A DNA stretch of 64,000 nucleotides from IMG/VR virus record IMGVR_UViG_3300045988_146577; one strand, 5' to 3'. Origin of the DNA: a virus. Its lineage: Duplodnaviria > Heunggongvirae > Uroviricota > Caudoviricetes. The notes under the pieces are model-generated. The model searched no databases. It saw only the letters and a list, made by a program, of their open reading frames with translations, and was not told the DNA's origin. This document shows positions 1 through 64,000 of the stretch, one piece after another. Every line of letters starts with the position of its first letter. Within the stretch, counting starts at the first letter, position 1. Both the position numbers and the translations under genes were made by a program.

Positions 1-66
1 CTCGCTGATTTCTAAACCAGTTTTATCAATGATGTCGCAGGCTAATTTCTGAATTTCGTCTTTCAT
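1..66 (-). CDS. partial CDS, N-terminal 22 codons only (continues beyond window start); unknown product
   Basis: ATG at 64-66 (minus) with AGGAG 5 nt upstream; reading frame runs off the window edge. Confidence 0.35.
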   Translation of the reverse strand, partial: MKDEIQKLACDIIDKTGLEISE

Positions 67-107
67 ACCAACTCCTAGCTAACAGATGAAAGTATTCTTA
101 CAGAAAG

Positions 108-127
108 ATAAGTAATCATCTACTTAT
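108..127 (-). promoter_or_regulatory. class-2 palindrome (TAAGTA..TACTTA family)
   Basis: ATAAGTAATCATCTACTTAT upstream of partial CDS at window start. Confidence 0.4.
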
Positions 128-141
128 TTTAGCGGCACTTG

Positions 142-1395
142 TTACGATAGCGCCTTAATGCCCAAAACCTTGCTTTGCAACTCCAACTGTTTGGTATACG
201 GTTTTGCCCGATAATAGGCTTTGATAATTTGTTCTGGCGTTGCATCGCCTGGGTCGAGTCCTTCCTCGCCCAAACATGCTACTTTGACATTAAGACCAAT
301 ACTGGTCAGTCGCCTGGCTGCGGCCATAGTGTTGCGTATAGCTTGCTTTTCACTATCCCACATCATGATCACATTACGTAATCCACGCGCCTTGAGCGTC
401 AGGAACGCGCCCAACTGATCTTCTGCATCCTGAGTGGTGTTACCAGATAGATGCATCCCGAACGTTCCTATCGGTTCCACGTAATCACGTAATGTTTCTT
501 CATCAAAAATAGCTCGTTTAACTCCCATAACATCGAACGCCCCCTCACAGACAACTACAGTCTGTTTGCCGACCGCATTATGGCCGTTGTAGAGAAACTT
601 ACCTGAAGCTGGAAGCTGCATAGGAAAGAGGTAGCGACGTTCAGCTGTACCGGTAATGTCTCGTCCCTGAAATGTCTTCATTACCCCATCCAGATCGTAA
701 ACCGGTATCAGTATTCGCATATCGAATATCTGTCCTTTAACCTGATCTGTATACGGATCTACATAGGCGTGCTTGCCTTCGACGCAGTATCGTAGGTCAA
801 AATACTTTGCCATTTCAGGCGATATGTTTCGTTCAACCAGATAGTCTGGAAGACGGCCATCTATAGGAAGCTCGTAATGACGAGGGAGTGCAACTGGCCC
901 CTCTAACTCGACTGTGCTTGCAAGCACTATCTCTTCTTTCTTTGGTGCCCACCCCTGGGAAAGAAGGGCGTTCTGCACATATTCCTCGAACTGTCGTCGT
1001 GATTTGCCGCTGTAGTGCTTGAGGAAGACCAGCTTATTGAACTGAATCTCTTCGGGATGATCACCAGCGAAGCATTTACCGACGCCACTGGTCAGATTGA
1101 AATATACCTTCCAGTTGGAGCTGCCACATACCGGACACTCCTTGATATTCACTTCACGACCGCGAGTACTCACGCCTCCACGTCGATAAACGATACCTTC
1201 AGTATCCAACCATTGTTCAAAATCTAATTCGGTAATTAGCTCTTTCAGCTCGCTCACGATAATTCCACTTTTAACAGGCAATATTGTGACCAACCTAAAT
1301 GTTGATATAACATAAAGGCTCATGTGTTTTTCTTTTGTGGTTTGGCAAAAGAAAAGTTGTTTCACCAATGAATCAAGCGTGGAGGTGTTCTCCAC
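142..1395 (-). CDS. DnaG-like DNA primase (zinc-finger + TOPRIM)
   Basis: CPVCGSS...C zinc-binding motif followed by TOPRIM-like acidic motifs (VVVCEGAFDVMGV); immediately downstream of the helicase gene. Confidence 0.75.
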   Translation of the reverse strand: MENTSTLDSLVKQLFFCQTTKEKHMSLYVISTFRLVTILPVKSGIIVSELKELITELDFEQWLDTEGIVYRRGGVSTRGREVNIKECPVCGSSNWKVYFNLTSGVGKCFAGDHPEEIQFNKLVFLKHYSGKSRRQFEEYVQNALLSQGWAPKKEEIVLASTVELEGPVALPRHYELPIDGRLPDYLVERNISPEMAKYFDLRYCVEGKHAYVDPYTDQVKGQIFDMRILIPVYDLDGVMKTFQGRDITGTAERRYLFPMQLPASGKFLYNGHNAVGKQTVVVCEGAFDVMGVKRAIFDEETLRDYVEPIGTFGMHLSGNTTQDAEDQLGAFLTLKARGLRNVIMMWDSEKQAIRNTMAAARRLTSIGLNVKVACLGEEGLDPGDATPEQIIKAYYRAKPYTKQLELQSKVLGIKALS

Positions 1396-1404
1396 GCTTA
1401 TTTT

Positions 1405-2745
1405 TTAGGTAACGTCTAAGATTCGCTCAATGAAGCGCATTTGTTCGAGGTTTTGTTTAACGCGAATGCTGATCCCTCCCTGCTGGTTACGTGAACCAGC
1501 AAAGTAGAGACGAGCCTCTCCTTTCGCTTCTTCTTCTTCGGTTTTGTTGATCGTTATTACCAGGTCAGCAATACGTACTTTTTCGATGTTGTCGGCAGCG
1601 TGCATCATTGTGGCAACTTCTGACGCGCCACCTTCACGGTTTGTCTGCGATGCCGTGATACCAGCAACGTTGTGTTTGTCATAAAGAGCACGTAAGTCGG
1701 TATAGATACTACGTATGTTGGCGCGATCATCACGAAGGTCATAACTGGCACGCATCAAATCTGCATAGTCGACAACAACCATGTCAGGCACCATGCCATT
1801 GGCTTTCATGCTGTTAAGCATACGATCCAGATCTGCCGGTGACATACTTCCTGACGGACGCTCAACAACCCACAAACTACCAATCCCCTTCGTGGCTCCC
1901 AACTCTGCCAACTTACGATGAACCTCATCGCGCCGTTCCACCAGCTTGGACATTTCTGTCTCCGACAATCTTGCATCAAAACGGTCGGATAAAATGGTGG
2001 TGTGAACCTCCAGCGAGAGATACAGAACATTGTAGCCAGCAAGCGTTGCGTTTATGGAAAACTCACCCATTGCGGTCGATTTACCGGATTTAGCGAACCC
2101 CATGAAGAGCACCATTTCGCGCTTTGCCCAGCCTTTTTGGTACAGCAACCTATCGAGCAGAGGGAGTCCAGTTGTAATGCTGTTTGGCACATACTCCTCT
2201 GAAGCCTCATATTCACGCGCTTTCAATCGCTCACTTGCGGAGGTGTAGTAGTCATAGATTCCGGTCGCTTCGTTCGATCCAATCTGCTGAACCTTGGCCA
2301 TGATTGCCATCGCCCCCTGAAAGTCGCCTTTCTCTTTCAGTTCAGCAGCCTTAATCAGAGCATCATCAAACGCTACGCTTTTTGCGAAGGTTGATACCTG
2401 GTCAACCATGTACGAGGTATCGGACAATTTTTCTGCAAGGATGCGCTTAAACGCAGCAACAACATCGGCGAATAGTTCCTCACGGATAGTCTTATCGCGT
2501 TTCGCACGCTTAAGCATATCCAGAATTGCAGATGAAGAGGGCGCGCTCTTGTACATACGGTAATAGCCCGAAACCATATTAACCAATATGGCATTGGCCA
2601 CATTGGCAAATTGGCTAGGCACAACCAGATCTCCCGCACGAGTAAGAAACTCGTGATCACGACAAAAATATGCCGTCAGTCTGTTCTGGAAATCTTCATC
2701 AAACTCTTCGGACAGCCCGCGTCCTGTATGGCAAAGTTCGGTCAT
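1405..2745 (-). CDS. DnaB-family replicative helicase
   Basis: RecA-like core with Walker A GFAKSGKST and Walker B-like VVVDYADL; AAGGA RBS; class-1 palindrome in leader. Confidence 0.75.
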   Translation of the reverse strand: MTELCHTGRGLSEEFDEDFQNRLTAYFCRDHEFLTRAGDLVVPSQFANVANAILVNMVSGYYRMYKSAPSSSAILDMLKRAKRDKTIREELFADVVAAFKRILAEKLSDTSYMVDQVSTFAKSVAFDDALIKAAELKEKGDFQGAMAIMAKVQQIGSNEATGIYDYYTSASERLKAREYEASEEYVPNSITTGLPLLDRLLYQKGWAKREMVLFMGFAKSGKSTAMGEFSINATLAGYNVLYLSLEVHTTILSDRFDARLSETEMSKLVERRDEVHRKLAELGATKGIGSLWVVERPSGSMSPADLDRMLNSMKANGMVPDMVVVDYADLMRASYDLRDDRANIRSIYTDLRALYDKHNVAGITASQTNREGGASEVATMMHAADNIEKVRIADLVITINKTEEEEAKGEARLYFAGSRNQQGGISIRVKQNLEQMRFIERILDVT

Positions 2746-2764
2746 GTGCTTTCCTTTGTTTTTT

Positions 2765-2780
2765 AAACAAATTGTTTTCT
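2765..2780 (-). promoter_or_regulatory. class-1 palindrome (AGAAAACAA-N-TTGTTT) in helicase leader
   Basis: AAACAAATTGTTTTCT about 20 nt upstream of helicase ATG. Confidence 0.5.
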
Positions 2781-2788
2781 AGTATTAG

Positions 2789-3529
2789 TTAATTAGATAG
2801 GGGATCAATAAACCGCCGTGCTTCTTCCAGTTCTTCTGGAAAGTGGGCGGAAATAAGGCGCTCTGGAACGATTTCCATTAGCCAGATAGCGGAGAAAATT
2901 GCGCGTATGCGCTTGCTGCGGGGGATGGTGCGTAAACGCTCCAGAATCCACTCAAAATAGCTTTCCTGAATCGGGTTGAACTGCATGTCTCCCATATGCT
3001 TAAAGCTAACGAGAGAGTCATCCAGACGGGTTGTTGCGCGTCTGGCTAATTTCTCTTCGAATATCTCAATCAGCTCTGGCTGCCACAAATGCTGTGGGCG
3101 CGGCAGCTTGTCCCACAGCCGTCGTGCAGCTGCGGAAAGAACGGTGGAGATAAAGTAGTCGTATGAGCAGCAATAGCGATCCGCAAACTGGCGTGCTTTC
3201 CATAGCGACGTTTTATTGGCAGTCGACAACTCCTGATAAGGCAGGCGTTTTAACCCGGTGGTGAACGGAGCTGTTTCAAAGTGTTCGCGACCGTGCGTCA
3301 GCATGATATTTGAGTACTGACGTTTGTATGCCTCCGTAAAAAGACAGGTGGCCATGAGAGGATGCATGTCGCGGTAATCAAACCACTTCGTCTCGAAGAG
3401 TTCAGCCTCGTCTTTACAGCGCGACAAACCAATGTTTTCAGCGACCCACTTGTCCATAACAGCGGTATTCCACTCTGTCATGAAGTCGTACTGGTCGTTG
3501 TCGATGGTATCGAAAAAGATTTGGCTCAT
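2789..3529 (-). CDS. hypothetical protein (replication-module neighbour)
   Basis: ORF track 2789..3538 (GTG); ATG at 3529 has AGGTGA RBS; no recognisable motif. Confidence 0.45.
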   Translation of the reverse strand: MSQIFFDTIDNDQYDFMTEWNTAVMDKWVAENIGLSRCKDEAELFETKWFDYRDMHPLMATCLFTEAYKRQYSNIMLTHGREHFETAPFTTGLKRLPYQELSTANKTSLWKARQFADRYCCSYDYFISTVLSAAARRLWDKLPRPQHLWQPELIEIFEEKLARRATTRLDDSLVSFKHMGDMQFNPIQESYFEWILERLRTIPRSKRIRAIFSAIWLMEIVPERLISAHFPEELEEARRFIDPLSN

Positions 3530-3540
3530 GTGGCTCACCT

Positions 3541-3562
3541 GGTAGGTAGTTACTTACTTATC
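3541..3562 (-). promoter_or_regulatory. class-2 palindrome
   Basis: GGTAGGTAGTTACTTACTTATC about 15 nt upstream of RBS of 2789 gene. Confidence 0.45.
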
Positions 3563-3645
3563 ACAATGAGCGGATGATAGCGACTGGTGGCAGTTTTTGG
3601 AAGTGGAAACGGAAGGGAGTTGTTCTGGTGGTGTCTTTTAAAAGA

Positions 3646-3700
3646 CCTGCTTCCGTATATATTTAATAAGTTACTTATTATTTATATATACAGAAGCAGG
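3646..3700. repeat. 55-bp AT-rich imperfect palindrome (copy 1)
   Basis: CCTGCTTCCGTATATATTTAATAAGTTACTTATTATTTATATATACAGAAGCAGG; near-identical copy at 35258-35312. Confidence 0.6.
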
Positions 3701-3805
3701 CTCCTAATGGATACCAAGAACAACATAATTTGACTCCAACCCCAGATGCTATGTCATTGACAGATTTATCAAGGGAGATCATGTTAGAATCAGTGTTTTA
3801 GCCTC

Positions 3806-4879
3806 GTGGATATTGTCACCATGCGCATGAATAGACTTCCAGGATATGGCCTTACCGAACTGGCTTTTTGGCCTCAGCCTAAATATGAACGGAATAAATG
3901 GTCGATGTTCTGTCTGAAACTCCGTAATGATGGAACCCTTGCTTGGTATCGGCGATATGTTGATCGTGGTATGCCAAACCACGCTTTTGATGACGACTAC
4001 GATAACTATCCTGAAGCAAGAAAAGCGGCATTAGAGCTGAATAAAAACGTGAGCTTTGACATTGAAAAACTTCCTCTATCTATGTTTCAAAAGAAGTCAT
4101 TGCGTTTGAAAGTTGACAAAGCACTCAAAGCCAAATCACGTCTCATGGATGAAGAGCATATAATGCTCAACGAAGCAATTAAGGCACACGCCAACGATCC
4201 GCGAGTGACATTAAATGAGTTAATAATTAACCCAGATTACGAAACTTTGCGTCAACCCCTTTTTGACGTGCTAAGCGAGATGCCTTACTTACATTTTGTT
4301 TTTCTTCCCAAATTCCAAGTTTCACTTCAACTCGTTGCTCCTAACACTTGGGAATGTTCATATAACAACAAAGCTAAGACAGCGAAGATCTGCTACCAAG
4401 AACGCATAGCCAGAGGTTTTGGTTTATCAGGCGCTGCACATTGGGGAAAAACAAAAGCGACTATTCGCTCAATGCTTCTGCCGCGTGCTAACCGGTTACT
4501 GCAACTCGCCAGCGTAAAAAGAATGCTGGATGAAGCTCTCAGGAATGGGCAAAAGGTACTGGTTGTTGGCAACTTTGTTTTCTGGTTTGAGGACAAAAAT
4601 CAGGTAGGTTGGAGTGTTAAAGTTGCTAGCGAAAGCGAAACCACCTCAAGAGGCAATACGCTCTGGAAAGAAGGAACTATCATTTCAAAAAATCACGGTC
4701 GAATTGTCGTGCTGCCGTATACAAAAGAAAACGGTAAACATGTAAAAGGTTATACCAAGAATGCCCCTAACGACGGCAACGCAATTCCGAGACATAAGGA
4801 TGAGTATGTCGAGTTGCCCTTTGAAATTTTGGATGGTGACTTGATGTTCAGTCTGTTCGGTGAGCTTAACTACGAATAG
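3806..4879 (+). CDS. hypothetical protein (357 aa)
   Basis: Long ORF divergent from replication genes; GTG start per ORF track; no recognisable domain. Confidence 0.45.
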   Translation: MDIVTMRMNRLPGYGLTELAFWPQPKYERNKWSMFCLKLRNDGTLAWYRRYVDRGMPNHAFDDDYDNYPEARKAALELNKNVSFDIEKLPLSMFQKKSLRLKVDKALKAKSRLMDEEHIMLNEAIKAHANDPRVTLNELIINPDYETLRQPLFDVLSEMPYLHFVFLPKFQVSLQLVAPNTWECSYNNKAKTAKICYQERIARGFGLSGAAHWGKTKATIRSMLLPRANRLLQLASVKRMLDEALRNGQKVLVVGNFVFWFEDKNQVGWSVKVASESETTSRGNTLWKEGTIISKNHGRIVVLPYTKENGKHVKGYTKNAPNDGNAIPRHKDEYVELPFEILDGDLMFSLFGELNYE

Positions 4880-4939
4880 CTTTCATAGAACGAAATATTT
4901 CTAAGGCTGTCCAATGCAGACCAGCCTTAGAGATTTATA

Positions 4940-5299
4940 TCAACCTTTCTTCATCAACTCTCGTTTGATTTCATCGGTACGCATCGTGACATCGGCAGCG
5001 GTGATCGCCTCATTCAATTTCACGATGTCCTCGATTTCCTGCGGTGACTTCTCTGCCAGATGGAAAATGGCTGCTCGAATCACGTCAGAACGAGTGAACT
5101 TCTCGAAGCGAGGGATGAACTTCATCATCTCCAGCAGTTCGAAGTATTCGTCCTCCAGTGACATTGTGCGGCTTTTAATTTTCTCTTTGCCACGAGTCGG
5201 GCGTCCCTGTGGTCTGACTGGTTGGCGCAAAGGAGTTGTGTTCTTAGCCGGTGCATCAGGCTCTTTGCGCTTTGCTAGGTCACCCATTTTCATGGACAT
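4940..5299 (-). CDS. small basic protein cotranscribed with ParA; candidate centromere-binding partner (ParG/ParB-like role)
   Basis: Start overlaps parA stop (5299); Lys/Arg/Pro-rich N-terminus then predicted helices; position-based inference. Confidence 0.4.
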   Translation of the reverse strand: MSMKMGDLAKRKEPDAPAKNTTPLRQPVRPQGRPTRGKEKIKSRTMSLEDEYFELLEMMKFIPRFEKFTRSDVIRAAIFHLAEKSPQEIEDIVKLNEAITAADVTMRTDEIKRELMKKG

Positions 5300-5967
5300 T
5301 ATTCTTCTTCCTCCAGACTCAACAGATAATCTACAAATTCTTCAAACTCGGCTTCCGCCTTTTTGTCGCGCTCGCTACCGGTCATTTCAAAGATAGAACG
5401 ACCAGACTCTTCCGCATCATCATAGACGTTGCGGTTATATAGATTGACTGGCGCAGACTCGATTCCAAACGTCTCAACAATCTCTTTAGCCGCCAGAATG
5501 CGAGACACTTGTGATGGCAAAGCCGGGCACTGGTTCATGACCGCGCGGACCTTCACTTTATCGTTTACATTGCGAACATTGTCGATAATAGGATCGATGT
5601 CACGTAAAGATTTCAAATCACGACGCTTAGGACGCAGCGGGATAATGATAACGTCAGCCATCAGCATCGCTTGTCGCTGAATTTCGGAGTCGAAGCCACC
5701 AGCATCTACCACTACAAACTCAGCTCTACCCTGAAGCGATTTTAGGTGCTTAATGATGTCATCCTGAACGTATGCAAAAGGAATCAGCTCAAGGTCTTCG
5801 TTCTGTCGACGGTCTTCACACCAGCTCGTTGTCGTGCGCTGAATATCTATATCGGTAATATAAACCTTCTTCTTCTTTTTGACTTTCATGCAAACGGCAA
5901 TTTGCTGGGCAACGGTGGATTTGCCAGGCCCGCCCTTTGTGCCGCCAACCACAAAGATCTTGGTCAT
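5299..5967 (-). CDS. parA: ParA-family partition ATPase (small, type Ib-like)
   Basis: Deviant Walker A VVGGTKGGPGKST, 222 aa; class-1 palindrome about 36 nt upstream of start. Confidence 0.8.
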   Translation of the reverse strand: MTKIFVVGGTKGGPGKSTVAQQIAVCMKVKKKKKVYITDIDIQRTTTSWCEDRRQNEDLELIPFAYVQDDIIKHLKSLQGRAEFVVVDAGGFDSEIQRQAMLMADVIIIPLRPKRRDLKSLRDIDPIIDNVRNVNDKVKVRAVMNQCPALPSQVSRILAAKEIVETFGIESAPVNLYNRNVYDDAEESGRSIFEMTGSERDKKAEAEFEEFVDYLLSLEEEE

Positions 5968-6002
5968 TGGAGAGTTCCCTTTGCGTATATAATTATCGTC
6001 TG

Positions 6003-6018
6003 AAACAACTTGTTTTCT
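6003..6018 (-). promoter_or_regulatory. class-1 palindrome in parA leader
   Basis: AAACAACTTGTTTTCT about 36 nt upstream of parA start. Confidence 0.5.
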
Positions 6019-6285
6019 TATATGTGATATAGCCTAAATGCCTACGGCTGCGGTGTAAAGGTTAAATGGTAGGTTGTGATTAACAATTGGCAATCATAGC
6101 TTGTATTTGTCTGTTGAAAAAAGTAACAATGACCTCTATATTACAAGTACGGTGATATGCCGTACACAATTTGATAATGCACACGTAATGGGCTATAGCC
6201 TTTTAAAGTAATTTTTGAGTCGAAAACTCAGTTTGAACAGAGGAGATTGATGGCCTTCCTACATCACGGCCATCAGGAGGAATAC

Positions 6286-6555
6286 ATGTCAGCACTAAAA
6301 AAGCAGCGCATCGATTTGAGATTAACCGATGACGATAAAAGCATCATCGAGGAAGCTGCCGCAATGTCTAACCAGAGCATTACTCAGTTTATGGTTAGCA
6401 GTGCATCTGAACGTGCCGTGAAAGTTATAGAGCAACACCGTAGACTAGTTCTGAATGAAGAATCCTGGAATCTGGTTATGGACGCTATAAGCAATCCTCC
6501 GGCACCGAACGACAAGCTGAAACGAGCTGCTGATCGTCTGAAAAGCATGGAGTAG
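6286..6555 (+). CDS. DUF1778-type antitoxin (TacA/KacA-like)
   Basis: About 90 aa ORF immediately upstream of GNAT toxin; AGGAGG RBS 7 nt before ATG at 6286 (ORF track starts 6247). Confidence 0.7.
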   Translation: MSALKKQRIDLRLTDDDKSIIEEAAAMSNQSITQFMVSSASERAVKVIEQHRRLVLNEESWNLVMDAISNPPAPNDKLKRAADRLKSME

Positions 6556-6562
6556 TTTACTC

Positions 6563-7084
6563 GTGAGCAATACAACGATAGAGATTTTCTCTGGAGAGAA
6601 AGATTATGATCTAAACGGTTTTGATTGCGGCGAAGAGTCACTAAACGCCTTTTTAGCCAACCACTTAAAAAGGCAGCATGAGGGAAAAATTCTTCGTGCT
6701 TATGTGCTTTGCACTCAAGAAGAAAGGCCAAAAGTGTTAGGATATTACACTTTGTCAGGTAGTTGTTTTGAAAAGGAGTCCTTACCTTCAAGAAGCAAAC
6801 AAAAGAAGGTTCCTTATCGGAATGTTCCAAGTGTTACTTTGGGTAGGCTGGCTTTGGACAAGTCCCTTCAAGGTCAAGGATTTGGCTCAATGCTTGTAAC
6901 ACATGCAATGCGCGTTGTGTACAATGCATCTCTTGCTGTAGGCATTCATGGACTTTTCGTTGAGGCGTTAAATGACAAAGCCAAGGCGTTTTATAAAAGT
7001 TTAGGCTTTATCCAGCTGGTTGGTAACAACGAGCGTTCTTTGTTCTATCCTACAAAATCTATCGAAAAATTGTTCGAAGAATAA
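6563..7084 (+). CDS. GNAT-family acetyltransferase toxin (TacT/AtaT/KacT-like, aminoacyl-tRNA acetylating family)
   Basis: 173 aa GNAT fold with GQGFGSML motif; GTG start 8 nt after antitoxin stop; classic antitoxin-toxin order. Confidence 0.75.
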   Translation: MSNTTIEIFSGEKDYDLNGFDCGEESLNAFLANHLKRQHEGKILRAYVLCTQEERPKVLGYYTLSGSCFEKESLPSRSKQKKVPYRNVPSVTLGRLALDKSLQGQGFGSMLVTHAMRVVYNASLAVGIHGLFVEALNDKAKAFYKSLGFIQLVGNNERSLFYPTKSIEKLFEE

Positions 7085-7116
7085 TGTGTTCCCCTCATTT
7101 GAGGGGAACTTCGACA

Positions 7117-7302
7117 TCACCAACCACAAACCCTCTCTCCCATCGTATTGTGAAAAAGGATTTGGCGTTCGGTTTCTTCAGTCATTACATCATTATTGCT
7201 GATATAGATAGGCTCAGCCCCATCGCAGAACAACACGCTGGCTGTTTGTGGTTTAATGACGCACCCACTTATCATACAACTCACGATGAACGGCAGAAGC
7301 AT
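7117..7302 (-). CDS. putative o-spanin (Rz1-like lipoprotein), overlapping Rz in another frame
   Basis: Signal peptide MLLPFIVSCMISGC with lipobox-like ISGC; embedded in the 3-prime end of the i-spanin ORF; start moved to M11 of track ORF 7117..7332. Confidence 0.4.
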   Translation of the reverse strand: MLLPFIVSCMISGCVIKPQTASVLFCDGAEPIYISNNDVMTEETERQILFHNTMGERVCGW

Positions 7303-7504
7303 CTTTCTGACGTATTTTACTGCTCGTCTCATTCACCACTTTCACTGTGTTTTGAAGTCGTTTTCTGTCTTCCTGTTTTGCCTTCTCTTCCATTGCTCGT
7401 CGCGCCGCATTCCCGCCCATCGTGTAAGCGCCGACAAGAACGAAAAGAACGGCAGCCAGCGTAATCAAAGCAACTTTTAGCTTTGTCATCAGGCTGCCTA
7501 GCAT
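7253..7504 (-). CDS. putative i-spanin (Rz-like)
   Basis: N-terminal transmembrane helix then charged coiled-coil segment; directly downstream of putative endolysin. Confidence 0.5.
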   Translation of the reverse strand: MLGSLMTKLKVALITLAAVLFVLVGAYTMGGNAARRAMEEKAKQEDRKRLQNTVKVVNETSSKIRQKDASAVHRELYDKWVRH

Positions 7505-7505
7505 A

Positions 7506-8225
7506 TTAGACCATCCCTTTCTGGTGTTTTCTTACCTGCGACCAGGCAATGAATCCTGCCACAACAATAGTGGCAATACCGAAGATGATGCGTACTGTAT
7601 CCCCGCTAGAGATATGACCTTGTGCTTTATCCATAGCAGCGGAAACCTGCGGCATAACATCGGCCAGCTGCGCCAGACCAATACCTGCTGTAACAGTTGC
7701 GCCTGCGGTTTCTTTAGTTACAGGAACAGCCTTCACGGTTTTCACCGGCTTAACAACGCCAGCTCGACGCAGACCTTCCTCAATAACTTCTGCCGCATAC
7801 CAGGTGTTCAGCGTTTTTAGCGGACCTCGCCCATTCTCATGGCGAATGATTGCCTCAACCAAAGGTCGAAGAATGTCGTAATCATGCAGATCGATAATCA
7901 TGTCTGCGGTTACACCAACGGCTTTAGACACCTCATTAATGTAGGCGTCAGTATTATTTTCATTCGGCGGTGCCCAGCGTTCAATAACTTCACGAATGGT
8001 ATCGATACTTGAGCCGTCTTTTGCGCGACGTTTGTCGTGGTAGGTAATTAGAGTCACCGCCAGCGCACGAATCCCCCAAACAGGGTCTTTAAACGTGCAA
8101 AAGCGCGGTTCGTCTGGATTCGCAACCAGACCTTGCCACGGTGATCCTTTATCAAGATTACCGGGGTTATTATTACGAATGCCTCTCGGAGTCTTCATCC
8201 TTGATCTCCTGTTATTGCAGTCCAT
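7506..8225 (-). CDS. putative lysis-cassette protein (possible endolysin; C-terminal transmembrane helix)
   Basis: Position between holin-like and spanin genes; conserved-looking GIRNNNPGNL motif; C-terminal hydrophobic helix. Function is position-based. Confidence 0.4.
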   Translation of the reverse strand: MDCNNRRSRMKTPRGIRNNNPGNLDKGSPWQGLVANPDEPRFCTFKDPVWGIRALAVTLITYHDKRRAKDGSSIDTIREVIERWAPPNENNTDAYINEVSKAVGVTADMIIDLHDYDILRPLVEAIIRHENGRGPLKTLNTWYAAEVIEEGLRRAGVVKPVKTVKAVPVTKETAGATVTAGIGLAQLADVMPQVSAAMDKAQGHISSGDTVRIIFGIATIVVAGFIAWSQVRKHQKGMV

Positions 8226-8547
8226 TTTTTACGCCATACGCGGCTAACCCCAAAAGCAGTGCAGTAATAATGAACGACGTTATTTTAGAAACAATGCCGC
8301 CAAAGAACCCACTGGAGATGGAATCTAACCGGTTAAGGAGTTTGTCCAGATTGGAGTGTTGAATACTATGTTGCGCCGGGGTCATATCACCAAAGTAGGT
8401 TTTCAGCTGATCATTGACCTCCTGGCCAATTTCTTCACGTAGCTCTTTACCTAATTTACCAACAACCTCCCGAGCAACGATCGCGGCAATACGCTCAACT
8501 TGCTCTGTTGTAACGCCCGCCATCTCGTTCGACATGTTTTCCTCCAT
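8212..8547 (-). CDS. holin-like small membrane protein
   Basis: 111 aa, single C-terminal TM helix, first gene of the lysis cluster, preceded by a terminator and a class-2 palindrome. Confidence 0.35.
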   Translation of the reverse strand: MEENMSNEMAGVTTEQVERIAAIVAREVVGKLGKELREEIGQEVNDQLKTYFGDMTPAQHSIQHSNLDKLLNRLDSISSGFFGGIVSKITSFIITALLLGLAAYGVKNGLQ

Positions 8548-8597
8548 GAAAAGTCAAATCGGGATGGCGGATTTATATCACATTTCACCCTTTTGTT

Positions 8598-8620
8598 GTA
8601 GGTGTGTACTTACCTATCTA
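8598..8620 (-). promoter_or_regulatory. class-2 palindrome upstream of lysis cassette
   Basis: GTAGGTGTGTACTTACCTATCTA, downstream of tail-fibre terminator hairpin. Confidence 0.45.
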
Positions 8621-8737
8621 TGTATATACCGTTTAACGGCTGTTCAAATTCGTATCTAGTAACTCACTAATATATCCCTATGATTGCGGCTGTGAGATCG
8701 CATTTTAAACCTCACAGCCATATAAATAATGTCTAAA

Positions 8738-11700
8738 TCAGTTACTTGTTGCCCCAACAGTACCGGCAAATTTCAGCCATTGACCTGACGGACTTCTATT
8801 ACTGCGGTAGTGATAAACGAGGATTGCGTTTGTCACTCCACCGTAATCAGCTTTATGTGACGTTGTTAAACGAATTGTATAATCACCGTTAGGTAGATTA
8901 AAAACTTCGATTATAGATTCTGCTAATTCTACAGCACCAAATCCCGTTATATTGTTGATACTGCCAGCATTGAATCCCATAGCATCGCCAAAGCCAATCC
9001 AATATCTTTTGCTAAACGCCCCATTTGATTTAAGGTGGCTAATGAATGTGGACAAACTCATGCCCATATCCCCACCTGAAATAGAGGAAGTTCGCACAGT
9101 CATGCTTGGAAGAGCACTGCTCTTCACATAGGAACTTAGAAGATTCGTTACCTCTGTTTTCGTATAAGCATTAAGGTTAGCCGCAGTCAAAGTAATATCG
9201 GCAGAGCCATCAAACGCCACACCAGCAATTTTCCTTGCTGTCTGCAATTTTGTGGCGGTTGCAGCATTACCAGTAGTGTTCTGGTTCCCATCTGCATTCA
9301 CACCTGGGATGCTGTCTTTTTTAGTATATATCTGAGTCCAGTCCTCTTCGAACCCATAGCCATCACGTGATGAACGGTAATACAATCCACCATTTTTATA
9401 ATGCGCTCGGATTTGGAGAGTCCGACAACTACCTACGCCTATATAAAAATTTGCAACGATATAAGAATCCCCGGAGCGTGTAACATTATACGCACCTGAT
9501 TCGGCATTCCACGGGACCGCACCACTAGTATCGGCATAAGTTCCAGTAGCGCGTCGAGCAAAAGCAGATACATTTGCAGCTGTTAGTGTTATATCAGCAG
9601 AACCATCAAAAGACACGCCGCTTATTTTTCTAGCAGTTTGCAACTTCGTAGCTGTTGAAGCATTACCGTTCAAACTACCATTTACGCCACCAGTAACATT
9701 TAGTCCATTACCAATGGACACAGCACCGCTGGTATTATTAATTGTAATAGGTCGCAAACCGTTCCATGAACCTAATGTGTTTCCTGATGCTGTTAGCATG
9801 AAATATGTGTTCGATCCATCATTACGGATAAAGAACCCAAAGCTACCGTAAGCAATGCGGAAACCATTTGCATATTTTGAAACGATCTCACCAGAAGACG
9901 TTAATCCGCCAGTTAACGCTCCTCCAGATAGTGGTAAAGCTCCGACATCAGCCGCAGTAGGCTTGTTTTTAGTGTTATACGCTCTGCGCCATCCTGGTGA
10001 ATAGCTCGTCCCGTTAAATACATAGATAAACTCCGCATTAGTGAGAGCACCAGAGACACTCGTCGTTGTGGCCGTTGTTATACGGATCGTATAATTGTTT
10101 GAGCTACTACCGTTATTAAATACCTCAATAACTGCGCCAGCCAGTGGAATAATGCCGCATCCTGTTTCGCTGTCTGGTATGGATGCACTATTTGCATACG
10201 CCCAAGCACAACGCGCTATCCATGCCTTTGCATTAAAAGCACCATTATTTTGCAATAACGTCACTAACTGTGCTGTTGTTATTGCTCCGCCATTACTTCC
10301 TGTAGTTAACCAACCAGTAGGAGATGCCGGGCAACCTATATTTGTTGGCGACAAGGAAATATTTGCCGAGCCGTCAAACGACACCCCATTGATAGTACGC
10401 GCAGTCTGCAACTTCGTAGCAGTAGCCGCGTTGCCCGTTGTATTCTGATTACCAGTCGTATTAACACCTGGCAAATTAATATTCGCAGTACCATCAAAGC
10501 TCACGCCGCCGATAGTTCTTGCCGTCTGAAGTTTTGTAGCAGTTGCAGCATTACCAGTGGTGTTCTGATTACCCGTAGTATTTACACCTGGAAGGTTGAT
10601 ATTTGCAGAACCGTCGAAACCAACTCCACCGATAGATCTTGCCGTCTGCAATTTCGTTGCTGTACTTGCATTACCATTTAATGTTCCGGTGATCCCACCA
10701 GTAACAGACAACGGACCTGAAACTGTTCCTCCGGTTGTTGGCAGTGCTCCAATATCTAACGGCGTCGGTTTCTGATGTGTGCTATACATCGTATAAACAA
10801 CACCATCGGTAACGCTGGAAGGCTTACTAGCTGAATATGTTGGCGATGTATAAATAGAAACTGTCGCATTTGCAGTACAATCCCAATGGATATTTACACG
10901 AGTCGCATAATTGCCAATCTCAACGTAAATATCATATGTATCGCCGGATGTGTTGATCCAGGCGAAATTCGTTAATCCGACAGCTGTACGCTTCCACAAA
11001 GCACCTGTAATCCCTTTGGGGTTTCCATTGCCTGCTCGTAGAACCAGTTCTGAAATGCCTGCCTGATGTGGGGAGCCGACGTTGTAACCAGCGCCACCAA
11101 TCAATGCGATGTAAACGATGGAACTCGCTTGTGGCATTGTAACAGTAGCCAGTTTGAACCACCCGGCCCCGCCAGAGAAAGACATCGTTATTGAATTTAA
11201 AGTACCAATATCTTTCGGCGTTAATGTGATATCCGCAGTCAGTGCTTTACCGTTAACTTTTCGGTTAGATGGCACCCTGCTATTCGCATTGTCATTGGCT
11301 GCTTTAACTGCTTTTGGCGTTGCGGCCAGCGATTCACTGGTGCTATCAACAGCACTGCTAAGTTTCACAACACCTTTAGTTGTAAGGCTTGCGTCTTCCA
11401 TCGCAACTGCACCGGCAATCTCTTCAGCACGATCAGCAGCAGCTTCCGCACGGGTCGCAGCGGATTCAGCAGCAGTTTTGCTCTGAGATGCTGCCGTCGC
11501 ACTGCCTGCCGCCTCTGTCGCCTTCGTGGATGCTGTCGTGGCGCTGCCCTTCGCTGCGGACGCTTGTCTGGTCGCCTCATCTTTTGAAGCAGACGCCGAT
11601 GATGCCGATGACGCCGCCGAACTGGCGGACGATGCGGCAGCCGTTTTTGAGGATTCTGCGCTGGTTTCCGACGCTTTCGCGTTCGTTTCGGATGTCTTCG

Positions 11701-12763
11701 CTGCGGAAGCTGACCTCGCTGCTGCGCTGGCCTGTTCAGTGGCTTCGCCAGCCTTCGTTGTGGCTGTTGAAGCGGATGATGCGGCGCTTTCTGCCGATTT
11801 TCCGGCGGCGGTGGCACTGGCTGAGGCCTGCCCGGCACTTGTTGACGCGGCACTGGCAGACGACGCAGCCGCTGTTTTTGAGCCTGCCGCAGCTGAGGCG
11901 CTCTGTCCCGCTGCCGTCTCAGAAGACCTGGCGTTCGCCTCGGACTTTTTTGCCGCCTTCGCGGAATTTCCTGCCGCCGTTGCCGAGGAAGCGGCACTAC
12001 TGGCGCTCGAGGATGCGTTCGTTTCTGATGATTTCGCTGCCTCTTTTGAGGCCGCCGCATCCCGGGCTGAGGTGGCAGCTTCTGACGCCTTCGTGGTCGC
12101 GGTGGATGCAGAAGTGGCTGCAGATTTTTGTGACGCTGCAGCATTCGTTTCAGACGTTTTCGCGGCACCGGCACTGGTGGCCGCCGCGCTTTTTGAGGAC
12201 TCTGCAGCGGATGCACTTTGAGACGCTTGAGAGGCTTTTTCTCCAGCGGTATTGGCGCTTTCTGCTGCTGCGGCAGCACTGGCCGCCGCCTCACGAGCTT
12301 TGTCGCCAGCAGCATCAATCGCGTCAGTGTTATTTTTATACCACTCAACGTTTTCGTTGTGCTCGTTGACGATCTGCATTAGCGGCTTAACGGTCACTTC
12401 TGTACCGTCTTCACGCTCGATTGTCACCTCATCCAGAGCAGTCAACCAACTGCGCATGGACTTGGAATCAGCCGACATACGCGACATTAGTGCTGTAAAG
12501 CGCGCGCTAAACTGTGTTAAGTCGCCTTCATAGGTCGTAATGATTCGGCACGGAACTTCAGACTGAGTTTCGCCGGTATAAGGTTCTGAGAGAACAATGT
12601 TCGTATCGCTTATTACGCGCTTGATCTCATACAGCTTATTGTCGGGGCCAATGACGATCATCCCCGGCAACACACCATTAGCTGTTACGTTCCAGGCTGT
12701 CCCTGCCCCAACCAGAGTATTGCTACCCTGTGTAAATGTGATAGTACCTTCCCTGTACCACAT
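8738..12763 (-). CDS. tail fibre protein with repeated GNAATATKLQTAR (phage tail-fibre repeat) units and a long Ala/Ser-rich low-complexity segment
   Basis: 1341 aa; at least 5 copies of NTTGNAATATKLQTAR-type repeat; directly downstream of J-like gene. Confidence 0.8.
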   Translation of the reverse strand: MWYREGTITFTQGSNTLVGAGTAWNVTANGVLPGMIVIGPDNKLYEIKRVISDTNIVLSEPYTGETQSEVPCRIITTYEGDLTQFSARFTALMSRMSADSKSMRSWLTALDEVTIEREDGTEVTVKPLMQIVNEHNENVEWYKNNTDAIDAAGDKAREAAASAAAAAESANTAGEKASQASQSASAAESSKSAAATSAGAAKTSETNAAASQKSAATSASTATTKASEAATSARDAAASKEAAKSSETNASSSASSAASSATAAGNSAKAAKKSEANARSSETAAGQSASAAAGSKTAAASSASAASTSAGQASASATAAGKSAESAASSASTATTKAGEATEQASAAARSASAAKTSETNAKASETSAESSKTAAASSASSAASSASSASASKDEATRQASAAKGSATTASTKATEAAGSATAASQSKTAAESAATRAEAAADRAEEIAGAVAMEDASLTTKGVVKLSSAVDSTSESLAATPKAVKAANDNANSRVPSNRKVNGKALTADITLTPKDIGTLNSITMSFSGGAGWFKLATVTMPQASSIVYIALIGGAGYNVGSPHQAGISELVLRAGNGNPKGITGALWKRTAVGLTNFAWINTSGDTYDIYVEIGNYATRVNIHWDCTANATVSIYTSPTYSASKPSSVTDGVVYTMYSTHQKPTPLDIGALPTTGGTVSGPLSVTGGITGTLNGNASTATKLQTARSIGGVGFDGSANINLPGVNTTGNQNTTGNAATATKLQTARTIGGVSFDGTANINLPGVNTTGNQNTTGNAATATKLQTARTINGVSFDGSANISLSPTNIGCPASPTGWLTTGSNGGAITTAQLVTLLQNNGAFNAKAWIARCAWAYANSASIPDSETGCGIIPLAGAVIEVFNNGSSSNNYTIRITTATTTSVSGALTNAEFIYVFNGTSYSPGWRRAYNTKNKPTAADVGALPLSGGALTGGLTSSGEIVSKYANGFRIAYGSFGFFIRNDGSNTYFMLTASGNTLGSWNGLRPITINNTSGAVSIGNGLNVTGGVNGSLNGNASTATKLQTARKISGVSFDGSADITLTAANVSAFARRATGTYADTSGAVPWNAESGAYNVTRSGDSYIVANFYIGVGSCRTLQIRAHYKNGGLYYRSSRDGYGFEEDWTQIYTKKDSIPGVNADGNQNTTGNAATATKLQTARKIAGVAFDGSADITLTAANLNAYTKTEVTNLLSSYVKSSALPSMTVRTSSISGGDMGMSLSTFISHLKSNGAFSKRYWIGFGDAMGFNAGSINNITGFGAVELAESIIEVFNLPNGDYTIRLTTSHKADYGGVTNAILVYHYRSNRSPSGQWLKFAGTVGATSN

Positions 12764-12807
12764 GTTGAATATGCTCCTTGATTTGGCGGGCTATCCTTGC
12801 CCGCCAT

Positions 12808-12826
12808 TAAGTAAATACTTACCTAT
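12808..12826 (-). promoter_or_regulatory. class-2 palindrome upstream of tail fibre gene
   Basis: TAAGTAAATACTTACCTAT followed by hairpin and AAGGAG RBS. Confidence 0.45.
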
Positions 12827-12856
12827 TTTTACCGATATAAAATTTTTTTTCCACCA

Positions 12857-15800
12857 TCACAGACGGCCAATTCTTACTCGTAGGACGTTGTTATCGTCAT
12901 AAACGTCAATCCGCTGACCATTTATAACCAATCGCCCATTGCCGCCGCTATTACCGTTGATCTCAAGCGTTCCATTTTTGCCGAACCGCCATCCAGATCT
13001 ACCGCTAACAAAATTGGTAGATTGCAGATCGCCTACTTTTGCATTGGTGATTGTGCCATCCTTGATATACGCTCCATTCATATAGGCGATACTGTTTTCG
13101 ATAACAAATGGCGTTGTGATCTTCCCGTTAACAGAGTTGACCAAACCAAACCTGTCCGCCTGAACCAAAAACTGAGATAGCCCAGTGGTGTCAATACCAA
13201 GAGCAATACCGGCAACATACTTCTGCCCTCCGCTCGTTGAAGTCTCCATTTTCAACGTCCACGCGGTTGAGACTTTTTTGTTGGTATCAGCAATGGCTGT
13301 TGCCTGCTGTTGAATTGTCGCGGTATTTCCATCCACCTCTGCTTTCAGAGTATCGATTCGCCCACTTAGAGCATTATCTGCCTGCGTTCTCGCTGTCGTT
13401 TCAGTTGTGACCGCCGCAGAAATGTTGGCTGCCGTTTGAGACTCTAAGTTTGTGATTTGAGTCGCCAGTGCCGCATCTTGCTCTGTACGCGTTTTCGTTT
13501 CGGTTGCTACAGCCGCTTTAATATCCTCTTTGTATTGAGAGGTCAGCTTGGTGATCTGAGACGACAACGCCGAGTCAGCATCAGTTCGAGCCTGCGTTTC
13601 AACTGCAACGGCCGCACTAATATCTTTCGCAGTCTGTGCTTTTAAACTTGAAACCTCTTTTGTTAAAGCGGTATCACCATCTGCACGAGCCGTTGTTTCT
13701 CTGGCAAGAGATGCCTCAAGATCATTAGCTTTTGCTGTAAGAGACGTAATCTGAGTGGACAATGCACTATCGGCATCAGTCCTTGCCTTTGTCTCTACAG
13801 CAACCGCTGCGGCAATATCAGTTCCGGTCTGTGCTCGCAGGCTGTTAATTTCTCGTGAGAGCGCCTGGTCAGCACTTGCCCTGGCCTCCTGCTCCTGAGT
13901 GATGGCAGCGGATATATCACCGTCAACCTTTGACTGAAGCTGGTTTATTTGTTTGGCTAACGCAGAGTCCCCGCTTGCTCGAGCCTCCTGCTCACTACGT
14001 ATTGCAGCAGAAATATCATCATCAACCTTTGCCTGAAGTTGTGTGATCTGGCTTGCCAGAGCCGAATCTTCCGTTGCTCGGGCTTCTTGCTCTTCCTTAA
14101 TAGCTGCGACGATATCGTTGCTTACTTTCGACTCAAGCTGAGTGATCTGTGTCGTCAGAGCTTCATCGGCAGATGTACGAGCCTCCTGCTCTGTACTAAT
14201 CGCCGCGCTGATATCTCCTTCAAACTTAGATTGCAGCTGAGTGACACGCTTTGCCAACGCTTCATCGCCATCGGCACGAGCGGTGGACTCTTCCAGAATA
14301 CTGGCCTTAATGTCTTCGCCAATTTCTACGCGAATTTCCTCAACCTTCGTGGCCATTGCAGACATATCATCAGCAAAGGTTTTCTGTGTTGTTGCGATCT
14401 TCGCGTTATTGACCATCTGCTTGTGCTGGTCTTCATCTTGACGAAGAGCCAGGTCAATATTTGTTTTGGCCAACGCCTCAATGTTCGTAGTCAGTTCTGC
14501 ACTGGCACGATCGACCTCTGCAACCGTCTTTTTCATTTCTTCAACGGCAGCGGAGCTTTCCTCTACCGTTGACTGCAACACTTCCAGTTGTTTAGCGTTT
14601 GCAGCATCGCCTTCAACACGAGCCTCGCTTTCCTTAGCAATAAGAGCCGCCGCTTCATCTCTTGCAGCCTTTATTGCCTCGACTGTATTAGCGAGAGCTT
14701 TATCGTGTTCAGATACGGTGTTTTCGATTTCAACAATTGCAGCATCAGTAGCATCAATTTTTTCAAACGCTTCATTGACCTTGTCGATCGTTGCCGAAAC
14801 CTCACCTTTAAGCTCGGTTTGTGCGTTCTCCAAAGCATCGCTACGCTCGTTGAATTTTATTTCAAAATCCGCGAGGTTATCGCTGAACTGCTTATCTAAT
14901 TCAGCTATATCTTCCTTAACGTCGTTTACCGACCCCTCCAAAGATTCGACGCTCTGGTTGATATGCTCATTTAACTCGTCAACTGCTTCTTGAGAGGCTT
15001 TGCTGTTGATGTCCTCAAGCAGAGCCTGACCAAGCTCGGAAGATGTAATTTTGCCAGTCAGGAACGACAGTACATCGCGAGTTGTCGCCTCTGTACCCAA
15101 GTTTGAGTTCGGAGGACTTAACATACCTCGCTTGTTCGATGCTCGAACCCAGTAATACCACGTTTCGCTATCCCCAAGACCAGCATGTGTAAAGGTGGTG
15201 CTTGCAGACTCTGCGATCAGTTTCGCCGTATCCAGATTGTTGGTCTGGGATGCGTAAACATTAATGTGATCAAGGTCTACCGAATCTGGATTAACCCAAT
15301 TCAGTATCACATTACGATAGTCTCCAACGGCCGTTAATGACGTTGGTGCATCCGGCGGTGTCATTGTGCCCAGCACCTGATAAACGGCACTGATAATTTC
15401 TGTTTTTTTACCGTTGAATGAAACCGCATACAGTTGGAAGTCGTAGCGTCCATTCTCCGCGACATTAACGATTTCGTATTGCTCTTCGGTTACACGCGCC
15501 GATTGCCAGTTCGATACATTGTTTTCATCAGAACGTCGCCAACTGATCCAATACTCTGGAGATTTCCCTTCCCATGTTGCAGTCAGTTTTACTGACAGGT
15601 TGCCAGGGCTTGAGAGATAAGTCCCTTCGGTGATTTGCAAATTAGACGGCTTGGAGTAAGTCGGGTCCAATACCGTCGTATTTTGCGGGATAAGCGTTGC
15701 ACCATTGTCGATCGCCTCATATTTAGACGGATTGTTCTCAACAGCGGTGATGTCAAAGCTACCCGGCGTTTCCCCCTGCGCGATGTTAACGATGCGAACG

Positions 15801-17590
15801 CGCATAGGTTCGAGGTCTGGTTCTGTAATAGTCCAGACGCCGTTCAAAACAGGCGTTTCAGCCGAAGACAGGGATTTTGAAAACGTAACTTTTGTTATAT
15901 TTTCGCCAGTTTCAAGAACATCGCGTTCAACGATTTTGCCTTCCTGATTCAGTATTCGAATAAAGCAGCCGCCTTTGGCTAACGACACCGGCGCATCGAG
16001 TGTGACGCTGTTTTTGGTAAACGCCACAATTCGACCTGAGTTACGTTTGCCTGCGCGATATTTGTTCTGAATCAGAACGGTTTCACCAGGCATCAGAAAT
16101 GACGCGTCTAAGCCGGCAGTAAATGTAATTACATCCGACTCCATTCTGGCGGTATATAAAAGCCACAAACCAACTCGGTGAGCCTGCCCTCGGCTTGTAC
16201 AGCCAAATGCTACGACTTCTGTCTTACGCTCACCATAACGGCGCATTGCGTCCTGATCTTCAACGTACTCGATGTTTTGCTTATAACCGTCCTCCTTGTT
16301 GTTGTAGGTTACGAGCGCAACGGATGGGCGATCTTTACGCGCAGAACCTTTATAGGTAAACAATCCATCTTTGACGTTAGAGTTGGTAAACATCATTACC
16401 GGATCTGATGGGCTATCCTGCATGATGTTAACCATCCCACCAGCCCAAAACACCATGCCGCGGAATGCTCCAGCAATATCCTGAATTAGTCGGTATGCGT
16501 CCTGTCGACTGGTGATCTGCGTATTGATTGCAAAGCGTTTCTCTTTGCCACCAAAGCCATCATCGACCTCTTCGTCACAATATCGACCAATCTGGTACAA
16601 CTGGCCAAGGTCAATCATAGATTCCGACACATACTGACCAAGGCCATATCGAGCATTGGTCAGCAAATCAAAGAGAATCCACGCGGGGTTCGAAGAAGAC
16701 AACAGCTTAAAAGTGCCATCCCATACCCCAGCGTAAGTGTTACTGGACTCGTTATAGTTTGAAGGTACTCGAATTTTTAGGCCACGCACCAGATAAGAGC
16801 GAGATGGCATGGTGCTGCCGAATTGCTCAGAGTTTACCTTCAATCCAACTAAAACAGAGTTTGGATAGTTCATCGGTGTATCGACAATTTCCCCGATTGA
16901 ATCCACCCATGTATCGTTATAGAGATACTGGCTACTGTTATCATCGGTAATACGGACTACACGAACCTTGTATGCGCGTCCAGGCTTAGGCAGCTTCAGC
17001 TCGTAGCTACGGTAATAAACGCCGGTCTTCTTTGCTGTTAGCTTAATGCCAACGCTTTTTTCACCTTCCGCGACCACATCTACAAATGTTGAGTCGCCAT
17101 TTGCTATCTGGAACTTGTACTCAACAGTCGTACCGTTCGTGTCACCAGTTTTTTTATCTATGCTTCGCAAAGAAGGAAACTTCATGATGACACGAACCCG
17201 ATCAGCTTCATCGTTATCGATTGAAACCGTTACATAATGTGTTTTTTTTAACTGGATATTGACGGATTTAGGCGTTTCAACGAAATCAAAGCCAGACATT
17301 GGAGTTTGGTCTTGCGAACCGTCGCGAAAATCCCATGTGATTCCGCTGAAGTTGGAGGAACCGTCTTCATTTACAATCGGCAGATCGTCGATAAAAATAG
17401 ATCTTGCGCCATTTACCAAGCCGCCAATTACACCTTCCCCAAGAAGATCGAGGATAGCGGCCATTGCACGAGAATTTACGGTATCGTCGGCTTCAACCGG
17501 TGTACGGCTAGAGCTTTTGCTGCTTTTTTTACCACCCGCACCTGCAATAAACAGCGGTAACTTTTTCTTCTTGAACTGTTCCATGTTCAA
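12857..17590 (-). CDS. lambda gpJ-like central tail fibre / host-specificity protein with long coiled-coil tandem repeats
   Basis: N-terminus resembles lambda J (GSSK...AILDLLGEGVIGGLVNG); about 500 aa of Ala/Glu-rich 29-aa periodic repeats; 1577 aa. Confidence 0.85.
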   Translation of the reverse strand: MNMEQFKKKKLPLFIAGAGGKKSSKSSSRTPVEADDTVNSRAMAAILDLLGEGVIGGLVNGARSIFIDDLPIVNEDGSSNFSGITWDFRDGSQDQTPMSGFDFVETPKSVNIQLKKTHYVTVSIDNDEADRVRVIMKFPSLRSIDKKTGDTNGTTVEYKFQIANGDSTFVDVVAEGEKSVGIKLTAKKTGVYYRSYELKLPKPGRAYKVRVVRITDDNSSQYLYNDTWVDSIGEIVDTPMNYPNSVLVGLKVNSEQFGSTMPSRSYLVRGLKIRVPSNYNESSNTYAGVWDGTFKLLSSSNPAWILFDLLTNARYGLGQYVSESMIDLGQLYQIGRYCDEEVDDGFGGKEKRFAINTQITSRQDAYRLIQDIAGAFRGMVFWAGGMVNIMQDSPSDPVMMFTNSNVKDGLFTYKGSARKDRPSVALVTYNNKEDGYKQNIEYVEDQDAMRRYGERKTEVVAFGCTSRGQAHRVGLWLLYTARMESDVITFTAGLDASFLMPGETVLIQNKYRAGKRNSGRIVAFTKNSVTLDAPVSLAKGGCFIRILNQEGKIVERDVLETGENITKVTFSKSLSSAETPVLNGVWTITEPDLEPMRVRIVNIAQGETPGSFDITAVENNPSKYEAIDNGATLIPQNTTVLDPTYSKPSNLQITEGTYLSSPGNLSVKLTATWEGKSPEYWISWRRSDENNVSNWQSARVTEEQYEIVNVAENGRYDFQLYAVSFNGKKTEIISAVYQVLGTMTPPDAPTSLTAVGDYRNVILNWVNPDSVDLDHINVYASQTNNLDTAKLIAESASTTFTHAGLGDSETWYYWVRASNKRGMLSPPNSNLGTEATTRDVLSFLTGKITSSELGQALLEDINSKASQEAVDELNEHINQSVESLEGSVNDVKEDIAELDKQFSDNLADFEIKFNERSDALENAQTELKGEVSATIDKVNEAFEKIDATDAAIVEIENTVSEHDKALANTVEAIKAARDEAAALIAKESEARVEGDAANAKQLEVLQSTVEESSAAVEEMKKTVAEVDRASAELTTNIEALAKTNIDLALRQDEDQHKQMVNNAKIATTQKTFADDMSAMATKVEEIRVEIGEDIKASILEESTARADGDEALAKRVTQLQSKFEGDISAAISTEQEARTSADEALTTQITQLESKVSNDIVAAIKEEQEARATEDSALASQITQLQAKVDDDISAAIRSEQEARASGDSALAKQINQLQSKVDGDISAAITQEQEARASADQALSREINSLRAQTGTDIAAAVAVETKARTDADSALSTQITSLTAKANDLEASLARETTARADGDTALTKEVSSLKAQTAKDISAAVAVETQARTDADSALSSQITKLTSQYKEDIKAAVATETKTRTEQDAALATQITNLESQTAANISAAVTTETTARTQADNALSGRIDTLKAEVDGNTATIQQQATAIADTNKKVSTAWTLKMETSTSGGQKYVAGIALGIDTTGLSQFLVQADRFGLVNSVNGKITTPFVIENSIAYMNGAYIKDGTITNAKVGDLQSTNFVSGRSGWRFGKNGTLEINGNSGGNGRLVINGQRIDVYDDNNVLRVRIGRL

Positions 17591-17602
17591 AAAAATCCTT
17601 GT

Positions 17603-18196
17603 TTACATTAGCTGGTCAATCGTGATTGAAGAACTCACAACCTGTGAGCCAACCAGAATTTCCTCGCCGTAGATAAGTTGTACTGGGTTTCCCTGGTTTT
17701 CTGTATTTTGAGGGCCGTCGAAATAATATGAGTTCGAATTATCCGCTTGCCTCACACTTTCGTTAGTGGCTTGCGGCGATATGATTTGTGATATACCGCC
17801 CATCATCAGTGACAAACCGAGAGGTGCTAAAGCAGGCATCATTACCGCCGATACAACCAACAAAGCGGCCCCTACTACCGTCTGAAACCACCCAAAAGCA
17901 GATCCGCCGCTCCCTCGCGGAACAGGGGTAATGCGTATTTTGGCAATGTTGTCAGACTGCCCCATCATCTGATATTCACTCTCGTCCACAGACCACTTGT
18001 GACCCTGTTTATTGGTGATCTGGATGTGGTATCTGTCATAGGTTTTGATGTTGCGCTTCATCCATGCTTTAAACCCAGGCTTGTTAGCCTCAATTAAATC
18101 CAGAGCCTGTTTTGTATTACGCACCTTTAGATGCCAGTGGCGGCCAAAATGTTTGGCCATAGGGCCGCCAAGCTGCACATGAACTAACTCAGACAC
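17603..18196 (-). CDS. lambda gpI-like tail assembly protein
   Basis: Size and position (between K and J); hydrophobic central segment as in gpI. Confidence 0.65.
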   Translation of the reverse strand: MSELVHVQLGGPMAKHFGRHWHLKVRNTKQALDLIEANKPGFKAWMKRNIKTYDRYHIQITNKQGHKWSVDESEYQMMGQSDNIAKIRITPVPRGSGGSAFGWFQTVVGAALLVVSAVMMPALAPLGLSLMMGGISQIISPQATNESVRQADNSNSYYFDGPQNTENQGNPVQLIYGEEILVGSQVVSSSITIDQLM

Positions 18197-19008
18197 GTCT
18201 CATCTCCCTTGAGCAAGTCTCTGTGACGCAAGTGATGCGTCGTATGTTTCTGATACATTCCGCCGTAATAAGCACGACAACTAAGGCGGTCGATCTGGTG
18301 ATGAAGAATCATTCCATCGCCGATATAAACCGCGCAGTGGTCAGGCATTTTCCCGTATTGGATAAAGAAGATGTCCCCACGTTGAGGCTCTGTTCCGGGC
18401 GCAAGACGCACCAATCCCTCGTTACGGTAGTTCTGATCGAGAATGTCGTTATCGCCGGTGTACCACGATGGAATATGCAGGTGTGCGTTCGGGTTTAGTT
18501 CGACGTTAAACTCACGCTTCAAATAGTCCCGACACAACATCCAGCAATCGAATACGCCAAATACATACGGTCTGCCCAGATATGGCATTTCGAAACCATC
18601 AGGTGTGATCACATTCATCTCGCTAAAATGGAAAGGGGCATCTCCCTCAACATTCTTGCGAATAGCCAGAATCATCCACGGAACTTCCGTCGCTTCGCAG
18701 CCTGCACGATCGGCATCAGATGCTTCTGCTGATTCATCAGTATGTGAATGCCAGATTGCGATAACATCACCCGCATCCTCTGCCGCCATAATGTCGTCAA
18801 CGTGCATTACAAAAGTGTTCTGCGGGTTCTCCGAAACATTCCGCGCTTCCATAAAGCGATATTTGTCGCCATTAGTTCTAACCAGAAAGCCACACGCTTC
18901 ATTAGGGTAGCGATTTATGGCGCAGAGATAGATTTGCTGCATAACGTCAGAGCCAAGCTCAGGGATTGCTTTATTACCCATACCGCGTAGCTCCAATAAA
19001 TCCGCCAA
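18184..19008 (-). CDS. lambda gpK-like tail assembly protein (MPN/JAMM + NlpC/P60-like)
   Basis: HSH..D JAMM-like motif (IAIWHSHTDESAEASDADR) and Cys/His NlpC-like region; synteny L-K-I; true start may be an internal Met. Confidence 0.75.
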   Translation of the reverse strand: MADLLELRGMGNKAIPELGSDVMQQIYLCAINRYPNEACGFLVRTNGDKYRFMEARNVSENPQNTFVMHVDDIMAAEDAGDVIAIWHSHTDESAEASDADRAGCEATEVPWMILAIRKNVEGDAPFHFSEMNVITPDGFEMPYLGRPYVFGVFDCWMLCRDYLKREFNVELNPNAHLHIPSWYTGDNDILDQNYRNEGLVRLAPGTEPQRGDIFFIQYGKMPDHCAVYIGDGMILHHQIDRLSCRAYYGGMYQKHTTHHLRHRDLLKGDETCLS

Positions 19009-19672
19009 AATGGATCACACCGTCGGCAAAATAATTCCGACGCGCATTACAGGCGTCATAACGTTTTGTGCAGTAATCCGCACCAGACATAGACGTCTGC
19101 TGGTTATTTTTGTCGAAATATGGACCGGTATAGCCGCATTCTGGCCCTCGGTATTTCCACGGGCAGGTGTTTTTAATGATCTGACGATACGGCAGTTGCA
19201 CCCCCATCAAATCGAACACACTGGACAATTCAAACTCGACAACCTGATGAGTTTCGAGAGTTTTCTGTTCGATAAACCACATTTCATCCGGGAAATGTTG
19301 GTTTGGATCTGCTGTTGGGTTGCCATCTTTAAAATTAACGGCATCGAGGAAGCGAGCCAGCGTCATCTTGCGAATAATGCGGCAGCCAACAAGATCGTCG
19401 TTTGCCTGAACTTCCGCAGAGACAGTTCCGGCAAAGTTCGATACCTGAATTTTTGGACGTGGCAACGTTCCCTGGCCAGTTTTGTCAAAGCCTGATGCTT
19501 TGATTGGCCACGGCTCGTATGTCACTCCTTGCCAGACGACCGGTTGCATCAGTTCGTTTGTTCCGGCGTGGAAGAATAGCTCCCCCCCTGAAGTTGTGTT
19601 CGACATATCCAGTACGAACAACTCAATGAGTGCAGAGGGAGATAAGCTCTGAATATCAGCTTTAATTCCCAT
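18974..19672 (-). CDS. lambda gpL-like minor tail protein
   Basis: ARFLDAVNF and CPWKYRGPECGYTGP match lambda L signature; AAGGA RBS before M12 gives 232 aa (ORF track 18974..19705). Confidence 0.85.
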   Translation of the reverse strand: MGIKADIQSLSPSALIELFVLDMSNTTSGGELFFHAGTNELMQPVVWQGVTYEPWPIKASGFDKTGQGTLPRPKIQVSNFAGTVSAEVQANDDLVGCRIIRKMTLARFLDAVNFKDGNPTADPNQHFPDEMWFIEQKTLETHQVVEFELSSVFDLMGVQLPYRQIIKNTCPWKYRGPECGYTGPYFDKNNQQTSMSGADYCTKRYDACNARRNYFADGVIHFGGFIGATRYG

Positions 19673-19723
19673 TGTTTCATCCTTGAAATAAGTAGGCGCT
19701 AACATCCTGTCAGCGCCACAATG

Positions 19724-19746
19724 ATAGTAAATTAGTACTTACTTAT
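19724..19746 (-). promoter_or_regulatory. class-2 palindrome upstream of gpL-like gene
   Basis: ATAGTAAATTAGTACTTACTTAT. Confidence 0.45.
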
Positions 19747-19754
19747 CCAGATAC

Positions 19755-20090
19755 TTAAGCCTCAAATACTTGTCTGAATGTAGCAGTTAAGACACAGTAC
19801 CCCTGATATCGCTTGACCGTATGACTGTCACATACAACTACAATCCGTTTTCCTCTTGGATTAACCCAATAGAACGACTCAACGCCTGCTCGCTCAGTCA
19901 GGAAGTCATCGATTGCATTAATTTCGTTGTATGATCTGGTAAAGGTTAACGACCATTCTTCTTTAATACGATTAAGACCTTGAGCCTGTCGCTGCTCGTA
20001 GTCATCACCAAAATTAAGTATCGTTACATTCGGTTTTACGCTTTTTTCAGATTCGTAATCTGGATACCAATTAAACGTTTGTCTTTCCAT
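19755..20090 (-). CDS. lambda gpM-like minor tail protein
   Basis: 111 aa ORF between tape measure and L; position and size. Confidence 0.65.
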   Translation of the reverse strand: MERQTFNWYPDYESEKSVKPNVTILNFGDDYEQRQAQGLNRIKEEWSLTFTRSYNEINAIDDFLTERAGVESFYWVNPRGKRIVVVCDSHTVKRYQGYCVLTATFRQVFEA

Positions 20091-20132
20091 CTCACATCCT
20101 TGTGAGACTGCCCCGGTCGGGGCAGTCGATAG

Positions 20133-23100
20133 TTAGTTACGTTGAGTGTTTGGGTTGAGTGATCCGCCAGGGCGTTTCTCTTGAGCGATAGTCTCAAGCG
20201 CGATTGCTTTCATCCGTTGAGCGGCATTGTTCCATATGCTTTCTGTATCGCCGGATTCAGTTGCGCTACCGTCACTATGGACGTTGATCTCAATTGATAC
20301 CGGAGAAAGAACATTTCCTCCTCCACTCATGCCATCGGTACTGAGCGTTACAGGGATTGTTCGACCATCAGGCAATGGAACATACGCCTCATTCATATCG
20401 CCTTCCCCAAACAACGCCAATTGAGGTGAGTTGGCGATACCGCCTTTCTGGTATGCCCGGAGCGGGATCACGCCGTCTTTTCCGAATATGCCACCATTTG
20501 CAAACTTCGGAATTGCAGGAATACCATTCGTGCCATCGGCAGCAGAACTGGTCAGATTGTTGAACCCGGAAGTTGAACCAGAAGAACCGGACATCAATCC
20601 ATCGAATCCACCACTAGCCCATACTGAAACCAAACCAGATGCAACTGTCGCGCCGAAATTCAACCACTTATTACCAGAGCCGGAAGCATTAGCTCCAAGC
20701 ATTGCAAACGCGGCAGACAGCGCGCCGGTAACAGAACTGAGGTTCTGCATCGAGAAGATGGAGTCCTTCACGGCTTTTGTCTCGGCATCTTTGGCTTCAG
20801 TGCTATCAAATAGCCCTGATACCCAGCTACCAATCGCATTTGTTGCAGTGCCAATTGCGCTGGTGGTCTGCTGTGTTGTTTGCCCCAATCCAGTTACCGA
20901 ACTGGACGTCTCCTTCGTGGCTTCTCCTACCGACTTGTCGCCATTAACAGTGTTGCTTATGCGCACACCTTGATTGGCAACTGCGGAAGCAACCCCGGTG
21001 AGCAAATTACCACTCTGTGAACTACCAGCTGCGGTGGCTCCCATCCCCAACATGTTCATTAGAGGCAGCGTGATTTGCGACTTCACGACCATATTGGTGA
21101 TATCTTTCAAAATGGACTGAGACAGGCTGGAGAAGCTCATCTTCCCGTTAATAACGAAATCAGTCAGGACATCAGTTAAGCCACTAAACAAATCAGTCCA
21201 GGTGCTTTCGATCTGCTCTGCCAGGTTTTCGTATTCCAGTGCCAACTTCTGCGTCGCAGTCCCCGTCTCTTTAATAAGCGCGGTATTGCCAGCAGCAATC
21301 AGTTGATTGATTTTCTTTGTATAAAGCGCCACAACTTTAGGATCAGACGCCTTATCACGAAGTTCTATCAACGCTTTGAGATTGCGGTTGTAGGTGTCTT
21401 CGAAATCAGCAACTTTATCTTCGCGAGACGGCGTATAGCCAGCACTAATAATGGAATCCGCCTTCGGTGCCCAAGTGGAGATCATCTGCTCAACATTGCG
21501 GCGATTAAACATCTCGCGATATTCAGGTGTCGCATTTTTGAGGTCTTCAAGACGTTTTTTCGCCTTGTCGATCATCTCTTGAGTGATGAACTCGTTAGGA
21601 ACCGCATTAGCCAAATCTGTCAGCGATTTCGTTGTATCGCGAAGAGACTGATCAAACGATACCGTAGCCTTAGAGCTTTCACCCATTTGCCCCATAAGCT
21701 GATCGGCTTTATCCAGAGCCTTCTGGTATCCGGCTGCCAGTTTCTGTTGCGCTGCCTGTTCCTTCTTGGCCGCACGCTGCGAGGCGTTAGCTGATCGTTG
21801 GGCTGCTTTCTCGGCAGCTGCTGCATCCTGTTCACGAGCTTTAGTCAGTGCAGCAATGGCTGCGGCACGCTCTTCATCGCTCATTTTCTCCAGAGAGCTG
21901 GCACTGGATGCTTTCTGCAAATTAAGCTGCGTCTTGAGTTGTTTAGGCCCAATAATCGGCTTACCTTCGAAGTCCATCATCGGAGTGCCGTCAGGCAGAG
22001 TACGCTGATAAGTCGCAGAATCCATCTGGTTTCGCATATATTGCGCCAGCGCCTTCTGAGCTGCTTTATCAGTTGTACCTAACCCCAGAACATCTCCATT
22101 GATTGACACTAAGCCATTACCACTTTTGGCCGCGTTATCCCTCTTAAACTCTGCCTGAGTCAGTTCCTGAGCGACGACTTCCAAATTCTCCTGATAACCA
22201 CGAATACTGCCTTGCAGTTTCTTGATCTGCTCGGTGTTTCCTTCCCTTTTCGCTTTTTCAAGCTGATCATTAAGAGTGGCTATTTGCCCCTCGACAGCAT
22301 TCTTACGAGAAGAAAGTGAATCAACCAATTCTTGCGCTGGTTTCAGATAGCTTTTGTTTACCGTTTCACGTAACGGTGCCAATAGCTTGTTCTTTTCGTC
22401 ATCTGAAAGTGAACCGTCATCCTTGATTTTCTGAATCTTCTCCAGAGCCTCCTGACGAGATTTAACGAATGTTGCCGCAAAGTCTCTATTCTCTTCGAGT
22501 ATTTTCTCTATCTGTGATTCTGCCGCATCTTTTGCAAGACGTTTTGCAACAGCTGTGTCTCCACGTTCAATAGCCCCAGTAGTTTTATCGAGTTCCTTAC
22601 GAAGATCATTTAACCCAGTTTCTATTCGCTTCCGTTCATCCTGATCAATCTTTACTGTGGTTCCAGCCATACCCGGCCCATAAACCACCTTTTCGCCAGA
22701 TTTTAACTGTTGTTCCTTTTGCGTGATTTGTTGCTCGAGACGCGCTTTATACTCCGCCATCTGTGCACGTTTGGCCGCCGTCATCGCTTCTGGTATTTTC
22801 CTAATCTCGTCAACGACCTTTGAAGTTTCGCTACGAAGCATGGTCATATACGTGATTAAGCCAGCAACAGCGGTCATTGCAGCAGTGAAAACAAAACCTA
22901 TCGGATTCGCCGCAATAAACGCAGTCAAGCCAGCAAAAGCGCCTTTAAGCCCCGTAATCGCCCCACGGATGGCGAAAATAAGAGAGGGGATCGGAGCCAG
23001 CCCCATACGTGCCGCACGATTGAATCGGGTTACTGCTGTAGCGCCGAGGTTAAATGGAGTCTGTATGGCGGTCGCCATCGTGGCAAAGGTGCTAACCATC

Positions 23101-24731
23101 TGGCTGCCTGCGCCAACTACCCCCATGATCCCTGCTCGCATCAGTTTGAACGCAACCATCGCGGCCACGACCTTACCGAGATTAATTACCAGCTCTTGGT
23201 TCTTTGCTAACCATTGAGCAAGCTGACGCAACCCATCGATTGCCGTTGTTAACCCCGAACCTAAAGAATTGGCAAACGAAATCCCTTCGGCGCTATTCAT
23301 GATTGAAGCCAGTTCTTTCATCCCCTTCGATAGAGAATCCAGATATCCGGCCTGACCAACCCGATCAGCAAATAACGAGAATGACGTCTGAAGTTGCGCC
23401 AGCGCACCTGTGTAGGTTTGCATCATGTCTTTCGCTGCGTTCTCATTCTCCGCACGCAGACCAACAAACATCAGAGACAACGCCTGTTTTGCCTCAACCA
23501 TACCGCTGGCAACGGCTTTAGTCAGTTCCCCCATAGTGATGCCTGCGGCGTCTGCCATTGCCTGCATCGCGTTAGGAACGGCTTCACCTAATTGCTGACG
23601 TAGCTCTTCCATTGACACAACGCCCTTACCGGACATCTGCTGAACGGCCACAGCCGCACGTTTCAACAGCTCACTATCACCACCAAAACGAGCAACGGAG
23701 TCCACCAGCGCCTTCAGAGAACCATCGGTTGGATCTAAGCCAGCAGAACGAAACTTCACGAAGGAGTCTGTTAACGCCTGCATCGCGAACGGCGCATTTT
23801 GAGCCATGTCTACGATGTACTTCATATCATCAGCGGCAGCCTGGCCCGGGTTGGACTTCTCCTTATTCAACCCTCGAAGCATCACCCGCATACGTTCCAT
23901 TTCGGCCGCAGCTTCAACAATAGGCTTCTGCCACCCAAACATGATGTCAGTAACCGTTCTGGCTGCATCTCCGATCTCGCCAAGCAGGAAAATGTTGCCA
24001 CGAAGGCCAGAGAACATACCTCCTTCGTTACTTTTACCGCTATGGCCAGAAGCGCCGCTACGCCGCCCGCTACCACCATCGCCACTTCCAGATGTACGAA
24101 CGCGTACCGGCTTGCTAATCAGTTGCTGACGTCCGATAACTTCGTCCATCTGCTCACGAACCTTTTTCAGTCCCTCGGCAGCCTGACTCGTTGTGACACC
24201 CCAATTACTGAGTCGCTTCGTCGTGGTATTAAGGCGCGTATTCATGCCACTCACGGACGCAGAGGCTTCTTTGACCTCCGTACCAAAGCGGCTTGCGCTT
24301 TTGCTTGCATAGGTCGCCCAATCAGAGAAATCATTTAGCTCTGATTGCACTTTACGTAATGACGCGGTGAGTTTATCTACTGAAGAAGTTGTCGTATCGA
24401 CGCGCTCAATCAGGGCTTTAAGACCAGAATTGAGGCTGGTGATGTTGCCACGCATTTTACGCGTAGCATCTGAAGCAAGCTCAAAACCGGCAGCTACATC
24501 CTGTAGTTTATCTGCCGTAGAATCGAGCTTGCTTTCCAGAACGCCAATGATACGGGCGACCGAACCCAAAGAGCGTTCAAAGGTTTGGATTTTTTGAGCA
24601 GGCTTTGTTACCTGCTCACCAAATCGAGTAAGCAGTTTCCCCGCACGATCGATTGACGCTGTAAACTGTTTGTCTTCCAGCGACAGGATAAACTCTACGT
24701 TTTGTGACATTCCCTTGTCATCCTCTGCCAA
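20133..24731 (-). CDS. tail tape measure protein
   Basis: 1532 aa, coiled-coil-rich, Gly/Ala-rich hydrophobic segments; between G/GT and M. Confidence 0.85.
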   Translation of the reverse strand: MAEDDKGMSQNVEFILSLEDKQFTASIDRAGKLLTRFGEQVTKPAQKIQTFERSLGSVARIIGVLESKLDSTADKLQDVAAGFELASDATRKMRGNITSLNSGLKALIERVDTTTSSVDKLTASLRKVQSELNDFSDWATYASKSASRFGTEVKEASASVSGMNTRLNTTTKRLSNWGVTTSQAAEGLKKVREQMDEVIGRQQLISKPVRVRTSGSGDGGSGRRSGASGHSGKSNEGGMFSGLRGNIFLLGEIGDAARTVTDIMFGWQKPIVEAAAEMERMRVMLRGLNKEKSNPGQAAADDMKYIVDMAQNAPFAMQALTDSFVKFRSAGLDPTDGSLKALVDSVARFGGDSELLKRAAVAVQQMSGKGVVSMEELRQQLGEAVPNAMQAMADAAGITMGELTKAVASGMVEAKQALSLMFVGLRAENENAAKDMMQTYTGALAQLQTSFSLFADRVGQAGYLDSLSKGMKELASIMNSAEGISFANSLGSGLTTAIDGLRQLAQWLAKNQELVINLGKVVAAMVAFKLMRAGIMGVVGAGSQMVSTFATMATAIQTPFNLGATAVTRFNRAARMGLAPIPSLIFAIRGAITGLKGAFAGLTAFIAANPIGFVFTAAMTAVAGLITYMTMLRSETSKVVDEIRKIPEAMTAAKRAQMAEYKARLEQQITQKEQQLKSGEKVVYGPGMAGTTVKIDQDERKRIETGLNDLRKELDKTTGAIERGDTAVAKRLAKDAAESQIEKILEENRDFAATFVKSRQEALEKIQKIKDDGSLSDDEKNKLLAPLRETVNKSYLKPAQELVDSLSSRKNAVEGQIATLNDQLEKAKREGNTEQIKKLQGSIRGYQENLEVVAQELTQAEFKRDNAAKSGNGLVSINGDVLGLGTTDKAAQKALAQYMRNQMDSATYQRTLPDGTPMMDFEGKPIIGPKQLKTQLNLQKASSASSLEKMSDEERAAAIAALTKAREQDAAAAEKAAQRSANASQRAAKKEQAAQQKLAAGYQKALDKADQLMGQMGESSKATVSFDQSLRDTTKSLTDLANAVPNEFITQEMIDKAKKRLEDLKNATPEYREMFNRRNVEQMISTWAPKADSIISAGYTPSREDKVADFEDTYNRNLKALIELRDKASDPKVVALYTKKINQLIAAGNTALIKETGTATQKLALEYENLAEQIESTWTDLFSGLTDVLTDFVINGKMSFSSLSQSILKDITNMVVKSQITLPLMNMLGMGATAAGSSQSGNLLTGVASAVANQGVRISNTVNGDKSVGEATKETSSSVTGLGQTTQQTTSAIGTATNAIGSWVSGLFDSTEAKDAETKAVKDSIFSMQNLSSVTGALSAAFAMLGANASGSGNKWLNFGATVASGLVSVWASGGFDGLMSGSSGSTSGFNNLTSSAADGTNGIPAIPKFANGGIFGKDGVIPLRAYQKGGIANSPQLALFGEGDMNEAYVPLPDGRTIPVTLSTDGMSGGGNVLSPVSIEINVHSDGSATESGDTESIWNNAAQRMKAIALETIAQEKRPGGSLNPNTQRN

Positions 24732-24987
24732 ATATTTGCATCAGTTGCTCTTTGGCGTCAGGGTCTGCCTTATCCTGGCTTGGATCGTAGACTTTATCTG
24801 TTACGACTGGTCTTCCAATCCTGAGTTGCAAACCCTCCATGAACGCCTTCACAGCCTCGCCATCCGCCTGGGACGCACGAGCGACTTGTAAGTTGCGGAC
24901 ATCCTCTTCCGCACGCAGACGGTCTATATTGCGACTGAGCATCCAGAACATCGTGAGAGGAACGTTCAGTAGCTCTAATGGCGACAC
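24718..24987 (-). CDS. T-domain of tail assembly chaperone, probably expressed as G-T fusion by programmed -1 frameshift
   Basis: Frame is -1 relative to the G ORF and stays open upstream into the last ~12 codons of G; lambda G/GT analogy. Confidence 0.5.
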   Translation of the reverse strand: MSPLELLNVPLTMFWMLSRNIDRLRAEEDVRNLQVARASQADGEAVKAFMEGLQLRIGRPVVTDKVYDPSQDKADPDAKEQLMQIFGRG

Positions 24988-25067
24988 GGCGTAGTGAGCA
25001 ACTACACGACTGAAATAGAATCCGAGATCTATTGAGACGGTCCTTGTCCCGGATTCATCGCGGGAAA

Positions 25068-25385
25068 TTACTTTGCCCCTTCGCCAGCCGCTTTTTCGTT
25101 TTCTTCATCAATCACTTCCATAGCGAAGGTGAAGATCTGCTGGAGTTGCGGAACAGTCAGTTTTTCAAGAACTTCGTCAGGTACTGAAGGGATAACCTTA
25201 CGAACCAGATCTGCATAAGCTGTCACTTGCTCAACAGGAGACATGTTCATGAGATCTTTGCCTTCCATCTGCTTGATGGAAACGAACAGACCTACCGTCA
25301 TTTCAACGATGGGATATTCCTGACCGCCAAATTTGATGCTTTTCTTCGGAGGCAGAATGGAATCGAGATCGAGTAATTTGGTCAT
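25068..25385 (-). CDS. lambda gpG-like tail assembly chaperone
   Basis: 105 aa acidic protein directly upstream of tape measure; overlapping -1 frame ORF downstream. Confidence 0.6.
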   Translation of the reverse strand: MTKLLDLDSILPPKKSIKFGGQEYPIVEMTVGLFVSIKQMEGKDLMNMSPVEQVTAYADLVRKVIPSVPDEVLEKLTVPQLQQIFTFAMEVIDEENEKAAGEGAK

Positions 25386-25440
25386 TGGTTAAAATCCTTT
25401 TAAAAGAGAGGCCCATCCTGAGCCTCTGCTTAATTACTGA

Positions 25441-26187
25441 TTAATCTGCGGGGTTAATCGTTACTGACTTAGTTGCCTTCTTACCACCGCTATTGCTGGT
25501 GAAGGAAATATTTGTAGAACCCTGCGCCACACCACGTACCAGACCCGTTTGATCTACCGTGGCCTTTTCCTGGTCTTCGGATTCCCAAACACCGGTTTTG
25601 TCTGCGGCATCAGCTGGAGTGATTTCGGCTGTCAGTTGCACAGTTTCTCCAGCTTTTACGGTTGGAGATTCCGGTGAGATCGACACAGTTTTTACCGGTT
25701 TAGGACCGCTCATTTTGCCCAGAACGCCTTCATCATCCGGGTATGCGCTGAACTGAACAGAGAACACACGAACATCATCAGACTGGTAGGTCATAGTGAA
25801 GTTGCCCGCGGTTGCCGCTTTCGGGATGGTCAACACATAGTCGGTGGTGTCCTGCGGAGTCAGAACCAGCTCCTTCGCCACATCAATCAGGTTAACGCCC
25901 TGTGCAGATGTGATCGTGACAGAGTTGTCATCTTCGCTCAGAGTAGAACCAGGCATCAGGTCAACCATGTTTTGGAGTACAGACTCAGCCAGAGGCGCGG
26001 TGATGGTAATGTTGCGCCCCTGAACTAATTCGGAAATTACGGTCTGCCCCAACTGATCGACGGTGACTTTCAGCGTTTCAGTGGCTACTTCAACCTGAAC
26101 ACCACCTTTGGTGTAACCCAAATCCACACCACCAAACGACACCTTACAGGCACCAAGTTTGATGTTTTTTACATGGGTATTAGACAT
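25441..26187 (-). CDS. major tail protein with C-terminal Ig-like (Big_2) domain
   Basis: Big_2-like C-terminus (VSISPESPTVKAGETVQLTAEI...); AAGGAG RBS before ATG at 26187 (ORF track 26223). Confidence 0.75.
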   Translation of the reverse strand: MSNTHVKNIKLGACKVSFGGVDLGYTKGGVQVEVATETLKVTVDQLGQTVISELVQGRNITITAPLAESVLQNMVDLMPGSTLSEDDNSVTITSAQGVNLIDVAKELVLTPQDTTDYVLTIPKAATAGNFTMTYQSDDVRVFSVQFSAYPDDEGVLGKMSGPKPVKTVSISPESPTVKAGETVQLTAEITPADAADKTGVWESEDQEKATVDQTGLVRGVAQGSTNISFTSNSGGKKATKSVTINPAD

Positions 26188-26235
26188 TGATGGAAAACTC
26201 CTTTTTCCGTTAATTCTACGCATTCATTGCGCTAA

Positions 26236-26255
26236 TAGTAAGTATATACTTACTA
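26236..26255 (-). promoter_or_regulatory. class-2 palindrome (perfect) upstream of major tail gene
   Basis: TAGTAAGTA-TA-TACTTACTA perfect dyad. Confidence 0.5.
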
Positions 26256-26261
26256 ATTGAG

Positions 26262-26618
26262 TTAATTCAATAAATAGCCAGCAAATTCAACAGGAATGCC
26301 TGCTTCTATTAATGCCCCATCATTTTTGGGATAAATGATTGGCATCGCCATCGGTCGTACAAGTCGAAAATAAACACCACCAGATTCCGTTTCCTCTACT
26401 GGAAACATCTCAATGATTTTATTGGCTTTCTCAACCGTCGTAGTAATTGACGAACCACGCACAATGATTGTGAATGATTCGAGATAAAAGCCCTGTAGCT
26501 CATGATCGATGCTGATACCGGTATTTGGGTTAATAAGCAGGACGCCAGATTTCACATTGGCAGGCAAGTAGTGACAGAAAATGTCAGTCCCGACCGTGCC
26601 AATCTTTGCCTTCTGCAT
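26262..26618 (-). CDS. putative tail terminator / tail completion protein (position-based)
   Basis: Small ORF directly upstream of major tail gene; start chosen at internal Met to avoid a 120-nt overlap (track 26262..26768). Confidence 0.35.
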   Translation of the reverse strand: MQKAKIGTVGTDIFCHYLPANVKSGVLLINPNTGISIDHELQGFYLESFTIIVRGSSITTTVEKANKIIEMFPVEETESGGVYFRLVRPMAMPIIYPKNDGALIEAGIPVEFAGYLLN

Positions 26619-26646
26619 CAAACTTGCAAACGCTTCAATAAACACA

Positions 26647-27120
26647 TTAACCTCTCGTAAATCCGGCTTTTCTGGCAGCCTCAAGAATCGCTTCTGAGAA
26701 CTGCTTCTCGCTAATTTCCACCGCTCTTTCCAGAAAGTGTGGCCCAACACGGGGTTTAACACCGGCAATTGGTGGGTTTGTCACGTTCTTCATTCGAGAA
26801 AGATAACCGAGTCGGTATTTACCCAGCTCCATGTACTTAGCATAGTCACCTACTTCTACGCCCGGATGCCCCTGACGTGGTTTTGCTCCAGACACAGAAA
26901 GCTCAATACGCAGCCCTGAATAACCTTCTTTAATCACCCTGGCAAAGATGGCTGTCTCCAGAGATCCGGTTTCCAGCGGGGCCATTGCACGGCTGAGACG
27001 CTCAACCAAACGCGCCAGCTTTTCCATGTCCCGAATAAGATATCGCTTAAATGCTTTCTGGCTGTTGTTGAGTCGATTCCCCGCACGTTTGAACTGATGC
27101 GCATCGTATTTCAGACCCAT
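26647..27120 (-). CDS. putative tail completion protein (HK97 gp10-like by position/size)
   Basis: 157 aa in the neck/tail-completion position. Confidence 0.4.
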   Translation of the reverse strand: MGLKYDAHQFKRAGNRLNNSQKAFKRYLIRDMEKLARLVERLSRAMAPLETGSLETAIFARVIKEGYSGLRIELSVSGAKPRQGHPGVEVGDYAKYMELGKYRLGYLSRMKNVTNPPIAGVKPRVGPHFLERAVEISEKQFSEAILEAARKAGFTRG

Positions 27121-27551
27121 ATATTCGCCCCTACTTCAAGATGCCCAGGTCTTCCTCGTAGCCCCCAGCGGCGATGAACACTGGACACCTTTAATTTTTG
27201 ACCTTCAAGGATCAGTACATCATCAAGTTGTACAGCCGCTTCCAAAGGGACAACTAACACAGCATCAAACAGCTCCAGACTCGCCTTACCACGACTACCA
27301 GAGCTATCAGCACGAACTGACGATTTCTCATTACTCTGTTCGAACTTAACCACGCCGACATTCGTCTTCCTGACGAATTGTAATTGCGCCTCACCGTAAA
27401 CGTTCTTTGCGCCAAAGCGGTAGATCGCAATTTCTGTTTGCCATGAAATATTCATGCTCTCTCCCTGTTGTTGTCGGTCGCTCTCATTACTGGCCAAAAA
27501 CCCTTTAGACCAAAAGTAAATAATGCGACTGGCGTTACGCACGGCGAACAA
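27111..27551 (-). CDS. putative head-tail connector/adaptor protein
   Basis: Position between head and tail genes; real start may be internal Met (MNISWQT). Confidence 0.35.
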   Translation of the reverse strand: MFAVRNASRIIYFWSKGFLASNESDRQQQGESMNISWQTEIAIYRFGAKNVYGEAQLQFVRKTNVGVVKFEQSNEKSSVRADSSGSRGKASLELFDAVLVVPLEAAVQLDDVLILEGQKLKVSSVHRRWGLRGRPGHLEVGANIWV

Positions 27552-28368
27552 TCATACGGTTGTTGATGTAACTGACCAGCAAGCGCCAGGTACTACGAGC
27601 CACATGCACGTTTGCAGCTTTACCGGTACGGTACATATTGGTTGTTTCACCGATGGACTCTGACAAAATGCCATCCTCTCGTGCTGCGGCTACATCATTG
27701 CCATTTGCGATCTCACACGCTTCGTTGACAACGGCAAGCATCAACGCTTCTTTGAAGTAGTCAGGGAACTCTTCAAACTTCTCCTGCGTCATCTTTTCCC
27801 AATCGACTAAATCATGCCGGTACGCTCCATCTGCTCCCCACGGAATGTCATACACATTCAGCATATTTTGAGGGCGATCGTATCGGTCAAAGTCGATACG
27901 TAGAATTTTGCGGATTGAGAACGGTAAAGTTTTAATTCGTCTGGTAGCCTCAATGAGACGCTTGCGCATTAAGCCTTCACCATCCGACAGCAAAGTGTCC
28001 CCATTCAGCATATCGATCGCCTGCATTTGAGCATCAGCGACAGTTGCAAACGACTGTTCTGGTATCGACAGTTCAAAACTATTCAGCAGAACATACATTT
28101 GCCGCTCTTCATGCGTCAGACCCGATGCAACAGCCTTCACAATGACGTACCGCAGATCGCGTTCTTTCTCAGAGAGCTGGTTATATTCAGCCGACACGAC
28201 AACCGGAATCGACATTTGACCGCTGGTAATTTCTAGCGGCTCGCCATCAACGAGAATAGCCCCGGTGCTGTCCTTTACTGTGTAGGTAGCAGATTCGATA
28301 TCCAGCACGTTGAAGGCAAATGAAAGGGAAACAGCTTCACCGCTACGATACGAGTCGATCTGCGCCAT
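27535..28368 (-). CDS. virion morphogenesis protein, unknown function
   Basis: 277 aa ORF in the head-completion region; no motif recognised. Confidence 0.35.
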   Translation of the reverse strand: MAQIDSYRSGEAVSLSFAFNVLDIESATYTVKDSTGAILVDGEPLEITSGQMSIPVVVSAEYNQLSEKERDLRYVIVKAVASGLTHEERQMYVLLNSFELSIPEQSFATVADAQMQAIDMLNGDTLLSDGEGLMRKRLIEATRRIKTLPFSIRKILRIDFDRYDRPQNMLNVYDIPWGADGAYRHDLVDWEKMTQEKFEEFPDYFKEALMLAVVNEACEIANGNDVAAAREDGILSESIGETTNMYRTGKAANVHVARSTWRLLVSYINNRMIVRRA

Positions 28369-28802
28369 TACTCACCGCCTTGTGCTTTCAGGATGCCTTC
28401 AATCATCTCGACAATTCCTTTCGCTTTGACACCAACCTGATTACCAATCACACGTAGACCGGCAATGCCTTCATTGTCTGCAATTGACTCCAACTCTTCT
28501 CGTGTGAAAGTCTGGATCTGTTTGGCCGGTTCATCTGGTGTCCCACGTTTCATTGGCACAATGTCAGGTGCTGCTGGCTCGGTAATCAGGTCTGCGGTCA
28601 ACTCGCCACGATCACTGTATGCGGCAGACGGAGAAACATTTTTGCCCTCGACTGTTGATGCTCGCATTGAGGCACAAATCCTTTGCTGATCGATAAAAGG
28701 CAACTCCGCTACGGACACCCCGTTCTCGAACTGAACGCCGCACAACATTCCCGAATAACCGGAAAATTGCGGTTCTAATAAAACAATTTTTGCTGGTTTC
28801 AT
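28368..28802 (-). CDS. virion morphogenesis protein, unknown function
   Basis: 144 aa ORF translationally coupled to the downstream gene. Confidence 0.35.
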   Translation of the reverse strand: MKPAKIVLLEPQFSGYSGMLCGVQFENGVSVAELPFIDQQRICASMRASTVEGKNVSPSAAYSDRGELTADLITEPAAPDIVPMKRGTPDEPAKQIQTFTREELESIADNEGIAGLRVIGNQVGVKAKGIVEMIEGILKAQGGE

Positions 28803-28846
28803 AACGCATTCTCTCTACATGGGCGGCTTTCGCCGCCCAATATTGA

Positions 28847-29767
28847 TTATTCCTGTGCAGCAGTGACTTCTACAGTTGCTGTCGCTTTGTGGCTACCATC
28901 TTGGGTAGTAACCTCGATTGTGGCAGTACCAGCCGCAACACCAGTTACAACACCGGTTTCGCTGTCAACCGTTGCAAACTCGGTATTTTTGGATTCCCAA
29001 GTAACGGTTTTATTTGTGGCTCCTGCCGGCTCGACATTTGCGGTCAGCTGAACAGTTTTGTTTGCCTCAACGGTTGTGCTATTTGGGTCGATTTCGACGG
29101 CGGTAACAGCCACAACAGGCGCAGTTACTTCCACCGTTGCAGTTGCCTTTTTGCTGCCATCTTGGGAAACGATCTCAATCGTCGCAGTGCCAACTTCTAC
29201 ACCAGTAACGTTCCCGCTCTGGTCTACCGTTGCCTTATCTTCATTTTTTGAAGACCAGGTAACAGCCTTATTCGTCGCATTTGACGGCTGAACATTCGCT
29301 TTCAGACTGACTGATTTCCCTTTCTCAACAGAGGTTGAGTCTGGCGTTACCGTTACGGATTGAACGGCTACCGGATTTACGGTGACTTCCACTGACGCGG
29401 AAAGCTGGGTTTCCTGATCAGTTGCAGTAATTTTTACTTTGCCTGGTGCTACACCAGTTACTAATCCAGTGCCGTTAACGGTTGCAATTTGATCATTCGC
29501 TGACTTCCAGGTGAATGAACTGGCACTCTTACCCATACTAATACCTGCACTAAGTTGAACAGTTTTCCCAACCAAAACTGACGGTGAAGCCGGGGTTATG
29601 TTTACGGATTGGGAGAGGGGAACCGCCTGCAAACAAGCAGATAGCTGACTTTGTTGCCGCTCGGTTAAAGGTTCATCGGAGATAGAATTGGTAAATCCGG
29701 CGCGGCACATATGCCCCGTAAAATCCGAAAATGCCTCTTCCGTAATCTTCATCTTTTGTTCTGGCAT
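28847..29767 (-). CDS. Ig-like (3x Big_2) capsid decoration / surface protein
   Basis: Three tandem Big_2-like domains (TV.P.S.TV..GKTVQL.A.V.P..ATNK.VTW.S); directly after capsid gene. Confidence 0.6.
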   Translation of the reverse strand: MPEQKMKITEEAFSDFTGHMCRAGFTNSISDEPLTERQQSQLSACLQAVPLSQSVNITPASPSVLVGKTVQLSAGISMGKSASSFTWKSANDQIATVNGTGLVTGVAPGKVKITATDQETQLSASVEVTVNPVAVQSVTVTPDSTSVEKGKSVSLKANVQPSNATNKAVTWSSKNEDKATVDQSGNVTGVEVGTATIEIVSQDGSKKATATVEVTAPVVAVTAVEIDPNSTTVEANKTVQLTANVEPAGATNKTVTWESKNTEFATVDSETGVVTGVAAGTATIEVTTQDGSHKATATVEVTAAQE

Positions 29768-29781
29768 TTCTTGCTCCTACA

Positions 29782-29810
29782 AAAAGGGTGGGCGTATAGC
29801 CCACCCTTTA
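29782..29810 (-). terminator. hairpin downstream of capsid gene
   Basis: AAAGGGTGGGC-gtata-GCCCACCCTTT. Confidence 0.55.
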
Positions 29811-29813
29811 ACA

Positions 29814-29832
29814 TAGATAACTACTTATCTAC
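29814..29832 (-). promoter_or_regulatory. class-2 palindrome between capsid and decoration genes
   Basis: ATAGATAACTACTTATCTA next to terminator hairpin 29782-29810. Confidence 0.45.
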
Positions 29833-29840
29833 TACACTGA

Positions 29841-30716
29841 TTAAATTTTTACATTGGTCAGTGCAGCGATAGCCTTATCATGCTTATTCGCCAGAGAGCA
29901 GTACCACTTCACACGGGTACGTACTGCGTCTTTGTTCTGTACAGTGCCAATGTTTTCAACAACGATACCTGCGTTGTCGCCGCCATACAGACCAGTAACG
30001 CCGTTCTCTTCTGACAGGTGCAGGCAGTAGATGCTTGCTTTGCCAGAATCGGTCGGGATGAAGTCGTTGATGATGAACGGAACGCCGTTATGACACAGCA
30101 TCGGACGACCGAAGTTCTCCATCATGATTTCAGACGGGCCTACGTTTACTGTACGCAGCAGCGCACGGTAAGCACGCAGGTGCTCTGAACGCATCATGAT
30201 GCAGTCAGCACCAAGATCTTTCACCGCATCGACCAGTTCGTCGAACATAGAGAAAGTCATAGATGCACCGGCGATATCGATCTTCTGATCTGCGTGCATC
30301 AGGCGTGGAATGCCGTCAAACGCCTTGTTGTTGGAGCTGGAGTCACCCAAAATCAGGTTGCGACGGAACGCACGAGCCAGACCTTTAACTTTCTGACGAA
30401 CCTGAATAGCCAACTGGTTGTTGGTGTCGGCCATAGTGGTCGCCAGGAATTTATCAACGTCTACGTCACCAGCCAGAATACGCAGTTTCGCAACGCATTC
30501 TTCGAAGGTTGCTGCACCTTCAGGGATGGTGTCGTTAACGTCGATGAAGGTAGCTTCACTCAGCGTTTTTTCACGGTTGTACAGATATGCCTTTGAATTA
30601 ATTTTCATAAAAGGCAGGATGGCAAACAGGTCATCGCGATCGATGATGGTTTCAATCACGCCCTGTTCAAGTTCGTTGTTAGACAGCTTTTCAGCTTCTT
30701 CACGCAGTAATGGCAT
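29841..30716 (-). CDS. major capsid protein
   Basis: 291 aa, position after scaffold, followed by strong terminator hairpin. Confidence 0.65.
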   Translation of the reverse strand: MPLLREEAEKLSNNELEQGVIETIIDRDDLFAILPFMKINSKAYLYNREKTLSEATFIDVNDTIPEGAATFEECVAKLRILAGDVDVDKFLATTMADTNNQLAIQVRQKVKGLARAFRRNLILGDSSSNNKAFDGIPRLMHADQKIDIAGASMTFSMFDELVDAVKDLGADCIMMRSEHLRAYRALLRTVNVGPSEIMMENFGRPMLCHNGVPFIINDFIPTDSGKASIYCLHLSEENGVTGLYGGDNAGIVVENIGTVQNKDAVRTRVKWYCSLANKHDKAIAALTNVKI

Positions 30717-30741
30717 CTATCAATTCCCTTTGATTTAGATG

Positions 30742-31629
30742 TTACTTAAGTCCAATTTTCCCCAGACCGGAGGCCAACTTATCCATAGTCGACTTGTTCT
30801 TCGGTTGGGATATTGTGTAGGTCGATTTGGAATGTGAGCCTACACCCTGCTTGGCTTCGCTACGCATCAATGCGTCAGCTTCCGGATCTGCCCGCACAAT
30901 GCGTTCAATCGCGGATTCAAACGGCAACGGCTTACCTTCACCGTCAACCAGAACAGCTCGTTCTTTATGACCTGCCGGTTTGTCATAACCCACTACGCTA
31001 CCGTCTTCACCCACTTCAAAATGAGAACCGTAGATCACGCGGGCTTTTGCCGGAGTCATCAGAACTTTGTCACGTAGGAAGAGAGAGTTACTGAAGGAAG
31101 CGCCCACGGTCATCTCGACTAATTGAGATTTCAGTGATGCGTTTTCACTTTCCAGTGCTGCATAACGTTCGTCACGCTGTGCCAGCTCTGCCTGGTGTGC
31201 TTCGATCATCTGTTTTTTAACAGCATCGAACTCACCACGACGCTCCAGTTCAGCTTGCTCCGCCTCACGACGTGCGTTTTCTGCGGCCTGTTCAGCTTCT
31301 AAAAGCTGGCGAGCACGCGCCGGGTCGATATCACCGTACTGAGCAAGCTGATCGGCCAATGTGCGCTCTTTCTCTTTGCGCTTCATGTTCTCTTTCAGCA
31401 GTTCAGCACCAGCTTTCTTGGTTTTGCGAAGTTCGGCCAGTAACTCTTCATGAGTCATGCCAGCGTATTCGTCATCACCCTTCGGCTGCTCTTTTTGTTC
31501 ACCCTGTTTGTCAGGATCTTGTGTACTCTGCTCATTATCAGCAGCTACACCGCCAGCGCCTCCACGCTCATGCGCTTCAGCAACACCCATCAGACCACGA
31601 CGGGCCAAAAGCATTTGCCACAGTTGCAT
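30742..31629 (-). CDS. head scaffolding protein
   Basis: Coiled-coil, Glu/Ala/Arg-rich central segment; between portal and capsid. Confidence 0.55.
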   Translation of the reverse strand: MQLWQMLLARRGLMGVAEAHERGGAGGVAADNEQSTQDPDKQGEQKEQPKGDDEYAGMTHEELLAELRKTKKAGAELLKENMKRKEKERTLADQLAQYGDIDPARARQLLEAEQAAENARREAEQAELERRGEFDAVKKQMIEAHQAELAQRDERYAALESENASLKSQLVEMTVGASFSNSLFLRDKVLMTPAKARVIYGSHFEVGEDGSVVGYDKPAGHKERAVLVDGEGKPLPFESAIERIVRADPEADALMRSEAKQGVGSHSKSTYTISQPKNKSTMDKLASGLGKIGLK

Positions 31630-31650
31630 AAAAATTCCCTTTGTTACTTA

Positions 31651-33225
31651 TCACTCGTTCTCTTGAGTAGATGAGTCCCCATTCCCTCGGGGTTGATCTT
31701 GCCCGCTTTCTTGGGCTGCGCCTTGATCATAAGTAAGTACTGACTTATTTTCAAGAGTATTTAGATCATTTTTTGGCGGAAAATTCAAGAGATCTTTATC
31801 AAATTCCTTCTTCATCGCCTCAGTGATGTTCGGGAAAATCTTCTCAATCAGCATTTCCATCTGGTGACGACGTACAGAGTCCGGTGCCTGAAGTAACGAC
31901 AGTTTCTCGGCAACAGAAAATTCATCAGTAAGGCCACGAATATCGAAACTTTCTGGATACGCAATTAATGAGTGGTCTTCGTCCAGATCTACCCCCATCC
32001 ATTTCGCAACCAGTAGCATGATTTGGCGTTCAGCCCTTTCCAGACGCTCTGCTTTTGTGACAAGCAAGCTATTTACACGCTGGAAGTCATACATTTTTGC
32101 GGCACCAGATGAGTTATCGATTCCCTGTGCGTTGTCCTGCTTCGTTCGCTCACCAGCTACACCAACTGAATGGTAGATTTCGTTAATCACCGTCTTAATC
32201 GTAGTGATGATCATCTGAGCTTGTTTCGGGTCTGGTGACAGATAAAACGGCTGGTTTCCACCTTCAGAATCGTAGGTGAAGACTCGCTTTGTGCCCATTT
32301 CAAGCACTTTAGTGTGGTTTTCATCACCAGGTAAAAGCGACTGTACCGGTATAGCCAACTGGCTAAATGTCTGATCCTGAATAATGGCATCAAGGTTTGA
32401 CAGATAGTTTGCAACCGCACGATCAAGATAAGCGATATCATCGATCAACGATGGGCTGAAATACGGTGATTCACTTTCTCCAATACAATCAACAGGAAAC
32501 ACAGGAACTACGCCGAGATTATGCTCACCGCTATCCTCTAAAATAACTTTTGCCTGACGGCGACCTGCTCCACCAGCGCCCTTCTTCACTTCCTCACGGA
32601 ACAGATACCACTCGTTTTGTGTCCACAGACGATAACGTTGGTATTCCTGACCTGTAGAAGTAAAAGGATCTGCGTCATCACGAGCGACTTCCACAATTAA
32701 CGCCCACAACATATTCCCGTCGTCGTCCCATGCCACATCCAGCATTTGCTGAGGTGAAATCCAGTAGGCGTAGGCGCGAGCATCTTTCTTTTTCTCGTCA
32801 GCTACTGACTCAACATCACCACTCATCGTGCTATCGACAACAACCCATATGCGACCGTAAATAGACGACTGCAAATCAATAGCGGCCATAAATGAGTCAA
32901 TAGAGGCATTCTGGCGAGTCGCACGTTTCCAGAAATTGCGGATCTGCTCTGGTGCCTCTTCGATATTTCTATGAATGTCTTCTTTAAAGAGATATTTGTT
33001 GATGAGGTTTACCACCTCACGAGTGTGGTTGAAGCGATAAGCACGCTCAACTCGCTCCTTAAACTCCTGATCTCCCTCTTTAAAGTAACGAAAGATATTG
33101 TCTGTAAACCAACCACGCCCGCCAGCGTAAGTGCTGGCGAGGAAGTCCCAATGTTCTTTTTTCTTTTCGTATTCCGGGTGGCGTCGCGCCACCAGATCCT
33201 TAATTTGTTTGTCGTTCAATTCCAT
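31651..33225 (-). CDS. portal protein
   Basis: 524 aa immediately downstream of large terminase; acidic C-terminus. Confidence 0.75.
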   Translation of the reverse strand: MELNDKQIKDLVARRHPEYEKKKEHWDFLASTYAGGRGWFTDNIFRYFKEGDQEFKERVERAYRFNHTREVVNLINKYLFKEDIHRNIEEAPEQIRNFWKRATRQNASIDSFMAAIDLQSSIYGRIWVVVDSTMSGDVESVADEKKKDARAYAYWISPQQMLDVAWDDDGNMLWALIVEVARDDADPFTSTGQEYQRYRLWTQNEWYLFREEVKKGAGGAGRRQAKVILEDSGEHNLGVVPVFPVDCIGESESPYFSPSLIDDIAYLDRAVANYLSNLDAIIQDQTFSQLAIPVQSLLPGDENHTKVLEMGTKRVFTYDSEGGNQPFYLSPDPKQAQMIITTIKTVINEIYHSVGVAGERTKQDNAQGIDNSSGAAKMYDFQRVNSLLVTKAERLERAERQIMLLVAKWMGVDLDEDHSLIAYPESFDIRGLTDEFSVAEKLSLLQAPDSVRRHQMEMLIEKIFPNITEAMKKEFDKDLLNFPPKNDLNTLENKSVLTYDQGAAQESGQDQPRGNGDSSTQENE

Positions 33226-33236
33226 TTGAATAACCT

Positions 33237-33255
33237 TAGATAATTACTTACCTAT
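33237..33255 (-). promoter_or_regulatory. class-2 palindrome between terL and portal
   Basis: TAGATAATTACTTACCTAT overlapping terL stop, 12 nt from portal start. Confidence 0.45.
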
Positions 33256-34508
33256 CGAGAGCCACCAAGAATAACACGGTTTTTGACTGGATACCTACGA
33301 TGTACTGGATAGCCCAATGCGTCTGCACTATGCTCAATGCCACCTGTCTTATCCATATCTCGTGTTCCAGGCTTGTAGATGACTTTTTCCAGTGAATCAA
33401 TCAAATGCTTGCACTTCGGATCGATATACAGCCGGATATCTCCAGATGCGGTCATCAGCATTCGGTTAACAGCATTAACACGATCCGCAATTGGCGGGTG
33501 CTTTTTCGAATAATCGACACGTAAGAATCCCTTCTCTTTGAATATGTCGACGTCAGACTCCCCGCGAGCATGTTGGCGATAAGCACCTGCCGGATCTGGA
33601 AATACCGTTATCTGTGATTTCCAGCGCCAGAAGCGTCTCTCAAGCTCATCACAAACCTCTGCCGTGTTAGAGGAAAAGAGCACCAATTCATCAATTGCCC
33701 ATAGCTCACCATTTGGCTGAGGTTGCAAAATTACTGAAGACATCGGGTCAATGTTGAAGTCCTGCCCTACCCATATAGGCAACCGAGGGTTGAACTGAAG
33801 CGGTTTTACATGCACGTTACGATCGAACGGGTAGTAAACGCGCCCGGACATGTTCTCAAAGCTCGCCAGGTACTCCTGAGCGAACGATTTCGGGTCCATA
33901 TCGTTCTTAGCAGCTTCAATTTCCGCCGTAGGTACAAACGGAGAATCGGCAGTTACAAACTGCCAGCTCTTCCACTGTCCCTTTCTTTGCAGCTCTACGT
34001 TCTGGCCTATAGTCCACAGTTTGTGAAATTCCGAGAAGCCTTTTGGCGTACCAATGATCAGTGCACCGCCGCGTGTCGATGAAAGAGTAGGTCGTAACAC
34101 CTTGTACCAGGTGTCAGCCTTCATATCCTGAAATTCATCAAGCACTACAAAATGCAACGCTACGCCGCGCAGAGTGTCAGGCTTATCAGCACCTTTGAGG
34201 GCGATCTCCGAACCGTTCTTCAACACGATTGTCATCGTGGTGTCGTTCTTTCTCCTAACCCACTTACGAGGCAGAACTTCCTGTAGATCGTCCCACAAAA
34301 TCTGGCGAGCCATCTGGTAAGTAGGAGCGACATACCAGACCCTTTGCTTTTTTTCCTTTGCCGCCGCACGAATAATAGTGGAGATCGACAACCGGGATTT
34401 TCCCCAGCGTCGACCAGCACAAACAACTTTAAATCGATGCGGAGACTGGAAGACTTTCATCTGTCCAGAATGCAGTTGCACAAGACTGAGCGAGGACGGG
34501 ATTGCCAT
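33252..34508 (-). CDS. terminase large subunit
   Basis: Walker A-like GRRWGKS, Walker B-like FVVLDEF, C-terminal nuclease-like acidic residues; 418 aa. Confidence 0.85.
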   Translation of the reverse strand: MAIPSSLSLVQLHSGQMKVFQSPHRFKVVCAGRRWGKSRLSISTIIRAAAKEKKQRVWYVAPTYQMARQILWDDLQEVLPRKWVRRKNDTTMTIVLKNGSEIALKGADKPDTLRGVALHFVVLDEFQDMKADTWYKVLRPTLSSTRGGALIIGTPKGFSEFHKLWTIGQNVELQRKGQWKSWQFVTADSPFVPTAEIEAAKNDMDPKSFAQEYLASFENMSGRVYYPFDRNVHVKPLQFNPRLPIWVGQDFNIDPMSSVILQPQPNGELWAIDELVLFSSNTAEVCDELERRFWRWKSQITVFPDPAGAYRQHARGESDVDIFKEKGFLRVDYSKKHPPIADRVNAVNRMLMTASGDIRLYIDPKCKHLIDSLEKVIYKPGTRDMDKTGGIEHSADALGYPVHRRYPVKNRVILGGSR

Positions 34509-35140
34509 TATTCGTCCTCCCCTTCACTTCCATCATCTGTCGCATCAAATTCGCTTAGAGCTTCTTCTTCCAACGTCTCAAGCAATTCGTCATCGATGAT
34601 TTCAGGCTCGTCGTCTTCCTGACGTAATTTCGCCACCTGGGAAGGCGTAAGCTCACCAAATACCAGGTTCGGAATTTCTTCCTCGTCATTTTCCGCATGA
34701 TCCATGCCCAATGCTTTGGACGAAACTTCAAAGCATTTTGCAAGGGTATTACTGGCTCTCTGTAAGCTCTTGAGAGAATCCTCAATCGCCCCTAAAGGCT
34801 TACCCTCACGTTTGGCCGTAGTGACTTCGACCATCACCATCTGCCCCAACGCATACGCCCAGCCGTCATAACGTGTACGACGTTCTTCTATCTTTTCCGC
34901 ACGGGCTTTAGCGCGAAGCTCTGCGTCAGATTTAAGAGACTCACGAACCATCTTCCCAACAGAGTCCGCGCCTTTCTCTAATCCTCGCTTTTTGAAATGT
35001 CTGGAGAGTGTTTCACGACGAATGCCGTACTCTTCCTCCAGCTTTGAGAGTGTATATTCGCCTGACGTCCATTTGGCTTCAGCTTCGGCCCACTCCGCTG
35101 GTGTCAGGCGAGTTTTTACCTCGTCTTTTTCGACCGTCAT
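34508..35140 (-). CDS. terminase small subunit
   Basis: N-terminal HTH (TLSKLEEEYGIRRETLSRHF), acidic C-terminus, stop overlaps terL start. Confidence 0.6.
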   Translation of the reverse strand: MTVEKDEVKTRLTPAEWAEAEAKWTSGEYTLSKLEEEYGIRRETLSRHFKKRGLEKGADSVGKMVRESLKSDAELRAKARAEKIEERRTRYDGWAYALGQMVMVEVTTAKREGKPLGAIEDSLKSLQRASNTLAKCFEVSSKALGMDHAENDEEEIPNLVFGELTPSQVAKLRQEDDEPEIIDDELLETLEEEALSEFDATDDGSEGEDE

Positions 35141-35205
35141 AGATCCCTCTAAAACACACAGAGCGCGTCCATGCGCTCTAAAACAACTTGTTTACTGCAT
35201 CTTCT

Positions 35206-35221
35206 AACCAACTTGTTTTCT
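35206..35221 (-). promoter_or_regulatory. class-1 palindrome upstream of terminase small subunit
   Basis: AACCAACTTGTTTTCT; degenerate second copy at about 35181-35196. Confidence 0.45.
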
Positions 35222-35257
35222 GGGGTGTTTAATTAGGTCTGGGCATGTCTTACTAAG

Positions 35258-35312
35258 CCTGCTTCCGTATATATTTAATAAGTTACTTATTATTTATATA
35301 TACAGATGCAGG
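35258..35312. repeat. 55-bp AT-rich imperfect palindrome (copy 2)
   Basis: Same sequence as 3646-3700 with one substitution; about 120 bp upstream of terminase small subunit. Confidence 0.6.
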
Positions 35313-35336
35313 TCTTTAAATAAGCTCCCAGACCGA

Positions 35337-35603
35337 TTACATCACCAGTAACTTCGCTTTGGCTCGACCTAAAGTGGTTAACCCAAGAGTTCGGCGGTGA
35401 TAGCGATTGTCACTGCGTTGGCGCGTATGCCCTTTCTCCACCAGCCCCTTTTTTATCAGAGCGCGAATTGAGAACTGGATACTTTGCTTGGTTGTCTTGT
35501 ACGGCAAAACTTCAAGCAATTCGTCCAGATCAAGTAGATGACCTCGCTCATAACCGAGATTGAGCGTTTTGATGATGTCCTTTTGTTTATCGGTTAACGT
35601 CAT
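35337..35603 (-). CDS. small winged-helix DNA-binding protein (candidate transcription regulator)
   Basis: 88 aa, basic, helix-turn-helix-like segment; first gene upstream of terminase operon. Confidence 0.45.
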   Translation of the reverse strand: MTLTDKQKDIIKTLNLGYERGHLLDLDELLEVLPYKTTKQSIQFSIRALIKKGLVEKGHTRQRSDNRYHRRTLGLTTLGRAKAKLLVM

Positions 35604-35612
35604 GGCAAATCC

Positions 35613-36503
35613 TTATGCCGGTAAAGCAATTTCTAACGGTTTATCCAAAGGTTGTTTGTCGAATGCCAGCAGTGGCAGCGTGTCAGGCAGTCGACGGCCA
35701 AAGTCAGGGTTTCGGTACACACCATACAACGGAGACGTAAAGCTCAGGTTGTGAATGTCCTTGAGCAGCTTCACAATGCTGGCCTCGTCCACCAGACTGT
35801 CGGCAATGTCCTGAATCGTCGTGCCACGATTCCGCCCAGCTTTTGCCAGGGAACTGTTCTTGTGGTAGTCCGCCACCAGATCACGCAATGCACGGCGACG
35901 ACGAGACTCGCTCATTGCGAACAACTCTTTGACGATCGCCTCGTTATCACCCGGGTCGGAACGGAAATGGCGCTGGAATACACGCAGTGCACTTTCATAG
36001 CTCTTCGGTCGCTCAGGGCGGATGAACTTAAACCCTGCTTTCATGGCGAAGGGATTGTATTTGCTCATCGAGGACTGGATCTCAATGATTGGCCGGTCAT
36101 GCATCCTGCTAACCAGGTTAATCATTCGATAAGAGACGCCTACGCCACGATACTGAGTATCCACAACTGAGCGACTGATCACCGCAAAGTTGTTATTCAC
36201 GTACCGACCCCAGTACTGGTTAGCCACGGTGGTATTAGTGGTTGGTTTCAACTTAGGAAACATGCGGTGGCGAGGTGCCAACAGTAGTTTCGGGTAAGCC
36301 ATAACCACGACGCCCACCAGACGGTCATCAAGTTCGCAGCGATAGTAAGTTGGCGCGAAAGGTTTGCCGTCTGTTTTGTAGTGAAGCGACTTAAGAGCGT
36401 GCCAGTCCTCTACAGTTCCCTTTGTGACAGTCATTCGCTCCAGAAAGTCCAGATGACGCGGAAACTCTTCAGGGCGGTAGCGTTTAATGATGATGTCCGT
36501 CAT
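35613..36503 (-). CDS. hypothetical protein with GNAT-like motif
   Basis: VISRSVVDTQYRGVGVSYRMINLV resembles GNAT motif A; otherwise unassigned. Confidence 0.3.
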   Translation of the reverse strand: MTDIIIKRYRPEEFPRHLDFLERMTVTKGTVEDWHALKSLHYKTDGKPFAPTYYRCELDDRLVGVVVMAYPKLLLAPRHRMFPKLKPTTNTTVANQYWGRYVNNNFAVISRSVVDTQYRGVGVSYRMINLVSRMHDRPIIEIQSSMSKYNPFAMKAGFKFIRPERPKSYESALRVFQRHFRSDPGDNEAIVKELFAMSESRRRRALRDLVADYHKNSSLAKAGRNRGTTIQDIADSLVDEASIVKLLKDIHNLSFTSPLYGVYRNPDFGRRLPDTLPLLAFDKQPLDKPLEIALPA

Positions 36504-37165
36504 AAATGAACCTCATCATGACTACCATTGTGATATTCCACCTTCACGCGTTCTTTGTAGTGCTTGGTGATCTGCATATCCGGGCGCAGCGCGTTCTTCA
36601 GGTCTTCGTGAGTCGTCGCCACCATTACCGTTGCACCAACCTTTCGAGCGGCACGCTGGAGGTTAGATGCCACAACCTGAGCGGTTACACGGTCTAGAAC
36701 AGCACCGAACTCGTCAGCAGCCCACACTTTAGCGCCTGACTCAATCAGTTTGGCAATCTTGAGACGATATTTCTGACCGTCTGACATTTCAGAAGGCTTG
36801 CGAACAAACAGATATGCATCGTTCAGACCAGCCATAGATAACAACCCAAGCGCATCGCTGGTCGTTTTGCCCAACTGATCGATGACGTTAACCTCATTAT
36901 CGAAGGTAAAATCATCGATGGAGGCTACAGACAGCCCTTCATCCTTCATCTGTCGTTGCAACTCGCGCAGCACAACGGATTTGCCGGAACCGGATTGGCC
37001 GGTGATGTACACCACATCGCCCTGCTTCACTTCCAGCTCCAGATTGTCGTAAAGCGTCCACTCTTTTTCGTCCAGGCCAAGCCCGAACGACTCAGCGATT
37101 TCCAACGTGCGAGTGGTTTTATTTACGCGTGTCTGAAACGATACGTTGATGATGTATTTGCTCAT
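36500..37165 (-). CDS. ABC-type ATPase (stand-alone nucleotide-binding domain)
   Basis: Walker A GQSGSGKS, signature-like MSDGQKYRL, Walker B VWAADEFGA, H-loop TTHEDL. Confidence 0.65.
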   Translation of the reverse strand: MSKYIINVSFQTRVNKTTRTLEIAESFGLGLDEKEWTLYDNLELEVKQGDVVYITGQSGSGKSVVLRELQRQMKDEGLSVASIDDFTFDNEVNVIDQLGKTTSDALGLLSMAGLNDAYLFVRKPSEMSDGQKYRLKIAKLIESGAKVWAADEFGAVLDRVTAQVVASNLQRAARKVGATVMVATTHEDLKNALRPDMQITKHYKERVKVEYHNGSHDEVHL

Positions 37166-37863
37166 GCAGCCATCTCCCCGGAAGAGATCTTCTCCGCATA
37201 TGCCACAAATGCGTCTACCCCGCTTTCTCCCGTCATTTCTTCCATGTGGGCAAGCAAATCACCAACAACAATGGCAGAGCCAGCAGGGAGCGTTTTAAAG
37301 CCCAATACGTCGACAACACGTACTTCTTCCGCTGCAACTTCACGACTGATCTCGGTGTGTTCATCCTTCTGTCGTTTAGTTTCTTCGCCAAGATCGATAA
37401 CTAGCGAGTCGGTGTCCATTTCTTCTGTCATGCTGCCAACGAGAACATTCAACTCACGCTCTTCAAAGCCGAAAACCTCGATATCGTCCAGAACAAGCGA
37501 CTCAAGCTCTTTCTGTAGCTTAATTGCATCGTAATCAATGCTGGCAAGTCGGTTATCTTCAAGGCGCTTCGCACGAACCTCGTCATCACTGAGATCATCG
37601 CGAACAATAACCGGTACGCGCTCAAGTCCAGCAAAAATTGCAGCCTCACGGCGGCCGTGGCCAGTAATAATTACGTCGTTCTTATCGACCGTAATTGGCT
37701 GGTCAAATCCGCGCTTTTTAATGGCTGCGGCCAGATCTCGGATCTGCTGTTCATCATGCTTTTTGGCATTCATCTCATAGGGAATAAGATCTGCCGGGTC
37801 GCGATATACGATTTCAAACTTTTTGGTCATTACATACGCTCCTTGTAGTAGTCGACCAGCCAC
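37162..37863 (-). CDS. ParB-like nuclease-domain protein
   Basis: ParB/Srx N-domain motif VIITGHGRREAAIFAGLERVPV; acidic C-terminus. Confidence 0.65.
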   Translation of the reverse strand: MAGRLLQGAYVMTKKFEIVYRDPADLIPYEMNAKKHDEQQIRDLAAAIKKRGFDQPITVDKNDVIITGHGRREAAIFAGLERVPVIVRDDLSDDEVRAKRLEDNRLASIDYDAIKLQKELESLVLDDIEVFGFEERELNVLVGSMTEEMDTDSLVIDLGEETKRQKDEHTEISREVAAEEVRVVDVLGFKTLPAGSAIVVGDLLAHMEEMTGESGVDAFVAYAEKISSGEMAA

Positions 37864-38528
37864 ACCAGAGCCTCACCAGCGTTCTCCATTTCATTACCGG
37901 TGTTAATAGCCTGCTCTTTGATGATGTTTTTTATGGTTTCTGCAACACGATCTGACGCATCGAAAGTTACTTTGAAGCGCATGGTCTGATGTTCCGCACC
38001 CACACGTTCGGTTTTCTCTCGTTTGTCGGTATCGACAGGCTCATCACTACCACGAGACAACGCCTCCAGTGCTTCAAGGTCGATTGCCGCCTCTTTTGCT
38101 AAAACCATCGAGATTTCGTCGTCATACGGGGCGATTTCAGACAGTTGATAGTCAAGTTCTGACTGAATTTCTTCAATGAAGCGTTGCAATGCGATTTGGT
38201 CGTCTTCACCGTATCGCTCGTTGTCCACCAGTGACATCTGTTTAGCTACGACATCGCTAATTTTGCCCACAGAAAGCACCGGAACCGTTGAAATTCCTTG
38301 CTCAATAGCAGCACGCCAGCGATGTTCGCCGCCGAGGATTTCAAAAAATCCATCTTCAAGTTCACGAGCCAAAATTGGCTTAAAAAAGCCCAATTTTTCG
38401 ATAGAACCTTTCAGTTTTTCAAAATTCTGCGCACCAACCGAATTGGTGTTCCAGGTATTCGGGCGAAGGTTGGCAACATCAACCTGCAAAATCGTGATTT
38501 TTACATCCATTTTATTGCTACAATCCAC
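37830..38528 (-). CDS. ParB-like nuclease-domain protein (second paralog)
   Basis: ParB/Srx N-domain motif FEILGGEHRWRAAIEQGISTVPV; GTG start per ORF track. Confidence 0.65.
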   Translation of the reverse strand: MDCSNKMDVKITILQVDVANLRPNTWNTNSVGAQNFEKLKGSIEKLGFFKPILARELEDGFFEILGGEHRWRAAIEQGISTVPVLSVGKISDVVAKQMSLVDNERYGEDDQIALQRFIEEIQSELDYQLSEIAPYDDEISMVLAKEAAIDLEALEALSRGSDEPVDTDKREKTERVGAEHQTMRFKVTFDASDRVAETIKNIIKEQAINTGNEMENAGEALVWLVDYYKERM

Positions 38529-38548
38529 TAAGTAATCACTTACTTATT
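38528..38548. promoter_or_regulatory. class-2 palindrome in divergent region between ParB-like gene and helicase
   Basis: CTAAGTAATCACTTACTTATT adjacent to TATAAT hexamer (38548-38553). Confidence 0.45.
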
Positions 38549-38592
38549 ATAATAGCCAAATAACATACAAAAGGCACTAAGGAAAGAGGTTT

Positions 38593-40152
38593 ATGACTGT
38601 TCGGATTGTATCTAACGCAGTTAATGCGCTTATTTCTGGCGCAGATGACAAGGTAAAGCAAATGGTGCAACAGATGTTGAGCTACGAAGTCGAGACTGGC
38701 GACTGGAAGGGCACAAGCACGATGTTCAACTGGAGTAAAAACTCGTTCCCTGCTGGCTTTGCCAAGCCTGTAGCGGCGAACTTGAACAAGGCGGGCATAA
38801 AATGTGTTCATATCCGCAAAGACAAAGCCCCGGCGCTTGGTAAACCAAATCCGGCGGTTAACCCATTCCCATGCAATCCTGATTATGCGTATCAGGATCA
38901 GACTGTGGAAACACTAGTTCGAGAGGGAATGATGATTGCGCAGATCGCTACTGGTGGCGGGAAATCTAATGTTGCCTGCAAAGCAGCTGCACGTATCGGT
39001 CGAATGACATTATTTTTAACAACCCGCTCTGTTCTGATGTTTCAGATGGCCGAAAACTTCCAGAGATCCATCGACTACCGCGCCGAAAATGGCGAACCGT
39101 GGTTAAAAGACCAAAAGGTTGGAGTCATTGGCTCGGGTGAGTTCCAGGTATCACGACATATCAACGTCGCTACAGTTCAAACTCTTGCAAGTTTCCTCGA
39201 AGAACCACCACGCGATGCAACACCAGATAAGAAAAGCTTCCACCTCAAACGTCGGGAGTTGGTGAAACGCTTCCTTTCAAGTGTCTCTCTTCTTATTCTG
39301 GAAGAGGCGCATGAGTCTTCAGGCTCAAATTTCTATGACATTGCCAGATTATGTGTGAACGCAGACTATCGTCTGGCACTTACGGCCACGCCGTTCATGA
39401 AGGATTCTACAGAAGCCAACATGCGTCTGATGGCTGTGGCTGGGCGAATTGAAATCAAAGTCACAGAAAAGTACCTGATTGATCGAGGCATTCTGGCAAA
39501 ACCGTACTTCCTTTATCATAAAGTTGCCTACAAGCCAGACGAGGTCAGAATAAAGGCGGAACTTGCCAACAAACACCTCAATTTTAGAGTTGGTATGAGC
39601 ACCGCCTACCAAAAGGCTTATCAGTTGGGGATCGTGTATAATTTGGGACGTAACGAGGCCATTGTGCGCGAAGCATTGCTCTATAAGCAACATTCTCTCA
39701 ATTGTATGACTCTGGTTCGTCTTAAACGCCACGGGCAAATCCTGATGGAAATGATGAAAGAGTCCGGCCTTAGAGTTGACTTCATTTATGGGGAATCGAA
39801 CCAGTCGACAAGGCAAGCAAAGCTGAACAGTTTAGCGTCTGGTGAAATAGATGTTTTAATAGGCTCGACTATTCTGGATGTTGGTGTTGATGTGCCAAGC
39901 GTTGGTGCGGTCATTCTTGCTGGTGGTGGGAAAGCAGAAGTTGAAATGAGACAGCGTGTCGGTCGTGGCTTACGAGCCAAGAAGAATCAGGCAAACGTGT
40001 GTTTTATCACTGATTTCATTGACATTAGCAACAAATACCTGTTGTCTCACTCTTATGAGCGAAAACACATCATCGACACCACACCTGGCTTTGCAGAAGG
40101 TGTATTGCCTATTGATGGCGCATTCGATTTTGGAGTTCTGAAACGAGATTAG
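38593..40152 (+). CDS. SF2 (DEAH-like) helicase
   Basis: Motif I ATGGGKS, motif II LILEEAHE, motif III TATP, motif VI QRVGRGLR; AAGGAAAGAGG RBS. Confidence 0.8.
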   Translation: MTVRIVSNAVNALISGADDKVKQMVQQMLSYEVETGDWKGTSTMFNWSKNSFPAGFAKPVAANLNKAGIKCVHIRKDKAPALGKPNPAVNPFPCNPDYAYQDQTVETLVREGMMIAQIATGGGKSNVACKAAARIGRMTLFLTTRSVLMFQMAENFQRSIDYRAENGEPWLKDQKVGVIGSGEFQVSRHINVATVQTLASFLEEPPRDATPDKKSFHLKRRELVKRFLSSVSLLILEEAHESSGSNFYDIARLCVNADYRLALTATPFMKDSTEANMRLMAVAGRIEIKVTEKYLIDRGILAKPYFLYHKVAYKPDEVRIKAELANKHLNFRVGMSTAYQKAYQLGIVYNLGRNEAIVREALLYKQHSLNCMTLVRLKRHGQILMEMMKESGLRVDFIYGESNQSTRQAKLNSLASGEIDVLIGSTILDVGVDVPSVGAVILAGGGKAEVEMRQRVGRGLRAKKNQANVCFITDFIDISNKYLLSHSYERKHIIDTTPGFAEGVLPIDGAFDFGVLKRD

Positions 40153-40154
40153 TT

Positions 40155-40433
40155 ATGAGCGAAAAGAAAACAACTTATTGCCAAGTGGCATTGTCTGATA
40201 AGGCCAATGAAAAACTTGGAAAATTCCAAATAAAACTCAAAGAGAAAAAAATCAAGATGTCTAAGGCTGAAGTTATCAATGCCATTCTGGAGACGATGAC
40301 TATGGCTGAATTTGACAAAGTCACATCTGCCGTTGGGGTTTCCGCTAAGACGCGTGAGAAAATCATGCGCATCTATGAAAACTCCAATATGACAAAAAAA
40401 GATCTAGAGGAAATACTGAGCAGGTTGCCGTAA
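40155..40433 (+). CDS. hypothetical protein (92 aa)
   Basis: ATG 2 nt after helicase stop. Confidence 0.4.
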   Translation: MSEKKTTYCQVALSDKANEKLGKFQIKLKEKKIKMSKAEVINAILETMTMAEFDKVTSAVGVSAKTREKIMRIYENSNMTKKDLEEILSRLP

Positions 40434-40498
40434 CATTTCATATTTACCCCCTATCTACTAATTCTATGATGTGCTCACTTGTTAGAAAGGAGCACATC

Positions 40499-41065
40499 AT
40501 GAGTTGGTTAAAAGAATTATCATTTGTTGACACCACTGGCGCTAAGAAAAATCATTCTTTCTGGAAAGTCAGCGATCCTTCTGATTTTCTTGTTGGTGCT
40601 AATGCTGCTTTTGAATTGCTTAACTTTTATCAACGTTATCCAGAAATGAAACACAGTCCACTCCTGTACAGAATAACAAACGATATGAATAGGTCTGGTT
40701 TATTATCAAGTGAGTCAGCGAAAGGCTTTTTTAGCAAAATTACGCCACACATATCATTCGATGCTGCAAACGAAATTGATTATCTATCCACGAAACCTCA
40801 AGAACAATTATCTGTACCACCTGAGAAAAAAGAAAGACGAATTGCCAGCATTGAAAATATATCGAAAGAGCTTCGCACAACAACGTTGAGGCTGCTGAAC
40901 TTTCTTACGCTGCTTAATTGGATAGATGATCAAACATTGATTCCATCAACAGATGCGTTGGATAACAGAGTCCTTAGGCTGAACAAAAAATCGCAATTTG
41001 GTTTTGTGTTCACCAAAAAAGGTGAAGATTTAATCAAAAGAAAATATAGATTATTGAATGATTAA
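40499..41065 (+). CDS. hypothetical protein
   Basis: AAGGAG RBS before ATG at 40499 (track 40466); RBS lies in an inverted repeat GATGTGCTC/GAGCACATC; terminator hairpin at about 41084-41110. Confidence 0.4.
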   Translation: MSWLKELSFVDTTGAKKNHSFWKVSDPSDFLVGANAAFELLNFYQRYPEMKHSPLLYRITNDMNRSGLLSSESAKGFFSKITPHISFDAANEIDYLSTKPQEQLSVPPEKKERRIASIENISKELRTTTLRLLNFLTLLNWIDDQTLIPSTDALDNRVLRLNKKSQFGFVFTKKGEDLIKRKYRLLND

Positions 41066-41449
41066 TAGTCTACATGCAGGTGTATGAGAGCACCTGCATG
41101 TGACATTCATCACATTTTTGAATGTATATACCTTCGGCTGAAAAAGATCTTGATAGGCTGAATGATATTTGTAGGCTTCGCCTCCGAAGAAATTCGGAGG
41201 ATATATGCGACAATTTATAAAAACGTGTGACCTAAGAAATATAGTAGATGATATTGCATGTGATGAAATTAGCAAAAAAGAGAAGAACAAAAACGCCAAT
41301 TAACGCTATCTACCTATAAATCTGAAGAGTTCAATAGGATGCATATCTGAAACACGCCCTCGACAATACCAAAAAGATTTGTCGAGGGCGTCGGGCTTTC
41401 CCTATGTCTGAACGATTAAATTTTACAGCAATTAAATATTTTGTATATG

Positions 41450-42250
41450 TTATTCTTCTGGTGGCACGACAAAATCATCGAGCTTATTCTTTTCGTCTCG
41501 AAGCAACTTGATTTCTTCTTCTGTTATACATTTGTCATAATCTGTTTGTTCAGAATGGCACAGTGTAACCGCGAATGGATAGCCGGTATAAGACAGTCCC
41601 CTAACAGGTTCTAGTTCACCGTTGTCTTTTTTCCTAAATTTGTAAAAGTCAGGAGTGTCATAATTGGTGACGCTAACAAGAGCATATTTATCATTTTCTC
41701 TTGCATACACTTCACTAACACCTCTCGATTCGCCCAACTCTCTACTCACATATGTCGAATCACTTGCAGCATCAAACACAGCCTGACCTAATGGAGTTTT
41801 TTTTAAATCATCTATTTTCTCTTTTTCCTTCCTGATTTTAGATTCGTTTTCCAGATAAAGTTTCACACCGTTTTCTTTGCATGCTAGATTTTGGCGTTCA
41901 AAACGTAATCGTTCTCTTGCCGAGTTGGTACTTTTATCCATTGTAACGAATACAATCGGGTTACGTTCACGAACATCAAAGATGTGCGCATTGAATGCGG
42001 TCGCACCTGTATAGGCATTCAAGACGTTTTTGCCATTCACTTCTCCACATACCATATATGAATAGCTATTTTCACCTAACTGAATAGCTCGCATATTCGT
42101 GAACCGACCAGCATCAGGATCTAGCAGTGTAGAGCGAATATCCTTTTCAACTAGATCTATGGCTCGCTCTTCATCAGAATCACAACCTGTTAATAGTAAA
42201 GCCGCTATTAACAATGCTAATGAGTATTTTTTATTCACCCCATTCTTCAT
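41450..42250 (-). CDS. lipoprotein (AT-rich moron)
   Basis: Signal peptide plus lipobox LLLTGC; low GC; own terminator hairpin downstream. Confidence 0.6.
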   Translation of the reverse strand: MKNGVNKKYSLALLIAALLLTGCDSDEERAIDLVEKDIRSTLLDPDAGRFTNMRAIQLGENSYSYMVCGEVNGKNVLNAYTGATAFNAHIFDVRERNPIVFVTMDKSTNSARERLRFERQNLACKENGVKLYLENESKIRKEKEKIDDLKKTPLGQAVFDAASDSTYVSRELGESRGVSEVYARENDKYALVSVTNYDTPDFYKFRKKDNGELEPVRGLSYTGYPFAVTLCHSEQTDYDKCITEEEIKLLRDEKNKLDDFVVPPEE

Positions 42251-42352
42251 GAAACTTATTCCATAATCAATTTTTGGTGGAATGTACGGTTAGTCTGTCT
42301 ACGCATCATAGAGATGTATATAATGACCAAAAAAGACTTAAAAAGGTAGACT

Positions 42353-42874
42353 ATGGTTAAAGACATCACCTACGGCATACCGGCTGAAGTATGGCCGCGA
42401 GACTACGAACATGCTGAACGCACCTTGCTCTTCTGGCGGAGAGCTAAATTTCCTGTAAGAGTCACTCTCGAAGACGGCCAAGTGTTTTGCATGTACGTTT
42501 ATGGTCTCATGTCATCTCGTAACAAAGTTGACCTTTGTCCAACTCCATTTGACAAAGAAAATCGTATAAGGCTCCCACTTGAGCGCATTAGCACAATTGA
42601 ATCAGGCGTAATTGATGGCATTGATTACGATTTCAAAGGGAGACTAACAATACACCCTGACTATGTAGACAACCAGCCATCACGTCGTGACTTTTTTAAG
42701 ATATGTCGTCAGGCTTACCAAAACGGCAAATCTATAAGGGTCTACATGGCAGACGGTCGCGAAATTGAGGGAACGTCAGATGGCGTTGACGCCTGTCTAG
42801 TCACACTTAAGTTGGAAGACGGTAGAAAAATACTTATTTTCTTCGATTGGGTTGAACGAATCCTTCCGTTTTAG
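42353..42874 (+). CDS. hypothetical protein (173 aa)
   Basis: ORF with ATG start; no motif recognised. Confidence 0.4.
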   Translation: MVKDITYGIPAEVWPRDYEHAERTLLFWRRAKFPVRVTLEDGQVFCMYVYGLMSSRNKVDLCPTPFDKENRIRLPLERISTIESGVIDGIDYDFKGRLTIHPDYVDNQPSRRDFFKICRQAYQNGKSIRVYMADGREIEGTSDGVDACLVTLKLEDGRKILIFFDWVERILPF

Positions 42875-42883
42875 GATATTGAT

Positions 42884-43183
42884 ATGAAAACTGTAGCAGC
42901 ATTCACATTCTTAACTTTCATTTTTAGCTCTTCCGCATTTCCTCAAGAAAATAGCATTGAACGAGTGCAACGTGTCTCTACAGAGTTGTGTTCAAAGGCG
43001 GAAGACTACGATTTGTGCATGTTAGACCTAAGCATGGCTTTAGGCGCTGCATATCAAGATGGACTGATCGTTGCGGGATGCAAGTTGGGACTTGATGAGC
43101 CTTCGAAAGACAAATGCGAAAACTCGGAGCGTTTTCAGGAATATATAATAAAAGAAATCAGGAACTATGCAAAAAAGATGTAA
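42884..43183 (+). CDS. small secreted Cys-containing protein
   Basis: N-terminal signal peptide MKTVAAFTFLTFIFSSSAF; 4 Cys in mature part. Confidence 0.45.
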   Translation: MKTVAAFTFLTFIFSSSAFPQENSIERVQRVSTELCSKAEDYDLCMLDLSMALGAAYQDGLIVAGCKLGLDEPSKDKCENSERFQEYIIKEIRNYAKKM

Positions 43184-43378
43184 ATTCCTATAAGGGTAAT
43201 AACCGGCTAAGTCCGGTTATTATTTTACATGCCATTCGTTTAACACTCATTCAATTCTCCCCCGTATAAATATATATAAGGTCAAAAGCCGGAATTTATT
43301 ATTTATTTAGGGAACACCTTCGACGATCTCGCTTTTATTTCTAGGGCTTTCATCCCTGCAAAAAACTTAAAAAAATAC

Positions 43379-43406
43379 TTGCAATCTTTTTTCGCGTGTC
43401 GATAAT
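43379..43406 (+). promoter_or_regulatory. sigma70-like promoter
   Basis: TTGCAA -N16- GATAAT about 60 nt upstream of ATG at 43467, in AT-rich spacer. Confidence 0.45.
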
Positions 43407-43466
43407 TGGACTCATCGAAAGCGAAATTGCTAACGATAATTAAATTTTATACTAAGGATTGAAATC

Positions 43467-44117
43467 ATGACTAACATTATCATTTCTAAAAAATCCATCA
43501 TTGAAGCTGCTGCCATTGTATCCGACGAGCTGCGCGAAAAAGCAGATCTGGCAACTCAAACATATAACGAACATTATAAAAATGGTACGCACACAAAAGC
43601 AGACAAAGCAAATATGCAAGCTGCGACCACCAAACTTGCTTACTTCATCAACAACGTCGTAAACGCAGTAGAAGACGAAAAATTGTGCTCTGTTTTCTAC
43701 TATGCGATCAAAGCAAGCAAACAAGCGCCAGAAGTATTTTTCCGTGATGCAATGACTAATAGTTATTCTCTGGAAAAACTGGTTTATCTGGTTAAATCCA
43801 TTAAAGCTGGAAAGTGTGTTTATTCCGTCGCTGATATGTCCGGATCTCGTGTATTCGCATTAATCGATATGATTAACGACGAGATCGAGACGTTCACAAA
43901 TGGCGCTGTTTTCGATTTAATGAATGAAGCGAAAAAAGCCAACGAAATAAAATTAGACGCAGGATACACTCAAGCCAACCAGCTTATCAATCTTTGCGAA
44001 CGTCTTGGACTTGTTGAGAAAGTCAAAGGAATGGGAAGCGCAAAAGCTGGTACGCAGCAATATCGCTTTATTAAAAATGATTTCTATAACTATCTGGCTG
44101 ATGCTTTCAAAGCGTAA
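43467..44117 (+). CDS. hypothetical protein (216 aa)
   Basis: AAGGA RBS; own promoter and terminator. Confidence 0.45.
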   Translation: MTNIIISKKSIIEAAAIVSDELREKADLATQTYNEHYKNGTHTKADKANMQAATTKLAYFINNVVNAVEDEKLCSVFYYAIKASKQAPEVFFRDAMTNSYSLEKLVYLVKSIKAGKCVYSVADMSGSRVFALIDMINDEIETFTNGAVFDLMNEAKKANEIKLDAGYTQANQLINLCERLGLVEKVKGMGSAKAGTQQYRFIKNDFYNYLADAFKA

Positions 44118-44130
44118 TTAATGGAATCTG

Positions 44131-44150
44131 GCGCCCACTATGGGCGCTTT
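44131..44150 (+). terminator. rho-independent terminator
   Basis: GCGCCCA-cta-TGGGCGC hairpin followed by TTTT. Confidence 0.6.
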
Positions 44151-44164
44151 TAAGGAGCTTAATC

Positions 44165-44395
44165 ATGTTTATTCTTATCGCTGGCGTTAACGTGCGCAAT
44201 GAATATTTTGTTAATCGCATCGCTGGGATCGCTGGTTACGCTGGGCGCGCAGTCGAGCTTATAGATGAAACGACGCGCAAAATTGACTTATTGAGCGACC
44301 AGGAGCGAAAAAAAGCAGACGTGAATGACGCTGATATATTTTTAATGTTAAAAGCGTTTGTAGAAATGGGATTTGAAATCAGTTTACATAAATAA
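44165..44395 (+). CDS. hypothetical small protein (76 aa)
   Basis: AAGGAG RBS; flanked by two identical terminator hairpins. Confidence 0.4.
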   Translation: MFILIAGVNVRNEYFVNRIAGIAGYAGRAVELIDETTRKIDLLSDQERKKADVNDADIFLMLKAFVEMGFEISLHK

Positions 44396-44401
44396 AATCG
44401 A

Positions 44402-44424
44402 GCGCCCACTATGGGCGCTTTTTT
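44402..44424 (+). terminator. rho-independent terminator (duplicate of 44131 hairpin)
   Basis: GCGCCCA-cta-TGGGCGC followed by TTTTTT. Confidence 0.65.
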
Positions 44425-44449
44425 CGTTTCCAATACTTCCACCATAACG

Positions 44450-44472
44450 CGCCAATGATGGCGCTTTTTTTA
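44450..44472 (+). terminator. rho-independent terminator
   Basis: GCGCCA-atga-TGGCGC followed by TTTTTTT. Confidence 0.6.
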
Positions 44473-44884
44473 TTGTCTTTGACTCAAGCCAACAACATAA
44501 AAATAAGCGCCAAAATAACGCCATAGACGCGCTTTTATATCCTTACCAGTACATACCCATTACTTAGCGCATTAACGCGCTTAAATCGCGTTATATTGCG
44601 TTATGGTGTATGGTTAATCATTGGCTTTTATTCTTGCTATGTGATCCGCGTTTAATTGTCGGCGCGGATCGGCATTTTGTTTTGTTCCGTATCCGCTCGC
44701 GTATTATGTGCGCGTGATTTTTCACATAATCACACCACTTAATCACATATGTGATTACGCTACGAAAGAAATCTGGATGTCTCAGGCGACGAAAGTCATC
44801 ATAATTTTCCCCGCTCACCTGTCCGACAACCGCTGGTTGGATTCCACCAGCTTCCCGATGTTTTTTCTATATAAAGGCGAATGC

Positions 44885-45002
44885 AGCCGTTTCCCGAAAA
44901 AATCCTGGCCGTTTCCCGTCGGCTCATGAATACGTTCCTCGCCGTTTCTGAAAATTTCCCTGCGGCAGCTGGTGGCTATATAGAAAGGGCCGTTTCTGGC
45001 CC
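44885..45002. repeat. iteron-like cluster 1: four degenerate copies of GCCGTTTCC(C)GAAAA
   Basis: Copies at about 44885, 44907, 44940, 44988, spaced 22-48 bp; each contains small dyad TTTC..GAAA. Confidence 0.55.
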
Positions 45003-45011
45003 TCTTCTCAG

Positions 45012-45494
45012 TTACACGCCATCAAGGATGTGGATGCGGTTGCTTGCGTATACATTCAGCATAAAGTTAGCGCAAAACAGTTTCCATGTATCAACGCCAG
45101 CGGTATACGTAATGTTTTTGCATTTAATCGCATTGTTGGCGATCCGCATCCCCTGCGATACTGCTTCATCGTCGGAAAATTTGAACGACGATTGAGTTTT
45201 AATCCAGACAGAAATCTGCGTAGCGAACTCAATCAGCTTGGACTGGCAGAATCGCCCGGAGCGCACCGGAAAGACGAACGTTCCGAATCCAGAATTTACC
45301 ACATACGCTTTCTCAAATACCCGCGAGTAACGACGATTGCCAATGATGTCGCGTGCAATAATGCATTTTTCTTGTGCTGACAGTTCTACCGTCTCATTGT
45401 CGCGCCATGCACCAAGTACTCGTTTTTCAATGTCAGAGAACGTTACAGCGATATTGCCATGTGCGGGTGCGTTTACAGTAGCGATAAAATTCAT
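45012..45494 (-). CDS. hypothetical protein (160 aa)
   Basis: AAGGAA RBS; class-1 palindrome in leader. Confidence 0.5.
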   Translation of the reverse strand: MNFIATVNAPAHGNIAVTFSDIEKRVLGAWRDNETVELSAQEKCIIARDIIGNRRYSRVFEKAYVVNSGFGTFVFPVRSGRFCQSKLIEFATQISVWIKTQSSFKFSDDEAVSQGMRIANNAIKCKNITYTAGVDTWKLFCANFMLNVYASNRIHILDGV

Positions 45495-45515
45495 GATTAA
45501 TTCCTTATCGTAAAT

Positions 45516-45530
45516 AACAAATTGTTTTCT
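45516..45530 (-). promoter_or_regulatory. class-1 palindrome
   Basis: ACAAATTGTTTTCT followed by TGTTGGTGTTAATTATCG. Confidence 0.5.
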
Positions 45531-45580
45531 TGTTGGTGTTAATTATCGTTGTACGAATAAGGCGTCAAAGTGGAAAGTTG

Positions 45581-45669
45581 CGGTAGCCGGACGGGAACAG
45601 GTGGGTTTGTCGGTTGCCTGGAGGTAAGAGGTTGGTGTTTTTAGCCTGCGGGAAACAGGATGGTCATTT
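45581..45669. repeat. three tandem degenerate ~30-nt repeats (CGGTAGCCNGG...AGGTGGGTnTTT)
   Basis: Direct tandem units read on + strand; paralogous copy at 49207-49290. Confidence 0.5.
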
Positions 45670-45698
45670 AAGGCCACCAGCATTGGTGGCCTTACTCT

Positions 45699-45980
45699 TT
45701 AGTGGAGCAGACCGATGTCGATGGTATCCCCTGAATCATCCACACGGATCATCAGCATGGCGAAGGCGTTTAGTGGATAGCTTGCGTGCCATTCAGGGAA
45801 GCGGTCATCTCGCATGAAGTCGGCAATGTCGTAAACGCAGCCCTCAAAGTGGAAGAATCGCGTGCTTACCTGCTCGTCATATTCCACATGATCCATTTCT
45901 TGCTGTTCTGTTTCCGGCAAGTCCAGCCATGATTCAAGGAATACATTTTGTGCTTTAGGGGTAATGGTGAAATCAGTCAT
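45699..45980 (-). CDS. hypothetical small acidic protein (93 aa)
   Basis: GAGG RBS before ATG at 45980; track ORF 45699..46112 reads through the leader motif. Confidence 0.45.
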   Translation of the reverse strand: MTDFTITPKAQNVFLESWLDLPETEQQEMDHVEYDEQVSTRFFHFEGCVYDIADFMRDDRFPEWHASYPLNAFAMLMIRVDDSGDTIDIGLLH

Positions 45981-45999
45981 GAGCATATCCTCACTGCGT

Positions 46000-46015
46000 A
46001 AACATATTGTTTTCT
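46000..46015 (-). promoter_or_regulatory. class-1 palindrome
   Basis: AAACATATTGTTTTCT followed by TGTTGGTGTAATTATCG. Confidence 0.5.
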
Positions 46016-46315
46016 TGTTGGTGTAATTATCGCAGTGTAGATAAGGCATAAAAGAAGTTAATACAGGCTGAATACACAAGAAAGGTTCTGGAAGTTGATA
46101 GCCAGGTTTCAAACTAACCTTCGGTTATTAAAAGTCATTTAAGACCACCAATGCTGGTGGCCTTAATAATTATCGCCCGATTACGCTAAGGATCTTTTCC
46201 TCAACTGATTTGTTGTTGCGACTAAACTGCCTTGCGTATCTGATGACAGAAGAGGCGTTTTGCTTTCTGACCATCTCGACTCTTTCCTTCAGGCGTTTCT
46301 TGAAATCGCCCATAT

Positions 46316-46690
46316 TTACCACCAGGCGCAGAAGGTCAGTCTGTTATTGTGAAAGTCGTGGTTCTTAATCAGATCTTCCACAAGCTCTTTCAACTCCCCC
46401 ACATCATGCCAGTAACCTTCATCGTACTCCTGACTGCCGAAGAAAAAACCTTCCCGGGTAGGCAAGTACTCTTCGCAATTACTTTCGTTTATGTGCATCA
46501 AATGAGCCTTCAGAAAACAAATGTCATTCATCGTTAATTCTAAAAGCTCACAATTTTCGACTTCACCTACGTTGCGCTCCATCCACCCAACGAGCGCATT
46601 GAACTTACGGAAGTAAGCAACCTGCTTTCTGGATGCCTCGTTATTCAGATCGTTTTTAGGCTGTGTCTCGATATAGATATCAAGTCCCAT
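46316..46690 (-). CDS. hypothetical small acidic protein (124 aa)
   Basis: AAGGA RBS before ATG at 46690 (track start 46732 is GTG). Confidence 0.45.
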   Translation of the reverse strand: MGLDIYIETQPKNDLNNEASRKQVAYFRKFNALVGWMERNVGEVENCELLELTMNDICFLKAHLMHINESNCEEYLPTREGFFFGSQEYDEGYWHDVGELKELVEDLIKNHDFHNNRLTFCAWW

Positions 46691-46746
46691 GATGGTTTCC
46701 TTATTAAGTTGCTTCAGTGAAATCATTTTCACAAATCAGATAAGGC

Positions 46747-46762
46747 AGAAAACAAATTGTTA
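46747..46762 (+). promoter_or_regulatory. class-1 palindrome, inverted orientation, adjacent to terminator
   Basis: AGAAAACAAATTGTTA next to hairpin 46775-46799. Confidence 0.4.
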
Positions 46763-46774
46763 TCGGGCATAATA

Positions 46775-46799
46775 AAATGGCGCGGTTTGCGCGCCATTT
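46775..46799 (-). terminator. rho-independent terminator
   Basis: AAATGGCGCG-gtttg-CGCGCCATTT hairpin followed by U-rich tract on minus strand, after stop of 46808 gene. Confidence 0.6.
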
Positions 46800-46807
46800 A
46801 AAGAGGA

Positions 46808-47203
46808 TTAAGCGAATACGCTTTCAGGGATTAAGGTGTCGGCAGGAATGCCAGAGGTAATGCGCAGACCGTACTGGCCAATCCAGGTGGTGCTGGTGTT
46901 CAGGCTGGAGGCGAATACGGTGTTAACCATATTCATCATGGTTTCAAACACCTCTTCATCAACCTGGCGGAAGTAGTTCTCGATTTTCAGCAGCAGAGGG
47001 TCAGTTGCATCGAGAATGGACTGGTATTGAGTCGCGTACTCGCCGCCGGAGGCATCACCTTTACGCACGATCGTACTGGCCTGGACTTCGGCACCAGTTT
47101 CGGTGTTGTACGTAACAACGGTGATTTTTGCCACATTCTTACCTTCGGCGGTTTCAGAGGCATAGTAAACATCAACTGTCAGTTTTTCGCGTTTAACGGT
47201 CAT
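46808..47203 (-). CDS. hypothetical protein (131 aa)
   Basis: GGAG RBS before ATG at 47203; class-2 palindrome and terminator upstream. Confidence 0.45.
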   Translation of the reverse strand: MTVKREKLTVDVYYASETAEGKNVAKITVVTYNTETGAEVQASTIVRKGDASGGEYATQYQSILDATDPLLLKIENYFRQVDEEVFETMMNMVNTVFASSLNTSTTWIGQYGLRITSGIPADTLIPESVFA

Positions 47204-47245
47204 TTCACTCTCCGTAGTGTTTTGGTTATTTTTATATTCTATGAT

Positions 47246-47263
47246 CGTAAGTATGTACTTACA
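47246..47263 (-). promoter_or_regulatory. class-2 palindrome
   Basis: CGTAAGTATGTACTTACA just downstream of terminator hairpin 47272-47298. Confidence 0.45.
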
Positions 47264-47271
47264 ATACAAAA

Positions 47272-47298
47272 AAGCCCCGTAAGGATGGCGGGGCTGTC
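47272..47298 (-). terminator. hairpin terminator
   Basis: GCCCCG-taaggatgg-CGGGGC downstream of 47330 gene stop. Confidence 0.5.
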
Positions 47299-47329
47299 GT
47301 ACTGTCGACTAATTACCACTTGCACATTA

Positions 47330-47641
47330 TCAGGCTATTGCCATCACTGATGCTCTCTGAATTTCTTGCTGGGCCACGCGGTTAACTTCCATCAAAGCCA
47401 GTTCGAGCTGATGTTCCGGCCACATTCTTTGAAATGCCATCCAGCCTTTTCCACGCTGGCGACGAACATTCATTACATAACGAGTAAAGGTGTTTTTATC
47501 GAAAGACACCGCTGTTTCACGGAACAGACGAATAGAGGTTCCATTGGCAACGATGTCCAGCAAAGTTAATTGAGCAACCAGCGCAGGCTTCTCTTTTCTC
47601 TTCTGGTCTTTGTCCAGACCAAGAACCAATGATTTTTTCAT
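47330..47641 (-). CDS. hypothetical small basic protein (103 aa)
   Basis: GGAG RBS before ATG at 47641; class-1 palindrome in leader. Confidence 0.45.
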   Translation of the reverse strand: MKKSLVLGLDKDQKRKEKPALVAQLTLLDIVANGTSIRLFRETAVSFDKNTFTRYVMNVRRQRGKGWMAFQRMWPEHQLELALMEVNRVAQQEIQRASVMAIA

Positions 47642-47652
47642 CACAACTCCGT

Positions 47653-47668
47653 AAACAACTTGTTTTCT
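47653..47668 (-). promoter_or_regulatory. class-1 palindrome
   Basis: AAACAACTTGTTTTCT about 12 nt upstream of RBS. Confidence 0.5.
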
Positions 47669-47794
47669 CAATGGCGTAAATAATACCAGTAAGAAAACGG
47701 CTACAAAGCATATTGATCAGGTGCATGAGCGATATGCAGGTTCTTCCCTGCGGCTATAGAGAAATTAAGCCAGCAATGCTGGCTTTGGTTGGGA

Positions 47795-48124
47795 TTACTC
47801 GAATACTTCAAGAAACTCCTGAACGTCCCAATGCTGGACGAGGTGAAGATAGACCTTAGAAATCACGTCATTTTCGCTATCGCATGTGAAGTAGTACTTC
47901 TGGCTGCGGTTGTATGTGTCCACACAAAATTCGCTCATATCCATAAAGTCAGCATCTTCACCCATGTCGCAAATCATCAAAGCAGGTGCGTCATCACGAG
48001 TCATCAGCTCAAGCACCCACCGCGAATTGATCAGAGTGGAAGACCAACCTTCCAGCTCATAGAACTGGTCAAACTCTTTTTGAGTCAATTTCTTGATTTG
48101 GTTGATGTCGATATGTGCAAACAT
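47795..48124 (-). CDS. hypothetical small highly acidic protein (109 aa)
   Basis: AAGGA RBS before ATG at 48124; track start 48145 lies inside class-1 palindrome. Confidence 0.45.
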   Translation of the reverse strand: MFAHIDINQIKKLTQKEFDQFYELEGWSSTLINSRWVLELMTRDDAPALMICDMGEDADFMDMSEFCVDTYNRSQKYYFTCDSENDVISKVYLHLVQHWDVQEFLEVFE

Positions 48125-48136
48125 AAAGCAATCCTT

Positions 48137-48152
48137 AAACAACATGTTTTCT
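48137..48152 (-). promoter_or_regulatory. class-1 palindrome
   Basis: AAACAACATGTTTTCT followed by TGTTGGTGTTATTATCG. Confidence 0.5.
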
Positions 48153-48485
48153 TGTTGGTGTTATTATCGCAATAACGCACAGGCGAAAAAGGATTTTATT
48201 CCGGTGAATGTGGTTTTGGCAGTGAGTTTTCAGGTTCAGTACCGAGTACACTTTTTACATTATTCTGATTTAGTGGCCGAAGGTGGCTGGTGGGCAGAAT
48301 AATCATCTCCCCGAAAACCTACTGAAATCGATTGTGACCCGTTGGCTGTCTGGCACAATTACGCTGTAACTGGGCATTCAGAGGGAATCCAGCGGTAAGT
48401 AAGTTCGCCTGCACGTGAGCGCCTCTCTTCTTCCCGCACATTACAGGTGGGTAGCCGCAACTCTCCCTCTCGCTATACCGGTACG

Positions 48486-48617
48486 CCGCCGTTCCTGAAC
48501 CGGCATCGAGCCTTTTCCCGAAATCCACACAGGCAACTCGACCGTTTCCCTGAAAACCTCCAGCCGTTCCCCGAAGGCAACCCAGCCGTTTCTGTAGCGG
48601 GATGCAGCCTTTTCCCT
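48486..48617. repeat. iteron-like cluster 2: six degenerate copies of GCCGTT(T)CC(C)(T)GAA
   Basis: Copies at about 48486, 48510, 48540, 48562, 48584, 48605; 22-30 bp spacing. Confidence 0.55.
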
Positions 48618-48649
48618 GTATGGACCGAAGGCTGACCGTAGGGGTGTTA

Positions 48650-49600
48650 CGGGGGGGTAAAATCAGGAGTTGAATAAATACGAAAAAGGAGGCGACACCC
48701 CTCCTTCCCTCCCCACTTATACATACCTGTCTTGTTCGCTATACATGTTGTGTTTTCTTCGTGTTTTATCTGTCTCAACCTCTCTATAGGCGTTAATGCT
48801 CACTCCTTCCAGAACGTTCTATACGGCGACTATTTCTGTTGGTGAATTGGGTGTGTTGTTTTCTCTGTCGGTGTATGTAGTTTCATTAGTTTTGCGGTGG
48901 TTCTTCTATGGGGTGTTCTCGTCGTTTTGGTGATTGTTCTTCTCCGTGTATGGAGTAATGACAGGTGGGCGATTGCTTTCGTTATTGTGTTTGAGTTGTT
49001 TGTCTGGAGTGTGAAAGGCTTTTGTAGTTATTCGTGTATTGGGTAATGGCGTTTCCCGTGATTGTTATGTTTCGTGTCTTTTGGGATTGAGAGAAACCTT
49101 GCGGTTACAGGCTTCGTTGGGGTTTCAGTGATTCTGATGTTTCTTCGCTGTTTGGGTAATGGCGTGTCGTGAGTATCGCGCGTATGGAAGTTTCGAATTG
49201 CCTGTGAAAGTTAGGTTGGTTGTCCGGTAGCCTGGGAAGAAGAGGTGGGTCTTTTCGGTAGCCTGCCATAAAGAGGTTGGTTGTTTTGGGAATGGCATAT
49301 GTGTTATTTAGTTGTTTTGTTATGCCTGAAAATAAGTTGTTTATATGGTTATGTAACGCAACGGGAACGATTTTGAGCGTGTGTTTTTGTTGGTAGTGTG
49401 TTGGGTCGTCTGTGGTGAAAATTGGACGCTGTGGCGCTGTCTGCTGCGTAGAATTACGGGTATAAGCTGTGATGTGTGGAAACGTCAATTTTTTAGACCA
49501 AATCGGGTGAAAGCGTTGATGTTTCGTTGATCTGTTATTCAGTTGTTTTCTTGATTGTATAAACAACTATAACTTATTGATATTTAAGGATGTGATTGCG
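48650..49600. other. ORF-free, strongly G+T-skewed (on + strand) region with internal degenerate repeats; candidate non-coding RNA or origin-like region
   Basis: No plausible ORF on + strand; only minus-strand ORF is low-complexity; repeats TTGGGTAATGGCGT at about 49035 and 49151. Confidence 0.4.
49207..49290. repeat. tandem degenerate ~30-nt repeats, paralog of 45581-45669
   Basis: CCGGTAGCCTGGGAAGAAGAGGTGGGTCTTTT then CGGTAGCCTGCCATAAAGAGGTTGGTTGTTTT. Confidence 0.5.
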
Positions 49601-49676
49601 GGTATGGAAGGGGAGTAGTGGCGATCAACGGATTCTTATAGAAAAGAATCAAATTGTGACCGCCATTATCAATGTT

Positions 49677-50411
49677 TTACTTAGTTTTGTTTAGCAGAGA
49701 GAGAATTTCATCACTAATTTCACTCGCCTGTTTGATAGCCAATGCAGTTACCTCTTCTATGGTTGGTGACTGTTGATGCTCATGTTTGGTTTCAGTTATG
49801 ACAATGTGTTCTTCACCTGAATTTGCGCATAGTGCCGCATTGACTATAAGGTTTGAGTAAGAATTTAGCAGAGCACTGTTGATAAACGCTTTCACGGTAT
49901 TACTGTCTGCACCAAATACATCTTTTCTGACCGCTTCAGCCTCACAGCGAACCCCTGCAGCAACATCGTGAAGAACATGTATGGCCTTGGAGCTTGTTTG
50001 TTCACAGTACTCAATCATTATTGTCGAATTGTTCTGTTCAACAAATGATCTGATGCCTGACGATTCACCCATAGCATCGAAGGCAGCGTGACTCGCACTA
50101 GTAGAGATATCTTCATAGAGTTCTTCATCGCTATCTTTTTCTTCAGGTGTCGAGGTGTCTTCATCGTCGTAATAGATATTGCCTTTAATCAGTGTTTTGG
50201 ATACTTGATATAAACAATAAGAGACAAGATTTAAGCATTGGATTTTAGCTGTATTGTCCTTTGTCGCCTCGCTCTTCAGTTCTTTCGCTTCTTCAGTAAG
50301 GCTGTTGATAAGACTTTGTATTTTTTCCAACGCGTTAGGTGCACACTCCGCGTTGTCCATAAAGAATTTATAACCAGTTCCAGGGATTTCTAAACTTTTC
50401 AACTTTTTCAT
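49677..50411 (-). CDS. hypothetical protein (244 aa, AT-rich, acidic)
   Basis: ORF with ATG start; low GC relative to neighbours. Confidence 0.45.
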   Translation of the reverse strand: MKKLKSLEIPGTGYKFFMDNAECAPNALEKIQSLINSLTEEAKELKSEATKDNTAKIQCLNLVSYCLYQVSKTLIKGNIYYDDEDTSTPEEKDSDEELYEDISTSASHAAFDAMGESSGIRSFVEQNNSTIMIEYCEQTSSKAIHVLHDVAAGVRCEAEAVRKDVFGADSNTVKAFINSALLNSYSNLIVNAALCANSGEEHIVITETKHEHQQSPTIEEVTALAIKQASEISDEILSLLNKTK

Positions 50412-50456
50412 TTCTTTGATAATCCTAAAAACAAACTACCAATGCTTTAATATCTG

Positions 50457-50756
50457 TTACCAGTTCCAGCACTCAAGCCCTTCAACGACCGGTGCACCAC
50501 AATCAAAATGTACAGAGTCAAAGCCTACATCAAGTACTTTCTGAATGTTAGCAATCGCGCCTTCGGATATACCATATCGACGCAAGTCGTCTTTCCAGAC
50601 ATCATCCTGTAACCCGGCGTGGACAATACAACCGCCATCAATTTGTGAAACCCAATCCAGCTCATTGCTTGCGATCATGAATCGGCGAGCATCTTCCTCT
50701 GATGTATGAGATGAGCTGATCAATGCCACCTGGTAGGCTTGGGTAATGTTCAACAT
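50457..50756 (-). CDS. hypothetical small acidic protein (99 aa)
   Basis: GGAG RBS 9 nt before ATG at 50756; class-1 palindrome immediately upstream. Confidence 0.45.
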   Translation of the reverse strand: MLNITQAYQVALISSSHTSEEDARRFMIASNELDWVSQIDGGCIVHAGLQDDVWKDDLRRYGISEGAIANIQKVLDVGFDSVHFDCGAPVVEGLECWNW

Positions 50757-50769
50757 TTCAACCACTCCA

Positions 50770-50785
50770 AAACAAGTTGTTTTCT
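50770..50785 (-). promoter_or_regulatory. class-1 palindrome
   Basis: AAACAAGTTGTTTTCT immediately upstream of RBS of 50457 gene. Confidence 0.5.
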
Positions 50786-50817
50786 TATGTGGTTTATTAT
50801 CTCCATCAACAAAAGGC

Positions 50818-50834
50818 AGAAAACAAATTGTTTT
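50818..50834 (+). promoter_or_regulatory. class-1 palindrome, inverted orientation, about 40 nt from metG terminator
   Basis: AGAAAACAAATTGTTTT. Confidence 0.4.
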
Positions 50835-50874
50835 AGGTACTGTGTAAATCAGAAGGGATTGTGTCTATATGAAA

Positions 50875-50897
50875 ATGCCCGGCGTGTTGCCGGGCAT
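50875..50897 (-). terminator. rho-independent terminator of metG
   Basis: ATGCCCGGC-gtgtt-GCCGGGCAT hairpin followed by UUUUCAUAU on minus strand, about 20 nt after metG stop. Confidence 0.65.
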
Positions 50898-50917
50898 TGC
50901 GAAGAGAGGTTGTTTAA

Positions 50918-52951
50918 TTACTTAACCTGGTGGCCAGGTTTAGCACCAGCATCCGGGCTTAACAGGAAGATATCTTTCCCACCGGGGCCAGCAGCCATCA
51001 CCATACCTTCGGAGATACCGAAGCGCATTTTACGCGGAGCCAGGTTAGCCACCATAATGGTGTGACGACCAATCAGTGCCTGTGGGTCTGGATAAGCAGA
51101 ACGGATGCCTGAGAAGACATTGCGTTTTTCACCACCTAGATCCAGCGTCAGACGCAGCAGTTTGTCAGAGCCTTCAACAAACTCCGCGTTTTCAATCAGC
51201 GCCACGCGCAGGTCAACTTTGGCGAAGTCATCAAAGGTGATGGTTTCCTGAATCGGATCGTCTGCCAGCGGGCCAGTAACTGGCGCGGCAGTGGCTTTCA
51301 CTTCTTCTTTAGAGGCTTCCACCAGTGCTTCAACCTGCTTCATGTCGATGCGGTTATACAGTGCTTTGAACGGATTAACTTTGTGCGCCAGCAGCGGTTG
51401 CTGGATGCCATCCCAGGTCAGTTCCGTATTGAGGAATGCTTCTGCACGCTCGGTCAGTTTCGGCAGTACCGGCTTCAGGTAAGTCATCAGCACGCGGAAC
51501 AGGTTGATGCCCATTGAGCAAATTGCCTGCAGGTCGGCATCGCGGCCTTCCTGTTTCGCCACCACCCACGGAGCCTGTTCATCGACATAGCGGTTAGCCA
51601 GGTCAGCCAATGCCATGATTTCACGGATAGCTTTACCAAATTCACGGCTTTCCCATGCTTCGCCAATCACTTCAGCGGCATCAGTAAAGGTTTTGTACAG
51701 TTGCGGGTCAGCCAGTTCGCTTGCCAGCACGCCGTCAAAACGCTTGTTGATAAAGCCTGCATTACGAGAGGCCAGGTTAACCACTTTGTTCACGATATCG
51801 GCATTCACGCGCTGAACGAAATCCTCCAGGTTGAGATCGATATCATCAATGCGCGAAGAGAGTTTCGCAGTGTAGTAGTAACGCAGGCTGTCAGCGTCAA
51901 AATGATTCAGCCAGGTGCTGGCTTTAATAAAGGTGCCGCGAGACTTGGACATCTTTGCGCCGTTCACCGTCACATAGCCATGAACAAACAGGTTGGTCGG
52001 CTTGCGGAAGTTGCTGCCTTCCAGCATGGCAGGCCAGAACAGGCTGTGGAAGTAAACAATATCTTTACCGATGAAGTGGTACAGCTCGGCGGTGGAGTCT
52101 TTCTTCCAGTATTCATCGAAGCTTACGCTGTCGCCGCGCTTGTCGCACAGATTCTTGAAAGAACCCATGTAGCCAATCGGTGCGTCCAGCCAGACGTAGA
52201 AATATTTGCCCGGCGCGTTCGGAATTTCAAAACCGAAGTAAGGCGCATCGCGGGAGATATCCCACTGTTGCAGGCCGGATTCAAACCATTCCTGCATTTT
52301 GTTCGCCACCTGCTCCTGCAACGCGCCGCTGCGGGTCCATGCCTGCAACATTTCGCTGAAAGAAGGCAGATCAAAGAAGAAGTGTTCGGAATCACGCATT
52401 ACCGGGGTAGCGCCAGAAACCACCGATTTCGGCTCGATCAATTCAGTCGGGCTATATGTTGCGCCGCAGACTTCACAGTTATCGCCGTATTGATCTGGCG
52501 CTTTACATTTCGGGCAGGTGCCTTTCACAAAACGATCCGGCAGGAACATGCCTTTTTCCGGGTCGTACAACTGAGAGATAGTGCGGTTTTTAATAAAACC
52601 GTTCTCTTTCAGGCGAGTATAGATAAGCTCAGACAGCTGGCGGTTCTCTTCGCTGTGCGTCGAGTGATAGTTGTCATAGCTGATGTTAAAGCCTGCGAAA
52701 TCAGTCTGGTGTTCCTGACTCATTTCGCCAATCATCTGCTCCGGAGTGATACCAAGCTGCTGAGCTTTCAGCATGATCGGCGTACCGTGGGCATCGTCGG
52801 CACAGATGAAATTAACCTCGTGGCCGCGCATTCGCTGGTAACGAACCCAGACATCAGCCTGGATGTGCTCCAGCATATGGCCGAGGTGGATTGAGCCGTT
52901 AGCGTACGGCAGCGCGCACGTCACCAGAATTTTCTTCGCGACTTGGGTCAT
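50918..52951 (-). CDS. metG: methionyl-tRNA synthetase
   Basis: 677 aa; class I HIGH (GSIHLGH) and KMSKS motifs; Zn knuckle CPKC...CEVC; C-terminal tRNA-binding domain; start at MTQVAKK (track ORF extends 43 codons upstream). Confidence 0.95.
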
Positions 52952-53108
52952 AGTAGGCATTACTTCTTTGTAGTGAAAAGGGGCTTGATAGTAACAAAAT
53001 GGCCTTATGTCTGCCATGTGATAACAGCATTTCTCATAAATGATTAAATGTCGTAGCTGGAGTACACTACAAGGCGACAATTGCGCAAATTAAAATAAAG
53101 GAGACGGG

Positions 53109-54209
53109 ATGAGCGAGTCCAAATCGCCGGATGCCCTGAGAGCAATGGTAGCCGGTACGCTGGCTAATTTTCAGCACCCAACCCTGAAACACAACCTGAC
53201 TACGCTTAAAGCGTTACACCATGTTGCGTTGATGGATGACACACTGCATGTCGAACTAATCATGCCTTTCGTGTGGAATAAGCCTTTTGAAGACCTGAAA
53301 GAGCAATGTAGTGGTGATCTGCTCCGTATCACTGGCGCAAAGGCTATTGACTGGAAGCTGTCGTACAACATTGCCACGCTTAAGCGCGTCAAAAACCAAC
53401 CAGGCATTAATGGCGTTAAGAACATTATCGCCGTCAGCTCAGGCAAGGGCGGCGTGGGTAAATCCTCCACGGCGGTAAACCTGGCACTGGCGTTGGCTGC
53501 TGAAGGTGCGAAAGTTGGTATTTTGGATGCCGATATCTATGGTCCATCAATTCCAACCATGCTGGGCGCGGAAAACCAACGTCCAACCTCACCTGACGGT
53601 ACTCACATGGCACCTATCATGTCTCATGGCCTGGCAACCAACTCTATTGGTTATCTGGTCACCGACGACAATGCAATGGTGTGGCGTGGACCGATGGCCA
53701 GCAAGGCGCTGATGCAGATGTTGCAGGAAACTCTATGGCCTGATCTGGACTATCTCGTTCTCGATATGCCGCCGGGCACTGGTGATATTCAGTTGACGCT
53801 GGCGCAGAACATTCCTGTAACTGGTGCGGTTGTGGTAACTACGCCGCAAGACATCGCGCTGATCGATGCGAAGAAAGGCATTGTGATGTTCGAAAAAGTC
53901 GAAGTGCCGGTACTGGGTATCGTCGAAAACATGAGTGTGCATATTTGCAGTAACTGCGGTCATCACGAGCCAATTTTTGGCACCGGTGGCGCACAGAAAC
54001 TGGCCGAGAAATACAACACGCAGTTGTTAGGCCAAATGCCTCTTCATATCTCTCTTCGTGAAGATCTGGATAACGGAACACCAACCGTTATTAGTCGTCC
54101 AGATAGTGAATTTACGGCTATTTATCGTGACCTCGCAGATCGCGTTGCTGCCCAAATGTATTGGCAAGGTGAAGTAATACCTGGCGAAATCGCATTCCGC
54201 GCAGTGTGA
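53109..54209 (+). CDS. apbC: Fe-S cluster carrier ATPase ApbC/Mrp
   Basis: Deviant Walker A SGKGGVGKSS, CxxC (CSNCGHH); AAGGAG RBS; divergent from metG as in enterobacterial chromosomes. Confidence 0.9.
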   Translation: MSESKSPDALRAMVAGTLANFQHPTLKHNLTTLKALHHVALMDDTLHVELIMPFVWNKPFEDLKEQCSGDLLRITGAKAIDWKLSYNIATLKRVKNQPGINGVKNIIAVSSGKGGVGKSSTAVNLALALAAEGAKVGILDADIYGPSIPTMLGAENQRPTSPDGTHMAPIMSHGLATNSIGYLVTDDNAMVWRGPMASKALMQMLQETLWPDLDYLVLDMPPGTGDIQLTLAQNIPVTGAVVVTTPQDIALIDAKKGIVMFEKVEVPVLGIVENMSVHICSNCGHHEPIFGTGGAQKLAEKYNTQLLGQMPLHISLREDLDNGTPTVISRPDSEFTAIYRDLADRVAAQMYWQGEVIPGEIAFRAV

Positions 54210-54215
54210 TAAAAA

Positions 54216-54234
54216 GGTGGTGCATTGCACCACC
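54216..54234 (-). terminator. hairpin terminator (for HumD-like gene; overlaps apbC 3-prime end)
   Basis: GGTGGTGCA-t-TGCACCACC hairpin followed by UUUUUAUCA on minus strand. Confidence 0.5.
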
Positions 54235-54246
54235 TAAACAGTTCTC

Positions 54247-54636
54247 CTACATCACAGGACAATCATCAAACTCGCCACTTCTTGCGTCGTTGATAATGTG
54301 AGTGATCACACCAAACACGGCATTGCTGCCCGTGCATCCATCGTCATCCTTTGGCAATGCTTCCTTCTTACCGGTTCTTAAATCCTCCAGATGCTGACGT
54401 GGGTACTTCCGGTATCTTTTTACGCGATATTCCCCATCCAGAGCGCATACAAGCAGAGAACCATCAACCGGGGTAAGTGAGGAATCGACCACCAGCAATG
54501 CACCCTGTAATATTCCCTCACGATGATGGCTGTCAGCCGCTCTCATGAAGTAGGTCGCTGAAGGATGTCTAATTATCTGCTGATCAAGAGAAATACGGCT
54601 CTCAGCATAATCCGCCGCAGGAGAAGGGAAGCCCAT
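54247..54636 (-). CDS. UmuD'-like S24 peptidase-domain protein (HumD-like, lacks N-terminal cleavable arm)
   Basis: Starts MGFPSPAADY, matching UmuD just after its autocleavage site; Ser (DSHH) and Lys (RVKRYRK) catalytic dyad positions conserved; LexA box upstream. Confidence 0.8.
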   Translation of the reverse strand: MGFPSPAADYAESRISLDQQIIRHPSATYFMRAADSHHREGILQGALLVVDSSLTPVDGSLLVCALDGEYRVKRYRKYPRQHLEDLRTGKKEALPKDDDGCTGSNAVFGVITHIINDARSGEFDDCPVM

Positions 54637-54652
54637 AGCGTTTTGCCCTCAA

Positions 54653-54672
54653 TACTGTTCATTTATACAGTA
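54653..54672 (-). promoter_or_regulatory. LexA (SOS) box
   Basis: TACTGTTCATTTATACAGTA = CTGT-N8-ACAG consensus, about 17 nt upstream of HumD-like start. Confidence 0.75.
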
Positions 54673-54755
54673 TACATGAAAGAAGCTCACTCAGTGCAAC
54701 TGATCGGTACATAGCACCAGACAAAGGAACGTTATTTTCTCGAACAAGAAAAGGT

Positions 54756-54771
54756 AGAAAACAAATTGTTT
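54756..54771 (+). promoter_or_regulatory. class-1 palindrome fused to terminator hairpin (54772-54792)
   Basis: AGAAAACAAATTGTTT + AAGGCCAC-aacta-GTGGCCTT. Confidence 0.45.
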
Positions 54772-54808
54772 AAGGCCACAACTAGTGGCCTTAATGGAGA
54801 AGGGATGC

Positions 54809-55372
54809 TTATTGGCTATGGCTAAAAATCAAATGAGACACTTCATTTGGTTGTAGCTCGTCAAGATCCGGGGCCACAAAACCTTTTCCGAAAGACTTCA
54901 CAAGTGATTCACCAGCCGCATCATTGTCACCTATTACGCGAAAGTCATACGGCAGCATTGCCAGTTGACGACGTAATCCTGCTGAGAAAGTCGAACCTAA
55001 CAGCGCCCACGAATTTCCGCCCGCGTTGTGCACTGCTGCACTTTTAAAAATCGACTCAGTTATCCATATCGGTCCATCTTTTAAAGGAAGATAGGTTCCC
55101 CATAGTAGCTGTCTGCCGTTCGCTCGTGTGAAATACCGGGCCATCTTCGGATTGCTATGCTGCTTAGGAGCGCCTGGTCTGTATGTCTGATACCCGGCCA
55201 ACATCCCATCAAACCTGTATAGAGGGAACGTAACAACTCCTTCGCTTTCATCGATCCACTGTCTATATGGATGCACATCATGGCGGTAGTTACGAGTTAG
55301 CAAATGAGCTTCCAGCTTTCCATATTTGGTCATAACTTCGCATCCCTCATAACACTTCCCATTTATCACCAT
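54809..55372 (-). CDS. hypothetical protein with TOPRIM-like acidic motifs
   Basis: ITESIF ... GDNDAAGE resembles Glu / DxD TOPRIM signature; start may be M14 (55333). Confidence 0.35.
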   Translation of the reverse strand: MVINGKCYEGCEVMTKYGKLEAHLLTRNYRHDVHPYRQWIDESEGVVTFPLYRFDGMLAGYQTYRPGAPKQHSNPKMARYFTRANGRQLLWGTYLPLKDGPIWITESIFKSAAVHNAGGNSWALLGSTFSAGLRRQLAMLPYDFRVIGDNDAAGESLVKSFGKGFVAPDLDELQPNEVSHLIFSHSQ

Positions 55373-56201
55373 ATTTCTCCATAGCTCTTAGCCAGTAAAC
55401 ATGGCCACTAGGCATAGTGATGTGAGGCTCGCCAAACTCTTCTCCATGCACATCAAAGATGTCCCCAACAGAGAATTGGGGGATTTCTACGCCGTTTTCA
55501 CCTATATGCGTAATTCGTATACGTTTCGGTTGAGATTCTCCCCCTTTGAGCGAGTTGTTCACTGCTCTGGCAATCTTCTCCCGCAATTGCTGCGTTCCGT
55601 GGTACTGAACCGCAATATCCCTCAACTCATTCACCAGTTCTCGAATCTGGTGATCTTTAAGCTCATTATTTGAGTGATGGGTAACAACTCTGGTTAATTC
55701 ACCCTTGTCTTTTGCTCTTACGTATGCAGCTCTTGTGCATTCGACCCATGTATTACCGCCTACATTAACTTCGTAGATTAGGCTGGACTTATCTGTCAAT
55801 TCGGAACAAATACGGACCGTGGTCTGGCAACTAGAGCATTCGCAGTTATCGCGGAAACCGTGGTCTACTGGCTTCGGTTTCACATCATCAACTTTTTCTA
55901 CCCTATTGGAATTTAAATACTTCGAAGCCTTGCTATGCCAATCGCTGGTTTTAGGATCTTGTCCATCCATCAAACGCCAGGCTTCAGCGATTAACTCATA
56001 ACTAGTGACTGTAGCTTCCTGCGCATCACCAATAAGTCGTGTAATCTCTCTTTCAAGCCGACCGCCTAGCTCTGTTTTAGTGCAATGTTCTGACCAATCG
56101 CCAGCCTCAAGCAGCGCGAGAATGCTTAAAATATCGTCCAATAGAACGGTAGTATTATCGACTTCCTTCTGAAACTCACCGGCTACTGATTTATGCATCA
56201 T
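55347..56201 (-). CDS. hypothetical protein (284 aa, Cys cluster CECSSCQ)
   Basis: ORF overlapping upstream and downstream genes (operon). Confidence 0.45.
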   Translation of the reverse strand: MMHKSVAGEFQKEVDNTTVLLDDILSILALLEAGDWSEHCTKTELGGRLEREITRLIGDAQEATVTSYELIAEAWRLMDGQDPKTSDWHSKASKYLNSNRVEKVDDVKPKPVDHGFRDNCECSSCQTTVRICSELTDKSSLIYEVNVGGNTWVECTRAAYVRAKDKGELTRVVTHHSNNELKDHQIRELVNELRDIAVQYHGTQQLREKIARAVNNSLKGGESQPKRIRITHIGENGVEIPQFSVGDIFDVHGEEFGEPHITMPSGHVYWLRAMEKYGDKWEVL

Positions 56202-57274
56202 TCGTCATCCTCATCCGAGTCATCCTCATCACAGGATGAGAGTAGTGGGTTAGTCATTCGCCCTACTTGAGTGGCGTAGCCACGCCGACAGAGATTGCGC
56301 AGCACACTGTATATTTCGAACATCTCGGTTCGTTCATCGCCAACATCAAGCTCAGATGCTATAGCGTGGCATTCAGTCGCGAGAGCCGATATTTTCTGAA
56401 ATAACTCTGCATTATTCACTGTTCGACTCCTGCGGCGTTCTGGTAGTGACATCCAGTGTGTGACATTGCTAATCAGACCATATTCATTAGTTTGAGGATG
56501 GTTGCCGTTAGCGTCTCCGTATTTAAGACTCTCCATAAAGCCATAATGCCTATCACCATTAACGCTCACAAAGCCGTAATAAGCAGGTATAACGCCGATC
56601 TCACACGTAACCAGTAAAGGAAAACTAGTTCTCCAATTTAGCTCGCCAATTACAGGCATTCGCTCACTACAGCTTATCCAGCTATCCTTAATGCCACTAT
56701 CTTGACTCTGAAGCATGGCGGCGCGGCAGGCGTTCCATGCTCTCCAGTTGCGTGACTCAATCCCAGCTGGATAAGGGTCAGAGCTTCCTACGATGCACTT
56801 TTCATCCTCAACCATCCACCGTTCAAAATCCGCTCGGAACTTATCGTTGTCAACCACCGCTGGCTGCGGTAACTTTGGTTCCATCAGTGACTCCAGTTCA
56901 GCAATGCGCTTCTCTGCGGCTTCCAGCTCAACGCGCAGCTTCCCAACCGTTAGCGCAATATCCTCGTTCTCCTGGTCACGGCGTTTGATGTATTGCTGGT
57001 TCCTTTCCCGTTCATCCAGTAATACCAGCACAGTAGCCGGGTTGGCTGCGGCGATGAATTCAGCATTGGCCTGCTGCTCCATTTGGAAATCTTCATCGAA
57101 ACCGCTTTCAGGATGCGCTCCTTCAATTCTGCAAATGGGAATATATCCAGCAGCCTCGCGATGAATTAGTGCATCATCACCATCAAATCTGCCATCTCCA
57201 TATTCTAGCGACCACTCGCCACACGTTGCTTTCTCTGCCTTTTCACGCAGTGCCTGATAGTCAATCTTGCTCAC
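56198..57274 (-). CDS. Ea22-like early prophage protein
   Basis: N-terminus MSKIDYQALREKAEKATCGEWSLEYGDGRFD and DUF551-like C-terminus typical of lambdoid Ead/Ea22-family proteins; acidic tail. Confidence 0.55.
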   Translation of the reverse strand: MSKIDYQALREKAEKATCGEWSLEYGDGRFDGDDALIHREAAGYIPICRIEGAHPESGFDEDFQMEQQANAEFIAAANPATVLVLLDERERNQQYIKRRDQENEDIALTVGKLRVELEAAEKRIAELESLMEPKLPQPAVVDNDKFRADFERWMVEDEKCIVGSSDPYPAGIESRNWRAWNACRAAMLQSQDSGIKDSWISCSERMPVIGELNWRTSFPLLVTCEIGVIPAYYGFVSVNGDRHYGFMESLKYGDANGNHPQTNEYGLISNVTHWMSLPERRRSRTVNNAELFQKISALATECHAIASELDVGDERTEMFEIYSVLRNLCRRGYATQVGRMTNPLLSSCDEDDSDEDDE

Positions 57275-57822
57275 TGGTTGCCTCCTTTGCGAAGCTGTTC
57301 AGCAATACTTACGCATATCTCTGCGCCTCTAATCAGCCCCGGAACGTTCTTGTTTGGCCCAACTTCACCATCAACAAAATCAATCATCGCGTTACGAGCC
57401 ATATCCACGCCCTGCGCACGTACTTCAGCCAGAAAAGCATCGGTGGCTGGAGTTTCTATGCACTGCATTTCATGCAATGTCTGCATGTCCATAAAATCCC
57501 CGTCAGGCTCTGTGATAGTGGCGTTATATGCCGAGTAAATTTTTGACGCTTCATGTGCCAGTTCCGCAGCCTTAGATCGCAATGCCACATTCTCCGCCGC
57601 TAATGCGTCTCTCTGCGCCCGCAACTTCTCAATTTCGGCAGCCATGTAGTAACCAACCATAGCGAAGACGGCAAAAGAGTTGTCTGCCTCATCAGGCGAC
57701 ACTGAGGCCATTAGCAGGCCATCGTAAAAATCGTGACTCCCATTGGTGATCGCCACCGCATAGGAGTCGTGGTTCTCGCGCTTGTGAATGAGAACTACGG
57801 GATTTTCGATTTTGTTACTCAT
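57271..57822 (-). CDS. hypothetical early-region protein
   Basis: 183 aa, coiled-coil middle; translationally coupled to Ea22-like gene. Confidence 0.45.
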   Translation of the reverse strand: MSNKIENPVVLIHKRENHDSYAVAITNGSHDFYDGLLMASVSPDEADNSFAVFAMVGYYMAAEIEKLRAQRDALAAENVALRSKAAELAHEASKIYSAYNATITEPDGDFMDMQTLHEMQCIETPATDAFLAEVRAQGVDMARNAMIDFVDGEVGPNKNVPGLIRGAEICVSIAEQLRKGGNQ

Positions 57823-57893
57823 GTGTTTTTCTCTTCTTTGCTGTTACATAAGCACTACCAAGTGCTGGTTATTTTTCACAAATAAGAAAAGGT

Positions 57894-57909
57894 AGAAAAC
57901 AATTTATTT
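57894..57909 (+). promoter_or_regulatory. degenerate class-1 palindrome fused to hairpin (duplicate of 54756 module)
   Basis: AGAAAACAATTTATTT + AAGGCCACAACTTATGGCCTT. Confidence 0.35.
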
Positions 57910-57960
57910 AAGGCCACAACTTATGGCCTTTATTTATTCATGCCGAAGGATTTGTAGCGT

Positions 57961-58341
57961 CTAATTGCCGGATAAAATGGGGTGAGGTGCTTGCCAGTAG
58001 GCTCCACCGGTCCATGTGAACCCCATGCGAATAAGAGTGTTTATTGCGGCTTTGGTAGACTCCGATTCGACACTGGCTTTTCGAAACTCTTGAACCTCTT
58101 TCGCCAACTTGTATGTAATTGTGCAGGGGACGATTGCAGCCCAGCCTTTCTCATGACTGTTAATGACCATCTGGATGTGACCATCCAGAATAGGTTGATT
58201 AGGCATGTTATTGAAAATGTCTGCCTGTTTTTGAATGTGAAGAAAAAGCCTTGCCAGCTCCATTTGCTCACTACGAGACAAGGGATTATCAAGAGGGCTT
58301 TTTGCAAAAGCGGCTACACGCTGTGCGTCAATGCCAAACAT
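57961..58341 (-). CDS. hypothetical protein (126 aa)
   Basis: ORF coupled to upstream gene (shared boundary 58341). Confidence 0.45.
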   Translation of the reverse strand: MFGIDAQRVAAFAKSPLDNPLSRSEQMELARLFLHIQKQADIFNNMPNQPILDGHIQMVINSHEKGWAAIVPCTITYKLAKEVQEFRKASVESESTKAAINTLIRMGFTWTGGAYWQAPHPILSGN

Positions 58342-59045
58342 CAGCGCACCTCACCATCTTTATGGCTGGAGTTAACTTCCGTCATTAAATGTCTGACGTA
58401 ATCGACAAGAGAGCCGCCTGGTGGAATCTGGCATTCCTCAACTAACTGGAAGTAGATATCCGCTGCATTACGTGTATTGCTACCCGCGCATATTCTTTCT
58501 TCCCGAAGTGCATGAAGCTCGTTGATCAAACGGTCACACTCTCCGTTACGCTGATCCACAACGGCCTCAAGCTCTGCGACGCGTTCACCTGGCGTCTTAC
58601 CTTCTTTGTGTTGGATGGTAACGACGAAATCGCCAATTGCAGGGACGTTGTAATCCAGCTCAAGGTAGTTTTTGGCACCGCTGCGGACGAACTCACCCGC
58701 GAACATGGTGGCGAACATCGCAGAGGCCACTTCGCCGTTGAAAAGTGACTCCAGATCTAACGGAGTCCCGGCATCAAGAGCCTCTTTTGCTGTATCCATT
58801 GCATCCATGAACCGATCAAACTCATTGGCGCGCTTTTCCAGGTTTTTCCATTGCTCGCTCCAACGTTTGGCAACGAAGTCTATGAATGTTTTCGCGGATT
58901 CATCAAAATCCCCCTCAAACTTAACGATGCCTTTATCAATAATGATCTGGCCTACCGCATCCTCTGCATAACCTTTCAATGTAAACTTGAAAGGAAAATC
59001 AGAATGGCCTGTGACGTTAAAATGCTCTAACTGGAGGTTGTTCAT
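58341..59045 (-). CDS. hypothetical protein (234 aa)
   Basis: ORF preceded by class-2 palindrome. Confidence 0.45.
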   Translation of the reverse strand: MNNLQLEHFNVTGHSDFPFKFTLKGYAEDAVGQIIIDKGIVKFEGDFDESAKTFIDFVAKRWSEQWKNLEKRANEFDRFMDAMDTAKEALDAGTPLDLESLFNGEVASAMFATMFAGEFVRSGAKNYLELDYNVPAIGDFVVTIQHKEGKTPGERVAELEAVVDQRNGECDRLINELHALREERICAGSNTRNAADIYFQLVEECQIPPGGSLVDYVRHLMTEVNSSHKDGEVR

Positions 59046-59086
59046 GTGTTTTTCTCTTATCGTTTAGTAACTACATTCTTACACAA

Positions 59087-59109
59087 ATTAGGTAAGTATT
59101 TACCTATCA
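59087..59109 (-). promoter_or_regulatory. class-2 palindrome
   Basis: TTAGGTAAGTATTTACCTATCAT between MTase stop and next gene start. Confidence 0.45.
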
Positions 59110-60792
59110 TTTAACGCGTTTGAAAACGTATACGCTGACTGTGATCCCTGTGTCTTCAAACTCGTTGGTAAACGACTTCCCTCTGGCATAAACGTAATTA
59201 TCCATCGTCATCCAGTCCAGTATTGGCGCAGTGCCCGGCAATACTGCTACAAGACGCCCGCCGACTTTCAGATGCCCCAGCGCAGCCAGCGTGTGCTCTC
59301 TATGACGACCAAGCGAGTACGGCGGGTTCATAACGATTTTGTCGAACTGATAACCTGCGTTGTCCTCAGACCACTTTATGAAGTCGCAGCAAATCGTGTT
59401 CGTATACCCTTTTCCACGCAGGATATCAGCGAAGAGAGGTGCGATTTCTATGCAGGTAACATCTTCCAGATCGGCGTTAATATAGGCCAGAAGATCCCCA
59501 CGTCCGGCTTGAGGCTCCAGCAGCTTCTCACCAGGCTTCAATTCAGTGGCTCTGGCAACGTACTCAGCAATCAAGCGTGGGGTAGGGTAGAACTGGTGTG
59601 ATTTTGTATCCGGTATTAAACCGGTAGCCACAATCGTATTTAGCGTATGGCCGATGTCATACGGGAACTGCCAGTGCTTTTTCTCCTGCACGCCGCCAAT
59701 GAAGCTCAGTGTGCGCTCAAGCTCTTCCACCTGCGACTTCTGGAGAGCTGAATCAGAGAAGTACCATACGCCTTTGTCTTTGCTCAATCGCCCGTCACGA
59801 AGCGCAGTGCGAACCGGCACGGAGATCGTCTTCTGGATTAACCCGAACTGCTTTGGTGCCCGTGTTTTTGGCGCAGTTCGGCATGGCGCGGGAATTGCAG
59901 CAGGCATACTGTAAGCCAGCACCTCATTCAACTTCCAGGCCACGTCAGGATGTATTTCAAAGTGAACGTTGCCGTTCTTGAACATCTTCACGCGCATCAG
60001 ATTTCCATCGACGTTCATCCAGTCACCGGTCTGGCAGTCGTTTGCCCGATACGCAGCTGATAGCACCTCAGCAGTGCGGTTGATGGTAATAAATTCTTTG
60101 TGCGCGAAGAAATGAAGCAAGACACGCAGATCGTCGATGTAGTCCTCTTTGCGATAGTTCACGCTAACGCTGTCCCGCCAGAAATCAGAAATGCAGTCAG
60201 CGATTATCAGACGCTCGCTGAAACCGTTTGTCTTATTTGTCTTGTGCGCAGGACTCAGCGCCTTAAACAAGCCATACACGCGCTCAGAGAGATATTTGTG
60301 CCTGTCATTCAGCAAATTAAGCATCGTGGGTATGACCGTTTCTGCTTTGAACTCCGGTACACCAACGAACTCTTTAACCTTCATCTGGTAGCCGGTTCTG
60401 TCAGTTTTGATGACTTCCTGTTTGCCCTCTATAAACTGCTCGCGCCACTCATCTCGACGGGAAGCTGGCATGATCAGCAAAACGTTAGTCATGTCCGTGA
60501 CCTTCCTCCAGTACTCGGCCCAAATATTCTGTTTCACCCATTCCAGATCGACTTTATCCAACCAACCTCGATTTAAACGCGAGCGATCTTCATCTGGTCG
60601 ATGGTTTAGTCTCAGCAGGCGATTAATCATGTTGTGGCGTTCGTCGCCATAAACGAAGTCGTGAACCTGATACATGAAGGCGATCTCTTTCTCGCACTCG
60701 GCCACAATTTCGTGGATGACGTTCATTTCCTGCCGATAGTCGATAGCAGTGTTTGAGTTGGCATCGTCGATGATGGAAAGGGCTGTATTCAT
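59107..60792 (-). CDS. N6-adenine DNA methyltransferase (C-terminal MTase domain, N-terminal unknown domain)
   Basis: Motif I-like LEPQAGRGDL and motif IV NPPY (IVMNPPYS) in C-terminal third; 561 aa. Confidence 0.75.
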   Translation of the reverse strand: MNTALSIIDDANSNTAIDYRQEMNVIHEIVAECEKEIAFMYQVHDFVYGDERHNMINRLLRLNHRPDEDRSRLNRGWLDKVDLEWVKQNIWAEYWRKVTDMTNVLLIMPASRRDEWREQFIEGKQEVIKTDRTGYQMKVKEFVGVPEFKAETVIPTMLNLLNDRHKYLSERVYGLFKALSPAHKTNKTNGFSERLIIADCISDFWRDSVSVNYRKEDYIDDLRVLLHFFAHKEFITINRTAEVLSAAYRANDCQTGDWMNVDGNLMRVKMFKNGNVHFEIHPDVAWKLNEVLAYSMPAAIPAPCRTAPKTRAPKQFGLIQKTISVPVRTALRDGRLSKDKGVWYFSDSALQKSQVEELERTLSFIGGVQEKKHWQFPYDIGHTLNTIVATGLIPDTKSHQFYPTPRLIAEYVARATELKPGEKLLEPQAGRGDLLAYINADLEDVTCIEIAPLFADILRGKGYTNTICCDFIKWSEDNAGYQFDKIVMNPPYSLGRHREHTLAALGHLKVGGRLVAVLPGTAPILDWMTMDNYVYARGKSFTNEFEDTGITVSVYVFKRVK

Positions 60793-60832
60793 AATTGCAC
60801 CATTAAGAAGTGATTTGTTTAATGGTGCAATT
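60793..60832. promoter_or_regulatory. perfect 13-bp inverted repeat abutting the methyltransferase start codon
   Basis: AATTGCACCATTAA -N12- TTAATGGTGCAATT directly 5-prime of the ATG. Confidence 0.5.
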
Positions 60833-60895
60833 ATTTCAAAAATGAAAAGGTACTAAATAGAAATAAACAGGCAATCCTTCAAATAAAGGCATTGG

Positions 60896-61510
60896 CTAAT
60901 CATACTTGGAGGTATTTATCACCAGAATTTTGTTTGTATAAATCTTCTTAATATCCCATGTGACATTACCGGAATACCATTGACCGTTATATACTTGGTT
61001 TCCAGTTGCACCTGTCATTGTTACATAGACAGGTCTGTCGTAATCGGTTCGTCTATAGTTATATACCCCAACCATAGCAGGCATTACCGCACATGGATAC
61101 CCCATATCTATTGTAAATTGAGGGTCAGAAATAGTGATAAGTTTCGCATCAAGGGGCATCATCTCACCGTGATACACCATTGCGCCTGCGCTGTTATACA
61201 TGGCAATGCCATAGCCAGAATGTGGTAACACCATATCAGAAAAAGCATAAACTGTTATTGTTCCGGGGCTACCATTTACCTGATGCAATCTGAGAGCATT
61301 GTATCCGTTACTATGCTCATGAATAAACATCATGTTCGCCTTATTACTGCTTTTTATGAAAAAAAAACATGATTTGTTTGATGGGATTGATGTTTGAAAA
61401 ACAGAACCTTTAGATGTAGACATTGTCCCTTTATTAATCAGATTTTGCGGAGTAAATTCTGGACTCATCCACAAACTTCCATCTGATTGAGTAATTGACA
61501 TCCCGAACAT
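60896..61510 (-). CDS. hypothetical Asn/Tyr/Gly-rich protein (AT-rich moron)
   Basis: GGGGA RBS; ATG 2 nt after upstream gene stop; track ORF 60896..61567 overlaps upstream gene. Confidence 0.4.
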   Translation of the reverse strand: MFGMSITQSDGSLWMSPEFTPQNLINKGTMSTSKGSVFQTSIPSNKSCFFFIKSSNKANMMFIHEHSNGYNALRLHQVNGSPGTITVYAFSDMVLPHSGYGIAMYNSAGAMVYHGEMMPLDAKLITISDPQFTIDMGYPCAVMPAMVGVYNYRRTDYDRPVYVTMTGATGNQVYNGQWYSGNVTWDIKKIYTNKILVINTSKYD

Positions 61511-61512
61511 AA

Positions 61513-61794
61513 TTATCCCCAGTATGTGTATATGTAAGAACCAAGCCCCGTATATAAATTTGACCAACTAACCGTATTTCCATTAATAGTAACATTTGGA
61601 ACAGGTAAATTGATGTAGTTGTCGTTGTTAAGAGGCATTAATGACCACACGGCATGTAGTGATTTACCCGGTGGCGGATTAGAGTACGTCTTAGAGCCTG
61701 ATGACGCCGTAAATCGATCAAGAAAAAAAATAGGTGTAAGGAAGCCAGTAACGTTAATTCCTTTATTGTTGTAAATCCCTGTACCGTATGCCAT
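61513..61794 (-). CDS. hypothetical Asn/Tyr/Gly-rich protein (AT-rich moron)
   Basis: 93 aa ORF, low GC, terminator hairpin upstream. Confidence 0.4.
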   Translation of the reverse strand: MAYGTGIYNNKGINVTGFLTPIFFLDRFTASSGSKTYSNPPPGKSLHAVWSLMPLNNDNYINLPVPNVTINGNTVSWSNLYTGLGSYIYTYWG

Positions 61795-61848
61795 TTTTCA
61801 CCCTTGTTTTTATCAACACAATATGGCCGATCATGCGGCCATATCAGA

Positions 61849-62418
61849 TCAATTAGAGCTTTGAAAGACTTTGTGTGGTTGTGTTGCGAGGTTATGTCGA
61901 TGGCTTAACTCACGCATCATGTCTTCAAGGCGACTCTTTGTGTCGTCGAGTTGGTCGGCCATTGCTCCCAAAAGCTGACGAACGGCCATCGGATCATCGC
62001 TGTTTAGTGATGGCATTTTATAACCCGCCTGAGAAGACATAAGATTGAACGCAGACATCAACATCGTTAGAGAGGATTTAAGCCCAGCAATTTCACGATC
62101 TTTGCTGGCAATAATCGCCTCACTCTTGTTAGTGTCATCAGTTCGTTGAGTCTCGCTCACCATATCCAAAGTCGCCTGCAACTTATCAGCGCGCTCTTTT
62201 TCAGCAAGATAATGAACACCGAAATGATGTGCTAAAGCTACAACCTGAGTTGGCTCTTCAAAGGTGGACTCAAAATTAAGTGCTGTAACCACTCTCTCAA
62301 ATATGGAAACGTCTTCTATTCCTCGAAGAATGGCTAACATTTTGACCAGCTCATTAGCATCCATTTCTTCGAATAAGGCGTTTTGTTCATCAGCTATCGC
62401 TTTGCATTTCTTGCACAT
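61849..62418 (-). CDS. hypothetical protein (189 aa)
   Basis: AGGAAAAACAC-ATG leader; class-1 palindrome upstream. Confidence 0.45.
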   Translation of the reverse strand: MCKKCKAIADEQNALFEEMDANELVKMLAILRGIEDVSIFERVVTALNFESTFEEPTQVVALAHHFGVHYLAEKERADKLQATLDMVSETQRTDDTNKSEAIIASKDREIAGLKSSLTMLMSAFNLMSSQAGYKMPSLNSDDPMAVRQLLGAMADQLDDTKSRLEDMMRELSHRHNLATQPHKVFQSSN

Positions 62419-62436
62419 GTGTTTTTCCTAATGCTT

Positions 62437-62452
62437 AAACAAGTTGTTTTCT
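62437..62452 (-). promoter_or_regulatory. class-1 palindrome
   Basis: AAACAAGTTGTTTTCT about 18 nt upstream of ATG. Confidence 0.5.
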
Positions 62453-62557
62453 TATTGGCTTTATTGTGATGTGGCATAAAAGGGGAGCAAGCTAAACGTA
62501 AAGGTGCAAACTCTCTATTTCGGTCAACGAAACACAAGGGCCATTTGGCCCTTGTCA

Positions 62558-62714
62558 TTAACACGTTGCTTTACGGACTAGCGGATAAGCGAAGTAGATC
62601 GCCAGGCCAATGAGGACGCCATCAGAAATGACAGACATCATCTTTCCCGTAAAATCCACCAACACCGCCATCACCAGAAGAGCAATGACGGCCACAAGCC
62701 GGAATCTCTCAAGC
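62558..62714 (-). CDS. small hydrophobic peptide (about 52 aa, two predicted TM helices), translationally coupled to TerB-like gene
   Basis: ATG overlaps TerB-like stop (TAATG); below ORF-track size cutoff; followed by terminator hairpin near 62536-62555. Confidence 0.3.
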
Positions 62715-62715
62715 A

Positions 62716-63141
62716 TTAGAGATAAGCATCCAGTGACAACTGAAGCGCCTGGGCGATCTTTTTCAGTGCCTGCTCTTCTTGTTCACCAATGCCATCCTGA
62801 TCGGCAATATCAAGGCACAGACACAGAACATCGACCGCCTCTGGAGTACCCGCAATATCAGACAGCTCACGAATAGCCTGTGCATTAGCAGAACGAGGGG
62901 ACGCTTCGTAACGAGCACGGATATTGGCGCTCATTTGGGCAATTTCACCAGCAAACGGAGAAAACGCAGGCAGAGCTGCAATTGTCTTCTCAAGAATGGC
63001 AATTTCTTTTGCGTCACATGTGCCGTCGGCATAGGAGATCATGTACGCGCCCCACACGGTGGCCTCAACCGCATCACGGTTCTCCATTTTTTTGACTTCA
63101 ATAACAGCTTTACGAGTTTTCTTTTTGAAGAAACCTAACAT
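62716..63141 (-). CDS. TerB-like (tellurite-resistance TerB fold) protein
   Basis: Two ADG....E...L..iA.L repeats (ISYADGTCDAKEIAILEKTIAAL; IADQDGIGEQEEQALKKIAQAL). Confidence 0.6.
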   Translation of the reverse strand: MLGFFKKKTRKAVIEVKKMENRDAVEATVWGAYMISYADGTCDAKEIAILEKTIAALPAFSPFAGEIAQMSANIRARYEASPRSANAQAIRELSDIAGTPEAVDVLCLCLDIADQDGIGEQEEQALKKIAQALQLSLDAYL

Positions 63142-63165
63142 GTGTTTTCCTTTTATTATTTGTCA

Positions 63166-63181
63166 AAACAAGTTGTTTTCT
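63166..63181 (-). promoter_or_regulatory. class-1 palindrome in TerB-like leader
   Basis: AAACAAGTTGTTTTCT about 25 nt upstream of ATG. Confidence 0.5.
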
Positions 63182-63234
63182 AGTTTCATAAATTGCTTGC
63201 GCAAAGATGGTCAATGCATATGCACTAACAACCG

Positions 63235-63423
63235 TCAGAAATAACCAAGTACCGAACCAACTGGAAAAACAAAAATCCCAACTACACGAGCCAAGGTCAT
63301 GCCAGCCTGAAACTGGAGATCACCAGAGCAAACAAGTTTTATAATGTTCGATACCCAACCGGCGGCCATGAGGGCCAGAATTGCCAGCCAAATTTTTCCA
63401 AAGTGATTTGAAAACCAGTTCAT
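63235..63423 (-). CDS. small membrane protein (62 aa)
   Basis: Two hydrophobic helices; ATG start. Confidence 0.3.
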   Translation of the reverse strand: MNWFSNHFGKIWLAILALMAAGWVSNIIKLVCSGDLQFQAGMTLARVVGIFVFPVGSVLGYF

Positions 63424-63638
63424 ACAACCGCCTTAGTCACAACATGATCCTGAGTAACTGGATGAACTTGAGGTATCGCATCCACCGTCATCCCATCCAG
63501 AGTGACAGGACGCTCTACTGGAGTGGTGGTAATTGTCGTCGACGGAGGTGTGGTGATGGATGAATCCGGCATCAAAAGGCTCTGGCCGGCTGGAACAGCT
63601 ACCGTCGCCAGTGAAACTATAATGAGAACGTAGGCCAT
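63420..63638 (-). CDS. small secreted Thr/Pro-rich protein
   Basis: Signal-peptide-like MAYVLIIVSLATVAVPAG; overlaps alternative 164-aa frame. Confidence 0.3.
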   Translation of the reverse strand: MAYVLIIVSLATVAVPAGQSLLMPDSSITTPPSTTITTTPVERPVTLDGMTVDAIPQVHPVTQDHVVTKAVV

Positions 63639-64000
63639 TGGTTTCAGCCTCTTTCTTTGAAAATTTTCCATTCGAACTGTCCTTGTTGTTTTTCTCCTTC
63701 ACTAAAGGCCGTGCATTTTTCGCTTGGTGTGAAGAACCAGAGGTAACAATCGCCCCCACGTTCGCAACAACTGACGCTTGCTTATCTAAACGTTCATTCA
63801 GCAACCGAACGGTAGTCTCCAGTTCATCAAGACGTGACAGAACACGACCGCTAAATAATTCGGCCAAAATTTGACGTAGTGAACGAGGACGTTTAGTTGC
63901 AGAAGTGAAATAGGTTTGACGTGCCATGTGGACTCCATCCAGTGTCAGAAAGAGTTGCGGCTGGCGATTGCCAGGCCCCCCTTTTCGTTCTGAGGCCGCA

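Follow-up and report, generated by a model that had tools for sequence, protein, structure and literature searches.

The region analysed here (hereafter the window, a 64,000-nucleotide stretch of viral DNA) is ~98.5% identical to the Escherichia coli phage-plasmid Cyrano, of the SSU5 family, and carries a dispersed palindromic element at its gene junctions. We found 11 good copies of TARGTAAGTANTTACYTA in the window, where fewer than one would be expected by chance. The ideal palindromic form of the motif is GATAGGTAAGT|ACTTACCTATC, and its ATARGTAAGT half-sites have centres ~11-12 bp apart. With up to one mismatch allowed, ATAGGTAAGTA matched the window 8 times against 0.68 expected, while TARGTA-N6-TACYTA matched 9 times against 0.16 expected, a count reached in none of 100 shuffles; the palindrome family proposed in a preliminary description of this DNA thus exists. 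Per genome, Cyrano holds 21 copies and SSU5 holds 24, and all 31 exact matches of the ideal 18-mer in IMG/VR fall on SSU5-like contigs. Non-coding DNA makes up 13% of Cyrano, yet it contains 20 of the 21 Cyrano copies, and in the window the earlier placement of copies between a stop codon and the following start is true for 10 of the 11, all non-coding. Two of the three frames on each strand of the consensus contain stop codons, which helps to exclude the motif from genes but cannot yield 20 copies in 14 kb of spacer.

The copies in the window, like the features that adjoin them, are read here on the minus strand. Those at 109, 3543, 38529 and 59089 precede non-virion genes. Specifically, TAAGTAGATGATTACTTA (109..126) follows a primase-like gene and lies 42 nt before the start of the CYRAN_34 homologue (window position 66), with the extended -10-like sequence TGTAAGAAT 6 nt downstream; TGTAAGAAT recurs 7 nt downstream of TAGGTAAATACTTACCTA (59089..59106), which abuts the stop of a DUF4942 gene, 43 nt before the next start. 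The copy TAAGTAAGTAACTACCTA (3543..3560), which the CYRAN_31 homologue follows after 13 nt, combines a perfect upstream half with a degenerate downstream half. In the 82-bp divergent region between a UvsW-like helicase gene (plus strand) and the first ParB-like gene (minus strand) lies TAAGTAAGTGATTACTTA (38529..38546), whose upstream end is overlapped by a TATAAT.

Among the others, TAGGTAAGTACACACCTA (8599..8616) lies between tail-fibre and holin genes, and TAGGTAAGTATTTACTTA (12808..12825), between the host-specificity (J-like) and tail-fibre genes, is directly followed by a GC hairpin with no T-run (GGCGGGCaaggataGCCCGCC, 12785..12805, read from the sequence) and then by the RBS. Between minor tail M-like and L-like genes, TAAGTAAGTACTAATTTA (19728..19745) has a hairpin (GGCGCT...AGCGCC) 10 nt downstream. 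Upstream of the major tail gene, the copy in family register (26239..26256) overlaps the perfect 20-bp dyad reported earlier, TAGTAAGTATATACTTACTA at 26236-26255, which we confirmed, and is enclosed by a sigma-70-like promoter, TTGAAT-18-TATACT (26241..26270). Nine nucleotides past the major-capsid stop, TAGATAAGTAGTTATCTA (29814..29831) contains a compensated A-T pair and is directly followed by an intrinsic-terminator-like hairpin (GGGTGGGCtatacGCCCACCC plus TTTTTG, 29790..29806); the GC hairpins previously said to follow two copies are those at 12808 and 29814, that after 19728 being additional. Within the last 100 nt (3' end) of the portal gene, TAAGTCAGTACTTACTTA (31730..31747) is a good copy missing from the original list. 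It fills the spacer of TTGAAA-17-TATGAT (31726..31754), the best sigma-70 match of the window between 20 and 40 kb, and its last TA begins the -10. Finally, TAGGTAAGTAATTATCTA (33237..33254) overlaps the large terminase stop, 11 nt before the portal start.

The original list comprised 11 copies, 10 of which are clear members. The other, GTAAGTAcaTACTTAC at 47246..47267, just past a minus-strand terminator, is a doubtful and weak relative, having the inner arms only, without the outer ATAG/CTAT and at a different spacing; it scores 11.3 by PWM, against 21-30 for the clear copies in the window. The duplicated 55-bp palindrome mentioned alongside them is indeed present, with ATAAGTTACTTAT at its centre, at 3650-3706 and 35256-35312.

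An association mainly with structural and lysis genes, and with it a late, virion-specific role, had been suggested, but neither stands when whole genomes are considered. In Cyrano, 14 of the 21 copies lie before genes for replication, recombination or nucleotide metabolism or before unknown genes of early type, and across SSU5 and Cyrano most copies lie ahead of genes for replication, recombination and nucleotide metabolism; the element also heads helicase-region, gp32-like, SbcD, RNR-alpha, ThyX and Dam genes. The virion and lysis association is a sampling effect of the window. Several copies come within 0-16 nt of the following start codon or sit immediately ahead of a terminator.

Relatives whose portals are only 55-80% identical still carry a palindrome at matching junctions (helicase/ParB, terL/portal, past the capsid gene and ahead of the major tail gene), with inner bases that are lineage-specific. 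The version in Massilia is TAAGTCACCGGTGACTTA (9 copies against 0.02 expected), that in Paraburkholderia is GATAGTCAAAACTGACTATC, that in Morganella is ATAGGTAT-N4-ATACCTAT, and that in a MAG relative is GATAGGTGGTTAACTACCTATC. Such concerted change of the palindrome across relatives implies a trans-acting factor. The helicase/ParB junction (copy 38529) is occupied in every relative examined, the terL/portal junction (copy 33237) has a copy at the same place in Massilia, and the order of capsid gene, palindrome and terminator found at 29814 recurs in the Massilia and Paraburkholderia relatives. In the enterobacterial clade, conservation of the motif columns does not exceed that of the flanking sequence.

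The element is a DNA site and not the RNA processing or stabilising hairpin that had been offered as one possibility. Over 45 copies, G-U pairing could accommodate 34 of the non-complementary arm positions in the sense strand and a further 36 in the antisense strand only, the remaining 48 being transversions; the R/Y positions showed no covariation, and the arm mismatches no compensatory changes. Either half of the palindrome can be the better match, the two halves degenerating independently. An RNA-level element, whether a hairpin serving as a cleavage site or stabilising the mRNA beyond it, or a target of the FljA-like protein (42353-42874; Pfam E 3.5e-80), would accord with the transcription of the copies in the gene sense, within leaders, with the action of the FljA family on mRNA, and with the folds of -6 to -7 kcal/mol predicted for some copies. 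However, besides the missing G-U bias and covariation, most predicted folds are only -0.2 to -4.4 kcal/mol (range to -7.1), one copy does not fold, an Rfam search of the element gave no match, and single-strand recognition cannot explain those copies in which the upstream half is poor while the downstream one is perfect. This reading is already largely refuted, and we consider it highly improbable.

At the DNA level, the copies are associated with promoters of the host type. For the 21 Cyrano copies, the best promoter score overlapping a copy averaged 7.75, against 4.71 at other intergenic positions, and scores of at least 10 in the gene direction occurred at 5 of 21 copies against 2.2% expected, with 0 of 21 on the mirror strand; about half of these copies showed no convincing sigma-70 promoter in this scoring. 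An independent promoter scan of the window between 20 and 40 kb placed its top match around copy 31730 and another around copy 26239, and these two best matches both enclose the palindrome. The first base of the -10 falls at motif position 19, 22, 13, 8, -2, -5 or 30-36; in Massilia, two cases have the palindrome overlapping a perfect TTGACA, one has it in a spacer and one just after TGgTATATT. This variable register favours a repressor, as repressors tolerate such variation and activators usually do not.

Published RNA-seq of Cyrano (PMC9928086, S1 Table), which is bulk, low-coverage data from a 98.5%-identical relative and carries no 5'-end information, shows genes behind such sites to be silent in the lysogen and on under stress. 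CYRAN_4/5, 12/13 and 56/57 lie behind TTGAAA-17-TATGAT/TATCAT and TTGAAT-18-TATACT, and CYRAN_60-62 behind TTTACA-17-TAGTAT; their expression is log2 2.3-4.9 in LB (mostly 2.3-3.8) and log2 5.9-9.0 after 6 h in macrophages (PMC9928086). Specifically, CYRAN_12/13, behind the equivalent of copy 26239, are silent in LB and reach log2 7.6-8.5 at 6 h in macrophages, and the scaffold-like and capsid genes past copy 31730 likewise go from silence in LB to induction at 6 h (PMC9928086). In LB, genes preceded by near-consensus promoters give readings at or close to the detection floor, with the exception of CYRAN_34, behind the equivalent of copy 109-126, which is expressed in all conditions, including the lysogen (PMC9928086). 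An activator or a host stress sigma factor might explain the macrophage induction equally well. Expression falls by 3-7 log2 across the junction equivalent to copy 3543 and by 3 log2 across the hairpin at 29790..29806; in the lysogen it drops across eight junctions, several of which have terminators or hairpins as a confounder. With gene-direction sigma-70 matches enriched at the copies and Cyrano expression rising just past several of them, the promoter link suggested earlier is upheld, as is the view that the elements are regulatory and distinct from a second palindrome family.

Our tentative reading, held with slightly less than even confidence, is that the palindrome copies are operators of one global phage regulator, probably a repressor, at host-type promoters. 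Each copy would be a putative double-stranded DNA operator for one phage protein, bound as a symmetric dimer or a pair of dimers. Such operators would stand at gene junctions throughout the lytic part, on or adjoining host sigma-70 promoters in the gene direction, and their placement would vary, some covering the -35, some occupying the spacer or the -10, and some lying just past the -10. While the element persists as a plasmid prophage, the protein bound there would hold these many internal promoters closed and may also stop transcription entering from neighbours that are expressed; once it is removed, host RNA polymerase could start at ~20 places at once. Against this reading stand the copies without a convincing sigma-70 promoter, those close to a start codon or a terminator, the expression of CYRAN_34 in the lysogen and the unexceptional conservation of the motif columns within the enterobacterial clade. 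A control network of this kind is undescribed in these elements but conventional, and the plasmid family includes Yersinia pestis pMT1-like elements.

A competing explanation is that the lytic promoters are activator-dependent and that the palindrome is the box of a phage activator made after induction, which would replace the -35 in the manner of the P1 Lpa box at -22 or of a ParB/VirB-type anti-silencer, the last TA of the motif beginning the -10. The late-promoter comparison proposed at the outset, when made with P1, shows a general likeness of architecture. P1 late promoters, numerous ahead of its late operons, consist of a 9-bp palindromic box, AAGT(G/T)ACTT, then 4 nt and TAnnnT, with no -35; the site here, with its core AAGTACTT, is likewise a palindrome next to the -10, present in many copies, sharing AAGT/ACTT and showing no consensus in the -35 region. 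Further, the last TA begins a TAnnnT hexamer in 13 of the 21 Cyrano copies, motif position 19 is the commonest -10 register, and the ParB-like genes, off in the lysogen, rise from log2 2.3 to 5.2 alongside the genes behind copies. The box itself differs, however: that of Lpa is 9 bp long with a central base, a fixed 4-nt gap and a centre near -22, whereas the core here is AAGTA(C)TT inside an 18-22-bp palindrome that overlaps the -10 in a varying register, including copies downstream of the -10 and over a perfect -35, and AAGTTACTT was found only in the separate 55-bp palindrome. The mirrored flank yields TAnnnT almost as often, so the hexamer may be just part of an extended palindrome. A tblastn search of P1 Lpa against Cyrano and SSU5 returned nothing below E 0.29, its sole weak partner, CYRAN_116, being absent from SSU5. 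The strongest sites have near-consensus -35 and -10 elements at 17-bp spacing and should need no activator, yet they are silent in the lysogen. We regard an activator box as less likely than an operator, but as a serious competitor.

Still less probable, in our view, are lytic-phase or structural DNA sites, either for ParB-like loading (in partition, condensation or packaging) or as hot spots of module exchange. Two ParB N-domain proteins are encoded beside the terminase genes in every relative, always preceded by a copy, and ParB-family sites are palindromes of 13-18 bp; parS contains TCAC..GTGA, as does the Massilia version of the palindrome. Nevertheless, partition or packaging would not require the tie of the copies to gene junctions and gene-direction promoters, the window and Cyrano have their breakpoints away from the copies, and the true partition pair is apparently a small ParA with its downstream partner.

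Among the closest likenesses to the repressor-operator reading are the C1 operators of P1, also a plasmid prophage, in which many copies of one short site are spread over ~100 kb at varied positions on or adjoining sigma-70 promoters of lytic-type genes (P1 record annotation). Here too, many copies overlap or adjoin lytic-gene promoters, and promoters with the site are shut in the lysogen (Cyrano RNA-seq), CYRAN_34 excepted. P1 C1 operators are, however, asymmetric 17-mers that do not head the virion genes, which use Lpa promoters, whereas the site here is a 20-22-bp palindrome before both virion and DNA-metabolism genes. As with the stoperators of mycobacteriophage L5, there are at least 20 copies in short spacers genome-wide, several with no evident promoter, and lysogen expression drops across junctions, confounded here by terminators. 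Stoperators of L5 and the cluster A phages, at which the bound repressor halts elongating polymerase, are reportedly asymmetric 13-mers in one orientation; by contrast, the site here is symmetric and either half may match better. The strongest sites match the layout of the Arc operator in the Pant promoter of P22, which is ~21 bp, partially symmetric and located between the -35 and -10, and at which two dimers of Arc, a small ribbon-helix-helix repressor, bind ATAG..-type half-sites; Arc has a single operator, unlike the genome-wide set here. The operators of KorB, a ParB-family protein of plasmid RK2, are palindromic, dispersed and at variable distances from promoters, which resembles the combination here of a dispersed palindrome with ParB-family genes, but the latter are not expressed in the plasmid state.

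There are two candidate sources of the binder. The alternative candidates are the two ParB N-domain proteins (37162..38528, minus strand; Pfam ParB_N, 3.3e-13 and 1.5e-08), whose genes open the operon running from copy 38529 and are kept in all relatives. In the Cyrano lysogen, expression of both is at the detection floor, and ParB-like proteins thus cannot be the standing repressor. The main putative binder is a 92-aa protein, the CYRAN_117 homologue (40155..40433, plus strand), whose gene adjoins the UvsW-like one and lies on the other strand from the lytic genes. A ribbon-helix-helix-like pattern marks the N-terminus of this protein (TYCQVALSDKANEKL...), although this putative fold gained no support from Pfam (only MatP_C RHH, E 0.022, for the Massilia homologue), from profile comparison (hhalign, in register with Arc but at a probability of only 2%) or from an AF2 monomer model (pLDDT 62, with an uninformative fold search). 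CYRAN_117 is expressed in the lysogen at ~12x above background, and its homologue is kept beside the helicase gene in SSU5, Kluyvera, Y. pestis, a MAG, Morganella and Massilia.

The dispersed intergenic palindromes considered here (class 2; each copy is named by the window start of its 18-mer core) are strongly enriched in the window. Allowing at most one mismatch, the 11-mer ATAGGTAAGTA has 8 matches against 0.68 expected, and, in the motif-enrichment check proposed in the preliminary description, the symmetric pattern TARGTA-N6-TACYTA has 9 against 0.16 expected, a count attained by none of the shuffled sequences. A position matrix derived from the copies themselves retrieved 11 strong window sites (scores of 21-30), beyond which scores above 14 fell only on two 55-bp palindromes and on a weak element at 47246. 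Across the family, the consensus is a 22-bp palindrome, GATAGGTAAGT/ACTTACCTATC; the class-2 site is also given as GATAGGTAAGTACTTACCTATC. Ten of the eleven copies originally listed (about 108, 3541, 8598, 12808, 19724, 26236, 29814, 33237, 38528, and 59087) were confirmed. The dyad at 26236-26255 is indeed perfect, GC hairpins do follow copies 12808 and 29814, and the 55-bp palindromes occupy 3650-3706 and 35256-35312. The eleventh, at 47246, carries the inner arms only and is a false copy, and a strong site at 31730-31747 had been missed. With these two corrections, and a third that removes the supposed specificity for virion genes, the sequence observation stands.

Between window positions 25000 and 35000, the sequence is 98.9% identical to Escherichia phage Cyrano (OV696614), the SSU5-like phage-plasmid pLF82, with 81% identity to Salmonella phage SSU5 and 78% to Klebsiella relatives over the same 10 kb. 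Over its full length, the window aligns in reverse to Cyrano 34856-1 followed by 108379-79738, apart from a few replaced segments, and the motif is read on the minus strand because this strand holds nearly all of the window's genes. When the whole Cyrano and SSU5 genomes, rebuilt from public records, were scanned, they yielded 21 and 24 copies, respectively, in matching places. Beyond the window, Cyrano copies head gp32-like, membrane-protein, SbcD, RNR-alpha, ThyX, and Dam genes, as well as several genes of unknown type, so that the element is no mark of virion and lysis genes, with which it had been mainly associated. Noncoding DNA, 13% of the Cyrano genome, contains 20 of the 21 copies; 11 of the 21 begin -5 to +17 nt from the upstream stop codon, and the next start codon lies 0 to 128 nt away. 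The exact ideal 18-mer occurs 31 times in IMG/VR, in every case (31/31) on SSU5-like contigs, which span 13-113 kb and mostly 45-113 kb.

An RNA processing or stabilizing hairpin, one of the functions initially suggested, would be expected to bias asymmetries toward G-U pairs and compensating changes in the sense strand. Among 45 copies, the noncomplementary positions comprise 34 of the G-U type, 36 of the A-C type (pairable in the antisense strand only), and 48 transversions; the variable R/Y pair shows no covariation in these copies, and the better consensus match may be either arm from copy to copy. Predicted hairpins are weak (-0.2 to -7.1 kcal/mol), one copy has no fold at all, and an Rfam search of the window gave no match. 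As all three lines (mismatches, fold energies, and Rfam) are against it, the RNA reading was dropped. What the mismatch and fold pattern looks like is two half-sites decaying independently, putatively for a symmetric DNA-binding protein.

A fixed sigma-70 architecture was sought around the copies, and none was found. The copies are clearly associated with sigma-70 matches in the gene direction: the best match overlapping a copy averages 7.75 bits over the 21 Cyrano copies, versus 4.71 bits at other intergenic positions and 3.55 bits anywhere, and 5 of 21 reach at least 10 bits, versus 2.2% expected. None of the 21 reaches 10 bits on the mirror strand, the control for the TA-richness of the palindrome. 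An independent consensus promoter scan of window 20-40 kb gave 11 promoter-like sites, fewer than the 21 in shuffles; in the highest-ranking one, TTGAAA-17-TATGAT at 31754-31726, the palindrome forms the spacer, and TTGAAT-18-TATACT at 26270-26241 encloses copy 26239. At copies 109 and 59089, the palindrome overlaps a -35-like element and is followed by TGTAAGAAT, while at copy 38529, it comes after TATAAT. The 9-mer TGTAAGAAT resembles an extended -10 and stands on the minus strand at 94-102 and 59074-59082, in each case 6-7 nt downstream of a copy (109-126 and 59089-59106, respectively), the two copies being unrelated.

The reading that we prefer for the class-2 element is a set of operators through which a global regulator would control approximately 20 host-type promoters in an SSU5-like phage-plasmid. 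In the plasmid state, the regulator bound to these operators would repress, a mode that we favor, if tentatively. The paper naming Cyrano provides per-gene RNA-seq values, without 5'-end resolution, in its S1 Table (PMC9928086). In that table, the genes that immediately follow the copies best matched to promoters (CYRAN_4/5, 12/13, 56/57, and 60-62) have LB values at the detection floor or close to it and increase by 2.5 to 6.3 log2 at 6 h in macrophages, with no rise in the genes upstream of them. One copy-bearing site, CYRAN_34, is not silent in the lysogen. The capsid-gene signal drops by 3 log2 across copy 5442 of Cyrano and its terminator, and expression also falls at seven further junctions, from an expressed gene to a silent neighbor. 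Several of the seven contain terminators or hairpins, from whose effect a roadblock role is inseparable. Because near-consensus promoters are silent in the lysogen, we argue for repression through the palindrome, their only conserved element, and it is mainly this silence that leads us to prefer a repressor over the main rival, an activator-dependent promoter, which we regard as less likely. The rival draws on the late promoters of phage-plasmid P1, dependent on its activator Lpa, which read AAGT(G/T)ACTT, 4 nt, TAnnnT in the P1 record annotation: class-2 copies also carry the AAGT/ACTT letters, and their final TA opens a TAnnnT hexamer in 13 of 21 cases, albeit one almost equally frequent in the mirrored flank. 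Beyond these shared letters, the two differ: the class-2 box is twice as long as that of P1, its register is variable, and no Lpa homologue was found in Cyrano or SSU5. CYRAN_116, a weak match to Lpa (23 bits), was dropped, as SSU5 has the motif without that gene.

Variation among distant relatives points to a trans-acting protein. Eight loci came up when species-representative genomes were searched with the portal protein. Those from Kluyvera, a Yersinia pestis contig, and one MAG share both the motif and the junctions at which it stands. The form found is GATAGGTGGTTAACTACCTATC in a second MAG (80% portal identity), ATAGGTAT-N4-ATACCTAT in Morganella (69%), GATAGTCAAAACTGACTATC in Paraburkholderia (55%), and TAAGTCACCGGTGACTTA in Massilia (55%; 62% G+C), where there are 9 copies in 21 kb against 0.02 expected. 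Four junctions are conserved: helicase/ParB-like, large terminase/portal, the one upstream of the major tail gene, and the one behind the capsid gene, where a terminator comes next. Outer TARGT is constant, whereas the inner bases shift together across all copies within a genome, a pattern that calls for a trans-acting protein coevolving with the palindrome. Among close relatives, motif and flank conservation were uninformative (majority fractions of 0.84-0.97 versus 0.81-0.93). The order of capsid gene, palindrome, intrinsic terminator, and next gene is held from E. coli to the Burkholderiales relatives (window 29790-29831; L016 13566-13620; L017 13560-13610), which puts a putative control site directly upstream of a terminator.

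Which protein would bind is a matter of candidates. The ParB-like pair (window 37162-38528, minus strand) is conserved in every relative, each time preceded by a copy, and was rejected as the lysogenic repressor because its expression is at the floor in the lysogen. It is improbable that this pair loads onto or recognizes the palindromes as a VirB- or KorB-like lytic master switch that turns on approximately 20 transcription units at once, or that a small ribbon-helix-helix protein silences the whole 108-kb genome by symmetric, stoperator-like roadblocks; the former, if true, would put a widespread phage-plasmid family under the global lytic control of a ParB-family protein. The 88-aa product of window 35337-35603 is a further candidate binder. 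For the repressor that we favor, the 92-aa product of window 40155-40433 (homologue of CYRAN_117) is a candidate and no more. Its gene lies beside the helicase, on the strand opposite to the lytic genes, is expressed approximately 12-fold above background in the lysogen, and has homologues in the same place from E. coli to Massilia; that of Morganella psychrotolerans (L015 2116-2440) is split by a frameshift. Its N-terminus resembles a ribbon-helix-helix motif in sequence pattern, and two such dimers on a 22-bp promoter-spacer site would recall Arc on Pant of P22. Pfam did not support this fold, the AF2 model was poor (pLDDT 62), with nothing below E 3.9 in Foldseek, a PDB sequence search returned designed repeat proteins only, and hhalign against an Arc/Mnt/CopG set gave a probability of 2%. 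The Xre-type "putative repressor" CYRAN_45 was rejected as a family-wide binder, being located in an integrase island absent from SSU5. This island (CYRAN_40-46; Cyrano 39144-43038, outside the window) resembles a separate insertion and includes CYRAN_43, of unknown function and with very high expression.

The putative class-2 operators would be of a kind already known, comparable to P1 C1 (repressor) operators, L5 stoperators, and KorB sites. In the searchable literature, we found no description of the motif letters or of SSU5/pHCM2 regulation, and as far as that literature shows, how approximately 100 kb of lytic genes are silenced on a multicopy SSU5-like plasmid is undescribed. The motif would supply a regulon map of approximately 20 predicted operator-bearing promoters with two candidate regulators, and the distant lineages a natural series of coevolved operator variants. 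It also cautions annotators that the "late operon" of SSU5-like phages would be cut into many separately controlled units. SSU5-like phage-plasmids are widespread in Enterobacteriaceae, and phage-plasmids often carry resistance genes; the relatives met here include the Yersinia pestis contig and Klebsiella elements.

Several further features were observed. The exact P1 late-promoter -22 box, AAGTTACTT, sits centrally in the separate 55-bp palindrome CCTGCTTCCGTATATATTTAATAAGTTACTTATTATTTATATATACAGAnGCAGG (window 3650-3706 and 35256-35312), of which Cyrano has an apparent third copy at approximately 78.09 kb; window/Cyrano homology ends exactly at the edge of one copy (3708), beside a replaced 1.2-kb segment. 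Window 42353-42874 on the plus strand, lying in a low-GC stretch (38-40% G+C), encodes a full-length FljA-family protein ("repressor of phase-1 flagellin"; Pfam E 3.5e-80) that is kept in SSU5, a MAG, and Morganella; it looks RNA-binding, and by eye its sequence resembles two Sm/Hfq-like repeats. Directly downstream of a small ParA, the "RelE/ParE toxin" gene (Cyrano 29975-30334; approximately window 4940-5300, minus strand) reads as probably encoding a ParG-type ribbon-helix-helix centromere-binding protein instead of a toxin. Finally, a second palindrome family, GAAAACAAnTTGTTTTC, probably the "class 1" of the preliminary description, has 17-mers at window 2763, 6001, 35179, 35204, 45513, 45998, 46748, 47651, 50768, 50819, 54757, 62435, and 63164; allowing up to three mismatches, the window has 18 copies in all. 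No spacer common to it and the class-2 palindrome was seen. Its intergenic copies in Cyrano mostly lie 9-40 nt (up to approximately 70) before a start codon, many with a GATAAT-like -10 approximately 10 nt upstream.

Follow-up and report, generated by a model that had tools for sequence, protein, structure and literature searches.

A replication, partition, and addiction block in a 64-kb window that very probably belongs to an SSU5-type phage-plasmid

The 64-kb stretch of DNA analyzed here, referred to as the window, begins with a replication operon, a partition operon flanked by two cargo slots, and a toxin-antitoxin pair, followed by lysis genes, virion genes, and a metG-apbC pair (Table 1). 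A preliminary description had named a primase, a helicase, a small ParA with a cotranscribed basic partner, and a toxin-antitoxin pair, and all were present at or near where it had placed them; the toxin-antitoxin pair, of the AtaRT/KacAT type, occupies 6286 to 7084, just past the end at 5,967 given there. The same description put these genes directly beyond the lysis cassette of a siphovirus with lambda-like tail genes, which agrees with the cassette and the lambda J/I/K/L/M-like tail genes found here.

Table 1. Features of the window discussed in the text
Feature	Coordinates	Strand	Supporting observation
DnaG-like (toprim) DNA primase, 371 aa	142-1257	-	PHROG 47 'DNA primase', 2.4e-65
DnaB-family replicative helicase, 446 aa	1405-2745	-	PHROG 19, 1.7e-87; Pfam DnaB_C, 3.7e-13
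Conserved 249-aa protein, first gene of helicase-primase operon	2789-3538	-	PHROG 2500, 2.8e-113
Conserved intergenic region with terminal palindrome	3539-3705		Inverted repeat I1
Variable slot 1	3712-4936		Missing from SSU5
Orphan cargo gene of slot 1, 352 aa	3821-4879	+	PHROG 22329, 1.3e-256
Basic ParA partner, 119 aa, candidate centromere-binding protein	4940-5299	-	TAATG overlap with parA
ParF-like (type Ib) ParA partition ATPase, 222 aa	5299-5967	-	PHROG 164, 7.7e-51; NCBIfam ParA_partition, 2.9e-33
Non-coding block upstream of parA, 68 bp	6001-6068		Invariant but for one base
Variable slot 2	6075-7124		Missing from SSU5
DUF1778/TacA-type antitoxin (AtaR/KacA-like), 89 aa, first in slot 2	6286-6555	+	Pfam TacA1, 8.6e-26
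GNAT acetyltransferase toxin (AtaT/KacT-like), 173 aa	6563-7084	+	AtaT structures 6gts, 6ajm, 1.4e-79
Lysis cassette, directly after toxin-antitoxin pair	7253-8547	-	Rz 7253-7504, endolysin 7506-8198, holin 8212-8535
Intact siphovirus virion module	8738-35140	-	30/30 reference CDS covered over 100% length
metG	50918-52951	-	Annotated inside NZ_CP141583.1 and Cyrano
apbC/mrp	53109-54209	+	Annotated inside NZ_CP141583.1 and Cyrano

The primase reading frame is open to 1395, and the GTG at 1257 is the annotated start in relatives. Its product fell slightly under the cut-off for Pfam DNAG_N and Toprim_2, matched TIGR01391 (dnaG) at 1.8e-09, and shared 99.5% amino acid identity with the corresponding CDS of the Escherichia coli plasmid NZ_CP141583.1. 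The helicase also matched TIGR03600 (phage_DnaB, 1.3e-13). The 249-aa protein has counterparts in SSU5_038 and CYRAN_31; searches of Pfam, NCBIfam, and PADLOC returned no match, and it might conceivably serve as a helicase loader or accessory factor. Cyrano, SSU5, and pJN2-26 all keep the intergenic region upstream of this operon; the similarity stops directly past its palindrome (3646 to 3700, 17-bp arms, then TCTTTT on the minus strand). The region probably combines the promoter of the replication operon with a terminator bordering variable slot 1.

Products of this operon would act as the element's own replication-fork proteins, working alongside a DnaE-type polymerase, a ligase, RNase H, and genes for nucleotide metabolism located elsewhere on the element. 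The genes had been called plasmid-style; primase and helicase are indeed present, but they are phage-type replisome genes, and the plasmid replicon proper lies elsewhere. An IncFIB-type RepA, 91% identical to SSU5_069 and not found within the 64-kb window, is encoded about 18 kb past its right end. This RepA would initiate replication in the plasmid state and would divide the labor with the phage replisome.

The partition operon encodes a ParA whose deviant Walker A motif reads GGTKGGPGKST. This protein also matched Pfam MipZ, AAA_31, and CbiA and had TP228 ParF (4dzz) and ParA (5u1g) as its best solved relatives (2e-10). The stop codon of parA and the start codon of the downstream gene overlap as TAATG, an arrangement of translational coupling, and the encoded 119-aa partner has a pI of 9.6 overall and 11.4 over its first 45 residues, bearing out the earlier reading of a cotranscribed basic partner. 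Elements of Escherichia, Salmonella, Klebsiella, and Citrobacter keep this partner at 48 to 100% identity, with MGDLAK and SRTMS..FTRSDVIRAAI as invariant segments. The AF2 monomer model places helices at residues 48 to 60 and 70 to 84, and the protein weakly matched the aCcr1 family cell cycle regulator model (E value of 2e-4), aCcr1 being a ribbon-helix-helix protein. The partner probably consists of a disordered basic N terminus and a ribbon-helix-helix core.

Could this gene encode something else? Cyrano's copy, CYRAN_29, is annotated as a 'RelE/ParE putative toxin', and comparison with ParG or any solved ribbon-helix-helix centromere-binding protein yielded no detectable similarity. ParA might instead work with one of two ParB_N-domain proteins encoded at 37.2 to 38.5 kb, one of which is annotated in SSU5 as 'ParB-like partition protein'. 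We consider either version very unlikely. The 119-aa protein had no RelE/ParE match in Pfam, PHROG, or NCBIfam, its predicted basic tail and helices are unlike the alpha/beta RelE fold, and the aCcr1 match, though weak, points the other way. Its gene is translationally coupled to parA, and the two are kept together across genera even as the slots on either side change. The ParB_N genes lie some 32 kb away by the packaging genes and share their operon with an ABC-type ATPase.

Upstream of parA, the 68-bp non-coding block contains two invariant stretches (43 and 24 bp) common to the window, Cyrano, SSU5, and pJN2-26, in a surrounding region, mostly coding, that is only about 79 to 82% identical to SSU5 and Klebsiella relatives. 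The block occurs once in the window, and a search around par turned up no iterated centromere repeats. On this conservation, it is a candidate for the par promoter/operator and centromere. With the 119-aa protein as the ParA partner, the operon would form a type Ib (ParF/ParG-style) segregation system in which the partner binds a cis site, possibly this block, and its flexible N terminus stimulates the ParA ATPase, so that the plasmid's few copies would be positioned on the nucleoid before division.

Slot 1 carries a 352-aa orphan for which Pfam, NCBIfam, PADLOC, PDB, and BFVD searches gave no match; relatives hold GIY-YIG, DUF2971, or P-loop NTPase genes there. In slot 2, the antitoxin matched the KacA structure 5zgn_A (1.7e-41), and the toxin, about 72% identical to AtaT as judged by eye from the printed alignment, matched KacT 5zgn_C (3.9e-75) as well as Pfam GNAT families. 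Divergent from the par operon, this pair may add postsegregational killing: if the element were lost, the labile antitoxin would decay and the GNAT toxin would acetylate charged tRNA.

The entire window is collinear with positions 7325 to 71759 of NZ_CP141583.1 (about 112 kb), at 96 to 99% identity. Over the first 8 kb, the phage-plasmid Cyrano (pLF82) was 98.6% identical with 85% of bases aligned, the phages Cyrano and CMS-2020a together spanned 98.6 to 99.1%, and SSU5 was about 82% identical; across the full window, SSU5 aligned over 62.8% at 78.6% identity, with 46 of 71 genes in common. The first 8 kb matched 737 plasmid records, and 703 of these were non-mobilizable. The replication module was found in 254 of 5,426 complete E. 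coli genomes, with 257 plasmid locations against 3 chromosomal ones. Cyrano is an episome at 5.5 copies per chromosome (PMC9928086), and SSU5 is classed with a phage-plasmid group (PMC7969092) and typed as IncFIB (bioRxiv 10.1101/2025.09.12.675607).

We conclude that the window is very probably an uninterrupted 64-kb part of a circular phage-plasmid of about 110 kb in the SSU5_pHCM2 group, from the same E. coli clade as Cyrano/pLF82, with 142 to 8547 as its replication and maintenance block. Comparison with known phage-plasmid families, proposed in the preliminary description, thus returned that group with the Cyrano clade closest, and the suggested extrachromosomal replication of SSU5 type is upheld by the collinearity, the Cyrano identity, and the ratio of plasmid to chromosomal places. 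At each end of the window the sequence is still that of the element, so the window shows no junctions at all; for this particular molecule the episomal state is a probable one, read from its free-plasmid relatives.

A conventional integrated prophage, with metG-apbC as chromosomal flank at one end, is by comparison extremely improbable. Its appeal lies in the divergent metG-apbC arrangement, the same as on the E. coli chromosome, in the three chromosomal matches, and in a tyrosine recombinase that relatives encode beside a repressor about 10 kb beyond the left window end. But phage-plasmid sequence flanks metG-apbC on both sides, continuing about 10 kb to the window end in collinearity with free plasmids, and Cyrano carries the pair too. 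Against about 215 plasmid copies the genes show 95 to 99% identity, a figure that drops to about 90% for every E. coli chromosomal copy, and the one chromosomal match inspected was a fragment covering 26% of the query. At the level of the family, integration as a prophage is effectively refuted. The conflict once seen with a chromosomal metG therefore falls away: on these identities, the pair is cargo resident in the phage-plasmid. Its MetG is 99.0% identical in amino acids to that of K-12 (dN/dS of 0.02), with HLGH and KMSKS motifs intact.

The absence of an integrase from the 64 kb, reported earlier, was confirmed by tblastn with the family's own recombinase, by the annotation of the closest plasmid across the stretch equivalent to the window, and by Pfam scans of window-specific open reading frames, all negative. 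An integrase just outside the window had been proposed as evidence against an extrachromosomal state; the relatives' recombinase is literally such an enzyme, but those relatives are free plasmids, so its presence does not discriminate. It may permit occasional integration.

Measured against the closest plasmid, none of the lysis or replication genes is disrupted. The lysis genes matched PHROG 1026 (Rz) and PHROG 873 (endolysin) and are annotated in Cyrano as Holin, Endolysin, Rz, and Rz1. Tail fiber, J-like tip, I/K/L/M-like tail proteins, tape measure, capsid, portal, and large terminase are all encoded in the virion module, and upon induction these adjacent modules would yield siphovirus particles. 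That the element is instead a plasmid descended from a phage, no longer able to complete a lytic cycle and so persisting as a stable plasmid, appears very unlikely, even though most relatives are deposited simply as plasmids, Cyrano's virion yield is about 100-fold below that of the most active LF82 prophage (PMC9928086), and one report on a Klebsiella SSU5-like plasmid regards it as a plasmid in which phage genes are conserved (PMC8969562). The window's virion, packaging, and lysis genes are full length at 98 to 100% protein identity (tail fiber, 90%), Cyrano makes virions and is inducible by ciprofloxacin (PMC9928086), and SSU5 itself was obtained as an infectious phage (PMC7969092).

Since the flagged genes are known replication-fork, partition, and addiction genes and metG is cargo, the original observation of a phage-plasmid-like element is correct and ordinary; the SSU5/Cyrano type is already well known. 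The most novel part remaining is the 352-aa cargo gene adjoining the par operon.

Among known systems, P1 and N15 share the lifestyle, being temperate phages that persist as low-copy plasmids and encode partition systems of their own, on unrelated backbones. P1 uses type Ia ParAB/parS and Cre-lox. N15 is linear and has a protelomerase; the region equivalent to the window has no annotated protelomerase, and the record of the relative pJN2-26 is circular. The "SSU5/N15-like" comparison holds for the circular SSU5 type but not for the linear N15 type. TP228 ParF-ParG, like the window, pairs a small deviant-Walker-A ATPase with a small co-translated partner having a flexible basic N terminus, and an upstream bound site is expected in both. 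The partner here has no detectable resemblance to ParG in sequence or fold and has two extra C-terminal helices, and an array of short repeats like that of ParG was not observed. As in AtaRT, KacAT, and TacAT, the toxin-antitoxin operon is antitoxin first, with an antitoxin matching KacA/AtaR; unlike those references, it sits in a phage-plasmid variable slot, where an addiction or abortive-infection role is putative. SSU5 (NC_018843) and pHCM2, of the group of Pfeifer et al. 2021, have the same par operon and upstream block and the same replication operon, lysis, and virion modules. The toxin-antitoxin pair, 352-aa orphan, and metG-apbC-S24 of the window are absent from SSU5, and the E. coli-clade recombinase had no high-identity match in it. 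Closest are Cyrano (OV696614) and the E. coli/Shigella clade (NZ_CP141583.1, CMS-2020a, PhiR41_1), at 97 to 99% nucleotide identity and with a like order of primase, helicase, par operon, KacT-type toxin-antitoxin pair, lysis, virion, and metG-apbC. Differences from this clade lie in slot 1, where the gene in Cyrano is another one, of 267 aa and on the opposite strand; in the tail fiber, only 90% identical to that of the closest plasmid; and at 54.8 to 57.9 kb, where the window is mosaic.

Local BLAST placed the whole window collinear, at 96 to 99% identity, with positions 7325 to 71759 of NZ_CP141583.1, a 111,954-bp E. coli plasmid typed IncFIB. The first 8 kb matched 737 plasmid records, 703 of which are non-mobilizable, and 11 phage records, including Escherichia phages CMS-2020a and Cyrano (98.6 to 99.1% identity, with Cyrano at 98.6%) and Salmonella phage SSU5 (82%). 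Over the window as a whole, the alignment with SSU5 took in 62.8% of bases (78.6% identity), and the two have 46 of 71 genes in common. SSU5 and pHCM2 define a recognized phage-plasmid group (PMC7969092), and SSU5-group elements, which are typed IncFIB, occur commonly in both E. coli and Shigella (bioRxiv 10.1101/2025.09.12.675607). Backbone gene repertoire and order matched those of SSU5 and recognized members of the group, and on this comparison of sequences the element belongs to the SSU5_pHCM2 group, within its E. coli clade. It is near-identical to many deposited plasmids and to an experimentally characterized phage. The phage-plasmid-like reading of positions 142 to 5967 in the preliminary description was correct but already known; SSU5-group phage-plasmids are well catalogued, and one more member adds nothing in principle. 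The window spans about 64 of about 110 kb of the element, and both ends fall within element sequence, so it contains no junction with other DNA.

An ORF listing and profile searches recovered every replication, partition, and toxin-antitoxin gene that had been named from the sequence, and their placement beside a siphovirus lysis cassette was also upheld: Rz, endolysin, and holin genes follow the toxin-antitoxin pair and are themselves followed by the virion module. This module is intact and reaches the large terminase gene at about 35 kb. From holin to large terminase, every reference coding sequence was covered over 100% of its length at 90 to 100% amino acid identity, and none was truncated. 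Replication, partition, lysis, and virion proteins were full length and 98 to 100% identical to those of NZ_CP141583.1, with the tail fibre at 90%. Read from right to left along the minus strand, the replication-maintenance block consists of a 68-bp noncoding block, parA, a gene for a basic partner protein, variable cargo slot 1, a palindrome, a promoter region, and the operon that encodes the 249-aa protein together with the helicase and the primase. The par operon thereby sits between slot 1 and a second cargo slot, slot 2, which holds the toxin-antitoxin pair.

Features of the element discussed in the text, with positions in the window
Feature	Position	Strand	Description or match
DnaG-like toprim primase	142-1257	-	PHROG 47, 2.4e-65; ORF open to 1395
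DnaB-family helicase	1405-2745	-	PHROG 19, 1.7e-87; Pfam DnaB_C
Conserved 249-aa protein	2789-3538	-	PHROG 2500
Palindrome	3646-3700		17-bp arms, AT-rich 21-nt center, then TCTTTT on minus strand
Cargo slot 1	3712-4936		
352-aa orphan	3821-4879	+	PHROG 22329
Basic 119-aa partner	4940-5299	-	pI 9.6; start overlaps parA stop (TAATG)
ParA, 222 aa	5299-5967	-	Deviant Walker A; NCBIfam ParA_partition, 2.9e-33; PHROG 164, 7.7e-51
Noncoding block	6001-6068		68 bp
Cargo slot 2	6075-7124		
DUF1778/TacA antitoxin	6286-6555	+	Pfam TacA1, 8.6e-26; KacA, 1.7e-41
GNAT toxin	6563-7084	+	AtaT 6GTS, 1.4e-79; KacT, 3.9e-75
Rz, endolysin, holin	7253-8547		Lysis genes by PHROGs
Tail-fibre ORF	8738-12763	-	1341 aa; 1194 aa annotated in NZ_CP141583.1; 90% identical
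Two ParB_N-domain proteins and ABC-type ATPase (operon)	36500-38510	-	Upstream of packaging genes
FljA homologue	42353-42874	+	Full length; Pfam Flag1_repress, 3.5e-80
metG	50918-52951		Annotated inside NZ_CP141583.1 and Cyrano
apbC/mrp	53109-54209		Annotated inside NZ_CP141583.1 and Cyrano
Region of lone S24 peptidase gene (UmuD/HumD-like)	54247-57865		Gene adjoins apbC
Ead/Ea22-like and DUF551 fusion ORF	56198-57274		In mosaic segment after S24 gene

The primase and helicase that had been described as plasmid-style replication genes are both present, but by type they are components of a phage replisome and not a plasmid initiator. RepA was not found in the window by tblastn; in NZ_CP141583.1, an IncFIB/pHCM2-type RepA, 91% identical to SSU5_069, lies at positions 89803 to 90858, about 18 kb past the right end of the window.

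The distribution of relatives bears on lifestyle. The replication module turned up in 254 of 5,426 complete E. coli genomes, at 257 plasmid places and 3 chromosomal ones; the one of these 3 chromosomal matches that was inspected was a fragment covering 26% of the query. The corresponding counts for the full region were 490 plasmid places versus 3 chromosomal. Cyrano, an E. coli phage-plasmid also known as pLF82, is maintained as an episome at 5.5 copies per chromosome; ciprofloxacin induces it 39-fold, and its virions have been detected by quantitative PCR and electron microscopy (PMC9928086). This plasmid-heavy distribution and the Cyrano data support the proposed extrachromosomal replication as strongly as sequence comparison allows; for the window's own molecule, extrachromosomal upkeep is predicted from these relatives.

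An integrative temperate phage was rejected as an alternative. The window contains no recombinase, in agreement with the absence of an integrase noted for the 64 kb; the relatives are free plasmids; and metG, discussed below, is internal cargo. An integrase just outside the window had been put forward as evidence that would count against a plasmid lifestyle. E. coli and Klebsiella members of the group do carry a tyrosine recombinase gene beside a putative repressor gene, about 10 kb past the left end of the window, yet the plasmid lifestyle stands, because these recombinase-bearing relatives are free plasmids and a nearby integrase does not refute it. The gene is annotated as an integrase (positions 108493 to 109596 in NZ_CP141583.1 and 41090 to 42190 in Cyrano), and it is conserved at 82 to 99% among E. 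coli and Klebsiella SSU5-type elements; SSU5 itself gave no high-identity match to the E. coli-clade recombinase. Its role may be multimer resolution or rare integration.

The suggested lifestyle had been worded as SSU5/N15-like, and only the first half of this comparison holds. The element belongs with SSU5 to the circular type. N15-type elements are linear, with a protelomerase and hairpin ends, whereas the relative pJN2-26 was deposited as circular. An annotation check found no protelomerase among the genes of NZ_CP141583.1 or SSU5.

A second objection to extrachromosomal replication was the apparent position of the element next to chromosomal metG. This conflict dissolved once relatives were examined. 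Element genes flank the metG-apbC pair on both sides, and the pair lies inside plasmids, where it is 95 to 99% identical to about 215 plasmid copies from complete E. coli genomes; against chromosomal copies the identity is, without exception, only about 90%. The metG of the element is maintained as cargo and is no chromosomal flank. The encoded MetG is 99.0% identical to the K-12 protein and retains intact HLGH and KMSKS motifs, with a dN/dS of 0.02 and a dS of 0.24. The apbC gene is much more diverged (94.8% amino acid identity, dS of 1.58), which argues that the two genes have different histories. No paper on metG in SSU5-like elements or on its role there was found in the literature library searched. 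The gene beside apbC is a solitary one for an S24 peptidase, and after it comes a mosaic segment that includes an Ead/Ea22-like and DUF551 fusion ORF, among others; this segment differs from that of NZ_CP141583.1 and is absent from SSU5.

The toxin-antitoxin pair in slot 2 is transcribed divergently from the par operon. The toxin gene starts at 6563, shortly after the antitoxin stop codon, which ends at 6555, placing the antitoxin gene directly upstream in one operon. The GNAT toxin is about 72% identical to AtaT, as read by eye from the printed alignment, and the match to 6gts_A covers residues 1 to 172. A GNAT toxin with an upstream DUF1778 antitoxin is also the arrangement of the AtaRT, KacAT, and TacAT systems, and acetylation of charged tRNA is the established activity of the AtaRT/KacAT family. 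By analogy, the pair is predicted to serve in addiction, the toxin acetylating charged tRNA unless the antitoxin neutralizes it. AtaT is reported to target Met-tRNAfMet, and a functional link between an AtaT-like toxin and the extra methionyl-tRNA synthetase was considered; it was dropped because relatives that lack the toxin-antitoxin pair still carry metG.

The par operon is read as a type Ib partition system in which ParA is a ParF-like ATPase. The 222-aa ParA has a deviant Walker A motif (GGTKGGPGKST, residues 8 to 18), lacks an N-terminal DNA-binding domain, and aligns to ParF over residues 9 to 199 (2e-10); its best solved relatives are TP228 ParF/ParA. The partner gene is directly downstream in the same operon, translationally coupled to parA, and co-conserved with it in SSU5, Cyrano, and pJN2-26. 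At the N terminus of the partner protein, MGDLAK is invariant; the protein also shows a disordered tail of basic character and a strand-helix-helix pattern (SRTMS..., with helices at residues 48 to 60 and 70 to 84), and it weakly matched the model (E of 2e-4) of aCcr1, a family of ribbon-helix-helix proteins. These features suggest a ParG-like ribbon-helix-helix adaptor that may bind the 68-bp noncoding block. Searches against solved structures were negative: the best profile match in the PDB had an E value of 0.44, phmmer gave nothing significant, and a single-chain AF2 monomer (pLDDT of 63) had no Foldseek match. Comparison with a ParG sequence by hhalign yielded a probability of 0.1%. No similarity to ParG or to a solved structure was detectable, so the ribbon-helix-helix fold is a tentative assignment from the strand-helix-helix pattern and the weak aCcr1 match, and a class of centromere-binding protein unrelated to ParG is a lesser possibility. 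Public annotation of the Cyrano homolog (CYRAN_29, L003:6023-6382) as a RelE/ParE toxin was rejected because the partner had no profile match to that family and its predicted fold is helical.

Centromeres of type Ib systems usually consist of repeats upstream of parA. A repeat search found no such array around par, and a mismatch-tolerant search found no second copy of the 68-bp block. The block is nonetheless invariant but for one base in E. coli, Salmonella, and Klebsiella elements, while the surrounding, mostly coding region is only about 79 to 82% identical to SSU5 and Klebsiella relatives, making it a candidate partner-bound site. A promoter scan was not enriched over shuffled sequence. 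Elsewhere in the element, two ParB_N-domain proteins are encoded with an ABC-type ATPase, and the SSU5 homologue of one of them is annotated as a "ParB-like partition protein." They may have a part in partition, or else in packaging or nuclease functions.

The palindrome is conserved across elements from E. coli, Salmonella, and Klebsiella and marks the very point at which variable slot 1 begins. It probably serves as a terminator or an insulator at the slot edge; an origin-like function is conceivable. In the window, slot 1 is occupied by the gene for a 352-aa orphan protein, while other SSU5-type elements have GIY-YIG, DUF2971, or P-loop NTPase genes there. The orphan had no match in Pfam, NCBIfam, PADLOC, PDB, or BFVD (with Foldseek used for the last two), PHROGs supplied no function for it, and distant relatives sharing its C-terminal domain were likewise blank in Pfam. 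Clustering at 50% identity divides its family into 140 clusters, of which about 25 are full length. The family is widespread in Gammaproteobacteria, and identity between members stays near 50% across Escherichia, Vibrio, Aeromonas, Pseudomonas, and Shewanella. Confidence in the AF2 model is confined to residues 1 to 225; the C-terminal third, outside this modeled region, is the most conserved part and carries the motif SKNHGRIVVLPY..GHTKNAP. Members of the family always stand alone. In a Vibrio island, the homologue is beside TIR and NERD-kinase-helicase genes; in a Pseudomonas prophage, it lies between tail-tube and tail-chaperone genes and adjoins SMEK_N and SLATT_4 genes; in Salmonella and Aeromonas prophages, it adjoins an integrase gene. 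Its use of the slot, compact conserved family, lack of database matches, and moron or defense neighborhoods led us to propose, tentatively and as less likely than not, that the orphan could be a novel phage-exclusion or defense protein encoded by a single gene, or another fitness "moron," that moves between mobile elements. A role in defense or exclusion is plausible.

The FljA homologue, related to the phase-1 flagellin repressor, could modify host flagellar expression. The tail-fibre region, which has Ala/Ser-rich and repeated C-terminal modules, looks like a host-range cassette.

A second methionyl-tRNA synthetase, intact and maintained by selection, is thus present in the E. coli clade of the group. 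SSU5 lacks the metG-apbC pair, as well as both cargo slots flanking the par operon. Most of the tail fibre likewise lacks a counterpart in SSU5; against NZ_CP141583.1 it is only 90% identical, compared with 98 to 100% for the other virion proteins.

Follow-up and report, generated by a model that had tools for sequence, protein, structure and literature searches.

A conserved 13-bp dyad beside predicted -10 boxes as a proposed DNA operator of one promoter class in SSU5-like phage-plasmids

Dispersed operator networks are of a known kind. The C1 protein of phage P1 is a monomeric repressor of 283 aa, and in this plasmid prophage one operator is scattered at many promoters, including those of the replicative-helicase operon and of late-control genes, so that separate operons are kept silent in the plasmid state. 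The element considered here shares these traits in part, but the P1 site is an asymmetric 17-bp sequence in contrast to a 13-bp dyad, and a C1 homologue was not identified in the element. A second parallel is provided by KorB, a ParB-family HTH CTPase and global regulator of the IncP plasmid RK2 (KorB/IncC, KorA), and by omega of pSM19035. As here, a 13-bp palindrome of the form 6-N-6 occurs in about a dozen copies at or near replication, partition and accessory promoters, and in those systems the reader also serves in partition and regulates the operon that encodes it. The centromere palindromes of N15, bound by its partition protein, are likewise dispersed over the genome of a phage-plasmid, close to regulatory regions, but they comprise four sites read by SopB (ParB) compared to about 17 promoter-anchored sites here. 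The PeSL (promoter-early stem-loop) cassettes of T4-type phages resemble part of our observations in that a conserved hairpin and an early-type promoter recur in front of numerous small accessory ORFs where the genome is plastic; the unit repeated here differs by containing a strict dyad, which is also found on core-gene promoters with unrelated flanks. At the RNA level, Salmonella FljA binds the leader of fliC mRNA, represses its translation and destabilises it, and T4 RegA, one protein, acts on a set of many early mRNAs.

By sequence comparison, the DNA analysed here (the window, 64,000 nucleotides) has approximately 98% identity to the E. coli element pLF82/phage Cyrano, one of the SSU5-like phage-plasmids. 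Salmonella phage SSU5 is another relative. In gene sense the motif reads AGAAAACAA-N-TTGTTT. Its better-defined version, AACAANTTGTTTTCT with at most one mismatch, gives 16 matches in the window compared to 0.09 expected, a number reached by none of 100 shuffles; AGAAAACAANTTGTTTTCT with at most three mismatches gives 13 compared to 0.08. Of the 16 copies, 15 are intergenic and lie in the approximately 8.5% of the window that does not code for protein according to the Cyrano annotation. The recurring palindrome of the earlier note is real, and every copy listed there is present, with coordinates off by 1-3 nt at most. From the 16-19 bp proposed for it we retain a conserved 13-bp dyad, AAACAA-N-TTGTTT, which only one side extends by AG(A), whereas the full 19 bp are seldom complete. 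A published description of the motif was not found in the literature.

The copies fall into 11 of leader type, with AGAAAACAA first in gene sense (minus strand of the window), and four inverted ones (plus strand). Leader copies begin 10-12 nt downstream of a GATAAT-like -10 box, where -10 boxes were assigned from sequence and transcription start sites were inferred. This distance is kept in 27 of 37 leader copies from three genomes, among them the non-homologous promoters of parA, the helicase and terS. For the 30 leader copies with a decent -10 the mean spacing is 9.7 nt (sd 1.9), part of which regularity stems from common descent because many cassette promoters are paralogous. The start codon follows at anything from 9 to 85 nt (sd 16.6). 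Judged by these predicted boxes, the motif is tied to the promoter and not to the ribosome site. The inverted copies end 16 nt upstream of the -10 and cover the -35 position. The hairpin of the upstream gene precedes them immediately or at a short distance, so that they lie mostly outside the downstream mRNA. In both arrangements the AG(A) arm faces the core promoter without exception. A generic sigma-70 promoter scan does not call the motif promoters, owing to their weak -35 elements. The “TTGG-N-TTAATTATCG block”, earlier placed downstream of the motif, turned out to be the reverse complement of CGATAATTAACACCAACA, a GATAAT-type -10 located upstream in gene sense.

Among the leader-type copies, AGAAAACAATTTGTT (2766..2780, minus) lies 20 nt 5' of the ATG of the DnaB-like helicase (1405-2745) of the helicase-primase operon, with orthologues in Cyrano (32077), SSU5 (34382), pJN2-26 (75764) and pCRKP18622-1 (100855). 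The copy in the parA promoter (6004..6018, minus) lies 36 nt 5' of the ATG of parA (5299..5967, minus), a type Ib-like ParA ATPase gene leading the operon driven from this promoter, in which TTTACA-17-TAGGCT is followed after 12 nt by the motif. It is the most deeply conserved copy of all; when six lineages are aligned, ATAAGAAAACA..T.TTT is the sole block that all of them share unchanged. At terS two copies stand in tandem, spaced 25 bp: 35207..35221, preceded by a TAATTA -10-like box, and AGTAAACAAGTTGTT at 35182..35196 (both minus), with a GC hairpin and T-run (~35141-35175) between the latter and the terS SD/ATG.

The accessory genes provide further minus-strand copies. That at 45516..45530 belongs to a promoter cassette 5' of a 160-aa ORF (45012-45494), and a predicted GATAAT -10-like hexamer (45542..45547, minus), an example of the conserved CGATAATTAACACCAACA block, lies 11 nt upstream of it in gene sense. 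Others are AGAAAACAATATGTT (46001..46015) with a TGcGATAAT extended -10, 47654..47668 at 9-12 nt 5' of the ATG of a small gene, AGAAAACATGTTGTT (48138..48152) at an accessory gene in the 47795-48145 region, 62438..62452 before ORF 61849-62418, and 63167..63181 before a TerB/TciA-like gene (62716-63141). One promoter contains both types: 50771..50785 (minus), 5' of ORF 50457-50765 and adjoining metG, and the inverted 50818..50832 (plus), which ends 16 nt 5' of GATAAT and overlaps the -35. Their centres are 47 bp apart, and the pair is also present in Cyrano (93115/93162) and SSU5 (88320/88367). The remaining inverted copies (plus) are 46747..46761, immediately after a terminator-like hairpin and 16 nt 5' of a GAAAAT -10; 54756..54770, abutting the hairpin TTAAGGCCAC..GTGGCCTTAA 5' of a HumD/UmuD-like gene (54247-54636); and 57894..57908, abutting a hairpin 5' of ORF 57271-57822 and kept with its promoter as one block in SSU5 and pJN2-26. 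The neighbourhood of hairpins reported for all four thus applies to these three, whereas 50818 is about 40 nt away from one. The one-mismatch copy in coding DNA (40165..40179, plus), at the start of a 92-aa gene (40155-40433), has no counterpart in SSU5 and is probably due to chance or lineage-specific. A degenerate copy, TGAAAATAAGTTGTT (49327..49341, plus), lies in a C/A-rich stretch of low coding potential (48.7-49.65 kb), and better copies occupy its place in SSU5 and metagenomic relatives.

The dyad is identical in the E. coli, Salmonella, Klebsiella and Enterobacter relatives, with 17 copies in Cyrano, 18 in SSU5, 15 in Klebsiella pJN2-26 and 18 in pCRKP18622-1. These and metagenomic relatives carry it at orthologous and additional promoters, among them nrdB and cobT, where the flanks are as unrelated as at parA, the helicase and terS. 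Phylogenetic footprints outline a conserved island that consists of motif and promoter, and the composite GATAAT-N10-motif was found in 95 stretches of IMG/VR contigs, mostly 45-115 kb long. A Morganellaceae lineage possesses only the left arm, ATAAGAAAACAA, in the same place, and no palindrome.

Across 500 sites we collected 104 distinct variants. Conservation is 90-100% in both arms, the central base is uniformly distributed (27/25/25/27), all 62 deviations are one-sided, and no compensatory arm changes occur among the 104 variants. For leader RNAs, folding is no more stable than for shuffled sequences (z between -1.7 and +1.2, mostly near 0). The lack of compensatory changes, the random centre and the unstructured leader RNAs make a DNA operator for a dimeric protein the best reading. 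Of the two alternatives raised earlier, the shared operator through which one dimeric regulator would control replication, partition, packaging and accessory genes fits: its symmetric conserved arms, free centre base, fixed -10 spacing and mirrored -35 position are accompanied by deep conservation at orthologous promoters and by silence of the downstream genes in the lysogen. The other, a 5' UTR hairpin whose UUGUUUUCU arm would pair with the RBS, finds no support in the folding and covariation results or in the variable start-codon distance, and in leader copies UUGUUUUCU is the non-transcribed strand, the mRNA carrying AGAAAACAANUUGUUU.

Expression in the lysogen was taken from published LF82 RNA-seq data (supplementary file 2 of PMC9928086). 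Compared to a median of 9.8, the first gene downstream of the motif shows background values only: terS 7.1, CYRAN_58 5.7, CYRAN_85 7.0, CYRAN_87 7.1, CYRAN_93 6.3, CYRAN_101 7.5, CYRAN_108 5.7 and CYRAN_110 6.7 (PMC9928086). The exception is the parA operon, with parA at 50, the RHH-like gene at 89 and CYRAN_30 at 55 (PMC9928086).

We hold it to be probable, if by no wide measure, that the motif is the DNA operator of one sigma-70-type promoter class in SSU5-like phage-plasmids, read by a dimeric repressor which the element itself encodes. The dimer would bind the 13-bp core, most commonly 10-12 bp past the GATAAT-like -10, at approximately +4 to +19 of the predicted transcript. In the second arrangement the inverted dyad, ending 16 bp upstream of the -10, would cover the -35, and some promoters have both. 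Bound protein could block RNA polymerase binding or promoter escape. In the plasmid-prophage state this would silence the terS (late) and helicase-primase operons as well as nrdB and some ten accessory cassettes, while the parA operon with its near-consensus core promoter might only be damped. The orientation rule of the AG(A) extension is not demanded by a symmetric dimer and requires an additional dual-use argument: the promoter-proximal arm may double as part of the promoter or initial transcribed region, as is suggested by the persistence of ATAAGAAAACAA alone in the same place in the distant lineage.

Our best guess for the reader, from sequence and modeling, is the RHH-like ParA partner of 119 aa (4940..5299, minus), which is translationally coupled to parA. 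It combines a basic tail with an RHH-like core (KSRTMSLEDE..TRSDVIRAAI), and its counterparts in SSU5 and pJN2-26 show 92-98% identity. Its RHH-family match is sub-threshold (E 2e-4), the structure model is of low confidence (pLDDT 63), and a profile search of PDB sequences returned no match. This candidate is favored because the KSRT(M/V)S strand and TRSDVIRAAI helix stay unchanged even where overall identity falls to 48%, in parallel to the invariant parA-promoter dyad. If it is the reader, its own operon would be autoregulated; as with KorB and omega, the parA-RHH operon has the motif in its promoter. Unlike KorB, the candidate is predicted to be a small RHH-like protein that partners a type Ib ParA, and both ParB_N proteins of the element are at background in the lysogen (PMC9928086). 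A possible second candidate is an 88-aa protein (35337..35603, minus), whose gene lies immediately 5' of the terS promoter. Its resemblance to winged-helix proteins (Sta1/Lrs14) is weak, as are all its HTH-family matches; the gene is barely expressed in the lysogen (PMC9928086).

The third candidate would act on RNA. The FljA-like protein (PF03614; 42353..42874, plus), predicted to consist of two Hfq-like Sm domains without an HTH, might bind the motif in 5' leaders, repress translation and destabilise about 15 transcripts, which we regard as unlikely. The match to PF03614 is full-length (E 3.5e-80), the gene is part of the syntenic core that SSU5-like elements share, even those from non-flagellate Klebsiella, each of the 37 leader copies reads in the sense direction, and the Morganellaceae lineage without the palindrome has an N-terminally shorter, 23%-identical homologue or none detected. 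Lysogen RNA-seq shows the gene to be expressed, at log2 7-8 under four of the five conditions (PMC9928086). Repression of fliC mRNA by its homologue FljA (PMC2652032) also has its target in a leader near the SD, where the Salmonella fliC leader contains CAAGUUGU. This similarity is weak, however, as the fliC leader scores -1.6 on the motif matrix compared to at least 14.5 for real sites (p ~0.04-0.07), and the E. coli leader match is not significant. Dyad symmetry and promoter anchoring set the motif apart from FljA and RegA targets: complementary arms that show neither compensatory changes nor a stable hairpin are hard to reconcile with a single-strand RNA binder, the position follows the -10 instead of SD or ATG, and inverted copies outside the downstream mRNA are conserved equally well. 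The protein moreover varies from 26% to 98% identity across lineages in which the motif is invariant.

Silence in the lysogen could equally reflect a missing activator, since the -10s are sequence-based and weak -35s are missed by the sigma-70 scan. The dyad would then be the site of a post-induction activator or promoter-specificity factor, e.g. the 88-aa winged-helix protein, under whose control promoters with a weak -35 would come on as a temporal class. The motif promoters have no recognisable -35, the active parA promoter is the sole one with a good -35, the upstream-type copy is roughly at a class II activator position, and a second dispersed palindrome family at other operons suggests promoter classes. 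Most copies, on the other hand, lie downstream of the predicted start site, which is unusual for activators, the lineage that has no palindrome also possesses the 88-aa gene (~60% identity), and the activator is known as a candidate only; we give this explanation little credence.

Slightly more doubtful still is a motif without a dedicated reader, i.e. part of a promoter-plus-hairpin cassette spread and homogenised by recombination, its A-rich arm a start-site or translation-enhancer and its palindromy incidental: the 45-51 kb and 54-58 kb cassettes do have ~60 nt of promoter in common, together with a recurrent TAAGGCCAC..GTGGCCTTA hairpin, relatives differ in the accessory genes that lie between cassettes, and the Morganellaceae lineage has ATAAGAAAACAA without the right arm, but elsewhere the right arm is conserved as strongly as the left, and the dyad occurs on non-cassette promoters (parA, helicase, terS, nrdB, cobT) and stays invariant across lineages with diverged flanks.

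The second dispersed palindrome family (GATARGTAAGT...) marks the other operons and may belong to the HTH repressor beside the Cyrano integrase.

Megablast comparison placed the window at 98-99% identity with plasmid pLF82 of E. coli LF82, i.e. phage Cyrano (OV696614.1), and equally at 98-99% with many E. coli and Shigella plasmids of 105-112 kb, while Salmonella phage SSU5 is approximately 80% identical. The window is therefore part of an SSU5-like phage-plasmid, and as it is the reverse complement of the Cyrano record nearly all of its genes lie on the minus strand. Among the members of this group are the S. Typhi plasmid pHCM2, pLF82 from adherent-invasive E. coli, part of the pMT1 backbone of Y. 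pestis, and plasmids of Klebsiella, Enterobacter and E. coli that run into the hundreds. They are frequent in clinical isolates, with resistance genes (PMC9600943), and the Cyrano element can be induced by ciprofloxacin (PMC9928086). The control of lysis-lysogeny and of maintenance in these elements is essentially uncharacterised, and our full-text literature searches, with their incomplete coverage, returned no description of the motif or of any operator in SSU5-like elements.

The palindrome that the earlier note had seen recurring in gene leaders is strongly over-represented. The 19-mer as first formulated, allowing up to three mismatches, gave 13 matches in the window compared to 0.08 expected. 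A sharper pattern, AACAANTTGTTTTCT with at most one mismatch, recovered every copy seen before and gave 16 matches compared to 0.09 expected, a number that none of the shuffled windows reached. Fifteen of these 16 copies are located in non-coding DNA, which accounts for about 8.5% of the window according to the Cyrano annotation. The sole coding copy, at 40165 within the start of a 92-aa gene, has no conserved counterpart in SSU5. Read in gene sense, the sequence logo gives AGAAAACAA-N-TTGTTT, and 11 copies stand immediately before genes in the AGAAAACAA-first orientation. The left half-site AGAAAACA without a right arm occurs only seven times in the window, scattered, and a function of half-sites alone was discarded.

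In gene sense the leader copies are preceded by a block CGATAATTAACACCAACA, a GATAAT-type −10 box located 10-11 nt upstream and in some cases carrying a TGn extension. The conserved block “TTGG-N-TTAATTATCG” that had been reported to follow several copies is real, and turns out to be the other strand of this −10 block, lying upstream of the motif in the sense of the gene. The inverted copies at 46747, 50818, 54756 and 57894 end 16 nt upstream of GATAAT or GAAAAT and thereby cover the −35 position; the hairpin of the upstream gene precedes them directly or, at 50818, at a distance of about 40 nt. The metG-adjacent promoter has a copy in both positions (47 bp from centre to centre, with the same pair in Cyrano and SSU5), and the terS promoter carries a tandem pair, after which a GC hairpin with a T-run immediately precedes the terS SD.

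To quantify the spacing, the best −10-like hexamer was scored for 37 leader copies from Cyrano, SSU5 and Klebsiella phage pJN2-26. From this predicted −10 box to the motif there were 10-12 nt in 27 of the 37 copies, and promoters that are not homologous to each other fit the spacing, namely those of parA (TTTACA-17-TAGGCT, then 12 nt), the helicase, terS and the Cyrano gene CYRAN_87. The gap between the end of the motif and the start codon ranges from 9 to 85 nt (sd 16.6; parA 36 nt, terS 41-66 nt). Judged by these −10 boxes, which are predictions, the motif is anchored to the promoter and not to the ribosome site. A generic sigma-70 scan did not call the motif promoters because their −35 regions are weak. 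A sigma-28 promoter reading of GCGATAA was dropped as the −35 region does not match on sequence inspection.

The same arrangement is found in the relatives. We counted 17 copies in Cyrano (with at most one mismatch, 16 of them intergenic), 18 in SSU5, 15 in pJN2-26 and 18 in pCRKP18622-1, a more distant Klebsiella plasmid with a TerL 90% and a helicase 68% identical; metagenomic and Nissabacter-type relatives also contain the dyad. It occurs at the orthologous promoters of terS, parA, the helicase, nrdB, cobT and the TerB-like gene, and additionally at lineage-specific accessory cassettes. In alignments of orthologous intergenic regions motif and promoter together form a conserved island, and the composite GATAAT-N10-AGAAAACAANTTGTT was found in 95 stretches of IMG/VR contigs, mostly of 45-115 kb.

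A hint towards the origin of the dyad arises from the Morganellaceae lineage, i.e. Moellerella plasmid pW18-2-b and six IMG/VR loci, which has the same virion and replication genes and a TerL approximately 80% identical. No palindrome was found in this plasmid and these six loci; their promoters, including that of parA, start with ATAAGAAAACAA at the same place. At the parA promoter the dyad is kept in all five Enterobacteriaceae-type lineages examined, and the Moellerella promoter shows the left arm and separated half-sites only. We read the left arm as an older, promoter-intrinsic sequence, which the Enterobacteriaceae lineages completed to a dyad by gaining a right arm. This would also account for the constant location of the AG(A) extension on the promoter-proximal arm.

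We then pooled the copies of every locus fetched, 500 sites that comprise 104 distinct 16-mers. Among these variants each arm position is conserved to 90-100%, and the centre base is free (27/25/25/27). The conservation of complementary arms as sequence, the free centre, the constant distance to the promoter and the equal conservation of copies that the downstream transcript does not include together suggest that a dimeric protein reads double-stranded DNA. A shared operator for one dimeric regulator, one of two possibilities raised in the earlier note, is therefore the best-supported reading: arms, centre and spacing fit it, and we consider it somewhat more probable than its negation, while the sign of regulation and the reader are what we infer.

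Regarding the sign, we consulted published RNA-seq data of the LF82 lysogen (PMC9928086, supplementary file 2, s008.xlsx), in which the resident Cyrano shares about 98% identity with the window. The median of the prophage background is 9.8, and the first genes behind the motif are mostly found at this level: terS (7.1), CYRAN_58 (5.7), CYRAN_85 (7.0), CYRAN_87 (7.1), CYRAN_93 (6.3), CYRAN_101 (7.5), CYRAN_105 (12.8), CYRAN_106 (12.2), CYRAN_108 (5.7) and CYRAN_110 (6.7). Values slightly higher than background were read for the helicase (21) and CYRAN_111 (25.5), and the parA operon is clearly on (50, 89 and 55). The low expression fits a resident repressor, with a strong parA promoter that is only damped; the silent motif genes are equally well accounted for by an activator that is missing in the lysogen.

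Three proteins encoded in the window were considered as potential readers. The first is a ribbon-helix-helix (RHH)-like ORF of 119 aa (4940-5299, minus strand), which overlaps the parA stop and consists of a basic disordered tail and a core KSRTMSLEDEYFELL...TRSDVIRAAIFHLAE. It has a sub-threshold match to an RHH family (aCcr1, E 2e-4); its AF2 model, of poor quality (pLDDT 63), contains helices at residues 48-60 and 70-84 and no strand in the monomer, and its alignment profile gave no significant match against PDB sequences. The protein is 92-98% identical in SSU5 and pJN2-26, and its putative strand and second helix are invariant in homologues with an overall identity of only 48-64%, where the dyad is kept in the parA promoter. 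The gene is expressed in the lysogen. As the reader, this ParA partner would regulate its own synthesis, following the logic of ParG, omega and KorB, and a predicted site is located in the promoter of the par operon. Partition and gene silencing would then be coupled, as in IncP plasmids. A centromere array near parA was also considered, and a single dyad and no repeat array was found around this gene.

The second protein, of 88 aa, is encoded upstream of terS (35337-35603, minus strand) and has weak winged-helix matches. Its gene, hardly transcribed in the lysogen, belongs to an operon with a second palindrome family at its head.

The third candidate is a FljA-like protein (42353-42874, plus strand) with a full-length match to PF03614 (E 3.5e-80). 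Its gene is a syntenic core gene of SSU5-like elements, Klebsiella included, and is expressed in the lysogen. The structure, predicted with good confidence (pLDDT 82), shows two tandem Hfq-like Sm domains (a helix and five strands, twice) and no HTH. This is in agreement with the action of FljA on fliC mRNA (PMC2652032) and makes it attractive to assume that the protein reads the motif in mRNA leaders; it is encoded by the same element and both conserved and syntenic in the relatives. As Klebsiella lacks flagella, the target there cannot be flagellin mRNA. On the other hand, the symmetry of the motif and its promoter anchoring oppose a reading at the RNA level, and the protein is between 26 and 98% identical among lineages in which the motif is invariant. 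The resemblance to the fliC leader is also weak: the leaders of E. coli and Salmonella/Citrobacter were scored with the motif matrix, and the similarity to the motif consists of CAAGUUGU only, with a score of −1.6 compared to at least 14.5 for real sites (matrix p 0.04-0.07 in Salmonella and 0.17-0.22 in E. coli). Nor does a start-codon gap of 9-85 nt correspond to a FljA-type site that occludes the ribosome binding site. We regard it as improbable that the FljA-like protein, predicted to be devoid of a DNA-binding domain, would act as a global post-transcriptional silencer at the 5' ends of about 15 mRNAs for replication, packaging and accessory functions. If it did, the inverted copies, with terminator hairpins after them, could even be small decoy RNAs. 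Such a regulon, in the style of RegA or CsrA but residing in a temperate phage-plasmid, would be a far less usual finding; it would descend from the flagellar phase-variation repressor or be its ancestor.

A comparison of candidate readers and motif revealed no covariation: the motif stays constant in relatives whose FljA-like protein has 56-59%, 37% or 26% identity, and in those where the RHH-like protein has 48-64%. The Morganellaceae provide the only contrast for this comparison, and all candidates diverge together there.

The other proposal of the earlier note, a hairpin in the 5' UTR with one arm pairing with the ribosome binding site, is not supported, as the folds of 10 leader RNAs were not better than shuffles (z −1.7 to +1.2, mostly near 0) and showed no consistent pairing with the SD, none of the 62 deviating pair cells among the 104 variants is compensatory (all are one-sided), nothing in the window reached the gathering score of an Rfam family, and the mRNA of the leader copies carries AGAAAACAANUUGUUU, with the invoked arm UUGUUUUCU on the other strand. 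The motif hairpin itself is marginal and present in some MFE folds only; the 29-nt leader that includes it folds at only −0.7 kcal/mol.

In its working principle the proposed dispersed operator network resembles that of P1, a plasmid prophage with C1 operators, and that of IncP plasmids with their KorA and KorB sites. The KorB site is likewise a 6-N-6 palindrome, and it is read by a partition protein. By sequence or identified protein the motif is not a member of the P1 C1, IncP Kor or PeSL families. The accessory-gene cassettes are similar to the promoter and stem-loop (PeSL) cassettes of T4-type phages, as about 60 nt of common promoter sequence and a recurrent TAAGGCCAC..GTGGCCTTA hairpin were found at 45.5-51 kb and 54.7-57.9 kb. 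Terminator-like hairpins of this type (TAAGGCCAC-N4-7-GTGGCCTTA; 45669-45694, 46139-46166, 54770-54794 and 57910-57930) are common to several cassettes, which suggests that the cassettes are paralogous modules. According to a comparison of gene lists, the gene content between the cassettes varies among Cyrano, SSU5 and pJN2-26.

Two further proteins were considered as readers. A CYRAN_45-type HTH repressor, encoded next to the Cyrano integrase and outside the window, is unlikely, as its own divergent promoter region lacks the motif and holds a GGTAAGTGCTTACC-type palindrome instead, and as SSU5 lacks the gene yet keeps the motif. The HumD/UmuD-like S24 protein (54247-54636), considered as a LexA-like regulator, was rejected, as it is a HumD equivalog without DNA-binding domain. 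Directly upstream of its gene, at about 54655-54680 on the minus strand, we observed a LexA box TACTGTATAAATGAACAGTA; the corresponding box in Cyrano, CTGTATGTGTATACAG, differs and is equally canonical. Judging from this box, the gene is an SOS-controlled gene on the element.

The second dispersed palindrome family is AT-rich, GATA(A/G)GTAAGT-N-(A)CTTAYCTATC, and was found at 3546, 8602, 12811, 19731, 26242, 31728/31733, 33240, 38532 and 59087/59092, and also at 107. The pattern GATARGTAAGTNNNTAC matches 12 times in the window compared to 0.4 expected, and the related pattern GATAAGTAAGT, with at most one mismatch, 18 times in the whole of Cyrano. The family precedes many operons without the first motif: holin, the portal/terL junction, tail genes, the ParB-like operon, SSB, nrdA and thyX. 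The GGTAAGTGCTTACC core in the control region of the Cyrano HTH repressor is related to it, and the family may represent the operator of this repressor or a second promoter class. An operator on about 15 promoters and a second palindrome family on most other operons would amount to a map of the regulatory wiring of the element; the two families separate promoter classes and could offer a handle for curing or inducing these plasmids.

Additional features were noted around terS and beyond. Between promoter and SD of terS (about 35141-35175, minus strand) there is a GC-rich hairpin, AGAGCGC..GCGCTCT, with GTGTGTTTT after it. It is a possible attenuator or terminator in the leader of the late operon, in which case antitermination control of packaging and structural genes would be implied. 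A large AT-rich palindrome, CCTGCTTCCGTATATATTTAATAAGT / ACTTATTATTTATATATACAGAAGCAGG, was noted (3646-3700 and about 35260-35300), and all relatives examined have one of its arms, AAGTAACTTATTAAATATATACGGAAGCAGG, immediately before the terS promoter; the palindrome might be a signal for packaging or replication. At about 48700-49650 (minus sense), some 0.9 kb of DNA are strongly C/A-rich in gene sense and devoid of convincing genes, with a single 153-aa ORF with a TTG start. Several imperfect direct repeats, three half-sites of the left arm and one degenerate copy of the motif lie in this stretch. It is kept gene-free in SSU5, pCRKP18622-1 and metagenomic relatives and might represent a non-coding RNA or an origin-like region. 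Finally, CYRAN_43 (Cyrano 40268-40822, outside the window), annotated as “hypothetical protein”, yields far more transcript than any other locus of the element, approximately 700-fold above the prophage background in the LF82 RNA-seq data, and this locus may produce a non-coding RNA instead of an mRNA.
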